Notes: generated from the letters alone by a model not told the origin. Shown: positions 1 to 53,017, counted from the stretch's first letter. The stretch is 53,017 bases of DNA from a virus (IMGVR_UViG_3300032116_000284:1-53017); one strand, 5' to 3'. Program-made: numbers and translations.

Positions 1-10
1 AAGAAGCAGT

Positions 11-712
11 TCAGCGACAAGCCATAGCTCTGGCATGGATAGCTTTCACGGCCATTCTCTGATTCTTGGGAAGGTCTTGATATGTCTGGAGCTTGGAGGT
101 TGTTGCGGCCTTGCTTTCATGGAAGGCGAACGGCCTGTTTCTTACCTTTGTCATGAACTCTGCTGACTTGCCCATATCTAGGTCTCCCACAAGCACACGA
201 TTTCCATGCCCAGGGAACTCTGCCTTGTTCGTTCCCAGCAGGTAAGCGTCAACTCCACCCTTCGAGATTATCAACACGCTGTCTTGGCAGTAAAGCTCTC
301 CAAGCTTCTGTATGTTCGACATGAAGTCTGGGGAATCATTCAAGTTGGAAACAAACAGAGAATCTTCGGACACTTCCACTTGTTGTGGTGTGTTGAAGTT
401 CTCGATGTAACTCCCATCAACGTGAGTTACGCCATATCCCAGTGCTAGCAAGCTAGCCTTGATGTTTCTGTTGGCAAGCTTGTTCAGCAGTTCCGGCTTG
501 TTGGCAGTCTTCGAAAGTTCTTCTTGAGAGAAGGGACTGTCCTGGACAACGCACTTGGAACGATCGTGTTGATTTGCTCTCCAGCCCGTCAGGATAGCGC
601 TGTCGTGTTCGGAGATGTGCTTGAACAGCCTTGAAAGACTTGATTCGGATAGAATGGTGGCCTTGACGATAAGACCGATAACTTCGTTGAGAGGTAGCTT
701 AGCCATGGCCAT
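11..712 (-). CDS. conserved phage hypothetical protein (possible virion/head protein)
   Basis: 233-aa ORF directly after a TATTTAT late-type motif; N-terminal helix ending ILSE resembles the leaders of other putative head proteins here; start may be the second Met (706). Confidence 0.6.
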   Translation of the reverse strand: MAMAKLPLNEVIGLIVKATILSESSLSRLFKHISEHDSAILTGWRANQHDRSKCVVQDSPFSQEELSKTANKPELLNKLANRNIKASLLALGYGVTHVDGSYIENFNTPQQVEVSEDSLFVSNLNDSPDFMSNIQKLGELYCQDSVLIISKGGVDAYLLGTNKAEFPGHGNRVLVGDLDMGKSAEFMTKVRNRPFAFHESKAATTSKLQTYQDLPKNQRMAVKAIHARAMACR

Positions 713-716
713 AAAT

Positions 717-754
717 AGAGAAAGGGGCAGAAGATGATTAGTCCTCTGCCCCTT
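717..754 (-). terminator. rho-independent terminator after the SSB gene
   Basis: AAGGGGCAGA (722-731) / TCTGCCCCTT (745-754) inverted repeat followed by a T-rich tract on the minus strand. Confidence 0.7.
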
Positions 755-790
755 CCTTACGTCATCAAGGTGTCTTGACTGTCAGCTCAC

Positions 791-1627
791 TCACATGATG
801 CTGCTAAATGCATCATCGAGCTTGTCTTCGTTGGCCTTCGTGGTTGAAGTTGAAGCGGGATTGTGGTCCGTTCCATCTTCATCCGAGGAAGCACCAGCTC
901 CACCGGTTCCTGACACACGGCCAGCGATGTAGTTCTCCATGATTTCGATAAGCTTCTCTGGTGGATAGCAGAACTGCTTCATGGACTCTTCGAGGTTGGG
1001 CATGCCGTCAAGCCAAGCCTTTGCTTGGTTCTTGTCCTTGCTGAGAACCGATGGCTTCTTGCGTGGCTGCAGGCCGTATTCCTTCATTGGATAGCCGTTG
1101 AAGGTCTTTGGCTTGCCGTTCTCAAGAACTGGCGAGATGGTTACCGTGAAGTCATATCCCACTTCTGGCGAGAACATGTCTTCATCCACGTTGTCCTTGT
1201 GCATAAGGATATCGTAGACCTTCTGGCGGATAGCAGGTGTCAGCTCCCAAATCTGTGGACCCTTGTCTTCTTCACCACGAACGATAATGGTGGCGTAGAA
1301 CTTCTCTCTTGGACGAAGGTTCTTTGTGGTGTTCCAGTCCTCTTTCGACTTGGACTTGCGAAGAACAGCGAACTGATCCTTGATTGGGTCAGGCAAGCCA
1401 AAGCAAGATGGGGCGATGAACCTTCGCTCGGTAAGCTTCTCGTAATACTCAACCCGAAGGAAAGGCTCTCCTGTCGTGGTTGGCATTGGAAGGAATCTCA
1501 CATCGTGAGTTCCTAGAGTTGGCTTCCAGTAAACGTTCTTCTTTCCATCTGTCTTCTGGGCTGTTCCCCCGCCCTTCTCTCCCTTGGAAAGTGCTGCCTT
1601 GATAGCGTCTAGGTTGTATGATGCCAT
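791..1627 (-). CDS. T4 gp32-like single-stranded DNA-binding protein
   Basis: YWKPTLG..VRFLP, FYATIIVRGEEDKGPQIW, GYDFTV motifs and acidic C-terminal tail ending DDAFSSIM. Confidence 0.85.
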   Translation of the reverse strand: MASYNLDAIKAALSKGEKGGGTAQKTDGKKNVYWKPTLGTHDVRFLPMPTTTGEPFLRVEYYEKLTERRFIAPSCFGLPDPIKDQFAVLRKSKSKEDWNTTKNLRPREKFYATIIVRGEEDKGPQIWELTPAIRQKVYDILMHKDNVDEDMFSPEVGYDFTVTISPVLENGKPKTFNGYPMKEYGLQPRKKPSVLSKDKNQAKAWLDGMPNLEESMKQFCYPPEKLIEIMENYIAGRVSGTGGAGASSDEDGTDHNPASTSTTKANEDKLDDAFSSIM

Positions 1628-1742
1628 GATGTTTTGTTGGTTTCTTTCTTGGTTGGACTATTGGTTGCTTGTGAAATGCACACTTTGTGCTTGGAAAAGC
1701 TGTTGTGGTCCAGTCTATAAGTAGGTTGCTGGCCCTGTAAGT

Positions 1743-2381
1743 TCACTGAATCGGTTGAACTTGTGTCTTACCCTTACCTTGAATACAAGCGGCTTTTACT
1801 GCTTGTTGTAGAATCACGGCAAGCCATGGTTCGCCTTGAGTGACTTGATCGTCTCGTTTGTTGGTGTTGTTGATAGTGGAGACAGCGTACCAGACATCGA
1901 TATCAAGTTCAACGTTTAGTTTCGAACTCAGCCACCAGAGACTTATTTGAGTTGGTGGGACGTGCTGGAATCTATCAGCCACGTTGTAGAGAATACCAAG
2001 CTTGTCTCTGTGCCACTGACTGTCGTTGTCGACATAGTAGCTCTTCGTGTCTGTTCCAATCTTGCCAATGTCATGAAACAGGGCGGCAAGGATAAGGTCG
2101 TTTGCTGATACGGTATCCTGAAGGCCATATGCGTTTCTGAGCTTGGCCATGTTCTGCAACACTCTGAGTGAGTGCTCAACGAGCCCTCCTGGGTGGCAAC
2201 AGGTAAAGTCTGTCTTGGTTGATGCTGGAGCTACCATGATTCGGTCAGCTTCATCTTCCAGGAACTTGTCTATTGCTGCGTTGTTGAGTTTTGCCGCTTG
2301 CGTCTTGAACAGGTCGTAGTTCTTGATGATGACTTGCTCTAGTGACTGCTGTTTTGCTGCGCTTGTGGGATTGGTTGCCAT
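1743..2381 (-). CDS. HD-domain protein (YhaM-like), possibly degenerate
   Basis: APAS...HPGGLVEHSL and LFHDIGKIG motifs; terminal metal-binding Asp appears absent (ILQQAV). Confidence 0.75.
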   Translation of the reverse strand: MATNPTSAAKQQSLEQVIIKNYDLFKTQAAKLNNAAIDKFLEDEADRIMVAPASTKTDFTCCHPGGLVEHSLRVLQNMAKLRNAYGLQDTVSANDLILAALFHDIGKIGTDTKSYYVDNDSQWHRDKLGILYNVADRFQHVPPTQISLWWLSSKLNVELDIDVWYAVSTINNTNKRDDQVTQGEPWLAVILQQAVKAACIQGKGKTQVQPIQ

Positions 2382-2390
2382 ATGATTGTG

Positions 2391-3614
2391 TTATGCCTTG
2401 AGGTTGAATGACTTGTCGATGGACAGCGGAAACATTGTGGTTTGGTCTGGGAACTTCGGAAACCCAGTTGATGCAACCTTACCGAGACCGGATAACAAGT
2501 TCAACCTATTTGGGTGAACATCCATAATCAAGGCATCGTGAAGGACAAACAGTGGGATGATCTGCTCTGAGAAAGATGGCGGCAAATCTGACATGTACTC
2601 TATCAGATTTTTGAATCCCAGCATGGCTATATCAACGGCTGTGCTTTGGATATAGTGGTTCAGCAGTGTGTGTTGGTGTGTAGTCGTTATGCGTCTGCCA
2701 TAAAACGATGTTATCCAGCGCTGGTTTGACGGTTCAGATATCCATTCTGTCCTGAGTCTTGAGGTTATGCCATCAACGTCGAACATAACCTTCACGTTGT
2801 GGATGAGCAACTCTGCATAACCATGAAGCTCAACAGGTATGCCTTCCTTGATGGTATCCTTGCTGGCTCCATATAGCTGTGCCAACAACACTCCCTTGAT
2901 TACCTTCCGGGTTAGCGCTCCTGTCTCTAGCCCCATGTCCCTTGTAAGCTTATCTACCATCCACATGTATATGTCACTCTTATCTATCCCTATAATGGTA
3001 CCCTCCAACCCCTCTGCAACCCTCTCTGGTAATGTTCCACTGGCTAGAGAAATACCAGGGTGGTTGTTATAGGGCAACTGGAGTAGGGTTAGGGGTTCAA
3101 GGGCACGATAATCAAGAGAGACGATGTGTCCTCCATCCCACCTTGACTCCAGGATGTTTCTATAGCTTCTGGGTAGATGTAGGATGTTGGGACCGGCAAC
3201 AACCTTCAACCTTCCTGTCACTGTATCAAGTCTGCTATATTCAACAGGCATAGCATACCCGTTGTTGTTAGGCTGGAAGGACTGCACGACTCCTAGCTTG
3301 TCCTGAGATACGGCTTCATTCCAAGCGTCACTGTTTATCTTGGCCGGTTGTAGCGCATCAAACACAGACTCCGTGGGAAGATAAATGTCGTGGTAGTAGC
3401 TCAAGTCCAACCCCTGCAGAGCTTCGGCATGCTCTCTAGATAGCCTCTCAGTCTCTCTATACGCCTTATCCGGGCACACAACGTTCCATGGCACACGTTG
3501 GTGCGGCAGGGTTGGTGCAAGCCCCCTATAAGCCTTCAGGTAAGGTTCAGGGGCTAGGGGTGGAGGTTGAAGCAGATAAAGCTTCTCGATAATGGAAGTG
3601 CTGTGTTGTTTCAT
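2391..3614 (-). CDS. minimal family A DNA polymerase (polymerase domain only)
   Basis: TVTGRL, motif A SLDYRALE, motif B RKVIKGVLLAQLYG, SFYGRR, NHYIQSTAVDI, motif C LHDAL; no exonuclease domain seen; start chosen at MKQH (track start 3635). Confidence 0.8.
   Translation of the reverse strand: MKQHSTSIIEKLYLLQPPPLAPEPYLKAYRGLAPTLPHQRVPWNVVCPDKAYRETERLSREHAEALQGLDLSYYHDIYLPTESVFDALQPAKINSDAWNEAVSQDKLGVVQSFQPNNNGYAMPVEYSRLDTVTGRLKVVAGPNILHLPRSYRNILESRWDGGHIVSLDYRALEPLTLLQLPYNNHPGISLASGTLPERVAEGLEGTIIGIDKSDIYMWMVDKLTRDMGLETGALTRKVIKGVLLAQLYGASKDTIKEGIPVELHGYAELLIHNVKVMFDVDGITSRLRTEWISEPSNQRWITSFYGRRITTTHQHTLLNHYIQSTAVDIAMLGFKNLIEYMSDLPPSFSEQIIPLFVLHDALIMDVHPNRLNLLSGLGKVASTGFPKFPDQTTMFPLSIDKSFNLKA
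3020..3049 (-). repeat. dispersed 30-bp element, copy 1 (inside polA-like gene)
   Basis: reverse complement reads CTCTAGCC-AGTGGAACATTACCAGAGAGGG; 22-bp core identical to 20911-20932 and 41894-41915. Confidence 0.95.
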
Positions 3615-3657
3615 ATGGTACTGGTAAGGTACCATGCGAATAACTCTAGCTGCTGGA

Positions 3658-6600
3658 TTATCTTCTTGTTCGTCTTGGGGACGGGGCAGAGGTAGGAGTT
3701 GAAGGTGTTGTCGACGTTGACCCTAGGGCTTGGATGGTGGCTCTTGCGGTGTTGAGCTGGCCGATAAGGTTTCTGTACTGCCCAAAAGCATCATTTGCCG
3801 TGAGTTTCAGGGTTGTTTCGAACGTGCCGCCTTCGAACTTGTGGGTAAGACCGGTTACGTAGTAGATGTTGTCAGCCGTTGTGTTGGTGTTGAAGTCAAC
3901 GAACAGTTCTTGGGAGTATCTTACGAACGGGCATCCTAGAGTTGTGATAGAAAGCTGAACAGGATAGATGGACAGAGGCACGCCTCCTGGCTGTTCACCA
4001 TTTGCCAACACGGGGTCGCCATTCAAGCTTCTCTGCATGTTGATGGTTGACATCAACGGATCGCTGTTGCTTGACAGGTTTGCAGACTTGATTGTTGTTC
4101 CCATGCAACCGTAGATGATGTGCGGAACGAACTTCATCACCATCTCTTTCAGTTTCTTCGGTCCACCCTTGAGCCTGTACTGCGTGCTGCTGTTGGGAAG
4201 AGTTTCGATGATTCCATGGGACAGAGCGTGGTTGACCACACTAGTGTGAATCTGTCGCCAGTTGGCAAGCAAGTCACTGTCTGAAGGTGGGGCTTGAATT
4301 CCCGTTGGGTTTTCTTGCCTTCTGATGTTGTTGTTGTCAAGTACAGCTCTGCCTGCACCTTCGTCTCCTGGGAACGCCGAGAGTGTCGACAGAACGTTGT
4401 TGGTTGACAGAGTAAGCAACTCTCTCAACGTGCTGTTGGGAGAACAAGCCTTGTCATACACATGCAACTTTAGAATCGTCTTGGAAGGGTCATAAGCGTA
4501 TGGTACAGCTTCAATGTCAAAGGTGACTTGAGGCATGGTGAAGTCCGGAGACCTGCTTATGTTGTTTTCCGTCATGATGTTGGCCATGCGACGGTTGAAC
4601 TCATCTTGGGAACCGACAATCTCTAGTTCGGAACCTTCAACGTTCTTCTTGTAAAGGTCGTTGATTAGGTAAGCGGGATTCATCGGATCATCAATCATCT
4701 TGTTGGCAAGGAACGAGATGAACTCAGCAACGGACAAGTTGACGGCCCTGCTCGTGTTCTCTAGTCTCAGTCTTGAATACTCCCTTGCAAAGAAGTCCGT
4801 ATATACAGGGAACTGACTGATGTTGCACCTGCTCATCAACGACGCCTTGTTGTTGAAGTTGTAGAAGTATACCTGAACCTCTTCAAACTTAGGCTTGCCG
4901 CTTATGGTGTCCTTCACCTTGGCAAGAGGCTTGGCCACAAAACTCATAACGAGCGTACCAAGAGACAAAACACCTTCAGTGTTAGCAACAGTGCTGGCAA
5001 GTTGATCCCTGTCAGCCCTGGCAACCTGTGTGCCGGAGATTCTTACCGTTTTGTTCCTGAGTCTTTCCTTCGCTGCGGACTGTCTTAGGAATATGTCGTT
5101 GTCAAAGCTGTTGTTCGATGTTCCTTGAACGTTGATTCCTCGAAGAGTGTCTTGAATATCCCTGTTCACAGAACGACGAATAGAACTTACCGAGCCACCG
5201 GTTGTGGTTCTAGAGTTGCCTGTTCCTGGCCCTAGGAGCTCGTCCAGTCGCCTTCTGAGTTGGCTTGCAGCATTCCGTATAGGCTGAGCGTTGTTGCCTC
5301 TAGAACCTGCCCTGGCGGCCAAGGAGCGCCTTAGCTCTGCAAGGTCGGAGAACAACTCTTGAGACAGCACAAGATAGTTGGTTGCATCGCCTGCAGCTGC
5401 CAACATCTGATGGCCTCTTATCTCTTGGCGTTGGTTTCCTTGAGAGCCGTTTGCGCTAGGGCTTCCAAACACTGCCGAAGCAAGGTCGTTGATTTCTCTT
5501 GACAGCGTTTCAACCCTTGCAATCTGTGTGCGAAGCTCAGCTGTGCTCTCTCCTGTTATGGACAGTTCTGTCGTTTCAGCTACACCTCTGGTTACAAGGT
5601 TCAACGTGATGTTGACTTCGCCAACGTCGCCAAAAGAGAAGTTGCTGGTGACGATGCTATAATGTTCCTTGATGCGTGTAAGGTTCAGTAGGTCTGCATA
5701 TGGGTTACCGCTATCAAGAGCATCCGGATGACTCCAACCGTACTCCACTTCGATAAACGAAGAACCATATCTGTCTGGCTTCACGAAGTCAGCAAACTCA
5801 CCAAGTCTCGAACGGTCATGCAACACAAGTTCAAGGCGTGCTGTCTTCGTTGACATCAACCCAACAGTGCTCTTTACGTCAACATCGAAGCTCTTGATGC
5901 TGGCAAGGGGTCGTGATGGATCAATCACCGGCGCCAGATAGTTCGACTCGTTCTTGATAGCTTCACGGTTGATGAGCGTTTGAGGAGTCTTGAACAGCTC
6001 CAGTCCAACAACGCTATAGTTTTGGAACTGCTGTTCTGTGTTGCCAAACAAGCTAGCTGTAACTTGACTTGCCAAGTTCATAGCCGCCAGCGCCTTGTTG
6101 TTTGGATCGACTGTGGCAGCACCCTCCAAGAACTTCTGAATGGTTATAGCTCCAAGCTTCCCATCTTGAAGGACTTGCCTGCTACTATAGAGCTTGATGT
6201 CCAGAACAGGTGTTGCTCTCTGAAGTTCAAGAGTTGGGAATGCGTTGAAAAACACGGACAACAGCTCGGCGTTCTTCTCTCCTGGAATCAGCATGGGATG
6301 TTCCATCCTGAAGGCCACGATTTTCTTCGCTATGTCGAATACGGCTTGAGGTTGCGAACCAAGCTGTCCTCGCTCTTCGGGTTTGAACCCTATCTGCCCC
6401 AAGTCATCGTTCAGCACGTTACCTGAAGATCCTTGCCTCCCGGTTGCTATCGTGTTGCTGCTGTCATAGTGGGCTTTCACACAGCGAGACAGCTTGCGAA
6501 GTTTTGATGCGTCACCGCCAGCTTCTGCCACTCTTGTTGCTAGTTGCTCAAGAATTGAACGCTGGTTGTCGTTGAAGGCTTTCCTTCCACCCTCACCGGT

Positions 6601-6885
6601 GTCGAGAAACAGCTGGAACACTTCGTTGGTCACGGCATCTACATCTCGAATGTTCAGCCGCTCGTCTACAGTCCTGTTGTTTACATCGCCAGGAACAAGC
6701 GTTTCTGAAGTACCTCTGTTGTCGAACTCTCTAGAACGTTGTTCACCGACAGCCTGCGAGAACGCCAGAGCTTGACTCACGGTACCTTTGTCCAGGAAAC
6801 CGAAGTACCTTGCAAGGTCTTTTCTAAGAAGCGCTAGTTTTTGGCTTCTTATCTCTCTCGTCAGCCCTAGGTCTAGTTTCAGCAT
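3658..6885 (-). CDS. baseplate hub protein (P2 gpD / T4 gp27-like)
   Basis: SIKSFDVDV...TARLELVLHD...IEVEYGWS N-terminal hub motifs; C-terminal LSITTLGCP...FVDF...YYVTGLTHKFEGGTFETTLKL; follows the LysM gene in the tail module. Confidence 0.7.
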   Translation of the reverse strand: MLKLDLGLTREIRSQKLALLRKDLARYFGFLDKGTVSQALAFSQAVGEQRSREFDNRGTSETLVPGDVNNRTVDERLNIRDVDAVTNEVFQLFLDTGEGGRKAFNDNQRSILEQLATRVAEAGGDASKLRKLSRCVKAHYDSSNTIATGRQGSSGNVLNDDLGQIGFKPEERGQLGSQPQAVFDIAKKIVAFRMEHPMLIPGEKNAELLSVFFNAFPTLELQRATPVLDIKLYSSRQVLQDGKLGAITIQKFLEGAATVDPNNKALAAMNLASQVTASLFGNTEQQFQNYSVVGLELFKTPQTLINREAIKNESNYLAPVIDPSRPLASIKSFDVDVKSTVGLMSTKTARLELVLHDRSRLGEFADFVKPDRYGSSFIEVEYGWSHPDALDSGNPYADLLNLTRIKEHYSIVTSNFSFGDVGEVNITLNLVTRGVAETTELSITGESTAELRTQIARVETLSREINDLASAVFGSPSANGSQGNQRQEIRGHQMLAAAGDATNYLVLSQELFSDLAELRRSLAARAGSRGNNAQPIRNAASQLRRRLDELLGPGTGNSRTTTGGSVSSIRRSVNRDIQDTLRGINVQGTSNNSFDNDIFLRQSAAKERLRNKTVRISGTQVARADRDQLASTVANTEGVLSLGTLVMSFVAKPLAKVKDTISGKPKFEEVQVYFYNFNNKASLMSRCNISQFPVYTDFFAREYSRLRLENTSRAVNLSVAEFISFLANKMIDDPMNPAYLINDLYKKNVEGSELEIVGSQDEFNRRMANIMTENNISRSPDFTMPQVTFDIEAVPYAYDPSKTILKLHVYDKACSPNSTLRELLTLSTNNVLSTLSAFPGDEGAGRAVLDNNNIRRQENPTGIQAPPSDSDLLANWRQIHTSVVNHALSHGIIETLPNSSTQYRLKGGPKKLKEMVMKFVPHIIYGCMGTTIKSANLSSNSDPLMSTINMQRSLNGDPVLANGEQPGGVPLSIYPVQLSITTLGCPFVRYSQELFVDFNTNTTADNIYYVTGLTHKFEGGTFETTLKLTANDAFGQYRNLIGQLNTARATIQALGSTSTTPSTPTSAPSPRRTRR

Positions 6886-6917
6886 GATGTCTTATAGCTA
6901 TAGAGGGGACTTTTCTA

Positions 6918-7211
6918 CTAGCCCAGGTATCTAAGAGCTTGTTCTAGGTCAGGAATCACGATTCTTGTGTTCACTGGGCACTGCGGAGCCCAGCCTATCG
7001 ATGAGGCTGCAGCTATAAGCCAGTAGTACCTTCCATCACCGTAATACTGCCCCGCCAACACGTCAAGTCGAATGACTTCCTTGAGGTATATCACCGTTGT
7101 CCGGATAGCTCCCGATGCAACAGCTGCTCGTATCTTAGAAACGGACTCGGATGTGCCATATTGCACACCGAAATTCACTCTTGGCGTTGTTGAGTATCTG
7201 CTAACGGCCAT
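6918..7211 (-). CDS. LysM-like baseplate/tail protein (P2 gpX / T4 gp53-like)
   Basis: MAVSRY...RLDVLAGQYYGDGRYYWLIAAAS...RIVIP. Confidence 0.85.
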   Translation of the reverse strand: MAVSRYSTTPRVNFGVQYGTSESVSKIRAAVASGAIRTTVIYLKEVIRLDVLAGQYYGDGRYYWLIAAASSIGWAPQCPVNTRIVIPDLEQALRYLG

Positions 7212-7214
7212 ATA

Positions 7215-10200
7215 TCAGCCTTTCCTGTTCAGCGTTGGGTTTGACAGCGGGTTGAATCTGTTTATGTTTCCTTGAGCAGACACAGACTGAGCGTCGTTGG
7301 CTGTTGGCGGTGTTGTTGTGTTGCCGTTGTTCATGTAGTAGTTCGAGTAAGGGCCAACAGGCCACACAGGAGCCGTCATGATGCCATTAGCGTCCAATCC
7401 TGGTGTAATGTCATGGATTACGGACATTCCAAGGTTTACCGTTACAAACTTCGGAGCTCTGGACTTGGTGCTTCCATCTGTACTCCAGCTGCCCTTAGCT
7501 TCTGAGTAATCCACCTTGAAACTGGTAATGACACCAGCAAGACCCTGTCCGCCAGAAGACTTGAAAGCTTTCAACACCGGGTTCTCTGTTTCAGAAAAGA
7601 ACTGTTGGCCAGTGAGAGATTCAAGCCCTGCTGTGCTTGTGTTTCTCGCTGTGGACACCGAACCACTTGTTGTTGGTTGGCCGGTCACGACTTGTTGTTC
7701 GTCTCTTACCGTTCTGTTCTGAGAACTGTCAATGCGCTTTTGAAGTTCTCTTGCCGTCCTTTGCTGGTCAAGAGCTCTTGCAAACACGTTGCTTGTGTTC
7801 AAGGGCAACTGGAGAGTTGGTGATGTTCCTGCCTGTGCGTTGATTGGCACGGTTGGGTAGCCACCAATGTCGTTGTTCCCAAGAAACGAGCTGCCACCAA
7901 CTCTGATGTCTCGGATGTAGTTCTTTAGTTGCAAGACAACCTTCGAGGTCTGTGAATCTGTTCGAACATATTCGGCAACGATTCTGCTCTCTTGTGTTAT
8001 GAGTTTGGTAAACGGTGTGTTGCTTGCGCTATAGCCACGAAGATACTGAGAAAGAACCTCTGGCTTCAACACAAGCTTGTCTCCGGGCTGGAACAGTTGA
8101 TCCGGTGTAACCACAGGAGACAACCCAACAGCTGTTGCTGCCCTTGCCATAATGGTCAAGTTCTGACTGTTCAGAATGGAAACAGGCCCATACATTAGTG
8201 CGCTGTTTGCACTGGTGCTGTCTGTTGTTGTTGTTGCGCCTGTTGGCACAGAGCCATCCCTGCTCGAAGTTCTACCGTCAGCTGTTGGAGCCACTCTGTT
8301 TCCTTGCACGTTGAAAGTGCTAAGCGTTGTTGCTCCAAACAGTCTTGCAACTGCCATCTTGCTGAAGTTGGTTTTGAACAAGTCCCCGAGTCTTAGTCGG
8401 ACAACAGGAGAAGCTCCTGGAATCTGAGAGAACGGCTGTATGAACCTCACGTTGTCTACGTTTACTTCTCTGCCCTGCGTCCACTGTGGATATATCATGG
8501 TCACTAGCTTGTTGAGCTTGTACCACATGACGGAGTGATCGTCTTCGTTGGTTGCAACCATCTTGAAGGAAACGGTCACCGTTCTTGTTGTGCCTCTGTG
8601 TGTCTGTACCTTATCTTGCCTGCCATAGCCTTCTTGTGCTGTGTATTCCACAGAGAAGTCTTCCCCTACGTCTTCAAGGAAAGCGTGGAACTGAACGATT
8701 TCGTTGGTTCGCAAGTCGTGGATATAGAATGGCATGTAGTCCGACTCTAGGGACTGTTCATACTTCGCAACCATATCGGCTGAGATTCTACCAGAACGAA
8801 CAGCTTGGTTCCTGTCGCCAGCTGTCCTGAAGTTTGGCTGTTCGTTTCCATCGGTGTTTATCACGTCCGGATAACCTTCAACAAGAGACACACCGGCTTC
8901 TCTCAAGTTCCTGTTGGTTCCTGCGCCTGGGTTGTACAGAGAACCAAGAGGAAGAGACAGCATGCTCGTTGTTGACATACCCCACGCCAACTTCCCGTTC
9001 TTGCTCAGTCTGGACTTGGCGATGTAGTTTCTTCGCACATCTGGCAGGCTGTCAATAAAGGACACGGTGCTTCTGCCATCTGTGTTATAGTCTGGATTAC
9101 CGTTATCCGCTGCGTCTTGAACGATGTCCTGGTTCTGGAGAACTCTGTCCCCCAGGTTCATCAGGACGTTTATGAATGACACGAGCTTCAATCTCTTGAG
9201 TCTCTCTAGCAGGGCGCTTGCACCTGCCACAGAAAACCCCTCAGAGGGTATAGCGGCCACATCTGAGAGCAAACCTATGCCACTTCGGAGTATCTCACGG
9301 AGCAGGGTACTGATTCTGCCACTTTCGGTCAATATCTTCGAACTTGCAGTGGCCAGTTGCTGCACAGCCGCCGTGTTGCCTGTGGCGTTGAAGTTTCCAA
9401 GCAGTCGGAAACCAAAAAACTCTTCAAGACCAGCAAACAGACAGTCTCCTCTGTTGTGTTGCACTGTGTCAAACAGAGTCGTGACACCGGATACGTCTCT
9501 CAAGAAGTCCAGTCCAGAAGTAATCTTTCCTTTTGGATAGACCGTAGAAGACTTCAAAACGGAAGTGCCAAGCAGGTCTGCCTTCTCTTGGGTTGACAGC
9601 GACGCATACCCAACAATGGTACCATCACCGGAACCCTGCTGAACCAGAAACCCAACGCTCTCAAGGACAAGGGTGAAGGCAACGACCAACGCTACAGCCA
9701 CAGCGACTTGTCCGGTAGGAACAAGTGTGTTGAACTGGGAGTATGGACTGTAGAACGACCCATATGTCTCCAGACTGTCAGTGTTGTCGATGAAGGTTGT
9801 TCTTGAGCCCTTGTCGATTCCGTAGACTTTCTTGAGTTCTCTTGCCCCAGAGAATCTGCCGAGAGATATCTTCTTGCCAAGCCTTGTTGGTGAAGGTACC
9901 GCCGCTCTTGCTTCTGCTTCAACTGTGTTGTCTTTTGTAACAACGAAGTCGAAGTCCGCTCCACCCTGTGAAGCATCGAACAACGAGTTCAATGCAAGAA
10001 TCTGCATGTCTTCAACAGTTAGTCGTTTTGCTGCAACTGTCTGTCCAGAGATTGTAGGTTGCCCAACATAACTGGTCTTAGCATAGGCACCAAGTTGGTT
10101 GTAGAAGACAGAACCAAGCTCCAGCTTCGTGTCAGGCTGAGTACCATCCCCAGTTGGATTCAAAAACTTATGCTCTTCGTTGAAACCGGTTGTTTCAAGC

Positions 10201-10739
10201 AGCTGTTGGTCGATGAACTTTCCGTGCTTGCCCGAAGATAGATAAGCTTTCAGCGACTTTGTTTTGCCGTTGTCAACCGGAGCTGAAGACCCAAGAACAT
10301 TCTTCTTCGCTCCAAAGTCGGCTTCTGTGTTGCTAAGTCCGACGGCTTCAAATGCTTGTGGGTTCCACATCGTAGCAGGACTGACAAACGGAGTTGGGTC
10401 AATCTTGCTTACGTTTAGTTGCTCGTTCTGGGAGACGTACCTTGGCTGGTTAGCGTCGTCACCAGAAGCAGGACGAATGTTGAACGTTGGTTCCAGAGGA
10501 ATAGCGTTCTGTCCATCAACCGTCATCTGTGTAACGTGAGCTACAAGCTTCCTGAGAACAGGACGTGCCACATCTGTAGAGCCATCAAGAGTAGGAGCGA
10601 CGGCTGGGCCGTCTGTGTTGGGACGCTCGCTACTTTCCACAGCACTGTCATCAGTACGCTGCTGATAGTAGATCGTCAGCTTGCGTGTGGAACCGGTTGA
10701 AGGGTCAGCCGGTGCATTCTGTGGAATAAATCTCGACAT
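7215..10739 (-). CDS. large baseplate / tail-tube initiator-like structural protein
   Basis: PFYIHDLRT...FHAFLEDVGEDFSVEY...GYGRQDKV...TRTVTVSF...VRLRLGDLF and later GVITSFKVDY...PKFVTVNL; located between tape measure and LysM genes. Confidence 0.6.
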   Translation of the reverse strand: MSRFIPQNAPADPSTGSTRKLTIYYQQRTDDSAVESSERPNTDGPAVAPTLDGSTDVARPVLRKLVAHVTQMTVDGQNAIPLEPTFNIRPASGDDANQPRYVSQNEQLNVSKIDPTPFVSPATMWNPQAFEAVGLSNTEADFGAKKNVLGSSAPVDNGKTKSLKAYLSSGKHGKFIDQQLLETTGFNEEHKFLNPTGDGTQPDTKLELGSVFYNQLGAYAKTSYVGQPTISGQTVAAKRLTVEDMQILALNSLFDASQGGADFDFVVTKDNTVEAEARAAVPSPTRLGKKISLGRFSGARELKKVYGIDKGSRTTFIDNTDSLETYGSFYSPYSQFNTLVPTGQVAVAVALVVAFTLVLESVGFLVQQGSGDGTIVGYASLSTQEKADLLGTSVLKSSTVYPKGKITSGLDFLRDVSGVTTLFDTVQHNRGDCLFAGLEEFFGFRLLGNFNATGNTAAVQQLATASSKILTESGRISTLLREILRSGIGLLSDVAAIPSEGFSVAGASALLERLKRLKLVSFINVLMNLGDRVLQNQDIVQDAADNGNPDYNTDGRSTVSFIDSLPDVRRNYIAKSRLSKNGKLAWGMSTTSMLSLPLGSLYNPGAGTNRNLREAGVSLVEGYPDVINTDGNEQPNFRTAGDRNQAVRSGRISADMVAKYEQSLESDYMPFYIHDLRTNEIVQFHAFLEDVGEDFSVEYTAQEGYGRQDKVQTHRGTTRTVTVSFKMVATNEDDHSVMWYKLNKLVTMIYPQWTQGREVNVDNVRFIQPFSQIPGASPVVRLRLGDLFKTNFSKMAVARLFGATTLSTFNVQGNRVAPTADGRTSSRDGSVPTGATTTTDSTSANSALMYGPVSILNSQNLTIMARAATAVGLSPVVTPDQLFQPGDKLVLKPEVLSQYLRGYSASNTPFTKLITQESRIVAEYVRTDSQTSKVVLQLKNYIRDIRVGGSSFLGNNDIGGYPTVPINAQAGTSPTLQLPLNTSNVFARALDQQRTARELQKRIDSSQNRTVRDEQQVVTGQPTTSGSVSTARNTSTAGLESLTGQQFFSETENPVLKAFKSSGGQGLAGVITSFKVDYSEAKGSWSTDGSTKSRAPKFVTVNLGMSVIHDITPGLDANGIMTAPVWPVGPYSNYYMNNGNTTTPPTANDAQSVSAQGNINRFNPLSNPTLNRKG

Positions 10740-10751
10740 TTGTGTCCATAA

Positions 10752-10940
10752 CTACTCCACGTTGTCTTTTGTTGGAACAGCCGTAACGCTAGCTAGCGCT
10801 GTCGGCAGACTCTTCGTCATGGCGGCAACCATTTCCACAATGGTCTTCCTGGCACTGTCTCTGTCAGCTTCAGGCAGAGAATCTAGCAAGTGTTTCACTA
10901 GTGGATGTTCTAGAACTTGGGTGTCTATGGGCTTCGTCAT
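10752..10940 (-). CDS. small hypothetical protein in tail module
   Basis: 62-aa ORF tightly packed downstream of the tape measure gene. Confidence 0.5.
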   Translation of the reverse strand: MTKPIDTQVLEHPLVKHLLDSLPEADRDSARKTIVEMVAAMTKSLPTALASVTAVPTKDNVE

Positions 10941-10941
10941 G

Positions 10942-13900
10942 TCACTGGCCTCTCATTGTTCCAACGCTGTTTCGTGTGGAAGGGTTGAAGGACTCAGGTC
11001 TAAGGGCTTCTTCTCTTGTTGGCTTGTCCTTTGCGAACCTATACAGGGCCTTGTTGAACGTCCCAGCTTCGAGAGTGACGTTTACTTCCACGTTCACGTT
11101 TGCTGCAGCTTGTTCGATTCTTGCAATCTTCTTCGCTCCCAACTTGTCGCCCATACGCTCAAGCGTCAAGTCGATGGATGGGATGTTTCCAGCCCTTGCA
11201 AGGTCTCTGGAGAAGTCTTGGTACGCTTGGATCATGTTGAGGAAGTTGGCTCCAAGAGTGCCTTGAAGACTTTCTGTGATAGCTGTAAGCATTCTTGGAA
11301 GGCTTCTGAGTCCGTTGTCTCCTTCGCCACTTAGTTCTCTGATTTCCTTGGCAACGTCAACAAGGCTCTTGATGGCTCCGAACACTCCCTTGACCTTGTT
11401 GATTTGCGCAATGCCTGGAGCTCTGATTTCTCCGATGGCATCGAGAACACCTTGAAGCATGTCTCCATGGCCATCAACGTTTCCGATTCTTCTCTTGGCG
11501 AAGAAGAACGTCATGACTTCCATAACCGGCAAGAACACTTGAGACCATGTGTTCAACATGCCACCGGCACCTAGGCCACCTCGGTCGACTCTCAACGAAC
11601 CAACGATGCTTGTGATGGAGCTTACAAGCTCAAACACGCCCTTGAGGGCAGCGACCTTGGTGTTCAGACCAGGAACAACTGGAATCTCCATCACTTGATT
11701 GATGAATCTAGGCAAGTACGTAGAGAACATATCTCCTAGGCTGTCAGTGATAGACGTAATCATGGAACGAGCAAACCTACCCATGGCTTCAAGCCCAGGA
11801 ATGGTCCTTACGTTTCTTGTTGTCACTTCGAGCGTTGAACTCACTGCCGATATCAAGGGTGCAGTCATCGAAGCAAACGACTTGATAAGTTCTGTCACGA
11901 TGGACAGAGCTTTTATACGCTGTGGATCTGTTGGTAGTCCTGCTACGAGAGTAGCTACGGAACCAACGATACCAGAACGACCGTCTTGCCCAACAATCAG
12001 GTTCTTTAGGGAGCTTGACAGTCGCTGAATGAAGGTCTGTGCTTGGTGAAGTCTTTCGTCGCTCAAGCTGGCAGCTGATCTGCTGGATAGCAGTTGGTTG
12101 AAGCTGTCCATGGCTCCACCAACGCCTTGGTTGCTCATGACAGCAGCGAGAGAGTTCAACGTTGAAGACAAGACAGTCCCTATAGACTCAAGGACCGGCC
12201 CAACAGCCTTGAGAGCGTTGATGTTTCGTACGCCGTTGACAAACTCCAGGACATGTCCAAGCATGGCCTTAGTTGCACCGCTTATGGCTGGAATGAGCTG
12301 CGTAATCATCCCTTCCATGGCCTTGAACTTGGCCACGGCTCCTAGTCCTGATGCAATCAAGCTCAGTGGTCCACCGATGAAGCTGGCAGAGATTTCAAAC
12401 TGGCCAAGGAACTCTCCAACAGCCTTGATCATCGATGCAAGTCCAGTTGAAAGAATACCAAACACCTCTGCCGATGCTTTTAGCTGTGTTGGGGCAATAT
12501 CCATGTTCGATGCCATAGATTCAACACGCTTCAACAGAGCTGTGACAACGCCTGTTTTCGGGTCAGCAAGCATCGATATCACACCCGTCAAACCTTTGGT
12601 TGCTTTCTCGACAACCATGGCGTTTGTCATGTTGACATCGGCGAACAGTCCGCCCGTTACATGCTTGATCAAGTCAACGATAGGAACGATGAGGGAAGCA
12701 AGGCCAGCTGTGATGGTTGAGAACACACCGGCTTTCTCTTTCAACACGCCTACGTCACCCGATATCGAGTTGACAACCGGAACAATCTGCAAAACAGCGA
12801 CCTTGATTCCAGTGATCACTTCCGTCAGTGATTCCAATGGGCTCTTAGCACCAAACAGCTTCGAAGCCACTGTGCCTATAGCAGCAAACGGAGCACTGAA
12901 GGCTAGAGCAGACATAGCCAACGTCATTTGGATTATCAGCTGTGTGAAAGTCATCAGAATTCCGCCAACTTCCTTGGCATAGGCTGCATTCACACCGGCA
13001 CGGTTCATTCCTGTGACGAAGTCGGCGATGGTTACAGTAGCAAGTTTCGTCAAGCCAACGAGAACAACGCCAACAGCAACCATTCCTAGGGCTATAGCAG
13101 CCGCTGCAGTGCCTCCGCTTGAGCTAAGGGCAAGACCAACACCCGCCAACACGAGCATCGATGCTGACACTCCTAGCATCAACAAAACCATGTTGTTCAT
13201 TACACCCATGAAGGTGTTGACGGCTTCCTTGCTTACGTTCTGGAACATCTTAGCCCCAAGGAACACTATGCCGCCAACAGCCAACATGATGGCGCTGATA
13301 GCCAGAAGTCCTATTCCTAGGCCCTTAGCGATGGCTCCAAGGCCCTTCGAAGAATCCCCAAGCCTTTCAACAGCTTGGAAGAAACCTGTCTTGACAAGGC
13401 CAACAAACATAATGGTGACTGCACCAAGAACGCCCGTTATCATGGCCAGGGACTCTGGTTTCACTTGAAGGCTCTGCGCAAGGGCAGCGAGCAAGATGAC
13501 TGAGCCAATAACAGCGCTAGCAGCAGCTGTGAACATCACAACAGAACCAGCTAGCTTACGCATACCCTTGGCACTGTTCTTGATCTGGTCAGCTACTCTC
13601 TCTGGAGAGCTCGCACCCTTCGAAGAAGCTGTGTCTCCAACAGTTGTTCCTGCCTTCGCTGCTCCACCTCTGATCGATGTCATCAACCTTGGCATGTCGC
13701 CAAGGATACCGGCCACAACGGCTCTGAACACAGCCATCACAGTAGCAGGTCCAAACCAGAACACAATGGCACCCATGATTATCTTGTGCATGTGTGGCAT
13801 CACAAACTTGTTGAACATCTCTTTCGCTATGTCAACGAGAGCTGAACCAACGTCCTTCAACACCGGTCCAAGCTCTTTCTTCAAGTGCATGAAACCGGAC

Positions 13901-15861
13901 ACAAGCATTCCAGTAAGACCATCACCGAACTCACTAGCTCCACGCTCTAGAGCAGCAGGGTTCCGTATTGCCCCCAGGATGCCTTTTAGGACATCCTTCA
14001 AACTAGTCAAGGCGTACTTCGCTCCTTGAACGAAGATCGTCCCTACGGTCTTGTAGAAGGTCTTGAGGCCAGTTAGGAACTGGCTTCCTGCTGGCGAACT
14101 AGCAGAGAAGAAGTCGAAGAAGTTCTTCTTCATGTTTGCCATGAAGGTTTTGAACCCGCCTTTAGGATCGGTGCTCAGAACAGCGAACAGTCTTCTGAAC
14201 TCATCAACGATCTTGACTCTTAGAGCCTTGAACCTTGAGGGTTCGAACAGCTTGGAAAGGCCCTTCAAAATGTCCTGGATGCCTGGGAACATCTTGACGA
14301 ACATCCTTCCAACTTCTCTACCGGCAATCAATATCTGATACATTGCACGCTGGAGGTTGGTAACGACTAGTCTAAACTCTCGACTTCTTCGGATTCCTCC
14401 CTCGAAACCCTTCATGAAGGTTTCCAGGAAGCCACCCTTCATCGCTTGCCCTGCCTGAACAAGTCTCTTGATGCTCTCCGATAGCTGTTGCATGGCTTCG
14501 GCTTGACTTACCTGAGTCTTCTGAGCCTTGCGCATCTGGGCATCGAGTTGTGCACCAGACAACGCTCTGTTCTTCTGAGAGAAGGCAAGCCTTGTCTCTT
14601 CGTCGCTCAACCCTGTGAGATCGGACAGCCTTCTACGCTCTGCAATGGACAACTGGTCAACGTTTCTACCGGCCTTGAAAAAGGCTTCACGAAGCAGGTC
14701 CAGTTTCTTGGTTGGATCTTGCTCCTTCATCAGCTTCATTGCATCGATGTTCAAGTTGAACGCTTCAGCAAGCCCTGCAACCTGCTGCGCTGAATCCTCA
14801 AAGTTCAAGGTCTTGTCCATGACCTTCTTTAGAGTTTCCATCGACAGGCCGAGCTTCTTCACATAGACAGAAGCCTTCATCATGTCCCTTGGAACCATGA
14901 TGCCGAACGACGCACTCTCCTTGATCATGAATTCAAGGTCTTTGCCAACCTCTTTCGCAGAGAACCCGAATGTTCTCTCAACCCTTACCAAGTCCTTCAT
15001 GATTCCACGAAGGTTCGACGTGATGTCTTGACCGCTGTTGTTTGCCGTTATCTGCAAACCCTTCATTGCAGCGCCGGTGAAGCTTGTCGCTTTGGTAAGC
15101 ACCATCACTTCGCCTGACATTCTGGCGGTTTGTCTAGCGAACGTGTTGAAGATAGGCCCCATGTCCTGAGCCAGTTTTGTATACTCCCTCAGAACGTTTG
15201 CAAGACCTTCTCTACCATACCCGAACACACGTCCAAGGCTGAGACCGGACTGTTCGAACTGTTTGATGTTTGGCATCATGTCCTGAACAGCACGGCTCGT
15301 GCCTATGCTCAGGTTACCAAAAGCATCCCTAAGCTCTTCCAAAGCCACCCGGAATGGATCTACTCCACTCTGTGCTGCGTCCTGAAAGAAACTCAACAGA
15401 GAACCAGGAAGGGATAGCAGAGACATCCCTATGTTCTTGAGTAATCCGAAGGCAACCCCGCCCATACGCATAATGGTCTTGAACAACTCGGTTGACAAGT
15501 TCAGACCTGCCTTGAACCCTCTTACGAACTCGACAGGAACAGTAAGTTTCTTGAGACCCTTGGTGAGCTTGCCCACAACGCCGTCAAGCTTCTCCGCCTG
15601 TTCGTTGCTGTCTTCAAGCCCTGTTGAGAACTCCTTGGTCTGCTCTTGGGCTTCCCTGAGTCCGTCCGTAATCTCTTTCATCTTGCTCTTGTCGAGCTTA
15701 CCAAAGCACTCTTGCGCCTTGCAGATGGCTTCAACCAACTTGGCCTGAGCTTGATACGCCTCGGTTTGCTTCTCTATGTGAGAAGTAATCTGCTGCATAG
15801 CAGACAACAGCTGTTGCGCAATCTTGAGGTTGTCAACTGTTGGTCCTGTTGTGTCCGCCAT
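10942..15861 (-). CDS. tail tape measure protein
   Basis: 1639 aa, helical, Ala/Gly/Leu-rich with central hydrophobic segments; LNFEDSAQQVAGL...DPTKKLDLLREAF motif; heads the tail module. Confidence 0.85.
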   Translation of the reverse strand: MADTTGPTVDNLKIAQQLLSAMQQITSHIEKQTEAYQAQAKLVEAICKAQECFGKLDKSKMKEITDGLREAQEQTKEFSTGLEDSNEQAEKLDGVVGKLTKGLKKLTVPVEFVRGFKAGLNLSTELFKTIMRMGGVAFGLLKNIGMSLLSLPGSLLSFFQDAAQSGVDPFRVALEELRDAFGNLSIGTSRAVQDMMPNIKQFEQSGLSLGRVFGYGREGLANVLREYTKLAQDMGPIFNTFARQTARMSGEVMVLTKATSFTGAAMKGLQITANNSGQDITSNLRGIMKDLVRVERTFGFSAKEVGKDLEFMIKESASFGIMVPRDMMKASVYVKKLGLSMETLKKVMDKTLNFEDSAQQVAGLAEAFNLNIDAMKLMKEQDPTKKLDLLREAFFKAGRNVDQLSIAERRRLSDLTGLSDEETRLAFSQKNRALSGAQLDAQMRKAQKTQVSQAEAMQQLSESIKRLVQAGQAMKGGFLETFMKGFEGGIRRSREFRLVVTNLQRAMYQILIAGREVGRMFVKMFPGIQDILKGLSKLFEPSRFKALRVKIVDEFRRLFAVLSTDPKGGFKTFMANMKKNFFDFFSASSPAGSQFLTGLKTFYKTVGTIFVQGAKYALTSLKDVLKGILGAIRNPAALERGASEFGDGLTGMLVSGFMHLKKELGPVLKDVGSALVDIAKEMFNKFVMPHMHKIIMGAIVFWFGPATVMAVFRAVVAGILGDMPRLMTSIRGGAAKAGTTVGDTASSKGASSPERVADQIKNSAKGMRKLAGSVVMFTAAASAVIGSVILLAALAQSLQVKPESLAMITGVLGAVTIMFVGLVKTGFFQAVERLGDSSKGLGAIAKGLGIGLLAISAIMLAVGGIVFLGAKMFQNVSKEAVNTFMGVMNNMVLLMLGVSASMLVLAGVGLALSSSGGTAAAAIALGMVAVGVVLVGLTKLATVTIADFVTGMNRAGVNAAYAKEVGGILMTFTQLIIQMTLAMSALAFSAPFAAIGTVASKLFGAKSPLESLTEVITGIKVAVLQIVPVVNSISGDVGVLKEKAGVFSTITAGLASLIVPIVDLIKHVTGGLFADVNMTNAMVVEKATKGLTGVISMLADPKTGVVTALLKRVESMASNMDIAPTQLKASAEVFGILSTGLASMIKAVGEFLGQFEISASFIGGPLSLIASGLGAVAKFKAMEGMITQLIPAISGATKAMLGHVLEFVNGVRNINALKAVGPVLESIGTVLSSTLNSLAAVMSNQGVGGAMDSFNQLLSSRSAASLSDERLHQAQTFIQRLSSSLKNLIVGQDGRSGIVGSVATLVAGLPTDPQRIKALSIVTELIKSFASMTAPLISAVSSTLEVTTRNVRTIPGLEAMGRFARSMITSITDSLGDMFSTYLPRFINQVMEIPVVPGLNTKVAALKGVFELVSSITSIVGSLRVDRGGLGAGGMLNTWSQVFLPVMEVMTFFFAKRRIGNVDGHGDMLQGVLDAIGEIRAPGIAQINKVKGVFGAIKSLVDVAKEIRELSGEGDNGLRSLPRMLTAITESLQGTLGANFLNMIQAYQDFSRDLARAGNIPSIDLTLERMGDKLGAKKIARIEQAAANVNVEVNVTLEAGTFNKALYRFAKDKPTREEALRPESFNPSTRNSVGTMRGQ

Positions 15862-15910
15862 GGTAGATGGTTATGCTCCTGCACCCATAACTATCAACAG
15901 CGTATTTATC

Positions 15911-16297
15911 ATGTCAAATCCAGAAGAACCATCAACCGAAGAAGACATCATGACGGAACACAAGGCCGAGGAGCTGTTGAAAGAGTATCTCAAGCTTAGC
16001 CCTATTCCAAGTGCCGTTATGATGCCTTTCAAGAACTACAAGATGACAACGTTGGGGAAGTTGTTCTTTTCCAGCCTTGTGGTAAGCATGATGACCGGGC
16101 AAAAGTCTCCGTTCAAGGTCTCTGGAGACAAGAAGAAGATTGACATTCTTGTTCGAGCGGTCCAGAGTTCGAAACGGTTTCAGGATGAAGTGAAACGTCC
16201 TGGTGCCACTGTTGATTCAGTAATCAGAGCCATGGATCTGAAGAACGTTGACTCGAAAAACTTCGAACACGTGTTCGGAGTGCCATTTCCTCTGTAG
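15911..16297 (+). CDS. hypothetical protein divergent from tape measure gene
   Basis: ATG immediately after TATTTAT (15903-15909); ends FEHVFGVPFPL. Confidence 0.6.
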   Translation: MSNPEEPSTEEDIMTEHKAEELLKEYLKLSPIPSAVMMPFKNYKMTTLGKLFFSSLVVSMMTGQKSPFKVSGDKKKIDILVRAVQSSKRFQDEVKRPGATVDSVIRAMDLKNVDSKNFEHVFGVPFPL

Positions 16298-16300
16298 TCT

Positions 16301-16891
16301 TTACCAGGTTCCGTTTGCCCTATAGAATTCATACTTGTCAAGCGCTGAGAACCTCGGGGCTGTATCTGAGTTGACAAACGGGTTCATGATTGCCGCTCCT
16401 CTGCCAACTGGAGAGCAGTCTGTTCTCTGGAGAGCTTCTCTTCCTGTGCATACGTGTTGCATGCCAAGCCAGTGGCCGGTTTCGTGCATAAACACCGACT
16501 GCAATTGGTTTGTCGATTCCATGGAGTCTGCATCGAGTCTTATGAAGCTTGAATGGTATTCATACAAGCCTATATTGCCCGTACTAAGCCCACCATCCCA
16601 ACGCAGCACGTACAGGTTGAACAAGTATATCGAGGCGGTTGTTCGAAGAGTCGGTCTTAGGCCAATTCTCCTGAACTCTGGGTAAGTGGCTTCCATGGCG
16701 AGTCTCTCAGCTTGAGAGAATCTGCTGTCGAACAAGATGTAGATTTCTCTGCGACACAGAAGCTCAGGAGACCGGCCTTCTTGTCTTGCTATATCCAGTG
16801 GATTGGAAGTGGGCAAGCGCTGTGGTCTTGCGCAGTTGAAACTGCCATACACAACCAACAGAACCAACAAGAGCCTGACCAGAACCCTCAT
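16301..16891 (-). CDS. secreted/membrane metzincin (matrixin-like) zinc metalloprotease
   Basis: N-terminal hydrophobic signal with Cys; HETGHWLGMQH (HExxHxxGxxH) and AIMNP Met-turn. Confidence 0.8.
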   Translation of the reverse strand: MRVLVRLLLVLLVVYGSFNCARPQRLPTSNPLDIARQEGRSPELLCRREIYILFDSRFSQAERLAMEATYPEFRRIGLRPTLRTTASIYLFNLYVLRWDGGLSTGNIGLYEYHSSFIRLDADSMESTNQLQSVFMHETGHWLGMQHVCTGREALQRTDCSPVGRGAAIMNPFVNSDTAPRFSALDKYEFYRANGTW

Positions 16892-16924
16892 ACAACATAG
16901 TTACATGGTAGAAACACAAGTTCT

Positions 16925-17128
16925 ATGTCAGTAAAGCAGCAACTACCTTCAAGCACCAGGAAGCCAACTGTAGGCATAGGTCCAGAAGCAGCATCCGAGT
17001 TTCGTGTTGATGTTCCTCTTGTTGTGGGAGGGGAAAACATCACCACACTGATTCAGTCGTTGAAAGAACGCATCCGTGTGCTTGAAGAACAGGTAGCTAT
17101 CCTGAGCACAAGAACACAACATATGTGA
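16925..17128 (+). CDS. small hypothetical protein with C-terminal coiled coil
   Basis: follows TAGTTAC motif; LIQSLKERIRVLEEQV heptads. Confidence 0.55.
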   Translation: MSVKQQLPSSTRKPTVGIGPEAASEFRVDVPLVVGGENITTLIQSLKERIRVLEEQVAILSTRTQHM

Positions 17129-17146
17129 CCCAAGGAGTCCTATATA

Positions 17147-17479
17147 ATGAGAGTTACAGTAGACGGAAGAGGGATTACCTCCGAAAATGGCGTACCTGTC
17201 CTGGACATAAAAGTCCCAACGAACATAGCTGGCCGAGACATGCACAGCGTTATTGAACAGCTGAGCACCCTTGTCGAAGCAATCACCAAGATGACAGGTT
17301 CGATTCAAGTTCTCGAAAGCAAGATTGAAGAGCTTGAGAAACACACCTGTACACCCTGCCAGCACACATGTGGGCCAGAACAAGCGCAGCCAACAGCTGC
17401 AGCTGTCGAGAAGCCCGTTGCAGCAAAGAAGCCAGGAAAGGCAGCTGCAGCTGACAGTAAACCCGAAGAGAGCAAATGA
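17147..17479 (+). CDS. hypothetical coiled-coil protein
   Basis: AAGGAG RBS upstream; IQVLESKIEELEK; Ala/Lys-rich tail. Confidence 0.6.
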   Translation: MRVTVDGRGITSENGVPVLDIKVPTNIAGRDMHSVIEQLSTLVEAITKMTGSIQVLESKIEELEKHTCTPCQHTCGPEQAQPTAAAVEKPVAAKKPGKAAAADSKPEESK

Positions 17480-17640
17480 AGATATCGAAAGCAGAACTGC
17501 GAGCTATCATTCTTGAGGCTGTGAAGGAGCTCAAGAGCAAGTTGGAACAAGACAAGCAACGTCAACTCGACCCGAAGGAACCAAAGGATGTCGGGGACAA
17601 GAAGTTGCTTCTAGATGATGACGAGAAGAACGAAGACTAG
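17476..17640 (+). CDS. 54-aa protein with MKISKAELRAIILEAV leader (not in ORF track)
   Basis: ATGA overlap with upstream stop; manual translation MKISKAELRAIILEAVKELKSKLEQDKQ...DEKNED*. Confidence 0.7.
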   Translation: MKISKAELRAIILEAVKELKSKLEQDKQRQLDPKEPKDVGDKKLLLDDDEKNED

Positions 17641-17647
17641 TGGCTCT

Positions 17648-18265
17648 TCAAGCCATCCAGCGCTTACGTTCACTCAACCCTTCAAGCCAGTGTTTGTGGC
17701 AGCGAGCCTCATAAGTCTCAGCACCACCAATGAGGACTTGTGAAGTTGATTTGGCGCTCAACTTTCGAAAGGTTCGCTGAGCATCTTCGCCGCACACAAC
17801 GCACTCGCTCTTCATCTTCACAACACGGTCAGCCATGGTCAGCAGCCTTGGCATTGAACCAAACGGTCTGCCTTCGCTATCCATGTCAAGTCCGAAAGCA
17901 ATGACGTTTACACCAGCTACTAGTAAGTCTGGAACCTGAACAAGAGACAAGTCTTCAAAGAACTGTGCCTCATCGATAAGAACAAGAGTTACACCCTGCA
18001 ACTGTTCTTCTGTAACAGTGCCATCAACAGGCAAACACAGCACTGGATGACTCGTGTTCTTCTTTAGAGAGATGCCGTCGTGAGACACAACGTCGTCTTC
18101 CTTGTACCTGTTGTCGATCGTCGGCTTGATAACGAGAACCGTTTCTCCGCAATCCAAGCTCTCTTCCAGCTCTGCGATCAACAAACTGGTCTTGCCTGCA
18201 TACATAGGCCCACAGTAAACCGTGAGGGTACCTGTGGCTGTGAGTTTTTGTTCTGTCATGTGCAA
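17648..18265 (-). CDS. tdk: thymidine kinase
   Basis: GPMYAGKT P-loop, IDEAQFF, GLDMD, CVVCG and YEARC zinc-site motifs; start may be 18259. Confidence 0.93.
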   Translation of the reverse strand: MHMTEQKLTATGTLTVYCGPMYAGKTSLLIAELEESLDCGETVLVIKPTIDNRYKEDDVVSHDGISLKKNTSHPVLCLPVDGTVTEEQLQGVTLVLIDEAQFFEDLSLVQVPDLLVAGVNVIAFGLDMDSEGRPFGSMPRLLTMADRVVKMKSECVVCGEDAQRTFRKLSAKSTSQVLIGGAETYEARCHKHWLEGLSERKRWMA

Positions 18266-18564
18266 CTCCTATAGGTAAACTCAACCACCATGTCTGGATG
18301 GTGGAGGATATCCTGAATCCTCACATCCCTGTATGTCTTTACTCCAACCAAACTCATTCCCTTGTCGTACTGCCTCACGATGAAAGCAGGGAACCAAGTG
18401 CCGGGGGTCGCATACAGAATGGGATTCTGTGGTAGCAACGGCCTTGTCAAGCACAACGCCAGAGAGTTGCTTGAAGTGACCTTGCACTTCGAAGCGTCTA
18501 GTTCGTACAGCTCCCCTCCAGCCTCCAGCCCAACAGTGAACAGAAAATGTGACTCGTATATCAT
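18256..18564 (-). CDS. hypothetical protein
   Basis: 102-aa ORF, TAGAGT -10-like box 6 nt before ATG, overlaps tdk start. Confidence 0.5.
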   Translation of the reverse strand: MIYESHFLFTVGLEAGGELYELDASKCKVTSSNSLALCLTRPLLPQNPILYATPGTWFPAFIVRQYDKGMSLVGVKTYRDVRIQDILHHPDMVVEFTYRSCT

Positions 18565-18598
18565 GAACCAACTCTACAACAAGGCGGTAGGAATGTGT

Positions 18599-18871
18599 TC
18601 ATGTGAAACGCTGTGTTTTTCCATTCTGACCGAACTGTTTCGTTTTGCCGGTCATTGCTCTCATTTGTGGGGTGTTGTGCTGTAGTCCCTTGCTGGGGAT
18701 GTCTGCCTTGTTGTCAACAGCCCTGGAAACTTCTTTGTTGATGCGTTCTATAAGCCACTTACGGAAGGCTATGGGGTATTCGTAGTAGGTTTCCCAGGAC
18801 ATGCCGAAGTAGTATCCTAGGATGAAGAACGGCTCCAGGAGAACATCAATTCTGTCACTCGGCGTCAGGCC
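18599..18871 (-). CDS. probable frameshifted C-terminal extension of the gp26-like chaperone (G/GT-like)
   Basis: frame is open from the T7 run: GLTPSDRIDVLLEPFFILGYYFGMSWETYYEYPIAFRKWLIERI; track shows only 18599-18802. Confidence 0.6.
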   Translation of the reverse strand, partial: GLTPSDRIDVLLEPFFILGYYFGMSWETYYEYPIAFRKWLIERINKEVSRAVDNKADIPSKGLQHNTPQMRAMTGKTKQFGQNGKTQRFT

Positions 18872-19760
18872 AAAAAAACGAAGCTCCGAGTGGAACCGTT
18901 ATCACCTCCTCGTGATCACAGCTTGAGCACTTGAACTCTGTTCTCATGTCGATGCCCGGTTCTGAACGGTCGATTACGTTTCTGAGGTACAAGCTGTCCC
19001 CGGCTGGCATGTACTGGCAGAACTGGTGAATCTGTCCTCTGTCGGTATGCCCGTCAACCGAAATGATGCAGTTCGACAGCTTGGTTGTGACAAGGTTGTC
19101 CTGAGTAAAACCCTTCTTGCGCTTCGCTTCGATGTCCGCTACGATTCTCTCTTGGTCTCTTGTCGTCAGAAACTTGAAAACAATACGCTTTCCAGACACA
19201 GGAAGCTTTTCAACTTCAAATGCATTCTGGAACTCTCCTACTTGCTTGAGCTTTCCCAAGTCGAGTTCCTTGATGTTGAGCTCGGTCAAGTTGACGTGAT
19301 GCTCTTGCTGTGTCTCACAAGCTGGACACTTGATTTTGAACCCGTAGTCAGCACCGTAGCCTGTAACTCTGATGGCAATAAGCAAGGCCGACAAGTCTCC
19401 ACCAATGAGCTTACCCACATCCAGACTCTTGTTGAGCAAGCAACTCTTGACGAGTTCGGTTGTCGTTGACCCCTTCTTGATGTACGCCTGATTCATCAAG
19501 ATATCTTCGTCCTTGGCTGCCATGTGCCTGATTTCAAGCTCTGTTGCGCCACGGAGCGCTTCATCTTCGTACACAAGCCCAGAGGAAGGGAGTGGTACCG
19601 ATGCAACGGGAATCTGTGCCAGTCCAGCCGCCTGCTGAGCCGCTTGCTGTTGTGACTGCACAGGAATCCCTGTTGTTGGAAGGCCCATTTGATCAGCAGC
19701 CTGCTTTGCTGCAAACACAGAGTTCTTGAGCTCTCGTTTCTCTTCGTCTGTCATCGCCAT
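18855..19760 (-). CDS. T4 gp26-like baseplate hub / tail assembly chaperone
   Basis: VPLPSSG, IRHMAAKDEDIL, LLIAIRVTGYG, CPAC and CSSC zinc knuckles, ends FFWPDAE. Confidence 0.8.
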   Translation of the reverse strand: MAMTDEEKRELKNSVFAAKQAADQMGLPTTGIPVQSQQQAAQQAAGLAQIPVASVPLPSSGLVYEDEALRGATELEIRHMAAKDEDILMNQAYIKKGSTTTELVKSCLLNKSLDVGKLIGGDLSALLIAIRVTGYGADYGFKIKCPACETQQEHHVNLTELNIKELDLGKLKQVGEFQNAFEVEKLPVSGKRIVFKFLTTRDQERIVADIEAKRKKGFTQDNLVTTKLSNCIISVDGHTDRGQIHQFCQYMPAGDSLYLRNVIDRSEPGIDMRTEFKCSSCDHEEVITVPLGASFFWPDAE

Positions 19761-19829
19761 TGTATCATGCTCCTAACACCTACGTAGTGTGGTGTTGATT
19801 ATAGAAGCATGATTCGGTGATTGTGTATA

Positions 19830-20894
19830 TCAGGTGCCTTGTAGTGTCAAGGTTGGAAGTTCCTTGGAAACACTAGGAGCTACCGGCTGTGCTTCAGGCT
19901 GTGACTTACCCTTCTTGGGTGTTTCAGGCTCTGGTGGCTTCGAAGACAAGTTCTTCAGCACTTCGCTGGCATGAACAACAGCCTCAATAACCTTGCTGTG
20001 CATGTCCGCCATAGCTTGTGAATACACACGCTGCTCTTCATCCGTTAGTTCGTCTGGATCGATAAGTTCCAGAGTGTCAACCATTGTCTCTTCGAACTTC
20101 ATGGCTGCTTGCTGAGCCTGAATGGTCAATGACCTGATGGCCTGAAACTTCTTTCCCTCTTTTAGCTGCAAAATCTTCTTCTCAACAACGAGGGACACAA
20201 GTCGTTGGAGCTTCTCTTCAGAGATTTGTGGCTTCTTCTTTTTCATCTGTGCTGCTCTACCTTCTTCTTGCTTCCTAAATAGTCGAGTAGCTTCTTGAAT
20301 TGCTGGAGTTGTGCCGGGAACTTGATCTGGGGCTGGTGGTGCTACCGGAGCAGTAGGAGTAGTTACAGCAGGCTGTACTTCAGGCTCTTCTGGTTCCTCT
20401 GGCTCTGGTAGACTGTCTTCGTCTATGTCGAACTGGTCCATAAGCTCCCTCACAACGCTTGTTACCTTCGGTGGAATATCGACAGACTCCTCACCGCCAT
20501 CCCCTGTCTCATCCGACTTGGTATCGTCAAGAACCCAAGCGAAGAACTGAAGAGTTGCATCCTCTTTCTCTCCCTGAAGCCTAGACAGCAATGTCTTCCT
20601 AATATCAGCTTCCTCTTTCTTCTTTAGACGGTCCAGGAGAGCCTTGTTAGGGTCTTTCTCCTCCGGTGGTTCATCCATACCGGCATCGGGCTCAGATAAG
20701 CCTCCTAGAGCGTCTGGAGGCATACCTGGAGGCATACCTCCCATGTCACCAGCTCCTCCTGGTGGAGCTCCGGGTGTTGGCATCATACCTCCCATATCAA
20801 GCTGTTCTAGAACAAGCTTGAGTTCATGGTCAATAAGACGCTTGATTATGCTGAGTTGAGAGGTGGCTGTTATTTGTGGGTGTTTCTTCTTCAT
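19830..20894 (-). CDS. acidic, Pro/Gly/Met-rich putative head-associated protein
   Basis: 354 aa with low-complexity acidic linkers and repeated IxxL...LxE-type helices. Confidence 0.55.
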   Translation of the reverse strand: MKKKHPQITATSQLSIIKRLIDHELKLVLEQLDMGGMMPTPGAPPGGAGDMGGMPPGMPPDALGGLSEPDAGMDEPPEEKDPNKALLDRLKKKEEADIRKTLLSRLQGEKEDATLQFFAWVLDDTKSDETGDGGEESVDIPPKVTSVVRELMDQFDIDEDSLPEPEEPEEPEVQPAVTTPTAPVAPPAPDQVPGTTPAIQEATRLFRKQEEGRAAQMKKKKPQISEEKLQRLVSLVVEKKILQLKEGKKFQAIRSLTIQAQQAAMKFEETMVDTLELIDPDELTDEEQRVYSQAMADMHSKVIEAVVHASEVLKNLSSKPPEPETPKKGKSQPEAQPVAPSVSKELPTLTLQGT

Positions 20895-20902
20895 AGGGAT
20901 TC

Positions 20903-20932
20903 CTCTAGCGAGTGGAACATTACCAGAGAGGG
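20903..20932 (+). repeat. dispersed 30-bp element, copy 2 (intergenic)
   Basis: CTCTAGCG-AGTGGAACATTACCAGAGAGGG, running directly into a G-tract array. Confidence 0.95.
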
Positions 20933-20982
20933 AGGGTCGGAGGGGTTGGGAGTAGGGTTATATGCCCCACAAGAGATGGTTG

Positions 20983-21495
20983 TTATGTGGACGGAGCATT
21001 TATGATGCTCTTGATTTTTGCTCCACCGTTCTTGATGAGGGACTGCAGACCGTAATGTTTCTTGGGCATACGAACAAGGTCATCCCAGGACACCCACTCA
21101 TAGTCGATGTTCTCATCGTTGAGGGTTGGCGTGAACTCTTTATCGACAACTCCAAGGAAGTTGAAGTATTTGAACTGGTGATGGTTGGACTTGAACACGA
21201 ACACAAGGAAGTATCTAGCAGCTGGATCTACACCCATCTCTTCGAACACTTCTCTCTTAGCTGTTTCGAACGGTCCTTCACCCGGATCTATCTTGCCACC
21301 TACTCCGCTCCAGGTGTAAGGTTCCTTGACGATGCTGGACCTTCTGAGTACGAGGTACCGAGCTGTGCTCTTGGCATAGAACAGCACTCCAGCGCCAGCC
21401 TTCGTTGGCTTTGGCTTGTCCGTCGTGTCGTTGTACAGAATAGACTGTAGCTTGTTGTCTGTTGGCTTCGGCATATGGTTATTCTTCCTTGGCAT
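20983..21495 (-). CDS. Nudix hydrolase
   Basis: GGKIDPGEGPFETAKREVFEEMG Nudix box. Confidence 0.9.
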   Translation of the reverse strand: MPRKNNHMPKPTDNKLQSILYNDTTDKPKPTKAGAGVLFYAKSTARYLVLRRSSIVKEPYTWSGVGGKIDPGEGPFETAKREVFEEMGVDPAARYFLVFVFKSNHHQFKYFNFLGVVDKEFTPTLNDENIDYEWVSWDDLVRMPKKHYGLQSLIKNGGAKIKSIINAPST

Positions 21496-22198
21496 GACGA
21501 AGCTTGTATGCAGCCATCAACCGTTCGGTGTTCCCCTTGATTATCCAGACGCTTACCGGTTTGAAGTCTTGTTCAGACATAAACCGCTCATCCTTCAAGT
21601 GCTTCAGAATCATGGTTGGGAACGGCCATGTGAAGTAGTAGAGGCTTGAGCTCAACTGCTTGATTACCCAGTCATACACGCCGTTCATGCTCTCGTCATC
21701 TAGCTTGTCTCTCTTACGAGCAAACAAGACAGCGATTCGATAGGCTCTGAGCTCGAAGAAGTACCTGAACGGGGCTGGTATAGGAGCAAGCGCTAGCAGG
21801 AACAGCAAGCACCATAGGAATTGGATATTCCACACCGCAAAAACGCTTAGCAGCGAGAATACCGCAAGCGACTGAGGGAACAGATACAGGAACTTGAACA
21901 AGGGTCCAGTGAGCCTGTCGCTGTCAAGGATATGGATGCACTCATGAGCTATGACTCTTGTGAGTGTTTCCGGATCGTGGTTAGCAGCTGCACCGACGGG
22001 CAAATAAATGGTGTTGCCTAGTGTGGTGTAGTAGTTCTCCATGAACAGCTTGTTGATGCGAGTTGCCTTTAGAAACCAACCAATAAGCCTCATGAGCTTA
22101 GAGTTCTGTTTCTCCTCGATGCGAACGGTTATTCCATACTTGGCTGCTACTACATCGAGGTAGCTTTGCACTTGTTCAGGCAGGGTTATTTGGTTCAT
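21479..22198 (-). CDS. membrane-associated HExxH zinc metallopeptidase-like protein
   Basis: TTLGNTIY, AHECIH, two hydrophobic segments, FELRAY third-ligand motif. Confidence 0.65.
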   Translation of the reverse strand: MNQITLPEQVQSYLDVVAAKYGITVRIEEKQNSKLMRLIGWFLKATRINKLFMENYYTTLGNTIYLPVGAAANHDPETLTRVIAHECIHILDSDRLTGPLFKFLYLFPQSLAVFSLLSVFAVWNIQFLWCLLFLLALAPIPAPFRYFFELRAYRIAVLFARKRDKLDDESMNGVYDWVIKQLSSSLYYFTWPFPTMILKHLKDERFMSEQDFKPVSVWIIKGNTERLMAAYKLRHAKEE

Positions 22199-22243
22199 GT
22201 CGCACCGTGTTCTTTCGGTTGTGAACCATAACTAGCCGGGGAA

Positions 22244-22284
22244 AATGGAACAAGGGCAGCCCCCGGTTATGGGAACTACCCTTG
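22244..22284 (-). terminator. terminator after VWA gene
   Basis: minus strand CAAGGGTAGTTCCC-ATAACC-GGGGGCTGCCCTTG stem (with G-U pairs) followed by TTCCATTTT. Confidence 0.7.
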
Positions 22285-22313
22285 TGTTTCGAACCTAGGC
22301 TGTTGAGGGAGGA

Positions 22314-23651
22314 TTACCGGCGCTTGACGCCTTCCTTCGAAGTCATCTGCACCACAAGGTCTCCGGGTCGAGGCGTTCCCATGTCACCGTGTTCGGTGAT
22401 AACCCACATGACCTTGGTTCCGACGATGGCTCCCATCTTGGGAGCGAAGCCGTCAGTGAACATGATCACCGCCGAATACTTGCCTCGGTTCTTGGTTTCG
22501 TTGAGGTAGCGCTGCACACAATCGAAGTCGGTACCACCGCAGCGGGTACGCTCCCACTTGAATCCTTGACCGTTCTTGACGGTCTTGAAAGAGGAAAGGT
22601 CAACTTCGGTGTCGAAGTTCACGATATCGATTCCCGCTTCCTTGGAACAAGCGAAGGCTTCTGCAAGCCCCTTCTGCACATCGGAATCGGAAACAGAGCC
22701 GGACTGGTCGATTGCCCACAACACGTTGGCAACGGTGCTACGGCGAGCACCAGGAAGCATGTACGGCAGACGCTTGTTGATTCGCTTCATGGTGGAGTGA
22801 CGCTCCATGGAGCGAGCCCGACCTATGAACATACGCAGAACCGCACGCCAGTCAACTTCGTGCTTCAAGAGAGCTTCGATCTGCGCAGCGATGCCCTGGG
22901 GAATCGAGCCCCACGAAGCACGGTTGTGAGCGTTCTTGACGCCCTTCTCGATCAGTCCCTTGACTTGCTCCCGAACGATGTCACGAAGGTCGTCGGGCAT
23001 GTCGCCCCAACCACCGTGGCCGTCGAGAGTCTCGCCGTTCTCGTTTCCAACAGCGATGGTGTATTCGTCGCCGCCGCCCTTGCCCTTGTTCTTCTGCTTG
23101 CTGTATTGCTCAAGCCGAGCCATGTAGTAGTCCGAGCTCTCCAGTTTGGGAAGAGAAAGGAACAACTTCTCAAGGTCCGGATCGTCGGTGATCGGAGCAC
23201 GACCGGGCATCATGCAGAACGTAGGCAACTTGTCTTCGCCGATGATGCTGTTGATTGCAAGGTCCGTGGCAACGTTCCAGAGCTTGTGTCGCTTCTGGTC
23301 CGACACGGAACGGTCCGTGATGTGCATGAACACGCAGTGAAACAGCTCATGCATGATGACGCCCTTCTTTTCCTTCATGGAAAGGGAGCGCATGAAGTCA
23401 GGGTTGTAACCCATCTTGATATTGCCACGTCGGTCACACATGACGTAGGCAGTGTCAACCTTCCAGTCCCGAATCTTGGGAATGTACATCGACATTCCCC
23501 CAAGAAAGGGCTCTTCTTGGAGAAGCTGAATCAGAGCTTGTCCAATCTCGTACTCGTCGGGATCGACGTTGGGGTCAGGCTCGTGGCGGACCTTCAACGG
23601 AGAGATTTTGGTGTTCTTCGTGTCGTTCGGGTCGTTCTGTGTTTCACTCAT
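22314..23651 (-). CDS. metallopeptidase-VWA protein (DUF2201-like)
   Basis: YNPDF, HELFHCVFMH (HExxH), WNVATDLAIN, MIDAS DQSGS, GGTDF, FTDG. Confidence 0.85.
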   Translation of the reverse strand: MSETQNDPNDTKNTKISPLKVRHEPDPNVDPDEYEIGQALIQLLQEEPFLGGMSMYIPKIRDWKVDTAYVMCDRRGNIKMGYNPDFMRSLSMKEKKGVIMHELFHCVFMHITDRSVSDQKRHKLWNVATDLAINSIIGEDKLPTFCMMPGRAPITDDPDLEKLFLSLPKLESSDYYMARLEQYSKQKNKGKGGGDEYTIAVGNENGETLDGHGGWGDMPDDLRDIVREQVKGLIEKGVKNAHNRASWGSIPQGIAAQIEALLKHEVDWRAVLRMFIGRARSMERHSTMKRINKRLPYMLPGARRSTVANVLWAIDQSGSVSDSDVQKGLAEAFACSKEAGIDIVNFDTEVDLSSFKTVKNGQGFKWERTRCGGTDFDCVQRYLNETKNRGKYSAVIMFTDGFAPKMGAIVGTKVMWVITEHGDMGTPRPGDLVVQMTSKEGVKRR

Positions 23652-23657
23652 ACACCT

Positions 23658-23686
23658 ACTCTACCACCCAGAACGGAATAAGTCAA
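23658..23686 (-). promoter_or_regulatory. sigma70-type promoter, leaderless, for VWA gene
   Basis: TTGACT-N17-TAGAGT with TGG extension, then 6 nt to ATG. Confidence 0.7.
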
Positions 23687-23976
23687 CCCATATTCTGCTA
23701 GCATATTTCCAGTGCAACCACACAACGAAAGAAGAATATGCTTATTGGCCCTGTGTTTTGCCTAGCCATTTTCACCATGATGCTCTTTGGGAGTTTTCAT
23801 CTATAGAAGGGAGGTTTTCTATGACGTGCGAGCACTAGGTGTGACAGACTGGTTTTCCCTGTAAAACAAGCGAGAAAATGAAAGCGCTTGTATTTTTCCT
23901 AGGGAATTTGCAGGGATTCCGCCCCCGCAACCCTCGCCTCCGATAACGGCCAGGAAATTTCCACACAGAATAATGG

Positions 23977-24005
23977 TTTAGAAAAGGCCATGGGGGTGGT
24001 ATTAT
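23977..24005 (+). promoter_or_regulatory. sigma70-type promoter for MoxR-like gene
   Basis: TTTAGA-N17-TATTAT with TGG extension; GC-rich leader hairpin at 24028-24051. Confidence 0.6.
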
Positions 24006-24089
24006 AGGTACATCAGATGAGGATGACGCTCCGGCGGCGGTTCGCCGGAGCTAGCAACCAAGGCAATCGATAAAAGGTACAAAGAAAAC

Positions 24090-25415
24090 ATGTCTACTCT
24101 CGCCGTCAATCTCGACATTCGTTCTACCAAGGCTCTTGTCTCTCGCTTCTCGTCGGACCGTGCGGTGATGCTTCGTGGTCGCCACGGCATCGGCAAGTCC
24201 CAGGTGGTCTATCAGATTGCAGGCTCGCTGCGCCACGATCTCTACAAGGACCGTGACTACTGCGTCCGGATGAGTGCGGCACTGGCCAAGGACAGCGGCT
24301 TCCGTAAGATGGTGCGAGCCTTCTGGAAGCGTAACGAGGGCAACCCTGCCTACGAGGGTCACGCTCGGGATGTGTGGCACTACGACATGGGTGTGCCGGT
24401 CATCGAGCGCCGTCTTTCCCAGATGACCGAGGGCGATATCACGGGTATCCCCTTCGAGGGCAACCGAGGCGGAACGGTGTTCCGTGCGGTGGAGTGGCTC
24501 CTGGCTGCGTGCGAGTACCCTTCGGTTCTCTTCCTCGATGAGCTCAACCGAGCGATCAAGGGTGTCGAGCAAGCGACCTTCCAGCTTGCCGATTCCAAGG
24601 CGTTCGACGGCAACCTGCTTCACGAGGGCACTCGGGTGTTCGTGGCGGTCAACGTCGGAGAGCAGTACGATGTGCAGCCGATGGATCCTGCGGCGATCTC
24701 TCGATACGCCACGATCGACCTTGAGCCCACGCTCAAGGATTGGTTGGACTGGGCCAGCGACAACTGCAACCAGGGTCTCGTCGAGTTCATCCGTTCGAAC
24801 GAGAAGTTCTTGGAGTACAAGGACACGTTCGAGGCGAACAAGAAGTACCCGGACCGTCGTGCCTGGGGCAACCTGGATGCGGAGCTGACCCAAGCGGGTC
24901 TCTACGACGAAGTGGAAAACACCCTGTTCTGCCACATGGCTGCATCGATGGTCGGTTTCGAGCCTGCGCTGGCTTACTGGAACTTCATGAAGGAGCGTGA
25001 CGCTGACATCTCGGCAGAAGACGTGCTCTCGGACTGGTCGGCGGTTCTGAAGCGTCTTCCGAAGGACGACACCAAGAAGTACAGCAAGTTCATCGATCTC
25101 ATGGGCAAGCTCGACCACAAGCTGAAGACCCACAACCTCAACGACTCGGAAGCCCGGAACATGGGCGAGTTCATGAAGTCTGCACCGCCCGAGGTGTTCA
25201 TGACTTGCTGGAAGTCGATCAACGTCATCCAGGCGAACATGATCAAGGTCCACAAGACCATTCAGGACTACACCCTGAAGCTTCTCGCCAACAACCAGGG
25301 AATCACGCCTGCGCAGATTCCCGCTCCGGCTCCCGCTGCAGCGGCTCCCGCTGTGACCGCTGCAACCCCTGCCCCGGCTGCTGCCCCGGCTGCCAAGCCC
25401 AAGAAGCGTAAGTGA
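24090..25415 (+). CDS. MoxR-like AAA+ ATPase
   Basis: Walker A GRHGIGKS, Walker B LFLDELNR, QATFQL, MDPAAISR, PDRRAW; divergent from a VWA partner. Confidence 0.85.
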   Translation: MSTLAVNLDIRSTKALVSRFSSDRAVMLRGRHGIGKSQVVYQIAGSLRHDLYKDRDYCVRMSAALAKDSGFRKMVRAFWKRNEGNPAYEGHARDVWHYDMGVPVIERRLSQMTEGDITGIPFEGNRGGTVFRAVEWLLAACEYPSVLFLDELNRAIKGVEQATFQLADSKAFDGNLLHEGTRVFVAVNVGEQYDVQPMDPAAISRYATIDLEPTLKDWLDWASDNCNQGLVEFIRSNEKFLEYKDTFEANKKYPDRRAWGNLDAELTQAGLYDEVENTLFCHMAASMVGFEPALAYWNFMKERDADISAEDVLSDWSAVLKRLPKDDTKKYSKFIDLMGKLDHKLKTHNLNDSEARNMGEFMKSAPPEVFMTCWKSINVIQANMIKVHKTIQDYTLKLLANNQGITPAQIPAPAPAAAAPAVTAATPAPAAAPAAKPKKRK

Positions 25416-25498
25416 GAACACCGGGGGGGAATGTGTTCTACGACCTTCAATCCTAGTGGGGGACAGATAAGTCCCGCCGACAACCGATAAAGTGGGCG

Positions 25499-25530
25499 AG
25501 GGAGCAAGATGAAAGTCTTGCTCCCTTTTT
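25499..25530 (+). terminator. rho-independent terminator
   Basis: AGGGAGCAAGAT-GAAA-GTCTTGCTCCCT-TTTT. Confidence 0.85.
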
Positions 25531-25600
25531 GCATTTCTAGAATTGCATTTGAATTCTGTTGTGTTGTTGCTACCCTGTGTCGACAGGAGTACAACACGAC

Positions 25601-26131
25601 ATGAACAACATGCAAATCAAGTTCAAGAAGACACATCCGAACGCCATTCTGCCCAAGCAGGGGAAACTGGGAGACGCAGGGTTCGATCTATTCTGCGTTG
25701 AGGATTTTCGGCTTCGGCCAGGAGAGAGACAGTTGGTTTCTACCGGACTTCAACTGGCAGACATGCCAGCGGGGATCTTCGGCAGTCACTTTTCATTCTT
25801 CCTCCAGATTGAAGGTAGGTCGGGGCTAGCGGCTAAGGGTGTCATACCACTGGGAGGCATCATCGACGCAACATATCGAGGAGAGATAAAGGTTATTCTC
25901 CAGAACTTGAACCAACAACGGCATGGCAGTATTTTTTCGGAAACAGTAGACCGGGATCTTTCAGAGAAAACCGTTTCGTTCAAAGCAGGGGACAGAATAG
26001 CTCAGCTGTTGATTCGAGTGATTGTAACCAGCGATGGCAGAGACCTTGCTGGTGACGTTGAGATGCTCGAAGCTGACGATGTGACAGAAACAGCGAGGGG
26101 AGATGCTGGATTCGGGAGCACGGGGCAATGA
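25601..26131 (+). CDS. dut: trimeric dUTPase
   Basis: AGFDL, GRSGLA, GIIDATYRGEI, GDRIAQL, RGDAGFGSTG; AGGAG RBS before ATG 25601. Confidence 0.93.
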   Translation: MNNMQIKFKKTHPNAILPKQGKLGDAGFDLFCVEDFRLRPGERQLVSTGLQLADMPAGIFGSHFSFFLQIEGRSGLAAKGVIPLGGIIDATYRGEIKVILQNLNQQRHGSIFSETVDRDLSEKTVSFKAGDRIAQLLIRVIVTSDGRDLAGDVEMLEADDVTETARGDAGFGSTGQ

Positions 26132-26625
26132 AACTCGCAGAGTTTCTCAAACTAAAAGCTGGCACTCTGGTGTTAGGGTTCGATACAATTGCGGAGGGGT
26201 CGGGCGTTGCAACTCTTTCTCTTACTGGCTGGGAGTCCTTTGACTCCTCGGAGGAATCAGAGCAGCCGTCATCTAGCCACAGAAGAGATGGTGTTGGAAC
26301 CATATGGTATCCGACACGAACCATCCCAGATGGCACAGTTGTCCGAAACACAGAAAACCTAGACTGGGACAAGACAAAAGCTGGATGGAGGAAACTTGGA
26401 ATACCTGACCCGTGGACCATGTGGCCAGGACAGCTTGTCACGTTTCCGGTTGGAGAAACTGTAGGGCTGATAACAGGAAGGGTTGTTGTTGCCTCTCCTG
26501 ACAAGACAGAAACTCCATATGTTGCGGCTAGACTCTATATTGAATTGCTAGCTTCGGATGGCGAACTTGGTTTCGTGATGCTTCAGACAGATGACATTCT
26601 GAAACGAAAGCTATTCTTGGTATGA
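26128..26625 (+). CDS. hypothetical protein
   Basis: 165-aa ORF with ATGA overlaps on both sides. Confidence 0.6.
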   Translation: MKLAEFLKLKAGTLVLGFDTIAEGSGVATLSLTGWESFDSSEESEQPSSSHRRDGVGTIWYPTRTIPDGTVVRNTENLDWDKTKAGWRKLGIPDPWTMWPGQLVTFPVGETVGLITGRVVVASPDKTETPYVAARLYIELLASDGELGFVMLQTDDILKRKLFLV

Positions 26626-27635
26626 ACACGAACACAATCAAAAAACCTATTCTACTGATCGATGGACTGAACGTCTTCATCAGACATTTTGCGGTGAACG
26701 AATCTGTGACAGCTGGCGGCGACCTTGTTGGTGGCGTTCTAGGCTTCACGAAAGCACTTGGGCACTTGATAGAGCAGTTCAAGCCTGAAGTTGTCTATGT
26801 TGTATGGGAACAAGGTGGTCCGTCTCCTAGGAGGAAGTCCATCTACTCGGAATACAAGGCCAACAGGGCTACGAACAAGCAGCTAAAAGAGATGTATCGC
26901 CAAGATGGAAAGTTCATTGCGGCAAGCGACACACAAAACAAGCTGTTTCAGCTCCAGCTGTTGACGAAGATTCTAGGAGAACTACCTGTTTGCCAGCTGT
27001 TTCTGCAAGACACAGAGTGCGACGACATAATCGCTTATCTTGCGAAGAGGAAGTTCCAAGGCAGAACAGACACGACGAAGATTGTGGTGTCTTCCGACAA
27101 GGACTTTTATCAACTTCTCGAAGACCCAACAGTGAGGATATACGATCCAGGCAAGAAACTGCTTGTTGGAGCAGACGATGTTCTTGAGAGGTTTGGCGTG
27201 CATGTAAGAAACATCACGCTTGCAAGAGCGGTTGTTGGCGACCCTTCCGACAACCTAGATGGCATACCAGGGATAGGGTTCAAAACGCTTACAAGCCGTT
27301 ATCCGGGCATCCGTTCGGGAGAGACAGACTTGGATGCGTCCTGGTTGGAGGAAGCCTCCAGAAAGGCTATAAACGAAAGTGGTGGCAAGAAACTGCCGAA
27401 GTGCTATTCTGATGTTCTACAGCATCTAGATGTAGTGAACAGGAACTGGAGGCTTATGTTTCTTGACACAAGCTGTCTGGCGGCTTCACAGATAGCGAAG
27501 ATAGACTACAAGGTTGATAACTTCGAACCGAAGTACAACAAGATGAACTATCTGAAGATTTTTTCCTCTGCAGGAATCCCTGTGAGCTACGACATAGACA
27601 ACTGTTTCAACGCAACGAGGCTGCTACTTCGTTGA
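26622..27635 (+). CDS. 5'-3' exonuclease / flap endonuclease (T4 RNase H-like)
   Basis: LLIDGLN, YKANR, ECDDII, SSDKDFYQL, GDPSDNLDGIPGIGFKT. Confidence 0.92.
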   Translation: MNTNTIKKPILLIDGLNVFIRHFAVNESVTAGGDLVGGVLGFTKALGHLIEQFKPEVVYVVWEQGGPSPRRKSIYSEYKANRATNKQLKEMYRQDGKFIAASDTQNKLFQLQLLTKILGELPVCQLFLQDTECDDIIAYLAKRKFQGRTDTTKIVVSSDKDFYQLLEDPTVRIYDPGKKLLVGADDVLERFGVHVRNITLARAVVGDPSDNLDGIPGIGFKTLTSRYPGIRSGETDLDASWLEEASRKAINESGGKKLPKCYSDVLQHLDVVNRNWRLMFLDTSCLAASQIAKIDYKVDNFEPKYNKMNYLKIFSSAGIPVSYDIDNCFNATRLLLR

Positions 27636-27794
27636 CCCGGCTGTTGGGGTAGGACAGTCGAGATGGTGGGATAGTTAGCCTCACCCTTGAAACGCTAAAC
27701 TAGTTTCGAACTGCTAAATGGTCGTGTAGAACACTGTTCCACACGGCAAACACACTTCCATCTTTCACACCAACACGTAACACACGAGTACAAA

Positions 27795-29252
27795 ATGACA
27801 TCACAAGAACTATTGAGCAACAAGAAACCAGCAGAGCAAAAGGTAGGGTTTGCTGCACTTGGCAAATCGTTTCAAGAGAAAGTGCTTCAAGCACTTCTTA
27901 CGGACAGACTGTGGGCTGCACAGTTTGTCGAAGTTTTCAACGTTGACGAGTGTCTTGAGCCTGCGTACTTGAAGCTGATTGCCAACAAGTACATCGGCTA
28001 CCACACGTCATACAAAGAGTTTCCGACACTAGAACTGCTTATCACTGTCATCAAGGATGCGTTGAGTGCAGATAACGACCTTGTTTTGAGAGAACAGTGC
28101 CATGGGTTCTTGCAGAAGGTTATCCGGAACGAGAGTTTGAATGACCTTCCTTGGGTAAAAGAGAAGGCGTTCGAGTTCTGTCGCCAGCAGCTTATCAAGA
28201 ATGCGCTGCAAGAAAGCGTTGGCTTGATTGTTGCTGGCAAGCACGACAAGGTTGCAGAGGTTATGAAGGCTGCTCTGGCGGCTGGTATGGCTTCGTCTCC
28301 TGGCCATGACTACTTGAACGACATCGATGCAAGGTATTCTGAGACATACAGGCACGCCATCAAGACAGGCATTCCGGAGCTTGACGAGAAGAAAGTGATG
28401 GCTGGCGGCCTTGGCTCTGGAGAGATTGGCATTGTGTGTGCTCCCAGCGGCGTTGGCAAGAGCCATGTCCTTACACACATAGGGGCGCAAGCACTGTTGC
28501 AGCAGAAGAACGTGTTCCACTACACCATGGAGCTCAACGAGAGATATACCGGTATTCGATATGACAGCCACTTGACCGGCATCAACGCTTCGGACTGTTC
28601 GGAAGCGAAAGAGCAGATCAAGGGCTACTTCGAAGCGAACAAGGAACATCTAGGAAGACTCATCATCAAGGAATACCCAGCTAGGTCGATCAGCTGTTCA
28701 AACATCAAGGCACACGTTGAGAAGATGACCTACAAGGGCATCAAGCCTGACATGATCATCATTGACTATGCTGGTATCATTCGGTCAACCGACAGGTACG
28801 ACCTTCCGAGACTTGAAATGCAGAGTGTGATTCAAGAAGTTCGAAGGATGGCAAAAGAGCTGGACCTTCCAGTGTGGACCGCCCTTCAGTCCAACAAGGA
28901 AGGTGCGAAGAGCGACATCGTCGACCTTACAAACCTAGCGGAAAGCTACGGACAAGCTGCAGAAGCGGACTTCGTGATTGGTCTTCAGAGAATGAGCACA
29001 CAGAAGTCAACAGGACTTGGAACCTTGTTCGTTGCCAAGAACCGGTTTGGCATCGATGGGTTGCAGTTCAAGATTCACTTGAACACAGCGCAGAGCAACA
29101 TCAGAGTTCTTACCGCCGATGAAGTTGAGGGCATTCAAGCAGAGATGACATCGGAAGAAGAAAGACTGAACGAGAGCGTCGTTGACAAATTCAAGGCAGC
29201 TCTCAAGCAGACGAAGCAAGCATACAATGTTCAACGAACATACAGCAAGTAA
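27795..29252 (+). CDS. replicative DNA helicase (DnaB / T4 gp41-like)
   Basis: Walker A APSGVGKS, HYTMELNE, IIKEYP, IIDYAG, WTALQSN, AKNRFG. Confidence 0.92.
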   Translation: MTSQELLSNKKPAEQKVGFAALGKSFQEKVLQALLTDRLWAAQFVEVFNVDECLEPAYLKLIANKYIGYHTSYKEFPTLELLITVIKDALSADNDLVLREQCHGFLQKVIRNESLNDLPWVKEKAFEFCRQQLIKNALQESVGLIVAGKHDKVAEVMKAALAAGMASSPGHDYLNDIDARYSETYRHAIKTGIPELDEKKVMAGGLGSGEIGIVCAPSGVGKSHVLTHIGAQALLQQKNVFHYTMELNERYTGIRYDSHLTGINASDCSEAKEQIKGYFEANKEHLGRLIIKEYPARSISCSNIKAHVEKMTYKGIKPDMIIIDYAGIIRSTDRYDLPRLEMQSVIQEVRRMAKELDLPVWTALQSNKEGAKSDIVDLTNLAESYGQAAEADFVIGLQRMSTQKSTGLGTLFVAKNRFGIDGLQFKIHLNTAQSNIRVLTADEVEGIQAEMTSEEERLNESVVDKFKAALKQTKQAYNVQRTYSK

Positions 29253-29270
29253 ATCACAGGAGAAACAGGA

Positions 29271-32138
29271 ATGTCACTAGTAGACAACAAAGGGTACATC
29301 ATCGATCCATACAGAAACTTCATTCACACGAGTCGATACGCTCGCTGGCTGGATGACAAGGGCCGTAGGGAGACGTGGGCTGAGACGGTAGCCCGTTATG
29401 TTGGGTTCATGCGCAAGCACATGACCACAAACTACGGCTACGCCAAGGATGACCCCAACTTCGACTTGGTTGAGAAGGCCATTCTTGAGCATGAAATCAT
29501 GCCCTCAATGAGAGCGTTGATGGCTGCTGGCCCTGCTATGGAAGCAGATAACATCTGCGCCTATAACTGTCTCGGGAGAGAAACTGAGTTCATTACTCAA
29601 GAAGGAGTGCGCCGATTCTCGGATTTCAAGAGCGGAGACAAGGTTACTGTCCTCACTCACACGGGAGCATGGAAGCCTGCGACCGTGCGCAGTTATGGCG
29701 AACAACGGCTGTACAACATCACAATTTCCCGTGGGCGCTCTGCACATACGGTCAGAGCCACAAAGAATCATCAGTGGATTTTGGCCGATGGGTCACGAAC
29801 AACAAACCTTCAGCCGAAGGACCAGTTGGCCAGACCACCACGAATTGTGGCCGATTGGGATTACTACAACAGTTCGCCAACGGAACGTATCTATTGGGCG
29901 CTGGGGTTCGTGTATGGCGACGGTACTTTGACCAAAAACAAGAGTGGCGAGTACACACACTCGATGGTACGCCTATGTGGTGAAAACAAAATGAGGTTCC
30001 TGGATAGATTCCAAGAGCTCGGCTATTCTGTGAGTTCACCTGCCTCGTGGGGTGGGGATGCGGTTGCCTATACTGGCCACTACCTAAAGGCGCTGCCAAC
30101 AATTGAAGAGGACGGTTTCGAAAAGGTTGTCGCCTTTGTGCGTGGATACCTCGATGCAGATGGCAACAAGAACCTAAACGGGGAATGGCCAAGCCCATTC
30201 AGCGGGATTCAAGCATCCAAGGAAACATCAATAGAGTTCATTCGCAAGATGTTCCCTGCCGTTGGAGCTTACATCACTCAGGAAACGGACCTTACTGGGG
30301 AAGAAACCAACTACGGCATTCGCCCGAAAACATCCACGTTTGGACTCGTTCTAGGTTTTGGCGACTCCAAGAACTCTACATATAGCGTGCAGAATATTCA
30401 AGAATCCACAGTCGAGACTGTGTGGTGTCTTGAAGTAGAAGACGACCACTCATTTGTTCTTCCAAATGGCATTGTTACAGGAAACTGCTCGTTTATCGCT
30501 GTTGACTCGCTCCGTGCCTTCGACGAAGCCATGTACATTCTGATGAATGGAACAGGGGTAGGGTTCTCGGTTGAGCAAGAGCACGTCAAGGAACTGCCTG
30601 TTATCGCTGACGAGTTCGAACAGACAGAAACCACGATTGTTGTTGAGGACAGCAAGATGGGCTGGGCCAAGGCATACAAGGAACTCATATCCTTGCTTGT
30701 GAACGGTCAGATTCCGAACTGGGACACCAGGAAGGTCAGACCAGCTGGAGCAAGACTGAAGACGTTCGGTGGCAGAGCTTCTGGCCCTGAACCACTGAAG
30801 GAACTGTTCAGATTCACCACGCAAGTGTTCAAGAACGCCAAAGGAAGACGACTGAAGTCTATTGAAGCGCATGACATCATGTGCAAAATTGGTGAAGTCG
30901 TTGTTGTTGGTGGTGTGCGCCGAAGCGCCCTTATCTCGTTGTCTAACCTTGATGACTTCGAGATGGCGAAGGCGAAGAGTGGGCAGTGGTGGGAATCACA
31001 GCCACAGCGTGCTCTTGCGAACAACTCTGCTGTGTATGACTCGAAACCAAATACAGCACAGTTCCTTCGTGAGTGGAGAAACCTTTATGAGTCCAAGTCA
31101 GGAGAGCGAGGAATCTACAACGCTGAAAGCGTAAGGAAGCACATTCAGAAGGCAGGCAGGAGAGATGCGTCGAAGGTTCGTGGCACCAATCCTTGTGCAG
31201 AGATTCTGCTGCGTTCACTTCAGTTCTGCAACTTGACAGAGATTGTGATTCGTGCTGAAGACACAGAGGAAGACTTGTTGAGAAAGGTTGAGCTTGCCAC
31301 CATTCTTGGCACATGGCAGTCAACCCTTACCAACTTCAAGTACATCCGTAAGGCATGGAAGAACAACTGCGAAGAAGAGAGACTGTTGGGAGTGAGCTTG
31401 ACCGGAATATTCGGCAACAAACTTACTTCAACGAACGGGCCAGAGCTGGCAGCGCTGCTCAACAGGATGAGAGAGAGAGCCATCGAAGTCAACCAGAAGG
31501 AAGCCGAAGACCTTGGAATCCAAGCGTCGACAGCCATCACCTGCGTCAAGCCATCAGGCACGGTGTCACAGCTTGTTGGTGTGTCTAGCGGCATTCACCC
31601 ATGGCATTCGGAATACTACCTTCGTTCTGTGAGAGCGGACAACAAAGACCCATTGACAACATTCTTGAAGGCTTCAGATGTGCCAAGCGAACCAGAAGCC
31701 TTGAAGCCGGAATCGACAACAGTATTCTCGTTCCCTATCAAGGCGCCAGAGGGCGCTATCGTCAACTCTCATCTCACAGCCGTTCAACACCTTGAGCTAT
31801 GGAAGACATACAGAGAGTGTTGGACAGAACACAACCCGTCGGTAACGATATCTGTTCGTGAAGATGAGTGGATGGATGTTGGTGCGTGGGTATACAAGAA
31901 CTTCGACCACATTGGTGGAGTATCCTTCCTTCCAGCAACCGACCACATCTATCGTCAAGCTCCGTATCAAGAGATAACCAAGGAACAGTACGAGGAAGCA
32001 GTGTCGAAGATGCCTGCCGAAATCTCTTGGAACGACCTGAGCATGTTCGAAACGGAAGACAGCACCTCTGGCACACAAGAACTGGCTTGCAGCGCAGGTG
32101 TGTGCGAAATCGTTGACATCACTTCAACAGCGAAGTGA
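29271..32138 (+). CDS. nrdJ: class II (adenosylcobalamin-dependent) ribonucleotide reductase, intein-containing
   Basis: RRETW, MPSMRAL, AYN|CSF split by intein, GTGVGFS, GGVRRSA, TNPCAEI, TCVKPSGT, C-terminal CSAGVC. Confidence 0.92.
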   Translation: MSLVDNKGYIIDPYRNFIHTSRYARWLDDKGRRETWAETVARYVGFMRKHMTTNYGYAKDDPNFDLVEKAILEHEIMPSMRALMAAGPAMEADNICAYNCLGRETEFITQEGVRRFSDFKSGDKVTVLTHTGAWKPATVRSYGEQRLYNITISRGRSAHTVRATKNHQWILADGSRTTNLQPKDQLARPPRIVADWDYYNSSPTERIYWALGFVYGDGTLTKNKSGEYTHSMVRLCGENKMRFLDRFQELGYSVSSPASWGGDAVAYTGHYLKALPTIEEDGFEKVVAFVRGYLDADGNKNLNGEWPSPFSGIQASKETSIEFIRKMFPAVGAYITQETDLTGEETNYGIRPKTSTFGLVLGFGDSKNSTYSVQNIQESTVETVWCLEVEDDHSFVLPNGIVTGNCSFIAVDSLRAFDEAMYILMNGTGVGFSVEQEHVKELPVIADEFEQTETTIVVEDSKMGWAKAYKELISLLVNGQIPNWDTRKVRPAGARLKTFGGRASGPEPLKELFRFTTQVFKNAKGRRLKSIEAHDIMCKIGEVVVVGGVRRSALISLSNLDDFEMAKAKSGQWWESQPQRALANNSAVYDSKPNTAQFLREWRNLYESKSGERGIYNAESVRKHIQKAGRRDASKVRGTNPCAEILLRSLQFCNLTEIVIRAEDTEEDLLRKVELATILGTWQSTLTNFKYIRKAWKNNCEEERLLGVSLTGIFGNKLTSTNGPELAALLNRMRERAIEVNQKEAEDLGIQASTAITCVKPSGTVSQLVGVSSGIHPWHSEYYLRSVRADNKDPLTTFLKASDVPSEPEALKPESTTVFSFPIKAPEGAIVNSHLTAVQHLELWKTYRECWTEHNPSVTISVREDEWMDVGAWVYKNFDHIGGVSFLPATDHIYRQAPYQEITKEQYEEAVSKMPAEISWNDLSMFETEDSTSGTQELACSAGVCEIVDITSTAK
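29568..30485 (+). mobile_element. intein (306 aa) with LAGLIDADG homing endonuclease domain
   Basis: begins CLGRETEFIT, block B TKNHQW, LAGLIDADG-like WALGFVYGDG and FVRGYLDADG, ends VWCLEVEDDHSFVLPNGIVTGN followed by Cys. Confidence 0.92.
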
Positions 32139-32235
32139 GCCGATATCCCGATATGTGTTGAGTGTTGATTATCGTTGACGTAGCATAAGCGTAAGCCGAA
32201 CTCTACCAACGAACACACATTCAGCACATATTCAT

Positions 32236-33534
32236 ATGAGCAACGATTCAACTCCTCAAGCTCCGTCTAAGACGAGAAGCCTGATTGTCAACTTGTTCTT
32301 CTACCTTATAGGGGCCGTGGCTCACTATGTCATGAGTCATAAGCTAGGCAAGACGAAGCATAGGCAAAAGATAAAGCATGCCACAGAGCTTCTTGACACT
32401 GTGCCTACGGGCAACGACACATTCTTCACAAGCTTGAAGAAGTCGGGGCAGTTGTTCGAGAAACTCGCATACGCAGAGCATGACGTTTATCCTTCAACAA
32501 AGGAAGCCAAAGAAGCCATCCTGGCAAAAGACCCGAATCTCGTTGTGCATAAAGACAGGACTTTCATTCAGTTGCTGATAGAGCTTGTCACTGACAACGG
32601 CCTGTTCGAACACACTGAGGTTGTTGCGAAGATAGGCAAGAACAACGAAGCTAACATGGTTGTGACTCAGTACACGTTCACTGGGGGACGAGTGCTGTAT
32701 ATCTTCAGGTATTTCTACACGTACGGGGATTTTCTGGAGCCTGAGTACATTTCCAACTTCGACTGCTACAGCCTGTTCGGCGACCTGTTCAAGAAGAGCA
32801 GCCAAGCTGTTATCGTCTCGTATGATGAAGAAAGCCACAAGACGGTCATCGAACCGTTGAGGCACGAGATGTTTTCTGCTGGAGAGCCTGTGACATTTTG
32901 TGGAGCATGCAACACCGACAAGCTTGACAAGCTGGTGAAAGAGTTTCAACAGTATGAAGACCTAGGAGAGCAGCGAACGTATCTGTTGGTTGGAGCTCCA
33001 GGCACAGGGAAGACAACCACCTGCCTCCAGTTGGCGAAACAGATATCTCCCAATGCCATCATCAAGCTTGACTTCTCACTGTTCAAAGCAGCCAACAACG
33101 ACTTTTTGCACTCGCTGTTGGAGTTCTCCGGTGCAAAAGTCGTCATCATCGATGATATTGACCGGACGCTTGGAGACGCCAGCCTCATGCAGAAACTCTT
33201 GTACTGCCTTGAGAGTGCGAAAGGTATCGATACGAAGCCTGTGTTGTTGGCCACTGCAAACAGTGTAGCAGCTATGCCCAAGGCTCTTCTTCGTCCTGGT
33301 AGGTTCGACAAGATTGTGGAGTTCTTGCCCCCAACAGTTGAAGAGAGAATCCAGTGGTTTCTTGAGTGTTCATTGACCGAACCACAGCTGAAAGAACTGG
33401 TCCTTCACACCGAAGGACTTGCGCAGGCACACTTGAAAGAGGTTTCAAAGCAGCTGAAGTGCGGAACACCAGTGGATGATGTCATTGAAGACTTGAAGCT
33501 AAGGAAGAAGTATGAGGAGCAAGCAGTCAAGTAG
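32236..33534 (+). CDS. classical-clade AAA+ ATPase with N-terminal hydrophobic segment
   Basis: GAPGTGKT, VIIDDID, ATAN, ALLRPGRFD. Confidence 0.85.
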   Translation: MSNDSTPQAPSKTRSLIVNLFFYLIGAVAHYVMSHKLGKTKHRQKIKHATELLDTVPTGNDTFFTSLKKSGQLFEKLAYAEHDVYPSTKEAKEAILAKDPNLVVHKDRTFIQLLIELVTDNGLFEHTEVVAKIGKNNEANMVVTQYTFTGGRVLYIFRYFYTYGDFLEPEYISNFDCYSLFGDLFKKSSQAVIVSYDEESHKTVIEPLRHEMFSAGEPVTFCGACNTDKLDKLVKEFQQYEDLGEQRTYLLVGAPGTGKTTTCLQLAKQISPNAIIKLDFSLFKAANNDFLHSLLEFSGAKVVIIDDIDRTLGDASLMQKLLYCLESAKGIDTKPVLLATANSVAAMPKALLRPGRFDKIVEFLPPTVEERIQWFLECSLTEPQLKELVLHTEGLAQAHLKEVSKQLKCGTPVDDVIEDLKLRKKYEEQAVK

Positions 33535-33823
33535 CCTTCATGTCCCACGCATCGGATACCAACTGGAGCAGTTCTTCTTTTGTGAGTGGTAGGGATGAGC
33601 GTTGTGCATCTGCTGAGATGCGAGCAACCACACTGTTGAGCTTCTCTAGATCCACAGCCAAGTTGTATCCGGGGGTCATGTCGCTGCTGTAGGGGTTTTT
33701 GGACTTGTAGTGCTTCTTGAGTTCGGAAGCTTTCTTGACAAGTGCTGGGGACTGTATTGCCTGAGCGGCCAGAGCCTCTTGTATGAGTTTTCTTATGATG
33801 TATTTGAAGGCTGTGCGGGTCAT
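33527..33823 (-). CDS. small hypothetical late protein
   Basis: preceded by TAGTTAT; N-terminus KYIIRKLIQEAL. Confidence 0.6.
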   Translation of the reverse strand: MTRTAFKYIIRKLIQEALAAQAIQSPALVKKASELKKHYKSKNPYSSDMTPGYNLAVDLEKLNSVVARISADAQRSSLPLTKEELLQLVSDAWDMKAT

Positions 33824-33831
33824 GCAAATAA

Positions 33832-35235
33832 CTATGCTGGCATAACCGCACCGGCAGCTGTGAAGTAGCTACCAGCCAGCTTGCTAGCGAACAACATGGC
33901 CAGATAAAGACTAGCTGTTGGGATGAGCTCTCCTGGCTTGATATCCATTACCAGCTGTTGATGAACGGAACTCCAGGTGTTGTTGAGTTGGGAGGTGTTG
34001 ACGGCCATGGGGTTATAGAACCCGTAAGTCAAGGCCGCTCTCACAGCCCTGATGGCGTTGTCGAGTTTGGGCTTGTTTTTGTTCGATTCCGTCTTGGGTA
34101 TACCAACCTTGACAACGTGTGCCTGCAAGTTCTGGATTCTCTTTATGGTGAGGGAAGACACATCGGACACATCGTGTTTCTCATTCTGCTCCTGTCTCTT
34201 ACCTTCGAGATAGTGCAAGTGTGCACACACTCTTGCTCTAGAGCTGTTGTTGTGGACGGTAAGCACGTTGCTTGTGATGCTTACCTTGTCAACGGTTGGG
34301 AGTAGGTCATAGTCAGCGAACACAAGAGACTCACCCTTCAGCGTGCTCAAGATATCACCGTTGCAAGCTGCAGCTATGTCGATCAAGAAGTTCAGCGTCT
34401 CAAGAGACTGCTCAAGCTTGACGGGAACAACGTCTAGTCTACCAGCTGCAAGGTTCGAATACAGAGTAGCTACAACTTCCTCATCGAATCCTTGTGCGAT
34501 AAGAAGAAGAGGTACCCCAGTGCTTGCGCTCTTTCGAAGCAGGCCGTCAAGCTCGGACACTTTCTCTATCACACCATCCACAAGAAGCACCTTGGCGTTG
34601 AACCGCTCATAGGTGCCAAACTTCGGAACGAAGCCGTTGTAAGGGTTGATAGGGAAGTTGTAGCCATACTGTAGACCAACGCTAAAGGTCGTGTTGTCAG
34701 TCTCCTCTAGGGTTATGGTCCCTTCAAGACCAGCAAGCGTCATAGCTTCCTTGACCACAGTCTCTAGAACGCTGTCGTGACCAACAGCTGTTGACACAAC
34801 ACCGTCTAGGAGTTCCTGTGAGGCTGGAGAGCAGACCTTCAACACCTCAACCCAGTACGTGTCAGCCTGTTTGCCCGAGAGCTCGGATAACCCCTTGTAG
34901 GCGTTGTGTATGTGTTGTTGATAACTCTGGACCGTTTCTGCCTTCAAGTGTTCTTTTGCAAACCCGGCGAACGCCTTCAAGAACATATAACCAGCACCCT
35001 GGCACTTGATGTCAAGCTGATAGGCGGTCTTGAGCAAGTCGCCATAGAGCATCTTCTCAAAAGCGTCCACGGGCTTCAGCAAGTTTACGAGAAGCTGGTA
35101 GGAGCCCTTGTAGAGAACAGTGCCGTTCTGGTTGATGGCAACGGTTACACGAGATAACAGCGAGTCCAGCTTTTCCACCCTTTTCAAGAGTTCTGACTGG
35201 GTTTTCTCTTTATCAACAAATATGCTGGTGTTCAT
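33832..35235 (-). CDS. highly divergent GroEL/chaperonin-like protein
   Basis: AGLEGTITLEE, VLLVDGVIEKVSEL, PLLLIAQGFDEEVVATL, DIAAACNG, KRIQNL...VKVG...LDNAIRAVRAAL match GroEL apical/intermediate segments; GDGTTT absent. Confidence 0.75.
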   Translation of the reverse strand: MNTSIFVDKEKTQSELLKRVEKLDSLLSRVTVAINQNGTVLYKGSYQLLVNLLKPVDAFEKMLYGDLLKTAYQLDIKCQGAGYMFLKAFAGFAKEHLKAETVQSYQQHIHNAYKGLSELSGKQADTYWVEVLKVCSPASQELLDGVVSTAVGHDSVLETVVKEAMTLAGLEGTITLEETDNTTFSVGLQYGYNFPINPYNGFVPKFGTYERFNAKVLLVDGVIEKVSELDGLLRKSASTGVPLLLIAQGFDEEVVATLYSNLAAGRLDVVPVKLEQSLETLNFLIDIAAACNGDILSTLKGESLVFADYDLLPTVDKVSITSNVLTVHNNSSRARVCAHLHYLEGKRQEQNEKHDVSDVSSLTIKRIQNLQAHVVKVGIPKTESNKNKPKLDNAIRAVRAALTYGFYNPMAVNTSQLNNTWSSVHQQLVMDIKPGELIPTASLYLAMLFASKLAGSYFTAAGAVMPA

Positions 35236-35280
35236 GAGGTACCTCGGATTCTCGCATATTTATGTAAGCGAGGTGGTCAA

Positions 35281-35817
35281 ATGCCCAACACGAGAGAGCA
35301 GGAGCTCCTAGAGCTGATAGTACAAAAGTTCAACGATAGTCGGGCGTTGAACGGTGGTTTCGACAAGCTGTGTCTTATGATCGAGCACGTTCAAGCTGAA
35401 CAAGACAAGAACAGTGGGAAGCTGGACAAGGTATCAGACGCTCTCTACGACCCGGACCATGGCTTATTCGCAAGGGTAAAGAAGTTGGAACAGAAGATTG
35501 ATAGCAACCTGGGCGACCTCGATCAGATCGTGAAGGGCATTCCAACTGTTGAGACGAAAGTCACAGCACTAGTGACCAAGGTCGAAAGCCTTGAAAAGAA
35601 GGCAGAGACTCAGACCACGCTCGATAGCGATACAAGGAAGAAGATTCAAGACCTTGAGAAGTTCCATGCGCACATGGAGAAAATTGGTGGTGTTGGCCTC
35701 AACGAGTTTTCTGACATTGTGGCGCTGAAACAAAGGATGTCGAATATTTATTGGGCACTGGCGCTTGCTATCATGATGTTTGTTGGCAAGCTGTTGTTCG
35801 AACTAGCCAAAAGATAG
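35281..35817 (+). CDS. coiled-coil protein with C-terminal transmembrane helix
   Basis: heptad-rich body, IYWALALAIMMFVGKLLF at C-terminus, TATTTAT and GAGG upstream. Confidence 0.65.
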   Translation: MPNTREQELLELIVQKFNDSRALNGGFDKLCLMIEHVQAEQDKNSGKLDKVSDALYDPDHGLFARVKKLEQKIDSNLGDLDQIVKGIPTVETKVTALVTKVESLEKKAETQTTLDSDTRKKIQDLEKFHAHMEKIGGVGLNEFSDIVALKQRMSNIYWALALAIMMFVGKLLFELAKR

Positions 35818-35899
35818 CTTCTAGGCCCTGTGGAACGTACAACAGCCTATACAACAGTGTCGTGTAGCACAACAGTACAATAACACAGGAGAAACACAA

Positions 35900-36154
35900 A
35901 TGAGTGACGATACAAGACAACATCTGGCGGACGTGTGGGAATCAGTGAAGGCTGCTGTGGCCGAAGTTGAGGAAGACGTGTCGAAGAGCGTGGCTAAGGG
36001 CACGCTCGCTGCCGGAACAAGAACACGCACAGGCACACACCGACTGCGCAAGCTTCTTGCAGAAGTGGTGAAGGCTTCGAGGGCACACGATGCTGCAGTG
36101 AAGGCTGAGCGCAAGGCTGTTCAAGAGTCTGTGCCTGTCGCTGTTGAAGTTTGA
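35900..36154 (+). CDS. Hc1-like (histone H1-like) nucleoid protein
   Basis: DVSKSVAKGTLAAGTRTR...LRKLLAEV matches the GNxAAGTRxR signature of Hc1-family proteins; AGGAG RBS. Confidence 0.7.
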   Translation: MSDDTRQHLADVWESVKAAVAEVEEDVSKSVAKGTLAAGTRTRTGTHRLRKLLAEVVKASRAHDAAVKAERKAVQESVPVAVEV

Positions 36155-36214
36155 ACAGTAGCTTGTTCCGAGTAGTTTCGGAACACAGTGAAGATTCATA
36201 GGTGAAACCTAGAG

Positions 36215-36246
36215 AAAGGGCAACCAACCGGTTGCCCTTTTGTTTT
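36215..36246 (+). terminator. rho-independent terminator
   Basis: AAAGGGCAACC-AACC-GGTTGCCCTTT-TGTTTT. Confidence 0.85.
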
Positions 36247-36269
36247 GGACTAGTTAGGACTGGAGACTC

Positions 36270-37628
36270 ATGACAAAAAACACATACATTCTCGACACCA
36301 ACGTCCTCCTGTCAGATAGCAACTCCCTGTTTGGGTTCAAGGAACACAACGTCGTTCTGCCGTTGATTGTTCTGGAAGAGCTCGACAGACACAAGGACAG
36401 GCAAGATGAAGTGGGTCGCAACGCAAGAGATTTCGTTAGGAAGCTCAGCGAGCTCACGAAGGAGAACCAGGACTTCAAGAAAGGCATTTCCATTGGAAAC
36501 AACATGGGAACGCTTCGCATCCTCGCCATTTCCGACCTTATGCAAGAGGCGGAAGCTATCGAACAGCTACCATTCGAACTTCAGGACAAGAAGACCGGAG
36601 ACAACACGATTGCTCAGTTCTGTGTGAACTACATTCACAAGCACAAGGACGAGACGGTGGTGTTGATTACAAGAGACACCATCTTGAGGTTGAAGGCCAA
36701 GGCGCTTGGCATTGTGGTTGAAGACTATAAGAAGTTCAACGTTGTCACGAGTGTGAGTGCGTTGTATTCTGGCGTGGAGCTGCTTGAAGACGTTGACGGC
36801 GTTGACGTGAATGACTTCTACGAGTGCGGTGATGCAGGGTATGTGTTGCCAAAGGAAATTGAAGAGAAGCTCTATCCTAACCAGTTTGTCATTATCAAGT
36901 GCGGGCAGCAGAGCGGCGTTGCTAGGTTCATCGCTCCAGGGAAACCACTCAGGAAGATGGCTAAGAACCCAGGCAAGCTGTCCGCAAGAAACAAGGAACA
37001 GGAATTTGCAAGAGAACTTCTGTTCGACAACGATGTGAAACTGGTAACGCTCGCAGGGCAAGCCGGTACGGGCAAGACCTTGCTTTCTATCGATGCCGGT
37101 ATCGAACAGGTGTTGAATGGCAAGCGTTATCGTTCGCTTGTCATTTGTCGTCCAGTGATGCCTGTTGGCAGAGACATTGGGTTTCTCCCTGGAGACTTGA
37201 ACGAGAAGCTTGAGCCATGGCTAGCTCCCATCAAGGACAACTTGAGGTTTCTGTTGAGTGAGTTTGGCAAGAAGAGCAAGTTCGATGAGCAGGTTCTTCA
37301 GAGCTACTTCGAAGAAGGCATTATCGAAGTTCAAGCCATGACCTTCATCAGAGGCAGAAGCATTGCCAATGCTTTCGTAATCATTGATGAAGCTCAGAAC
37401 ACCAACCTTCACGAGATGAAGACCATCTTGACAAGAGTTGGAGAGAACACGAAGATTGTGCTCACTGGAGACATTGAGCAGATTGACAACACTTACGTTG
37501 ACTCGGTTAGCAACGGTCTATCCATTGCTATCGAGAGATTCAAGTCGCAGCCTATCGCTGGGCATGTGACGTTCAAGAAGGGCGAGCGTTCTCAGTTGGC
37601 TACAATTGCTGCTGAGATTCTTCGCTGA
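36270..37628 (+). CDS. phoH: PIN-PhoH (PhoH2-type) protein
   Basis: YILDTNVLL PIN motif, GQAGTGKT, IGFLPG, FIRGRS, IIDEAQN, TGDIEQID. Confidence 0.92.
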   Translation: MTKNTYILDTNVLLSDSNSLFGFKEHNVVLPLIVLEELDRHKDRQDEVGRNARDFVRKLSELTKENQDFKKGISIGNNMGTLRILAISDLMQEAEAIEQLPFELQDKKTGDNTIAQFCVNYIHKHKDETVVLITRDTILRLKAKALGIVVEDYKKFNVVTSVSALYSGVELLEDVDGVDVNDFYECGDAGYVLPKEIEEKLYPNQFVIIKCGQQSGVARFIAPGKPLRKMAKNPGKLSARNKEQEFARELLFDNDVKLVTLAGQAGTGKTLLSIDAGIEQVLNGKRYRSLVICRPVMPVGRDIGFLPGDLNEKLEPWLAPIKDNLRFLLSEFGKKSKFDEQVLQSYFEEGIIEVQAMTFIRGRSIANAFVIIDEAQNTNLHEMKTILTRVGENTKIVLTGDIEQIDNTYVDSVSNGLSIAIERFKSQPIAGHVTFKKGERSQLATIAAEILR

Positions 37629-37684
37629 GAACAACGTGCTGGGTATAACCCAGTGTTTCGGGTGTCCTAGTTATCAGCAACAAG

Positions 37685-38374
37685 ATGCCCGAGTTCAACC
37701 CGAGACGAAAGAAGAAGGTATATACCTTTGGACGTAGCCAACCTCAACAGGTTGTTCGTTCTGGGGAAGAATACTTCGATCTAGCCCGAACGGAACAAGC
37801 GTACCCTTTCTATGGGCTGTTCGGTCCTAACGCTGCGTTCCCCACAGGCAGTGCCATTGTTGTTACTGGCGAGTACGACGAGAGCACTGTTACGTTTGCA
37901 AACACCGACACAGCGAACATCACGTTCAACGTAACATTCACAAGCACTCCTGTTGTTGCTGTGAGTCTTATACCAAACGGAAATGGTCTTGAGAACGTGG
38001 CGGCAACAATTGCTAGCGTGACAACCACGGGCTGCACGGTGAACTTGTCTGCACCTTTTGGCGGCAAGCTTCTGTACAGAGCGATTTACGCTGCTGTTTA
38101 CCCTGCTATCGTCGAGAGGGTTACGGTTAGCGCATCGTTCTACTACACCGCATCTGCAGGAACAAGTGACCTTTCGATTGGAGACAACTTCCTGGCGTCA
38201 TATACGTCCTTGGGGGCAACTCCTACCGACATGTTCATCACTGTTGAAGACAGAAACGTCTCTGGTGATGCTGTGGTTGCTGTTGTTGAAACAGGGAGCT
38301 ATGGGCTGACAAGCACTCAGGTGAGCTTGTCGGCACCGATAACGGATAGAGTTCACTACATCGTTGTGAAGTAG
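37685..38374 (+). CDS. beta-rich virion/tail-fibre accessory protein
   Basis: ITFNVTFTSTPVVAV...TTTGCTV fibre-tip-like repeat; TAGTTAT upstream. Confidence 0.55.
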   Translation: MPEFNPRRKKKVYTFGRSQPQQVVRSGEEYFDLARTEQAYPFYGLFGPNAAFPTGSAIVVTGEYDESTVTFANTDTANITFNVTFTSTPVVAVSLIPNGNGLENVAATIASVTTTGCTVNLSAPFGGKLLYRAIYAAVYPAIVERVTVSASFYYTASAGTSDLSIGDNFLASYTSLGATPTDMFITVEDRNVSGDAVVAVVETGSYGLTSTQVSLSAPITDRVHYIVVK

Positions 38375-38406
38375 TTCGTGAATACCTAAGACGGAGAGAA
38401 TATACA

Positions 38407-40341
38407 ATGGCGAATGACTTTCGAGCACAACAAGCAAGAGTGAGCAAGATTATCGGTTCTGGGTCTTCCATCATGGTGTACCCTTCCGGTAGCGCTTCTG
38501 ATTTTGCTGGGAACGTAACGTTCTCTTCCGGTTCAGTTGGAACAGATGTGTTCCTGTTTATCTCAGGCAGTTCAACGGCAAAAACCTTGTTCGGTGGAGA
38601 CACTCATACGTCCGGTGCTGCAACCGTTGGTGGAGCATTTACCGTCAATGGTGCTACAAGCCTCAACGGGACAGTTGGCCTTGGTGATGCAGCTGCAGAC
38701 GTTGTGACCATCACAGGGCAGCTGACAGCCTCACAGGGGCTTAGCGCATCCCTTCCAGTGATAGGTGGCACGGCTAGATTCAACTTCCTTTCGGGTACAC
38801 TTCAAAAAACAGCTGCAGGTGCCAACTTCCTTGTTGGAAGCAACCTCACCGTGAACTACAACAGCTCTGGTCAATGGGAACTGTCTGGCTCTGCTGCGGC
38901 TTCCGTTGCCTTCCTTTCTGGTGCTGTTGCTTATTCTGGCTCTTCAGGCATTACTGGCTCTTCTGCTCTTGGGTTCAACGACAACACGAAGACGTTGACC
39001 TTGGGAGGGCCTCTGAGCGCCTCCCTTGTCGATGCCATAACGTCGAACAGTTCTAGCGTTGCAACCTTCACACACAACGCTGGTACTGGTTCTGCTGGCA
39101 TCGGGGCTGACATCACCTTCAGAGTGAGCAACGGCTCTGGTGTTCTCACGGATGCTGCTGCTATCGGTGGTATGTTGCTCACGACAACCAATGGTGCTGA
39201 ATCAGGTTCTCTCGATATCAAGACAAGAGCTGCAGGCGGCGCTCTTCGAAGAGCTATGAGAGTGTATGGCTCCGGTGGCATATCAATTGGCACGGACGCA
39301 ACTATTGTCTCTGACCCAGGAAACGGTGGAATCTGCTTACCAATCAACTCGGGACTCTACGTCAACAGCGGCGGATCCAGCTATGCGTGTGCAGGTGTGT
39401 TCGGTGGTTCCACTATGGTTTTCGGTTCTGGTGCATGGAACGTACAGCTCAACGCCTACTCATTGTCCATCTCTGCTGGGCAGGGAATGGGATTGAGCAA
39501 CGGGTGGTTCTCGCTCGCCGCTGCGGCTGGGTTCCGAAGAGTGAAGCTCGATGTAAACAACACCAACAAAACCGGTGCGTTGGCCGAGAACATGGTCAAC
39601 ATGATTTCGATGTCAGCTCCTAGAACTGTTACACTGCCTGCCGCTACAGACGGTGTTGTCTACCGTGTGAACGGCAGCCAGTTCGCTTCGCCAACGAACT
39701 ACATTGCCATCACTGGTTCAACGAACGCCAAGATAAACGGCAGGCGTGATATGCCTGTATACCTGACACAGCCATATAGCTCAGTAGAACTGTGGAGCGA
39801 TGGTGAAGGTTGGCAGGTTCACAACAGAACGCCCAACACAACCAACGAAAGCTCCATTGACTTCGCCATAGCCAGAAACGCTGCAGGTCCAGTTGAATCG
39901 GCAGGCGACTACTCCTACGGCATCAACTTCTCGGTAGCTACCGGCTCACTCTGCACGGGTTTCAGACTGCTGTGGTCTGGATCATCGCCAAGGGACTTCA
40001 TGGTCAAGTTGTGGTCGGGTTCCGTGGCCATTGCATCACAGTCTGTTGCGCTGACAGGATCGAACGACTATCGTGGTGTGTGGACAGCACCGGTTGTTAT
40101 GACAAGGTACAACAACTACTACATAAGCTTCCGAGAGATAACCGGTACCTACTACTACCCCACAACTGTGACGGATATCGCTGATTTTGGCGGTGGTAGC
40201 GGTCAGACGCCGGTGAGGTTCGGACGAAACAACGTTCTCATCGGGAAGTTCTTCAACAACGTTGGAGCCGGTGATACTTTCCCCAACAGTGAGAGCTTCG
40301 GTTCGAAGATAGCAACCATCGAACCTGATGTTTTCTTCTGA
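38407..40341 (+). CDS. tail fibre / receptor-binding-like protein
   Basis: 644 aa, Gly/Ser/Thr-rich with SGS repeats, RTVTLPAATDG module and a C-terminal beta-sandwich-like domain. Confidence 0.65.
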   Translation: MANDFRAQQARVSKIIGSGSSIMVYPSGSASDFAGNVTFSSGSVGTDVFLFISGSSTAKTLFGGDTHTSGAATVGGAFTVNGATSLNGTVGLGDAAADVVTITGQLTASQGLSASLPVIGGTARFNFLSGTLQKTAAGANFLVGSNLTVNYNSSGQWELSGSAAASVAFLSGAVAYSGSSGITGSSALGFNDNTKTLTLGGPLSASLVDAITSNSSSVATFTHNAGTGSAGIGADITFRVSNGSGVLTDAAAIGGMLLTTTNGAESGSLDIKTRAAGGALRRAMRVYGSGGISIGTDATIVSDPGNGGICLPINSGLYVNSGGSSYACAGVFGGSTMVFGSGAWNVQLNAYSLSISAGQGMGLSNGWFSLAAAAGFRRVKLDVNNTNKTGALAENMVNMISMSAPRTVTLPAATDGVVYRVNGSQFASPTNYIAITGSTNAKINGRRDMPVYLTQPYSSVELWSDGEGWQVHNRTPNTTNESSIDFAIARNAAGPVESAGDYSYGINFSVATGSLCTGFRLLWSGSSPRDFMVKLWSGSVAIASQSVALTGSNDYRGVWTAPVVMTRYNNYYISFREITGTYYYPTTVTDIADFGGGSGQTPVRFGRNNVLIGKFFNNVGAGDTFPNSESFGSKIATIEPDVFF

Positions 40342-40345
40342 TATC

Positions 40346-40383
40346 CAGAACCAGTTGACACCTTGATACTGGTTCTGTACCAT
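40346..40383 (+). promoter_or_regulatory. sigma70 promoter overlapped by a 10-bp inverted repeat
   Basis: TTGACA (40355-40360)-N17-TACCAT (40378-40383); CAGAACCAGT / ACTGGTTCTG arms at 40346-40355 and 40368-40377. Confidence 0.7.
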
Positions 40384-40448
40384 GCTGGGTTGATAACAAC
40401 CCTTTACTGCAAACAACCAAGACTCACCGTGATATCTAGAGAACGCTG

Positions 40449-43118
40449 ATGACGACCACTTCCCTTCTATACAGCTCCAAACAGCTCTTCAGCTCGAAGA
40501 AGCTCAACAAGAAAAAGAAGAGTGAGAAGCAGGCTGGTGACGAGCCTAGGGCCAAACACAACAAGCAGTTGGTGTTCAGTCATCATGAGTGGAGAGACTC
40601 GACGGTTGAAATAATCTCAAAGGTCATCCTTGAGAACAGGCTGCCTGTCATCGAGTTGTTCAGTGTAGGGACGGCTGTTGATGATGGCGAGAGGTATTGC
40701 AGCTGTGGATACTTGAACTGTCCAAAGCCAGGGAAGCACCCATCAAACTGGCGAAACTGGACCAGGGCCTTGATTCCTAGTGCTGAGTATCTTGCAAAGA
40801 TGCTTCAGAAGAAGAACCGAAACTATGCCATCGTTGCTGGCAGGCGCTCACCGAAGAACGGTAAGTGTCTTATCGTTGTTGACGTTGACCAGTTCGACCA
40901 TCCATACCTCAACTCGCTGAAGGACAGCAACACGTTCTACTACAGAACGGGTGGAGGAGGTTATCACTTCTGGTTCTGGACAACAGAATATCTCTCCAAA
41001 AACTCCATATCACTTCTGGCTAAGTCTCTTGACACAAGAGGAGCAAACGGCTATGCCATTATTCCTCCAAGCGAACACTTGAAGGGTTCTTACCACGAAC
41101 TAGTCGGGAACACCATCCAGGACTTACCAGAATGGCTTGCAGTCGAGTTGCGTGAGAAGATCAAGGCCAAGGCTGCTGAGAGACGTGAAGCCGCTGGTAA
41201 GGCTAATAGACACACTACAGCGCTCGTGCAAAACTTGATTGACTCACTCGGGCAAGAACCTACAGAGACGAAGAAGACTTTCAGTCAAGGGTTCTGGGCT
41301 ACAGCTACTGTTGTGCAAATAAGAAGAGCGTTGGCACTGCCGGGAGAGCTTGTTCCTATCGGCACAAGGAACAACGTCATGTTCAAGTTGTTGTCGGCCA
41401 AGAGGGTTCTTGGTGCTTCCGAGACAGAGTTGTGCGCTGAAGCACAAAAGGTGTTGAGCAGGTTTGAGAACCCGATTGCATTCTCCGAAGAGATTCCTGG
41501 CATAGTTTCCAGCGTGTTGAAGTACAAGTCTTACGACACGTCCTACGACAAGGTAAACGTCAACTACATCTTGTGGCTTATGAAGAACACGAAGTTCTCG
41601 TTCACAAGGGAGACTCCCGAAGAGAGACTCACACGGCTTGAGGAAGCCGACAGGGCATTCTTCGCTGGCCTTGAGGTTGTAGAGAACCCAGGCGAGGATG
41701 AAGAACCAGGAGTAAGCTTGACTCAGATATCCGACATGAGGGCCGAATACCTTCAACGAGAACTGGGATGCAAGGGGTCCGTCTATAAGCCTCAACATCT
41801 AGCACGGAAACTTGTGGCCTTGGGATATAAGCGGTTTAGGACCGCTAAGAGAAATTATTGGAACATTCGTTTTACCCAGTGTATACTCAAGCCAGTGGAA
41901 CATTACCAGAGAGGGTCTTCCTCTGCCTGCCCTATGCCACCACAAGAGCGTATAAAGGACACAGTGAAGGAACATAAACAGAGGATGGCTGTCATTGTTC
42001 AAGAGAGACAGAAGCCCGAGATAGAGTTGGGCCGTGTGTACACCTCAGATGACACAGGGAAAGAGTATGCTCTATATGAACCCAGGCTTGTTGTTCCTAC
42101 CAGTGATGGTAAGCAGTACGTGTCGAACTTCCAGTTGCTTGAAGATGCAACCGGCACAAGGGACTACATCTGGATAGCACCCAAGCAGCTGTTTCTCGTT
42201 CTGGAAGCACAGAAGAACACGATGCTTGGAATGGGCGAGGACATGCTCTGGCTGCGTGTTATCGCTGGCTCAAAAGAGAACGTTTCCCCGATATGGAAAA
42301 ACGTTGACGTTGCTCCCGAAGGAACTGTTGCTTGGATTCTTGCAGACCCGGCACACCTTGTTCCTGTTGGGCCACCGACACAGAAGCGTCAACAGAGCAG
42401 GAAAGAACACAAGACCATGAACATGACGAACAAAGCTGAAGGGAACAAGAGCGAGGTTGTTGCTCTGCATTTCTCGGACTTGCATTCAAGGTTGCACTTG
42501 TTGAACGAGCACCTTCAGTCATTGAAGGACATGAAGTTCGACTGTTGGATCAACACGGGAGACTTCTTCCCAAACCTGCCACATGGAGGTTTGGTTGAGA
42601 ACGAGCGGAGATACCAAGAGGGTTGGTTCCTGCAAGTCAAGGAATACTTGTTCGAGCTGCTTGACGGCAAGCCTGTGATAACGGTTGACGGGAACCACGA
42701 CTTCATTTCGCTGGCTGACATGCTGGTCAAGCATGGGTATCCAGGAGAGGTCTACAAGATAGAACAAGGGAAGACGTTGGAGTTCATGGGTTTGAAGTTC
42801 AAGGGATTCCAGCACATTCCATGGTGCGGTGGATTCTGGAACCATGAGGTTGATGTTTCCTCCATGGAAAAGATCGTAAGACAGACGTTCGATGGTGCGG
42901 AGGATGTAGATGTGCTGCTTACGCACACTCCTCCACAGGACATCCTAGCTTGTCAGTGGGGCGTTCCAGCGCTGAGAGACAAGCTGCTGTTCACGACCCA
43001 TGGGTTTAGGTACCACATGTTTGGTCATGTGCATGAAAGCCCAGGACAACACGAACAAAACTACATCAAGTTCTTCAACTCGGCTGGTATTGTTCAGCGT
43101 GTTGTGATGACGAAGTAA
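40449..43118 (+). CDS. Prim-Pol (bifunctional primase-polymerase) + unknown domain + calcineurin-like metallophosphoesterase in one ORF
   Basis: CSCG...PGKHP, NYAI, VVDVD, RTGGGGYHFWF, LDTRGANGYAIIPPS, GTRN (PriCT-like); C-terminal SDLH, GDFF, GNHD, THTPP, GHVHE. Confidence 0.8.
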   Translation: MTTTSLLYSSKQLFSSKKLNKKKKSEKQAGDEPRAKHNKQLVFSHHEWRDSTVEIISKVILENRLPVIELFSVGTAVDDGERYCSCGYLNCPKPGKHPSNWRNWTRALIPSAEYLAKMLQKKNRNYAIVAGRRSPKNGKCLIVVDVDQFDHPYLNSLKDSNTFYYRTGGGGYHFWFWTTEYLSKNSISLLAKSLDTRGANGYAIIPPSEHLKGSYHELVGNTIQDLPEWLAVELREKIKAKAAERREAAGKANRHTTALVQNLIDSLGQEPTETKKTFSQGFWATATVVQIRRALALPGELVPIGTRNNVMFKLLSAKRVLGASETELCAEAQKVLSRFENPIAFSEEIPGIVSSVLKYKSYDTSYDKVNVNYILWLMKNTKFSFTRETPEERLTRLEEADRAFFAGLEVVENPGEDEEPGVSLTQISDMRAEYLQRELGCKGSVYKPQHLARKLVALGYKRFRTAKRNYWNIRFTQCILKPVEHYQRGSSSACPMPPQERIKDTVKEHKQRMAVIVQERQKPEIELGRVYTSDDTGKEYALYEPRLVVPTSDGKQYVSNFQLLEDATGTRDYIWIAPKQLFLVLEAQKNTMLGMGEDMLWLRVIAGSKENVSPIWKNVDVAPEGTVAWILADPAHLVPVGPPTQKRQQSRKEHKTMNMTNKAEGNKSEVVALHFSDLHSRLHLLNEHLQSLKDMKFDCWINTGDFFPNLPHGGLVENERRYQEGWFLQVKEYLFELLDGKPVITVDGNHDFISLADMLVKHGYPGEVYKIEQGKTLEFMGLKFKGFQHIPWCGGFWNHEVDVSSMEKIVRQTFDGAEDVDVLLTHTPPQDILACQWGVPALRDKLLFTTHGFRYHMFGHVHESPGQHEQNYIKFFNSAGIVQRVVMTK
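41886..41915 (+). repeat. dispersed 30-bp element, copy 3 (inside Prim-Pol ORF linker)
   Basis: CTCAAGCC-AGTGGAACATTACCAGAGAGGG. Confidence 0.95.
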
Positions 43119-43151
43119 TAATACCCAGGAAATTCCCTGGTATTATATTCG

Positions 43152-43180
43152 TTGAGTTTTCGTGTTCCTTATGGTATTCT
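43152..43180 (+). promoter_or_regulatory. sigma70-type leaderless promoter
   Basis: TTGAGT-N17-TATTCT with TGG extension, 6 nt to ATG at 43187. Confidence 0.7.
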
Positions 43181-43186
43181 TGGTAC

Positions 43187-44296
43187 ATGAAGACGACGAC
43201 GGACTCCAGGCTGTACAAGTTGGTGGCATCCCTCGGTGGACTTTCTAGGTCTCATAACGAAAAAAGGAAGTGTTCTCGCTGCGGATTGGGCTTGGAAGAT
43301 CCGGCCAGCTTCGAACGTGGCCAAGGGCCGGTGTGTGCCAAGAAGGACACGCACTTGTTCGCCAAGACGATTCCGGCCAACTTCCCCATGGCGACGATGA
43401 ACGCTATGAGCGTGAACGTGGAGCTTCTTGCCGAGACGGTTCGTCCTGTGTGGCGCTCGGTGATTGAGCTGTTGACGTTCAAGTCTTCGAGGGCTCTTGC
43501 TGCTGCGAACCTTGACACGCTGGTGTTTCACGCTTCGGGTGAAGACTGCCGGTTGATTGTCAAGGTGATCGACTGGATGTTGTCTTTCGAGACTCGTGGA
43601 GACCAGAAGAACCTGCTGATTCAGACGGTCAAGAATCTTGGATATCCTGGCCTTGCTGGTGTTCTTGCTGGCCAGTCTTCGACGGGCGAGGCTGTTCTTG
43701 CCTTCGATGACGTGAAGGGAGTTCTCACGCTCAAGGGTTCCAGCAACAAGGCTGGTTTCTTGGCGATGCGCAAGATTCCGGGGATTGTTGTTCCCCGGTA
43801 CCGGTCGCAGGGAGTCTACGAGGCTCCTGCTTCCCAGCATGAGAAGTTCATCGCTGCGGTGATGGAGTTCTGGCCTTGCTTCTCTGGTGAAGTGGAGGCT
43901 ATCACGGCGAAGGCGAATGCGTGGTGTGCTGCTCACCCTGTCAAGGTTGCTGCACAGGCGAAGGCTGCGCAGGTTGACAACCGTCCCAAGGCCAAGGTCG
44001 TGACCCAAGCCAACAGCATCGTGGTGTCCTTCGCTTGGGACAAGAGCTTCACTCCGAGGGTTGTGGAGGATATCAAGACGATCAACTGGAAGGAACGCTC
44101 GTACAACCCCAACGATCGTACTTGGAAGGTGAACCTCGCTCACAAGGACAAGGTTCTTGGCATCCTGAAGGCTCACTACGCCGTCGAAGAGGTTTCCGGC
44201 GACAGCACCACCGCCACTCCTGCTGCTGCCTCCTATAAGCCGTATAGGGGCTCCTACGGACGCAGTGGCCGGAACTGCAACAACCGGGCTTACTGA
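43187..44296 (+). CDS. early protein with DUF6011-like zinc finger and C-terminal HARP-like module
   Basis: CSRCGLGLEDPASFERGQGPVCAKK; IKTINWKERSYNPNDRTWKV; high-GC codon usage. Confidence 0.65.
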   Translation: MKTTTDSRLYKLVASLGGLSRSHNEKRKCSRCGLGLEDPASFERGQGPVCAKKDTHLFAKTIPANFPMATMNAMSVNVELLAETVRPVWRSVIELLTFKSSRALAAANLDTLVFHASGEDCRLIVKVIDWMLSFETRGDQKNLLIQTVKNLGYPGLAGVLAGQSSTGEAVLAFDDVKGVLTLKGSSNKAGFLAMRKIPGIVVPRYRSQGVYEAPASQHEKFIAAVMEFWPCFSGEVEAITAKANAWCAAHPVKVAAQAKAAQVDNRPKAKVVTQANSIVVSFAWDKSFTPRVVEDIKTINWKERSYNPNDRTWKVNLAHKDKVLGILKAHYAVEEVSGDSTTATPAAASYKPYRGSYGRSGRNCNNRAY

Positions 44297-44367
44297 GTCA
44301 GGGAGTTGCGGTAAACGCTCTGGCTTGTACATATAGGTGTGGTTTGCCCCATGGTGAATACACCATA

Positions 44368-44850
44368 ATGGCAAAGAGAAAACACACAAAACAAGTAATC
44401 ACCGAGGTAAACGAGCACACTGCGGGGATGTCCCTGGCGAGGGGCATCAAGGTTGGAGACTTGTGCTACCTTGACGGAAGCATGGTTGGAATATTCAGCA
44501 GTCCTGGGATTGCACCGATAACCGAGATAGGTTTCTTGGGTGAAGATGAGCCCTTCCAGCTAGCTGACTACAAGTCCGACCCTGACAACAGCGACTACTG
44601 CTACGTTGGAGTTATTCCTTCTGACTTGGTTAGCTGTCCTTCGGGATGGATGAGGGTGCCTACAGAGTTCTTCGACTTCTACACCGTGAAGAAAGTAAAA
44701 GTCAAGAAACCGAAGGCCACCAAGCAGAACACCAGAGTCCAACAAGAAACAACAGCCCCGGAACATACCAACACAACCGCCCTGTACAAGAAGGATAACC
44801 TCGAACAACTGTTCTCTGATTATCTGACAAGAGACAGCGCAGATACTTAG
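44368..44850 (+). CDS. hypothetical early protein
   Basis: ORF in co-oriented small-gene cluster; IKVGDLCYL motif. Confidence 0.55.
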   Translation: MAKRKHTKQVITEVNEHTAGMSLARGIKVGDLCYLDGSMVGIFSSPGIAPITEIGFLGEDEPFQLADYKSDPDNSDYCYVGVIPSDLVSCPSGWMRVPTEFFDFYTVKKVKVKKPKATKQNTRVQQETTAPEHTNTTALYKKDNLEQLFSDYLTRDSADT

Positions 44851-44862
44851 CGAACAGCCGTC

Positions 44863-45201
44863 ATGAGCCAGCAGAGTTCCACCAGCAACAACTATCTCCA
44901 CATTACTGTAGTAGAGAATCCGCTCATAAAAGAGATGAACCGGTTCGAACCTGGGAAGCTGTTCAGGAACACTGGTCTGGATCGGGCGATGTTCAGGAAC
45001 TTCAGGGGTGATGAATTCCCGGCGCAGGACGTTGGCACTCTTGACAACATGAAGATTGGCCAGAACTACTTGATTCTAGAACGGGTGAGGGAAGGCTACT
45101 ACACCTGCTACCTCAAGGTTCTCACCGAGAATGGTATCGTTGGCTGGCTGTATGCTGAACTGCGTGAGTTCGGTTCGAAACTAGTCCTTGTGGATCCATA
45201 A
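44863..45201 (+). CDS. small hypothetical protein (SH3-like barrel?)
   Basis: FEPGKLF...LKVLTENGIVGWL. Confidence 0.55.
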   Translation: MSQQSSTSNNYLHITVVENPLIKEMNRFEPGKLFRNTGLDRAMFRNFRGDEFPAQDVGTLDNMKIGQNYLILERVREGYYTCYLKVLTENGIVGWLYAELREFGSKLVLVDP

Positions 45202-45206
45202 AGAAC

Positions 45207-45503
45207 ATGAACAACAGGAAGTTTCTAGAGCGGACGAAACCAGGAGACCTGTGGGTTGCGGTGGGGTACTACATGGAGCACATGGCCGTTCTGAGAACAG
45301 TGACGGAGGAGTCCAGTCCACTGCCAAGCCACTGCAGCCACTGCATTGTGAACGGCAGCGTTTACATGTTTCTCGGATACGACGAAGAGCGACATTTTGG
45401 CAGTTTCGTTGTTCATGTTCTCATGAGTGACGGAATGAAGGCCACTATGTACGTGTCGACAGCCGGTGTGCTGCTTGCAAGCAGATTCGAGCCCGTCAAT
45501 TAA
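45207..45503 (+). CDS. small hypothetical protein
   Basis: TKPGDLWV...VHVLMSDG...FEPVN. Confidence 0.55.
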   Translation: MNNRKFLERTKPGDLWVAVGYYMEHMAVLRTVTEESSPLPSHCSHCIVNGSVYMFLGYDEERHFGSFVVHVLMSDGMKATMYVSTAGVLLASRFEPVN

Positions 45504-45533
45504 ACTCCTGGTAATTACCAGCCAGAATATTCG

Positions 45534-45562
45534 TTGAAGAAACGGCTTGATTCTGGTATATT
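45534..45562 (+). promoter_or_regulatory. sigma70-type leaderless promoter
   Basis: TTGAAG-N17-TATATT with TGG extension, 6 nt to ATG at 45569. Confidence 0.7.
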
Positions 45563-45568
45563 GATCAT

Positions 45569-45856
45569 ATGCGGGACAGTGCAGATATCTTCGGAACACT
45601 ACGGCATCAGTCGTACAAGCCGTTTCTGGAGTCCATCAAGCCCGGAACGATTCTGTTCCGGAAAGACACCTACACGGCGAAAGCACACTGCTCCTGGAAA
45701 AGCGCTGTTGTTCTGGAGTTTGACTACAGCCTCGACTTCCACACAGCAGGAATCCGGACAAAGGTTCTTTTGCCTGAGTTCGAACGAACTTGCTGTTTTA
45801 GTTTGGGTCTCGACAACTTCGTTGAATGGATCACGACAACTCCTCCCAAGGGCTAG
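45569..45856 (+). CDS. small hypothetical protein
   Basis: IKPGTILFR...VLEFDY; paralogous to 46174-46443. Confidence 0.6.
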   Translation: MRDSADIFGTLRHQSYKPFLESIKPGTILFRKDTYTAKAHCSWKSAVVLEFDYSLDFHTAGIRTKVLLPEFERTCCFSLGLDNFVEWITTTPPKG

Positions 45857-45862
45857 ACGCAC

Positions 45863-46168
45863 ATGATCATGCCAAGGATGACCAATGAAGAGTTTGCAAA
45901 AGAACTCAAACCGGGGCAACTGGTTCGTGTTCGGTCGGTACCGGGCTGGGGGCGTAGGCAGCTGTATTTCCCGGACAGCGGTACGTTTGTGGAGTGTGAA
46001 AAAACTGAGGACGGTGAGTTGCTCACGTTCTTGTACGGTGAAGCGAAATCTGCGTTTCGGAACACGCTCTCGCTGTACTTTCTAAACAAGGCGGGCATGG
46101 TCGTGTGTGTGCTTGACGTGTTCAAACAGACAAACGATCTGGTACATCAACTCCAACCTGTCGAGTAA
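45863..46168 (+). CDS. small hypothetical protein
   Basis: LKPGQLVRV...LQPVE. Confidence 0.55.
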   Translation: MIMPRMTNEEFAKELKPGQLVRVRSVPGWGRRQLYFPDSGTFVECEKTEDGELLTFLYGEAKSAFRNTLSLYFLNKAGMVVCVLDVFKQTNDLVHQLQPVE

Positions 46169-46173
46169 AGGCC

Positions 46174-46443
46174 ATGAAAACCAAACACAAAACTCGACTG
46201 ACTGCGCACACGTTACAACGTCTAGAAGCTATCACTCCTGGAATGCTGCTGTACAGAAGATTTACGAGCGAGTTTTACAAAACGTTGTTCGTTCTAGAGT
46301 TCGACTATAACGAACTTTTTGTGAAGTTCGTTGCTTGGGATATTGAGCGGGGCGTGCGGTGTAGTTTCGAAGAAGTGTTCGTAACGGCTTTCCTCGACGC
46401 CTGGACAACGGACCCGAGCAAGGTTTGCTCACATGAAGAATGA
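46174..46443 (+). CDS. small hypothetical protein
   Basis: ITPGMLLYR...VLEFDY...CSF...WTT; paralogous to 45569-45856. Confidence 0.6.
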   Translation: MKTKHKTRLTAHTLQRLEAITPGMLLYRRFTSEFYKTLFVLEFDYNELFVKFVAWDIERGVRCSFEEVFVTAFLDAWTTDPSKVCSHEE

Positions 46444-46711
46444 ACTGATCTTTCAGAACTACAAACCAGGAACCATGGTTCGGGCGAAGTTCAGCCATGC
46501 ATCACTGTTTTTTGTTGTTGGGAGCAAGCCATATCGATATCTCGACGTAGCCAAGAATGATATTGTCATGGTTCTGAGCGTGAGAAAAGAACGAACCAAC
46601 CTCGGATTTCTCTGGGCTCTGACTTTTCTTTTGCTCGATGGCAATATTGGAGAGCTGCGAATGCGTGGTGCTTCAGACTCGTTTTCGTATTACTTCGAAC
46701 CGGTGGACTGA
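46433..46711 (+). CDS. small hypothetical protein
   Basis: YKPGTMVRA...FLLLDGNIG...FEPVD. Confidence 0.55.
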   Translation: MKNELIFQNYKPGTMVRAKFSHASLFFVVGSKPYRYLDVAKNDIVMVLSVRKERTNLGFLWALTFLLLDGNIGELRMRGASDSFSYYFEPVD

Positions 46712-46756
46712 GCGTTCCTGTATCGCCCCCGACAGGAACAACTTCGAAGTTGAGAG

Positions 46757-47020
46757 CTAGTTACCAGTGGACCCTAGAGGCTTGTTGGTCTCTGGGGTCT
46801 CGGACGTTCTGAGGTCTTCGATTTCCTTGAGCATCTTATCGATGCTGCGGTCGAAGTATTCCTTGTAGTCTTCGGACATAACGACCTTGCCATCTTCGCC
46901 TACGGTTACTCTGAGCATTCTCATGTTGTCAACAACATGGGTGCCTGTGAGGATAGCCAGCTGTAGAAGCTTGGCGATTTGTCCGATGAGTTCGTCACTT
47001 AGTTGATGTTGTGTTGACAT
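46757..47020 (-). CDS. hypothetical protein
   Basis: 87-aa ORF overlapping dnaJ end with AAGGA RBS. Confidence 0.6.
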   Translation of the reverse strand: MSTQHQLSDELIGQIAKLLQLAILTGTHVVDNMRMLRVTVGEDGKVVMSEDYKEYFDRSIDKMLKEIEDLRTSETPETNKPLGSTGN

Positions 47021-48014
47021 TTGGGTTTTCCTTGTTGTACAAGCTAGCGAGTTGTTCGATTATTGTCTTGTGTTCTTCGCTGATAGGTTCTGAAGGCAGG
47101 GCTACAACGGGAACAACGTACATGTCTCCCCGTTCCTTGCTTGCTACTGAAGCGTATACTCCCTTACCTTTCACACGAAGCATCTGCCCGTTGGACAGCT
47201 TGGGAAAGTTGACGCTTACGGTAGAGCCATCAACGGTAGGAATGGAGTAGGCACCACCTAGCACAGCTATGTGATATGGGACGTACGTCTCCATAATAAC
47301 CCTGCCATCGGTTCCCAGTTGAACGTTGTCTGGAACTTGTACATGTACTCTTGTGAGCACTTCATTGTTTTCATCGATGGTCGTGTGCAAGGTTGTGTCG
47401 AAGATAACTCCTCTTGGGATGTTCACCCGAACTTCTTTTTGCTCTATCGTTACACCTTGGCCGTTGCAAGCCTCGCACTTTGGATATGTGAACCCTGCCA
47501 CACACTCACCACAGGTTTTGTCCTTGTCTGTTGGGTGCTTGCCGGAGCCGTTGCAGGATGTGCATTGCCGCCTCTGTGAGCCTTGTCTGTGGCAGGTGGA
47601 ACAGTTGATGCGTGTTGGTACGGTGACAACCCTTTCCTGCCCCTGCAACGTCTCCTGGAGAGAAAGACCCATATCCACAACGTAGCGGTTCTTGGGGGCT
47701 TGGCGAGGGCGATGGGCGTCCACCTTGCCGTTGAACCCGAAGAAGCTGTGGAATATGTCTTCCGGTGATACGTGCATGTTGTTGCCGAACGGGAAAGGGA
47801 AACCACTGGACTGTGGAGCGTCATAAGCTTTACGCTTGTCTTCGTTTCCTAGGACTTCGTAAGCCTCAGTAACTTCCTTGAACTTATGTTCAGCTTCCTT
47901 GTTGCCTTGATTCCTGTCTGGATGGTAGTCGAAGGCGAGCTTGCGGTAAGCCTTCTTGATGTCATCCTGTGAGGCAGTCTTGTCAACGCCCAAAGTCGAG
48001 TAGTGGTCTTTCAT
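46995..48014 (-). CDS. dnaJ: DnaJ co-chaperone (class A, with zinc finger)
   Basis: IKKAYRKLA..YHPDRN J-domain, CxxCxGxG repeats, C-terminal LRVKGKG...RGDMYV. Confidence 0.92.
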   Translation of the reverse strand: MKDHYSTLGVDKTASQDDIKKAYRKLAFDYHPDRNQGNKEAEHKFKEVTEAYEVLGNEDKRKAYDAPQSSGFPFPFGNNMHVSPEDIFHSFFGFNGKVDAHRPRQAPKNRYVVDMGLSLQETLQGQERVVTVPTRINCSTCHRQGSQRRQCTSCNGSGKHPTDKDKTCGECVAGFTYPKCEACNGQGVTIEQKEVRVNIPRGVIFDTTLHTTIDENNEVLTRVHVQVPDNVQLGTDGRVIMETYVPYHIAVLGGAYSIPTVDGSTVSVNFPKLSNGQMLRVKGKGVYASVASKERGDMYVVPVVALPSEPISEEHKTIIEQLASLYNKENPNVNTTSTK

Positions 48015-48244
48015 TATTGAGGCTTCTTGTAGAGGTTCTCTTGTGCGTAGTCAGCTAGAGCCTTGTGGAACTGTGCTAGTTCCTCAAGGGTGAATCCAAC
48101 GTCGTCTGTTATCCCTGGCTGCTTGTCAAGGATGAGCTCTGGCCTGTTGAATCGTCCTTGCTCTCTGGTCCAGTATTCAACGTGTCTTACCTTGACAACC
48201 CAAGCTCCTCTTGTGCCAACAACCTTTTCGTGTAGAACTCTCAT
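48014..48244 (-). CDS. hypothetical protein
   Basis: 76-aa ORF translationally coupled on both sides. Confidence 0.55.
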   Translation of the reverse strand: MRVLHEKVVGTRGAWVVKVRHVEYWTREQGRFNRPELILDKQPGITDDVGFTLEELAQFHKALADYAQENLYKKPQ

Positions 48245-49278
48245 TTGTTTCCCTTGTTCATCTTGGCTCTCCTGAGTCCCAGGAGACCATAGCCTGTGAT
48301 GTCGCTGTAAGCATCCTCAAGCCCCTCTTGAGTGCCATTGTCATTGGTGCTGATTCTCATGAGCTTGTCGAATATTCTGACAACACAGAGCATGTCACCA
48401 AACTGTTCTGGCTTTACTCCGTTCGGGTAGAGAACACGAAGGAACTGGTCAGCCTTGTCAAAAGCAGAACCGTACGCCTTGTTCTTGCTGGATACAAGCT
48501 TGCCAATGTCTCCAGCTAGCTCTTCGAAGGTTGGGACATCTGTTGATCGAGCCCCAATGGTCCACGACGCTGGCACGAAACGCTCTTGTGCGCAAGGGCC
48601 TTCAGGAAACGAGGGAATGCCATCGGTCACGTCAGGCACAAACTCGGGCACTTTTATTTGTGCCTCTGCAACTTTGTCCTTCGGTTCCCAGGTTTCGATT
48701 GTGAAAGTGCCTTCCATGTCGGCGACGGCCTTGGTTATCACTCTGTCGGTTGTGGCAAGAATCTGGAACTCAAACGGCAAGAAAGTGAAACGCTTATCCT
48801 TCTTGGATATAGGATCCAGCTCTGTGGCGTTGAGCAACCGAAACACGTCATGGTTACATAGTCCCAAAGATATCCGTGTGAAGTAGACCTTGTTGTTCAC
48901 AAGGTGAACGGCACTTTGATACAGCTTGGCTCCACCGGCAATGAACACTTCTCCATATGGATGTTCAGCAGCATACTCCAGAGCTGCCTCAACCGATCGA
49001 AACACGAACTGTTCGGTTTCGATTCCTGGGGTGGGACGCCAGATGCGCTCTTCTGGACAGGCTGACACTGTCAGCACTCTCCTGCCCGGAAGAGATGGGA
49101 GCTTCATGTAGGTTTTACGGCCAACAATCAGTGTGTGACCTGTTGTAACATCTTTGAAGTGCGCAAGGTCATCTGCACAGTGCCATGGTAGCCCTGTCTT
49201 CGACTGGTCGTCCCCAATAAGAAGGCCGTGTGGTGTTGGGCACGCAGCCAGAATCATGTTTACTTTTTGCTCAGTCAT
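48241..49278 (-). CDS. dihydrofolate reductase fused to DUF1599-like (nucleotide-modification-associated) domain
   Basis: LIG...LPWHCADDLAHFKDVT...GRKTY...LPGR...FIAGGAKLY; C-terminal KNKAYGSAF...DKLMRI...DAYSDITGYGLL. Confidence 0.8.
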   Translation of the reverse strand: MTEQKVNMILAACPTPHGLLIGDDQSKTGLPWHCADDLAHFKDVTTGHTLIVGRKTYMKLPSLPGRRVLTVSACPEERIWRPTPGIETEQFVFRSVEAALEYAAEHPYGEVFIAGGAKLYQSAVHLVNNKVYFTRISLGLCNHDVFRLLNATELDPISKKDKRFTFLPFEFQILATTDRVITKAVADMEGTFTIETWEPKDKVAEAQIKVPEFVPDVTDGIPSFPEGPCAQERFVPASWTIGARSTDVPTFEELAGDIGKLVSSKNKAYGSAFDKADQFLRVLYPNGVKPEQFGDMLCVVRIFDKLMRISTNDNGTQEGLEDAYSDITGYGLLGLRRAKMNKGNK

Positions 49279-49303
49279 CCGTGTATGTTCTCCTGTGAGG
49301 GAG

Positions 49304-49332
49304 ATAATGACACGGGATTATCTGGTTGTCAA
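49304..49332 (-). promoter_or_regulatory. sigma70-type promoter for DHFR operon
   Basis: TTGACA-N17-CATTAT, then AGGAG RBS. Confidence 0.65.
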
Positions 49333-49958
49333 CCGAATGTCATCTGCACGTCGAAGGTGACTTCAATCTTCGGGAGCTTGATATGGTTGACAAGGCCGTG
49401 CTTCTTGGCTTCCTCGGCATCCAGAAACAAATCAGCATGACCGTTCTCATGAACGAGCTTCGAGAAGTAGTCGGCGGGCTGACCAGCGCCAATAGCCATC
49501 ATCTTGAAGATAATCTTGTTGAGACGGTCGACTTCCTTGGCTTCCGCCTTGATTTCTTCAACCTTGCCCATGGCAGCAGAAGCTACGTCATGGATCATGA
49601 CCGTGCCTGTGGGTGCCATGTACCGATGTCCTTCAGCACCACATGCCAACAGAACCGCCCCACATGACATAGCCTTGCCCATGCAGATGGTTGCAACAGT
49701 CATCTTGCTTGCCTTGATGACATCAACCATCTTGAGAAGAGAATATACCTCACCGCCATACGAGTCGATGATGACAGGGACAATCTCCTGTCCCGTGTTC
49801 TGTGCGTTGATCATTCCCTCAAGAAAGTCCTTGGCGCTATCCTCGGTGAACTTGTTCACGTAGATGATGTGTGGAGACTTGTACTTGACAGCCAGATCCC
49901 CACTGTCCGGAATATCCACCTTCGTTAGTCCTGGGTTTCTCACTTTTACTTCGAACAT
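49329..49958 (-). CDS. clpP: ClpP-family serine protease
   Basis: IDSYGGEV, GKAMSCGAVLL (catalytic Ser), VMIHD (His), ADLFLDAEEA...GLV. Confidence 0.9.
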   Translation of the reverse strand: MFEVKVRNPGLTKVDIPDSGDLAVKYKSPHIIYVNKFTEDSAKDFLEGMINAQNTGQEIVPVIIDSYGGEVYSLLKMVDVIKASKMTVATICMGKAMSCGAVLLACGAEGHRYMAPTGTVMIHDVASAAMGKVEEIKAEAKEVDRLNKIIFKMMAIGAGQPADYFSKLVHENGHADLFLDAEEAKKHGLVNHIKLPKIEVTFDVQMTFG

Positions 49959-50046
49959 ATATTGGGTCGCTCCTGTGTGGGGTTATAGTGAAAGCTAGCA
50001 CGCTTATCAGACTACCAGCATGATAATCCGATATCAACGCCTACTA

Positions 50047-50439
50047 TTATTTCGGTATCATACCTGTGTTCACCACTTGATAGATAAGCTCCACTTCGTG
50101 TTCTAGGACGGTATACTCTCTTCGAACACCTACAGTATCCGTTTCCGGAATAACACCGACTAGCTCAACGTACTTCCAGTCCATTCCTGGCTGCTGGTAC
50201 ACAGCCTTCACAAGCCCTAGAACATATCCACGGCGAAGGCTATATTCGTCATATCTGGGTGTGGGCGTGCCAGTTGACAACCGAGCTTGACATATGTCAG
50301 GTCTAAGCTTCAGCGTTACGAAGTTTCCTGGCTTGAGGCAAGAAAAACCAGAACCACCCACCGTTTCTATAGCCGCTTTCTTTACGTTCTTGTTGCTGGA
50401 CAACTTGTTTCGAAACCAACTCCAGATAGATTCACTCAT
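50047..50439 (-). CDS. hypothetical protein
   Basis: 130-aa ORF; LKPGNFVTL motif. Confidence 0.55.
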   Translation of the reverse strand: MSESIWSWFRNKLSSNKNVKKAAIETVGGSGFSCLKPGNFVTLKLRPDICQARLSTGTPTPRYDEYSLRRGYVLGLVKAVYQQPGMDWKYVELVGVIPETDTVGVRREYTVLEHEVELIYQVVNTGMIPK

Positions 50440-50449
50440 ACCTAGAGTT

Positions 50450-50824
50450 ATGCGAAGACGGATAAAGGTTGGTCATGTGCCGGTTGTCGTGAAAGTGCTT
50501 GTCTCTCCTGAAGACAAGAGAAACGGTTTCATGGGTTGGAAACACTGTCCAGAGAACTTCGGCATGCTGTTCATCAACCATGCAGCCAAGAAACAGAGTT
50601 TCTGGATGCCTGACGTTCCTTTTGACCTTGAAGCTCTGGGCTTCGATGACAACAACATACTTGTTCAAGTGCTTGCCTTGAAAGCCATGGACAGAACGTC
50701 TAGGAGCTTCAGCAGAGCCGTCAAGCACGTTGTTGAGATGCCAGCCGGTTGGTGTAAGAAGAATGGAATAGAACCGGGTTGTAGCTTGACTGTGAGCCAA
50801 CACCAGCCAGAGGCCAACCGGTAG
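50450..50824 (+). CDS. DUF192-family protein
   Basis: GFMG...GMLF...SFWM...FDLE...VVEMPAGWC...GI; start taken at ATG 50450. Confidence 0.8.
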   Translation: MRRRIKVGHVPVVVKVLVSPEDKRNGFMGWKHCPENFGMLFINHAAKKQSFWMPDVPFDLEALGFDDNNILVQVLALKAMDRTSRSFSRAVKHVVEMPAGWCKKNGIEPGCSLTVSQHQPEANR

Positions 50825-50827
50825 AGA

Positions 50828-51082
50828 CTACTTCTTGCCGTGAAGAGCTGGGGATGCTGTCTTTACTGCCTTGTTTGCATCGTCTTGCCAGAACCCACGT
50901 TCCTTCTTCTTGTCCTTGTTCATGGCGGCTGTGCCTATTGGTGCTGTGTATCCAACAACGCCACCAGCTCCAAGTGCGTTTACTTCCTCAAGGTCGGCTT
51001 CGTCTTCTTGCTCTGGTTCTTCTGTGTCAAACAGCAGTCCTGAAAGAGAAACAGAGTCTTTGTCTTCGGGTTTTGTAGTCAT
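50828..51082 (-). CDS. small acidic late protein
   Basis: TAGTTAT upstream; DLEEVNALGAGGVVGYTAPIG. Confidence 0.6.
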   Translation of the reverse strand: MTTKPEDKDSVSLSGLLFDTEEPEQEDEADLEEVNALGAGGVVGYTAPIGTAAMNKDKKKERGFWQDDANKAVKTASPALHGKK

Positions 51083-51165
51083 AGCACAGGATAACTAGAA
51101 ACGACCGGCAGCTAGCCAACAAGAACTGCTAGTTATTGGCACTACTTCAACACGGAGACTTCCAA

Positions 51166-51945
51166 GTGACGAAACTACCCATGAAAGAACTGGTAAAGAT
51201 GGTTATGGAGCAAGTCCAAGCCCAACAGCCAGCAGTACCACAAGACGCTATCGAGAAGCTTGTTTCCGATGTCATCAACGCCTTGATGGCAAAACCTGAA
51301 TTCAAGGCTGCCTTGAAGCAAGGAAAACAAGGATTGAGCCCACTGTCTCCAGCTGAATCATCATCAAAACTTGTCAACGCCATCAAAAACAAGTTGTCAG
51401 CTGCAATCAAGTCTCCTCCTCCAACCGAGATGCCAGCGGCTCCCGGCGCAGCTAGCGGCACAGCACCAACACAGATGGCTCAGCAGCCTCAACAAGCTCC
51501 AGTAGCAAGAGATGCAGGTACAGTAGCTCCACCCAGAAGAGCTGGCGCTGATAAAGCTACAGTGGCTCCTGGTGCCAAGCCTGCGAAGCCACAGGCCATG
51601 ATTCGTTCCTACGAAGAGCTTGAACAGTTTGCAAGCACTAGATCAGGTCTAGGAGCCATTCTCAAGCTTCACGAACAAGAGCCAACAGTGTTTCCGAAGG
51701 AAACCATCGTGGCCATGGTCAACGGTGACAAGGCAGCCCTTCAACACTTCATCGAACAGACGAAACTAGCTAGCCAGGGAACAGACAAGTACAAGGCTCA
51801 GACCATGGCAAATGCACTTATTGGTCTGGAGTCCTACGGTGTTCGTGGCTTCACAAGAGAGTTCACCGACAACTTCGTCAGATACCTCAAGAAGAAGGGC
51901 TTGATGGAAAGCGTTTCCCCCACGCTTTCATCCATCTTGTTCTGA
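51166..51945 (+). CDS. Pro/Ala/Gln-rich putative head-associated protein
   Basis: TAGTTAT and GGAG upstream of GTG 51166; leader TKLPMKELVKMVMEQ. Confidence 0.6.
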   Translation: MTKLPMKELVKMVMEQVQAQQPAVPQDAIEKLVSDVINALMAKPEFKAALKQGKQGLSPLSPAESSSKLVNAIKNKLSAAIKSPPPTEMPAAPGAASGTAPTQMAQQPQQAPVARDAGTVAPPRRAGADKATVAPGAKPAKPQAMIRSYEELEQFASTRSGLGAILKLHEQEPTVFPKETIVAMVNGDKAALQHFIEQTKLASQGTDKYKAQTMANALIGLESYGVRGFTREFTDNFVRYLKKKGLMESVSPTLSSILF

Positions 51946-51961
51946 GTTGAAGAGAAACCGT

Positions 51962-52267
51962 TCAGGTTCTTGGCTTGCCCCACTGGGGTTTCTGGCCCTG
52001 TTGTTGTGGTTGTGCTGGTTGCTGTGGTTGCAGAACAGCTAGAAGAGCCATTCGAATCTTCTCCTTCATCTTCGGATCGGAAGCGGCAAGCTCCCCTCCA
52101 CCTTGAATAGAAGCTCTACCGGACATAGCTGCAAGATCAGAGGCTACCTTCTCAACGTAGTTCTGCAGTTCTTTGGCCTTCACAATGTCCTCTTGCTGGC
52201 CTTCCTTGAGGGTTGATTCAACAGCTTCCTTGATGAGCTGCTTGAGTTGCTTGAGCGTGATTTTCAT
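51962..52267 (-). CDS. putative internal head protein with MKITLKQLKQLIKEAV leader
   Basis: TAGTTAC and AAGGA upstream of ATG 52267. Confidence 0.65.
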   Translation of the reverse strand: MKITLKQLKQLIKEAVESTLKEGQQEDIVKAKELQNYVEKVASDLAAMSGRASIQGGGELAASDPKMKEKIRMALLAVLQPQQPAQPQQQGQKPQWGKPRT

Positions 52268-52298
52268 GGTTGTTCCTTGCTGAGTAACTAGCTGAATA

Positions 52299-52916
52299 TC
52301 AGAGCAGCTGCTTGGCGATTTCGGTATGGGTCTTGCTGGACACATAGACCTTTATGGCAGGCATACCTTCGCAGAGAGCCTTCACCGTGTCGAGCTTCAC
52401 GTCTGCAAGCTGCTCGGCAAGAATCTTGCACAACGGCTCTACTTCGCCTTCCATGAGGTTTACTGTGTTGGCCTTCAGTAGACAGAACTCCAGGAGCTTC
52501 GAAGCGTCTGTCTTGTTGTATTGCTGAGCCAAACTCTTGGAACCGTCAAGCTTGTTGCCTGTCATGATTCTGTAGATGGCTGGTCCTAGGCATGTTCTGA
52601 AACTCTCCGAGATGAACCCATAGCTCAACAGAGCACGCTCCATTGCTGGTGTTGAGCTCTTGCCCTCAAGCAGAACGTCGGAGGTTCTCTTCACAAGCAT
52701 GTAAAGTGTAGGCACAGAACTCTTGTGCTGCTCTGCTAGCTGTTCCAGCTGTTCCACTTGTTCGGCAAGCAGAACCGTTTCCGTGTGTTCCTTCAAGAAC
52801 ACGTCCGTTGGATAAACGTTCTGTTGCAGCAGGCTCACCTTGGCTTCGAACAGCTTGTTCTGCTGGAATGCCTTGTAAGCTGTCTCTAGTGTCTGATTAC
52901 TCTTGGTTGTTGTCAC
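52299..52916 (-). CDS. hypothetical late protein
   Basis: TAGTTAT (52944-52950) and AGGGAG RBS before GTG 52916; several LxE sites. Confidence 0.6.
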   Translation of the reverse strand: MTTTKSNQTLETAYKAFQQNKLFEAKVSLLQQNVYPTDVFLKEHTETVLLAEQVEQLEQLAEQHKSSVPTLYMLVKRTSDVLLEGKSSTPAMERALLSYGFISESFRTCLGPAIYRIMTGNKLDGSKSLAQQYNKTDASKLLEFCLLKANTVNLMEGEVEPLCKILAEQLADVKLDTVKALCEGMPAIKVYVSSKTHTEIAKQLL

Positions 52917-53017
52917 TGTGACACTCCCTGTGTATGTGTGAGCATAACTAGGAATCCATGTGGCAAACATAAACGTGTTGTCATTTCGATAATCCTCCTG
53001 TATTATTGGTCTTGAAC

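Follow-up and report, generated by a model that had tools for sequence, protein, structure and literature searches.

The question raised by this locus is why a 22-nucleotide word, AGTGGAACATTACCAGAGAGGG, should recur without a single change three times, at 3020-3041 (minus strand), 20911-20932 (plus strand) and 41894-41915 (plus strand), within the 53,017-nucleotide stretch of viral DNA analysed here (the window), which is a fragment representing about 14% of the genome (~370 kb) of an uncultured giant phage. By chance no exact match would be expected; none was found in 100 dinucleotide shuffles, and allowing up to 3 mismatches revealed no further copies in the window. A sequence-only reading of the window had noted these three copies, and had suggested for them a range of functions that extended from replication origins to a small mobile element.

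The three copies and their surroundings

Successive copies are 17.9 and 21.0 kb apart. The 8-mers lying directly 5′ of them are CTCTAGCC, CTCTAGCG and CTCAAGCC, while on the other side GAGGGGTTGG is found downstream of copies 1 and 2, and TATGCC(A)CCACAAGAG downstream of copies 2 (20961-20975) and 3 (41933-41948). In all these respects, as in the two peptides SGTLPER and PVEHYQRG mentioned below, the sequence-only reading was accurate.

Copy 1 lies within the gene for a PolA-like polymerase of 414 amino acids (2391-3635, minus strand), where it reads SGTLPER and comprises the invariant 14-mer GTGGAACATTACCA (3027-3040, minus) and a purine tract (3020-3026, minus). Its position in the protein is a variable loop between motif A and the DIY motif. 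Around it there is an extended module (2977-3060, minus), made up of a 19-nt upstream block CCCTGGTATTTCTCTAGCC, the core and then GAGGGGTTGG...TTATAGGG; this module, which also occurs at copies in three related genomes (G001, G003 and G004), makes the PolA loop longer than in homologues.

Copy 2 (14-mer at 20912-20925, plus) is intergenic and antisense to both of its neighbours, namely a 354-aa gene of unknown family (19830-20894, minus), whose start codon is 16 nt away, and a NUDIX hydrolase gene (20983-21495, minus; Pfam E 2.4e-18), whose 3′ end it faces. Its extended module (20896-20975, plus) includes GAGGGGTTGGG and TATGCCCCACAAGAG (20961-20975), and syntenic counterparts exist as sites in G007, G010 and G013. 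The minimum of cumulative GC skew for the window coincides with this copy, and among the window copies it is the only one to have an origin-like appearance.

Copy 3 (14-mer at 41895-41908, plus) is read in frame as PVEHYQRG within a fused ORF of 889 amino acids (40449-43118, plus). Residues 1-477 of this ORF form a Prim-Pol with a PriCT-like region and a C-terminal winged helix, and the copy sits in the linker immediately after these (homology ends at about residues 475-479), followed by a unique stretch of 190 residues and then by a metallophosphoesterase domain (Metallophos, residues 671-884). The satellite TATGCCACCACAAGAG that follows copy 3 (41933-41948, plus), read directly from the sequence, contains an ATG (41934) in frame with the surrounding ORF. 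In G010, G011 and G013 Prim-Pol and Metallophos are separate, distant genes.

The conserved unit and its distribution in related phages

Comparison with relatives, which the sequence-only reading had recommended, covered 20 related IMG/VR records (1.99 Mb in total) and yielded 81 copies of the 14-mer, of which 42 are in G000-G009, G010 and G013, 14 in G011 and G012, and 25 in eight further records. Reversed-pattern controls gave no matches, and the exact 14-mer was likewise absent from 13 more distant records that have other PolA loops (1.41 Mb). The carriers are an uncultured clade of phages with genomes of roughly 250-400 kb. The unit that is conserved among them is W-GTGGARSAYWACCA with, after it on the same strand, a polypurine tract of about 10-18 nt; in a logo of 56 distinct copies, purines make up 96-98% at positions +14 and +17 to +20, while upstream there is no conservation beyond the W at −1. 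The core is asymmetric, only TGG..CCA being symmetric. When ten records were scanned with a weight matrix a threshold of 22 bits gave 42 matches and one of 14 bits no more than 43, implying that sites are all-or-none, with no tail of weaker ones. In the subclade to which the window belongs, extended modules cover the ~100-150 nt up to the next gene.

Sites occur about once every 20-25 kb and are spread evenly along the genomes, with a median gap of 19.5 kb in the related giant-phage records, so that the proposal of a genome-wide, cis-acting system of nucleic-acid elements some 20 kb apart has held up well. In G010-G013 the coefficient of variation of the spacing is 0.33-0.59, as against about 0.9 for random placement (combined P 0.0002, or 0.0026 if a 3-kb exclusion is allowed), and none of the 17 spacings in the eight other records is below 14.3 kb, the shortest observed there (P<1/20000). 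Individual copies are 3-52 kb apart and are never in tandem. The positions themselves are to a considerable extent retained: G010 has a site at the orthologous gene for 8 of the 12 sites of G013, such shared syntenic positions being kept between genomes with only ~55% protein identity, although some sites have been gained or lost between genomes. The core is invariant even though the surrounding proteins have diverged to 30-45% identity.

Relation of the sites to genes, strand and base composition

Identical cores are present in contexts that are not homologous. The PolA loop is the clearest case, since the 14-mer occurs in 24 of 65 distinct loops, in 11 of them in the sense orientation (10 in the GxxP frame and one in the VEHN frame) and in 13 (12 plus 1) antisense. 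More generally, a site within a gene corresponds to a variable loop of the protein and may have either orientation and any of several reading frames, so that the earlier suggestion of conservation at the nucleic-acid level is well founded. Alignment with orthologues, a check that the sequence-only reading had advised as a way to reveal an insertion, showed instead that copies within genes correspond to segments of equal length in orthologues that have no site, and are thus replacements. A small conserved hairpin had also been proposed, and some sort of local pairing is indeed possible in each of the three window copies; these fold differently from one another, however, and over 56 copies the mean folding z is only −0.5, with no shared fold. 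No Rfam family was matched, either in the window at the gathering threshold or in nine loci at E<=1, which answers another of the checks advised, and no tRNA or tmRNA was found. Given the identity of cores in non-homologous contexts and the absence of both Rfam matches and a shared fold, the sites appear to act as DNA rather than through protein or RNA.

Sites are found on both strands, in runs. Scored against their neighbouring genes, 18 of 42 copies are sense to both, 12 are antisense to both and 6 lie at divergent junctions, while none lies at a convergent one. The gene downstream of a copy is sense in 26 and antisense in 13 of the 39 scorable cases, and at about ten copies a gene starting 7-30 nt later uses the purine tract as its ribosome-binding site; together these hint at some tie to expression.

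The sites mark points at which gene orientation and GC skew diverge, although the effect is a modest one. Across 41 sites the switch of gene strand from minus to plus amounts to 0.36-0.39, compared with 0 ± 0.09 at random or intergenic positions, a value reached in none of 3000 simulations, and the tendency of genes to be directed away from the nearest site is 0.125 (compared with 0.003 ± 0.038). Once gene strand has been fitted, what remains in GC skew is a dependence on the side of the site (+0.0114, P 0.007); this term is positive in all five genomes, but it is small, depends on crude gene calls and is significant by itself (P<0.05) in just one of the five. AT skew at the sites is inconsistent between genomes; AT content is slightly raised from +40 to +59 (62% versus ~55%), and there is no marked unwinding element. 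RNA-library runs containing the phage gave contigs that cover the whole stretch evenly, and such flat cover is uninformative as to starts.

What might read the sites

That the copies form an array of functional DNA sites which some protein recognises is very probable, but there are several quite different ways in which such an array might be used. One is that the sites are transcription signals, either a class of promoter (recognised by the host RNA polymerase after modification by the phage, or by a phage polymerase that escaped detection) or operator or activator sites through which a global regulator acts at the head of transcription units, and this we regard as fairly unlikely. Some 15 specific base pairs and then, where transcription begins, a purine-rich stretch make up the layout of a T7-type promoter, and the promoters of the T7 group, which are conserved over 23 bp and read by a single-subunit polymerase, resemble the present sites also in being near-invariant words of about 22 bp with a purine-rich end, in numbering a dozen or more per genome, in lying sometimes in coding sequence and in having variants that co-vary genome by genome. 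Enrichment at gene divergence (the strand switch, and six divergent junctions against no convergent ones), the 26:13 excess of sense genes downstream, the tracts that double as ribosome-binding sites and the presence in these phages of genes for sigma-70-like factors would all suit such a role. Against this, the 12 copies that are fully antisense lie in co-directional runs of genes, a third of the scorable copies have an antisense gene downstream, and many sites are in mid-gene in both orientations, as in the PolA loop; sigma-70-like factors are encoded by site-free relatives as well, the 56-copy logo contains no conserved −35/−10 pair at a fixed distance, and one site per ~24 kb, where T7 has a promoter every 2-3 kb, is far too sparse for ~400 genes. 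A T7-like RNA polymerase (PF00940) was found in none of nine records (11-81% complete), in a search for which the control genomes were also silent, and a β-like RNA polymerase subunit was likewise found in none of the nine, the control here being positive in 14 of 14. A T7-type promoter in the strict sense is disfavoured, as the counts given above show no consistent co-orientation with downstream genes. Alternatively, the sites could be anchors by which a phage protein that binds or bridges DNA brings about the folding, condensation, positioning or segregation of the very long genome, in the manner of matS/MatP, parS/ParB or KorB operators, though this is distinctly unlikely. The C1 operators of P1 (asymmetric 17-mers), the KorB operators of IncP plasmids, matS, parS and Noc sites are all scattered sites of high specificity, some of them within genes, and such arrays work at the DNA level whatever their orientation, as the present sites seem to; their even spacing, all-or-none and high-information character, independence of gene orientation, toleration inside genes and retained positions would fit equally well. 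However, ParB, MatP and Noc sites are palindromes, whereas the unit here is strongly asymmetric and has a polypurine tail, the P1 and KorB sites mostly overlap promoters, and an organising role alone would not predict that gene orientation and GC skew diverge where the sites lie; we know of no evenly spaced or polypurine-tailed array among these systems. For a centromere of parS/ParB type in particular the outcome was negative, both because of the asymmetry and because a ParB_N domain was found in none of eight large records (control positive in 10 of 14).

Target sites for a nicking, recombination or packaging enzyme, comparable with the fixed single-strand interruptions of T5-like and phiKMV-like phages, would also be asymmetric (as suits a strand-specific cut), highly specific, few per genome and tens of kb apart, the spacing here being of the same order of magnitude as that of the T5 nick sites. 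The T5 nicks, so far as is known, are on one strand, in contrast to the runs on both strands seen here, no nickase was identified, and none of the records has a contig end at a site, so that this explanation appears improbable. No more probable is the prospect that the copies are a selfish miniature mobile element or a gene-conversion repeat without function for the phage. It would account for the mixed orientation, for the gain or loss of some sites, for the lengthening of the PolA loop in the window by its module, and for the homogenisation of flanks beyond the core within a genome (in the subclade of the window the 19-nt upstream block and the GGGGTTGG module, in G010 GAAGAGGGATCCAAGAG). 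Even spacing, the association with divergence points, the 8 of 12 positions common to diverged genomes and an invariant core amid much less conserved proteins are all difficult to reconcile with it, as are the lack of terminal inverted repeats and target duplications. An element resembling a MITE in particular finds no support, since conservation stops at −1 on the upstream side, a second end is lacking and the site-less orthologues have segments of equal length; the tiny in-frame mobile element once proposed is accordingly disfavoured. That the copies represent an RNA, whether structured or regulatory (small RNA, leader, ribozyme, solitary CRISPR-like repeat), is extremely improbable: the local pairing in each window copy and the modules extending over ~100-150 nt up to the next gene in the subclade of the window would be in its favour, while the Rfam and folding results, the lack of conservation upstream of the core and the antisense orientation of a third of the copies relative to local genes all point the other way. 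The distances between copies and the absence of arrays speak likewise against a CRISPR repeat. Words such as DUS/USS, Chi and KOPS offer a more distant parallel, being imposed on coding DNA in both orientations at positions that the protein tolerates, much as the present sites replace equal lengths of protein loops, but they are only 8-12 bp long, number hundreds to thousands, are not known to be evenly spaced and are cellular rather than viral.

Among the functions originally listed, replication or priming origins give the best fit, since gene orientation and GC skew both diverge at the sites and since there is the link to Prim-Pol. That the array comprises multiple origins of initiation or priming, each defined by sequence, is nevertheless put forward tentatively, at rather less than an even chance; to our knowledge, 15-20 origins per genome would be beyond anything known in phages, which counts against it. 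As to the link, Prim-Pol (PF09250) was detected in all four large site-bearing records and in none of three large site-free ones, a co-occurrence that is confounded by ancestry since it reflects one clade, and it was not found in 25 smaller fragments, whether site-bearing or site-free. In three of six genomes the Prim-Pol gene has a site no more than 150 nt away (P ~0.008). The closest folds to the catalytic domain are those of the plasmid primases pRN1 and RSF1010 RepB′, while the conserved C-terminal domain is a winged-helix fold, for which the best PDB match is the origin-binding domain of phage P4 (1ka8; probability 0.95, TM 0.59, E 0.07, not significant).

There are precedents for parts of such a scheme. 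T4 has at least five origins in 169 kb (oriA, C, E, F and G), some of them inside genes and several at points of transcriptional divergence and shifts of compositional skew; oriF and oriG comprise a promoter and an unwinding element and are primed by R-loops, and no sequence motif is common to the T4 origins (PMC3016281). The present sites would resemble them in density, in being partly within genes, in their divergence and skew polarity and in being asymmetric units priming one strand, but differ in that every site has the invariant 14-mer and purine tract, in an even spacing and an extrapolated number of ~12-20 per genome that have no T4 counterpart, and in that origin activity is here only inferred. 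A further parallel is with replicons that use AEP primases (ColE2 Rep, RSF1010 RepB′ with ssiA/ssiB, pRN1 ORF904 and P4 α), where a short, specific, asymmetric site is recognised by the primase, which also makes the primer; ColE2 Rep binds to the origin and supplies the primer that Pol I, a family A polymerase, extends (PMC4538821). The Prim-Pol in the window is nearest to pRN1 and RepB′ in fold and to P4 in its C-terminal domain, and the phage has a PolA-like polymerase. In those replicons, by contrast, the primase gene is accompanied by just one or two adjacent sites rather than by an array over hundreds of kb, the sequences are unrelated, and RepB′ reads hairpinned single strands, whereas here a conserved hairpin is absent and Prim-Pol is only a candidate binder.

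If the sites are indeed origins, a phage protein would bind the core, the best candidate being the Prim-Pol primase of the clade acting through its C-terminal winged-helix domain. The purine tract, or a point next to it, would be where synthesis begins, as a primer or as a stable purine-RNA/DNA hybrid, for the PolA-like polymerase of the phage to extend. Where intergenic space is lacking, the sites would be written into tolerant loops of proteins.

Copies of the site and their spacing

The 22-mer AGTGGAACATTACCAGAGAGGG occurs exactly three times in the window, at 3020-3041 on the minus strand (copy 1) and at 20911-20932 and 41894-41915 on the plus strand (copies 2 and 3), as the sequence-only reading had reported, and its description of the 8-mers at the flanks and of both satellite motifs holds as well. 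No extra copy is present in the window at up to 3 mismatches, and 100 shuffled sequences gave none. The window spans the entire IMG/VR record, and its CheckV completeness of 14% implies that it is a piece of a phage of about 370 kb. Copy 1, which indeed translates as SGTLPER, lies in a PolA-like ORF (2391-3635, minus strand; Pfam DNA_pol_A, E 4.7e-4; PHROG DNA polymerase, E 9.6e-13), and copy 3, translating as PVEHYQRG, in an ORF with domain matches to both Prim-Pol and Metallophos (40449-43118, plus strand). Copy 2 is intergenic, and codon-usage scores together with Pfam (a NUDIX match for one neighbour has E 2.4e-18) identify its true neighbours as two minus-strand genes, so that it faces against both. 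The minimum of the cumulative GC skew of the window coincides with copy 2; copies 1 and 3 do not stand out.

Exact or near-exact 22-mers are also found in seven other giant-phage fragments, and when copies from these and from remoter relatives are compared, all that stays constant is GTGGA-N5-ACCA (GTGGARSAYWACCA), with A or T just before it and purines after it on the same strand. Among 56 distinct copies a purine is present at 96-98% for +14 and for +17 to +20, the purine-rich stretch extends to about +32, and there is no conservation upstream of -1. Individual genomes add extensions to this core: the window's subclade (G000, G001, G003 and G004) shares an upstream stretch of 19 nt together with a GGGGTTGG...TTATAG module, and the copies of G010 share GAAGAGGGATCCAAGAG. 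A weight matrix run over ten records returned 42 sites scoring at least 22 bits, and lowering the threshold to 14 bits raised the total to just 43 (reversed controls, 0-2), implying that the sites are all-or-none.

Copies exist well beyond the window's three: the 14-mer pattern was found 81 times in 20 records totalling 1.99 Mb, or about once per 25 kb (reversed-pattern control, 0), a count that is partly non-independent because strains of a single phage can be represented by more than one record (e.g. G024 and G025, whose site spacing is identical). These comprise 15 copies in the window and seven close relatives, 15 in G010 (241 kb), 7 in G011 (163 kb), 7 in G012 (320 kb, 81% complete), 12 in G013 (260 kb) and 25 in eight of 16 further records searched. 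The exact 14-mer is absent from 13 records (1.41 Mb) in which the loop of the PolA homologue is short or different, and allowing up to one mismatch in five of these gave 2 matches, against 1 in the control. Two small-phage records, G006 and G008, each hold one degenerate 21-mer match, which is at chance level, the 22-mer being absent within 3 mismatches.

The separation of about 20 kb seen in the window proves to be a general property. In G010-G013 the median of 37 spacings is 19.5 kb, with coefficients of variation of 0.33-0.59 where random placement would give about 0.9 (combined P for even spacing 0.0002; 0.0026 with a 3-kb exclusion, 0.025 with a 5-kb exclusion). Eight other records are regular too, the smallest of their 17 spacings being 14.3 kb (P<1/20000), a result that survives removal of two possibly redundant records. 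The site orientations in G010 run five plus, three minus, two plus and five minus, i.e. 4 runs where by our own arithmetic about 8.5 would be expected; such runs are absent from G013.

A signal carried by the DNA within and between genes

The polymerase gene is where the site can best be compared across many sequences. A search with P0001, the PolA-like protein of the window, gave 685 homologues at E<=0.001, from which 80 loci were retrieved, yielding 65 distinct sequences of the loop that joins motif A (LDYxSLEP) to the DIY motif; this loop is about 8 residues long in distant homologues and 12-60 in nearer ones. The 14-mer lies inside it in 24 of the 65, in the sense direction in 11 (ten reading S-G-T-L/Q-P and one V-E-H-N) and antisense in 13 (twelve reading G-Y/S/N-V/L/P-P-L, the remaining one being in a different frame). 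Read in the sense G-T-x-P frame, the common ATAACC variant would create a TAA stop, and at that point the sense copies carry TTA or CAA. The TGG-N7-CCA skeleton encodes G-x-x-P in both orientations, which accounts for a "conserved" peptide appearing where the loop is otherwise hypervariable. The site is a DNA-level signal, as the sequence-only reading had supposed, and the DNA word overrides protein coding, the same 14 bases giving SGTLP, VEHN or, reversed, GYVPL in the polymerase loop.

The PolA-like protein itself (2391-3635, minus strand) consists of palm and fingers only (about 400 aa), and its stand-alone homologues of this size number hundreds. It is preceded by a 1075-aa ORF (3658-6885, minus strand) having no Pfam or PHROG match, the pair being syntenic in the related record G005; downstream of the polymerase, 11-2381 (minus strand) encodes a protein with an HD domain, a single-strand-binding protein resembling T4 gp32 and a protein similar to S-adenosylmethionine lyase that may act against restriction. 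P0001 had no match among 50,697 GenBank phage records or among PDB sequences, and a pattern look-up for its relatives in viral contigs gave 14 matches, none related.

Elsewhere, genes with and without the site can be aligned directly. In a GroEL-like gene the site-coded VVEHNQEE of G013 and LVEDNQKS of G010 align gap-free with LSELSGKQ of the site-free window orthologue, which speaks against the mobile in-frame insertion that had been suggested for the element, and GYVPLTF of a 530-aa gene lines up with GVGSIAR in G001. Eight of the 12 sites of G013 are matched by a G010 site at the orthologous gene, in proteins only some 35-70% identical; copy 2 belongs to a syntenic set beside an M48-like gene, common to G007, G010 and G013, and the PolA copy to another. 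Positions do vary between genomes, in that the GroEL-like gene of the window has no site and the site near Prim-Pol is upstream in G002 and G012 and downstream in the window. Judged from these alignments and shared positions, the site appears not to have been inserted, and to be old.

The orientation of the site is independent of transcription. Relative to their flanking genes, 42 copies comprise 18 sense to both, 12 antisense to both, 6 divergent, none convergent and 6 ambiguous, and the downstream gene is sense in 26 and antisense in 13. On a larger scale, the sites mark a kilobase-scale divergence: gene strand shifts from minus to plus by 0.36-0.39 across 41 sites, a shift unmatched in 3000 simulations using random or random intergenic positions, and in five whole records genes are directed outward from the closest site (0.125, compared with 0.003 +/- 0.038). 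With gene strand fitted, the side of the site still contributes +0.0114 to GC skew (P 0.007), a term that is positive in five of five genomes and individually significant in G013 only; the corresponding effect on AT skew is inconsistent across genomes. All these figures use our own longest-ORF and codon-score gene calls, on records that are fragments and, where related, non-independent.

Candidate proteins that could read the site

Several proteins were sought in the related records. A T7-like polymerase was found in none of nine (the control was also silent), a beta-like subunit in none of nine (control 14/14) and ParB_N in none of eight (control 10/14), while sigma-70-like genes occur in site-bearing and site-free records alike and the pattern for the DnaG zinc ribbon and Toprim_2 is not clean. 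Prim-Pol (PF09250) is present in all four large site-bearing records (G010-G013), as well as in the window and G002, and in none of three large site-free ones (G014, G019 and G020, 43-75% complete), an association that is confounded by ancestry; it is missing from 25 smaller fragments, site-bearing and site-free alike, which are uninformative. In three of six genomes the Prim-Pol gene has a site no more than 150 nt away, where 0.48 would be expected (P about 0.008).

The model of Prim-Pol residues 1-481 (pLDDT 70) is closest to the primases of pRN1 and RSF1010 RepB' (E 2e-5 and 9e-4), and the conserved C-terminal 86 residues model as a winged helix (pLDDT 86), for which the top PDB match is the phage P4 origin-binding domain 1ka8 (probability 0.95, TM 0.59, and an E of 0.07 that is not significant), followed in the ranking by winged-helix repressors. 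In the window, the Prim-Pol core, the element, a unique stretch of 190 aa and a metallophosphoesterase form one in-frame ORF (40449-43118, plus strand; 889 aa, stop-free), the junction being exactly the element; in-frame ATGs follow it at codons 496 and 513, and in G010, G011 and G013 the metallophosphoesterase is a separate gene tens of kilobases from Prim-Pol. In both G010 (220304-221329) and G013 (179341-180300) an element copy lies about 350 nt from the start of a 340-aa Toprim_2 gene, whose product may be a DnaG-like primase.

The window was also compared with sequencing runs, three of them RNA (X15, X16 and X20) and one (X17) only guessed to be so. The wastewater "metatranscriptome" runs X15 and X16 contain a strain about 94-95% identical over window positions 2500-22400, whose contigs break at the element, as expected of a repeat, and whose loose ends at 3020, 3058 and 20943 show extra copies; being long contigs (up to 50 kb) without starts, strand or expression level, they lend support neither way, and the match suggests that phage DNA was present in an RNA library.

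A number of further features of the window may be recorded here. Positions 20000-22000 gave a single DNA match among GenBank phages, of 76 nt (21100-21175, in the NUDIX gene) at 80% identity to the adenine glycosylase gene of Achromobacter phage Motura, and for the helicase the phage collection searched offered at most 35% identity, to a Microcystis phage. The ORF at 29271-32138 (plus strand; 955 aa) is a class II-like ribonucleotide reductase with an intein-splicing-domain match at residues 144-404 (E 5e-6, below the Pfam cut-off), and is probably an intein-interrupted gene. Opposite-strand ORFs overlap within 22314-25421 (22314-23651 minus with 22389-23681 plus, and 24051-25421 minus with 24090-25415 plus), the GC-richest stretch of the window (0.55-0.56), where Pfam backs a minus-strand DUF2201 metallopeptidase/VWA gene and a plus-strand AAA ATPase.

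What the array may be for

Taken together, these data fit an array of protein-recognition sites on DNA, and the even spacing, the divergence of gene orientation and skew, the retention within genes and the link to Prim-Pol point to multiple origins of replication or priming. The nearest precedent is T4, for which the relevant parts of PMC3016281 describe five or more origins in a genome of 169 kb; several of them coincide with transcriptional divergence and skew shifts, and some are within genes. As described there, T4 origins have no shared motif, unlike the present sites. For a primase that reads a site there are precedents in ColE2 Rep, RepB', pRN1 and P4 alpha (parts of PMC4538821, and PDB titles). 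Tentatively, then, and as something we would hold possible rather than probable, this giant-phage clade may replicate from some 12-20 sequence-defined, evenly spaced origins, each consisting of a 14-bp word and a polypurine start tract, which the winged-helix domain of the phage-encoded Prim-Pol would recognise. In such a consensus-specified strategy the word would be set into the phage's own genes, including that for DNA polymerase, where spacing demands it, and the purine tract could serve as primer start or as stabiliser of an RNA-DNA hybrid.

Of the rival explanations, the strongest is that the word is a transcription signal or regulator site: about ten copies stand 7-30 nt ahead of a start codon, the purine tract serving as ribosome-binding site, and against this must be set the 12 of 42 copies that are antisense to both flanking genes. 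An ECF-sigma or sigma-54 promoter was rejected, because a second box at a fixed distance is not conserved. Next comes an organiser site, which would suit the even spacing but by itself does not predict the divergence of gene orientation and GC skew, and after it a nick or recombination site. A Type I restriction site was rejected, because the word is enriched, not avoided. That the sites are a selfish repeat is unlikely, given the gap-free alignments, and least likely of all is an RNA: the small hairpin proposed from the window is not conserved, its three copies folding differently, and a conserved hairpin or RNA fold was rejected on a mean z of -0.5 over 56 copies. No known RNA family was matched, Rfam giving nothing at the gathering threshold in the window or at E<=1 for 9 loci, and ARAGORN found no tRNA or tmRNA in the window.

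The motif strings were not found in phage literature (supplementary files lay outside the search), the only three matches being papers on a human phosphatase, and word searches of the same scope gave no description of such a site array. The array bears on the replication and organisation of very large phage genomes, in a clade that has no cultured member; as it follows a sequence rule, any related contig can be scanned for it, and one oligonucleotide and one candidate protein provide a testable handle. If their role is organisation or regulation, the sites would be of a new kind for phages. If they prove to be origins, this phage would be the first in which many evenly spaced origins are defined by a consensus, and would offer a natural pair of a sequence-specific Prim-Pol and its site, possibly of use as a priming tool.
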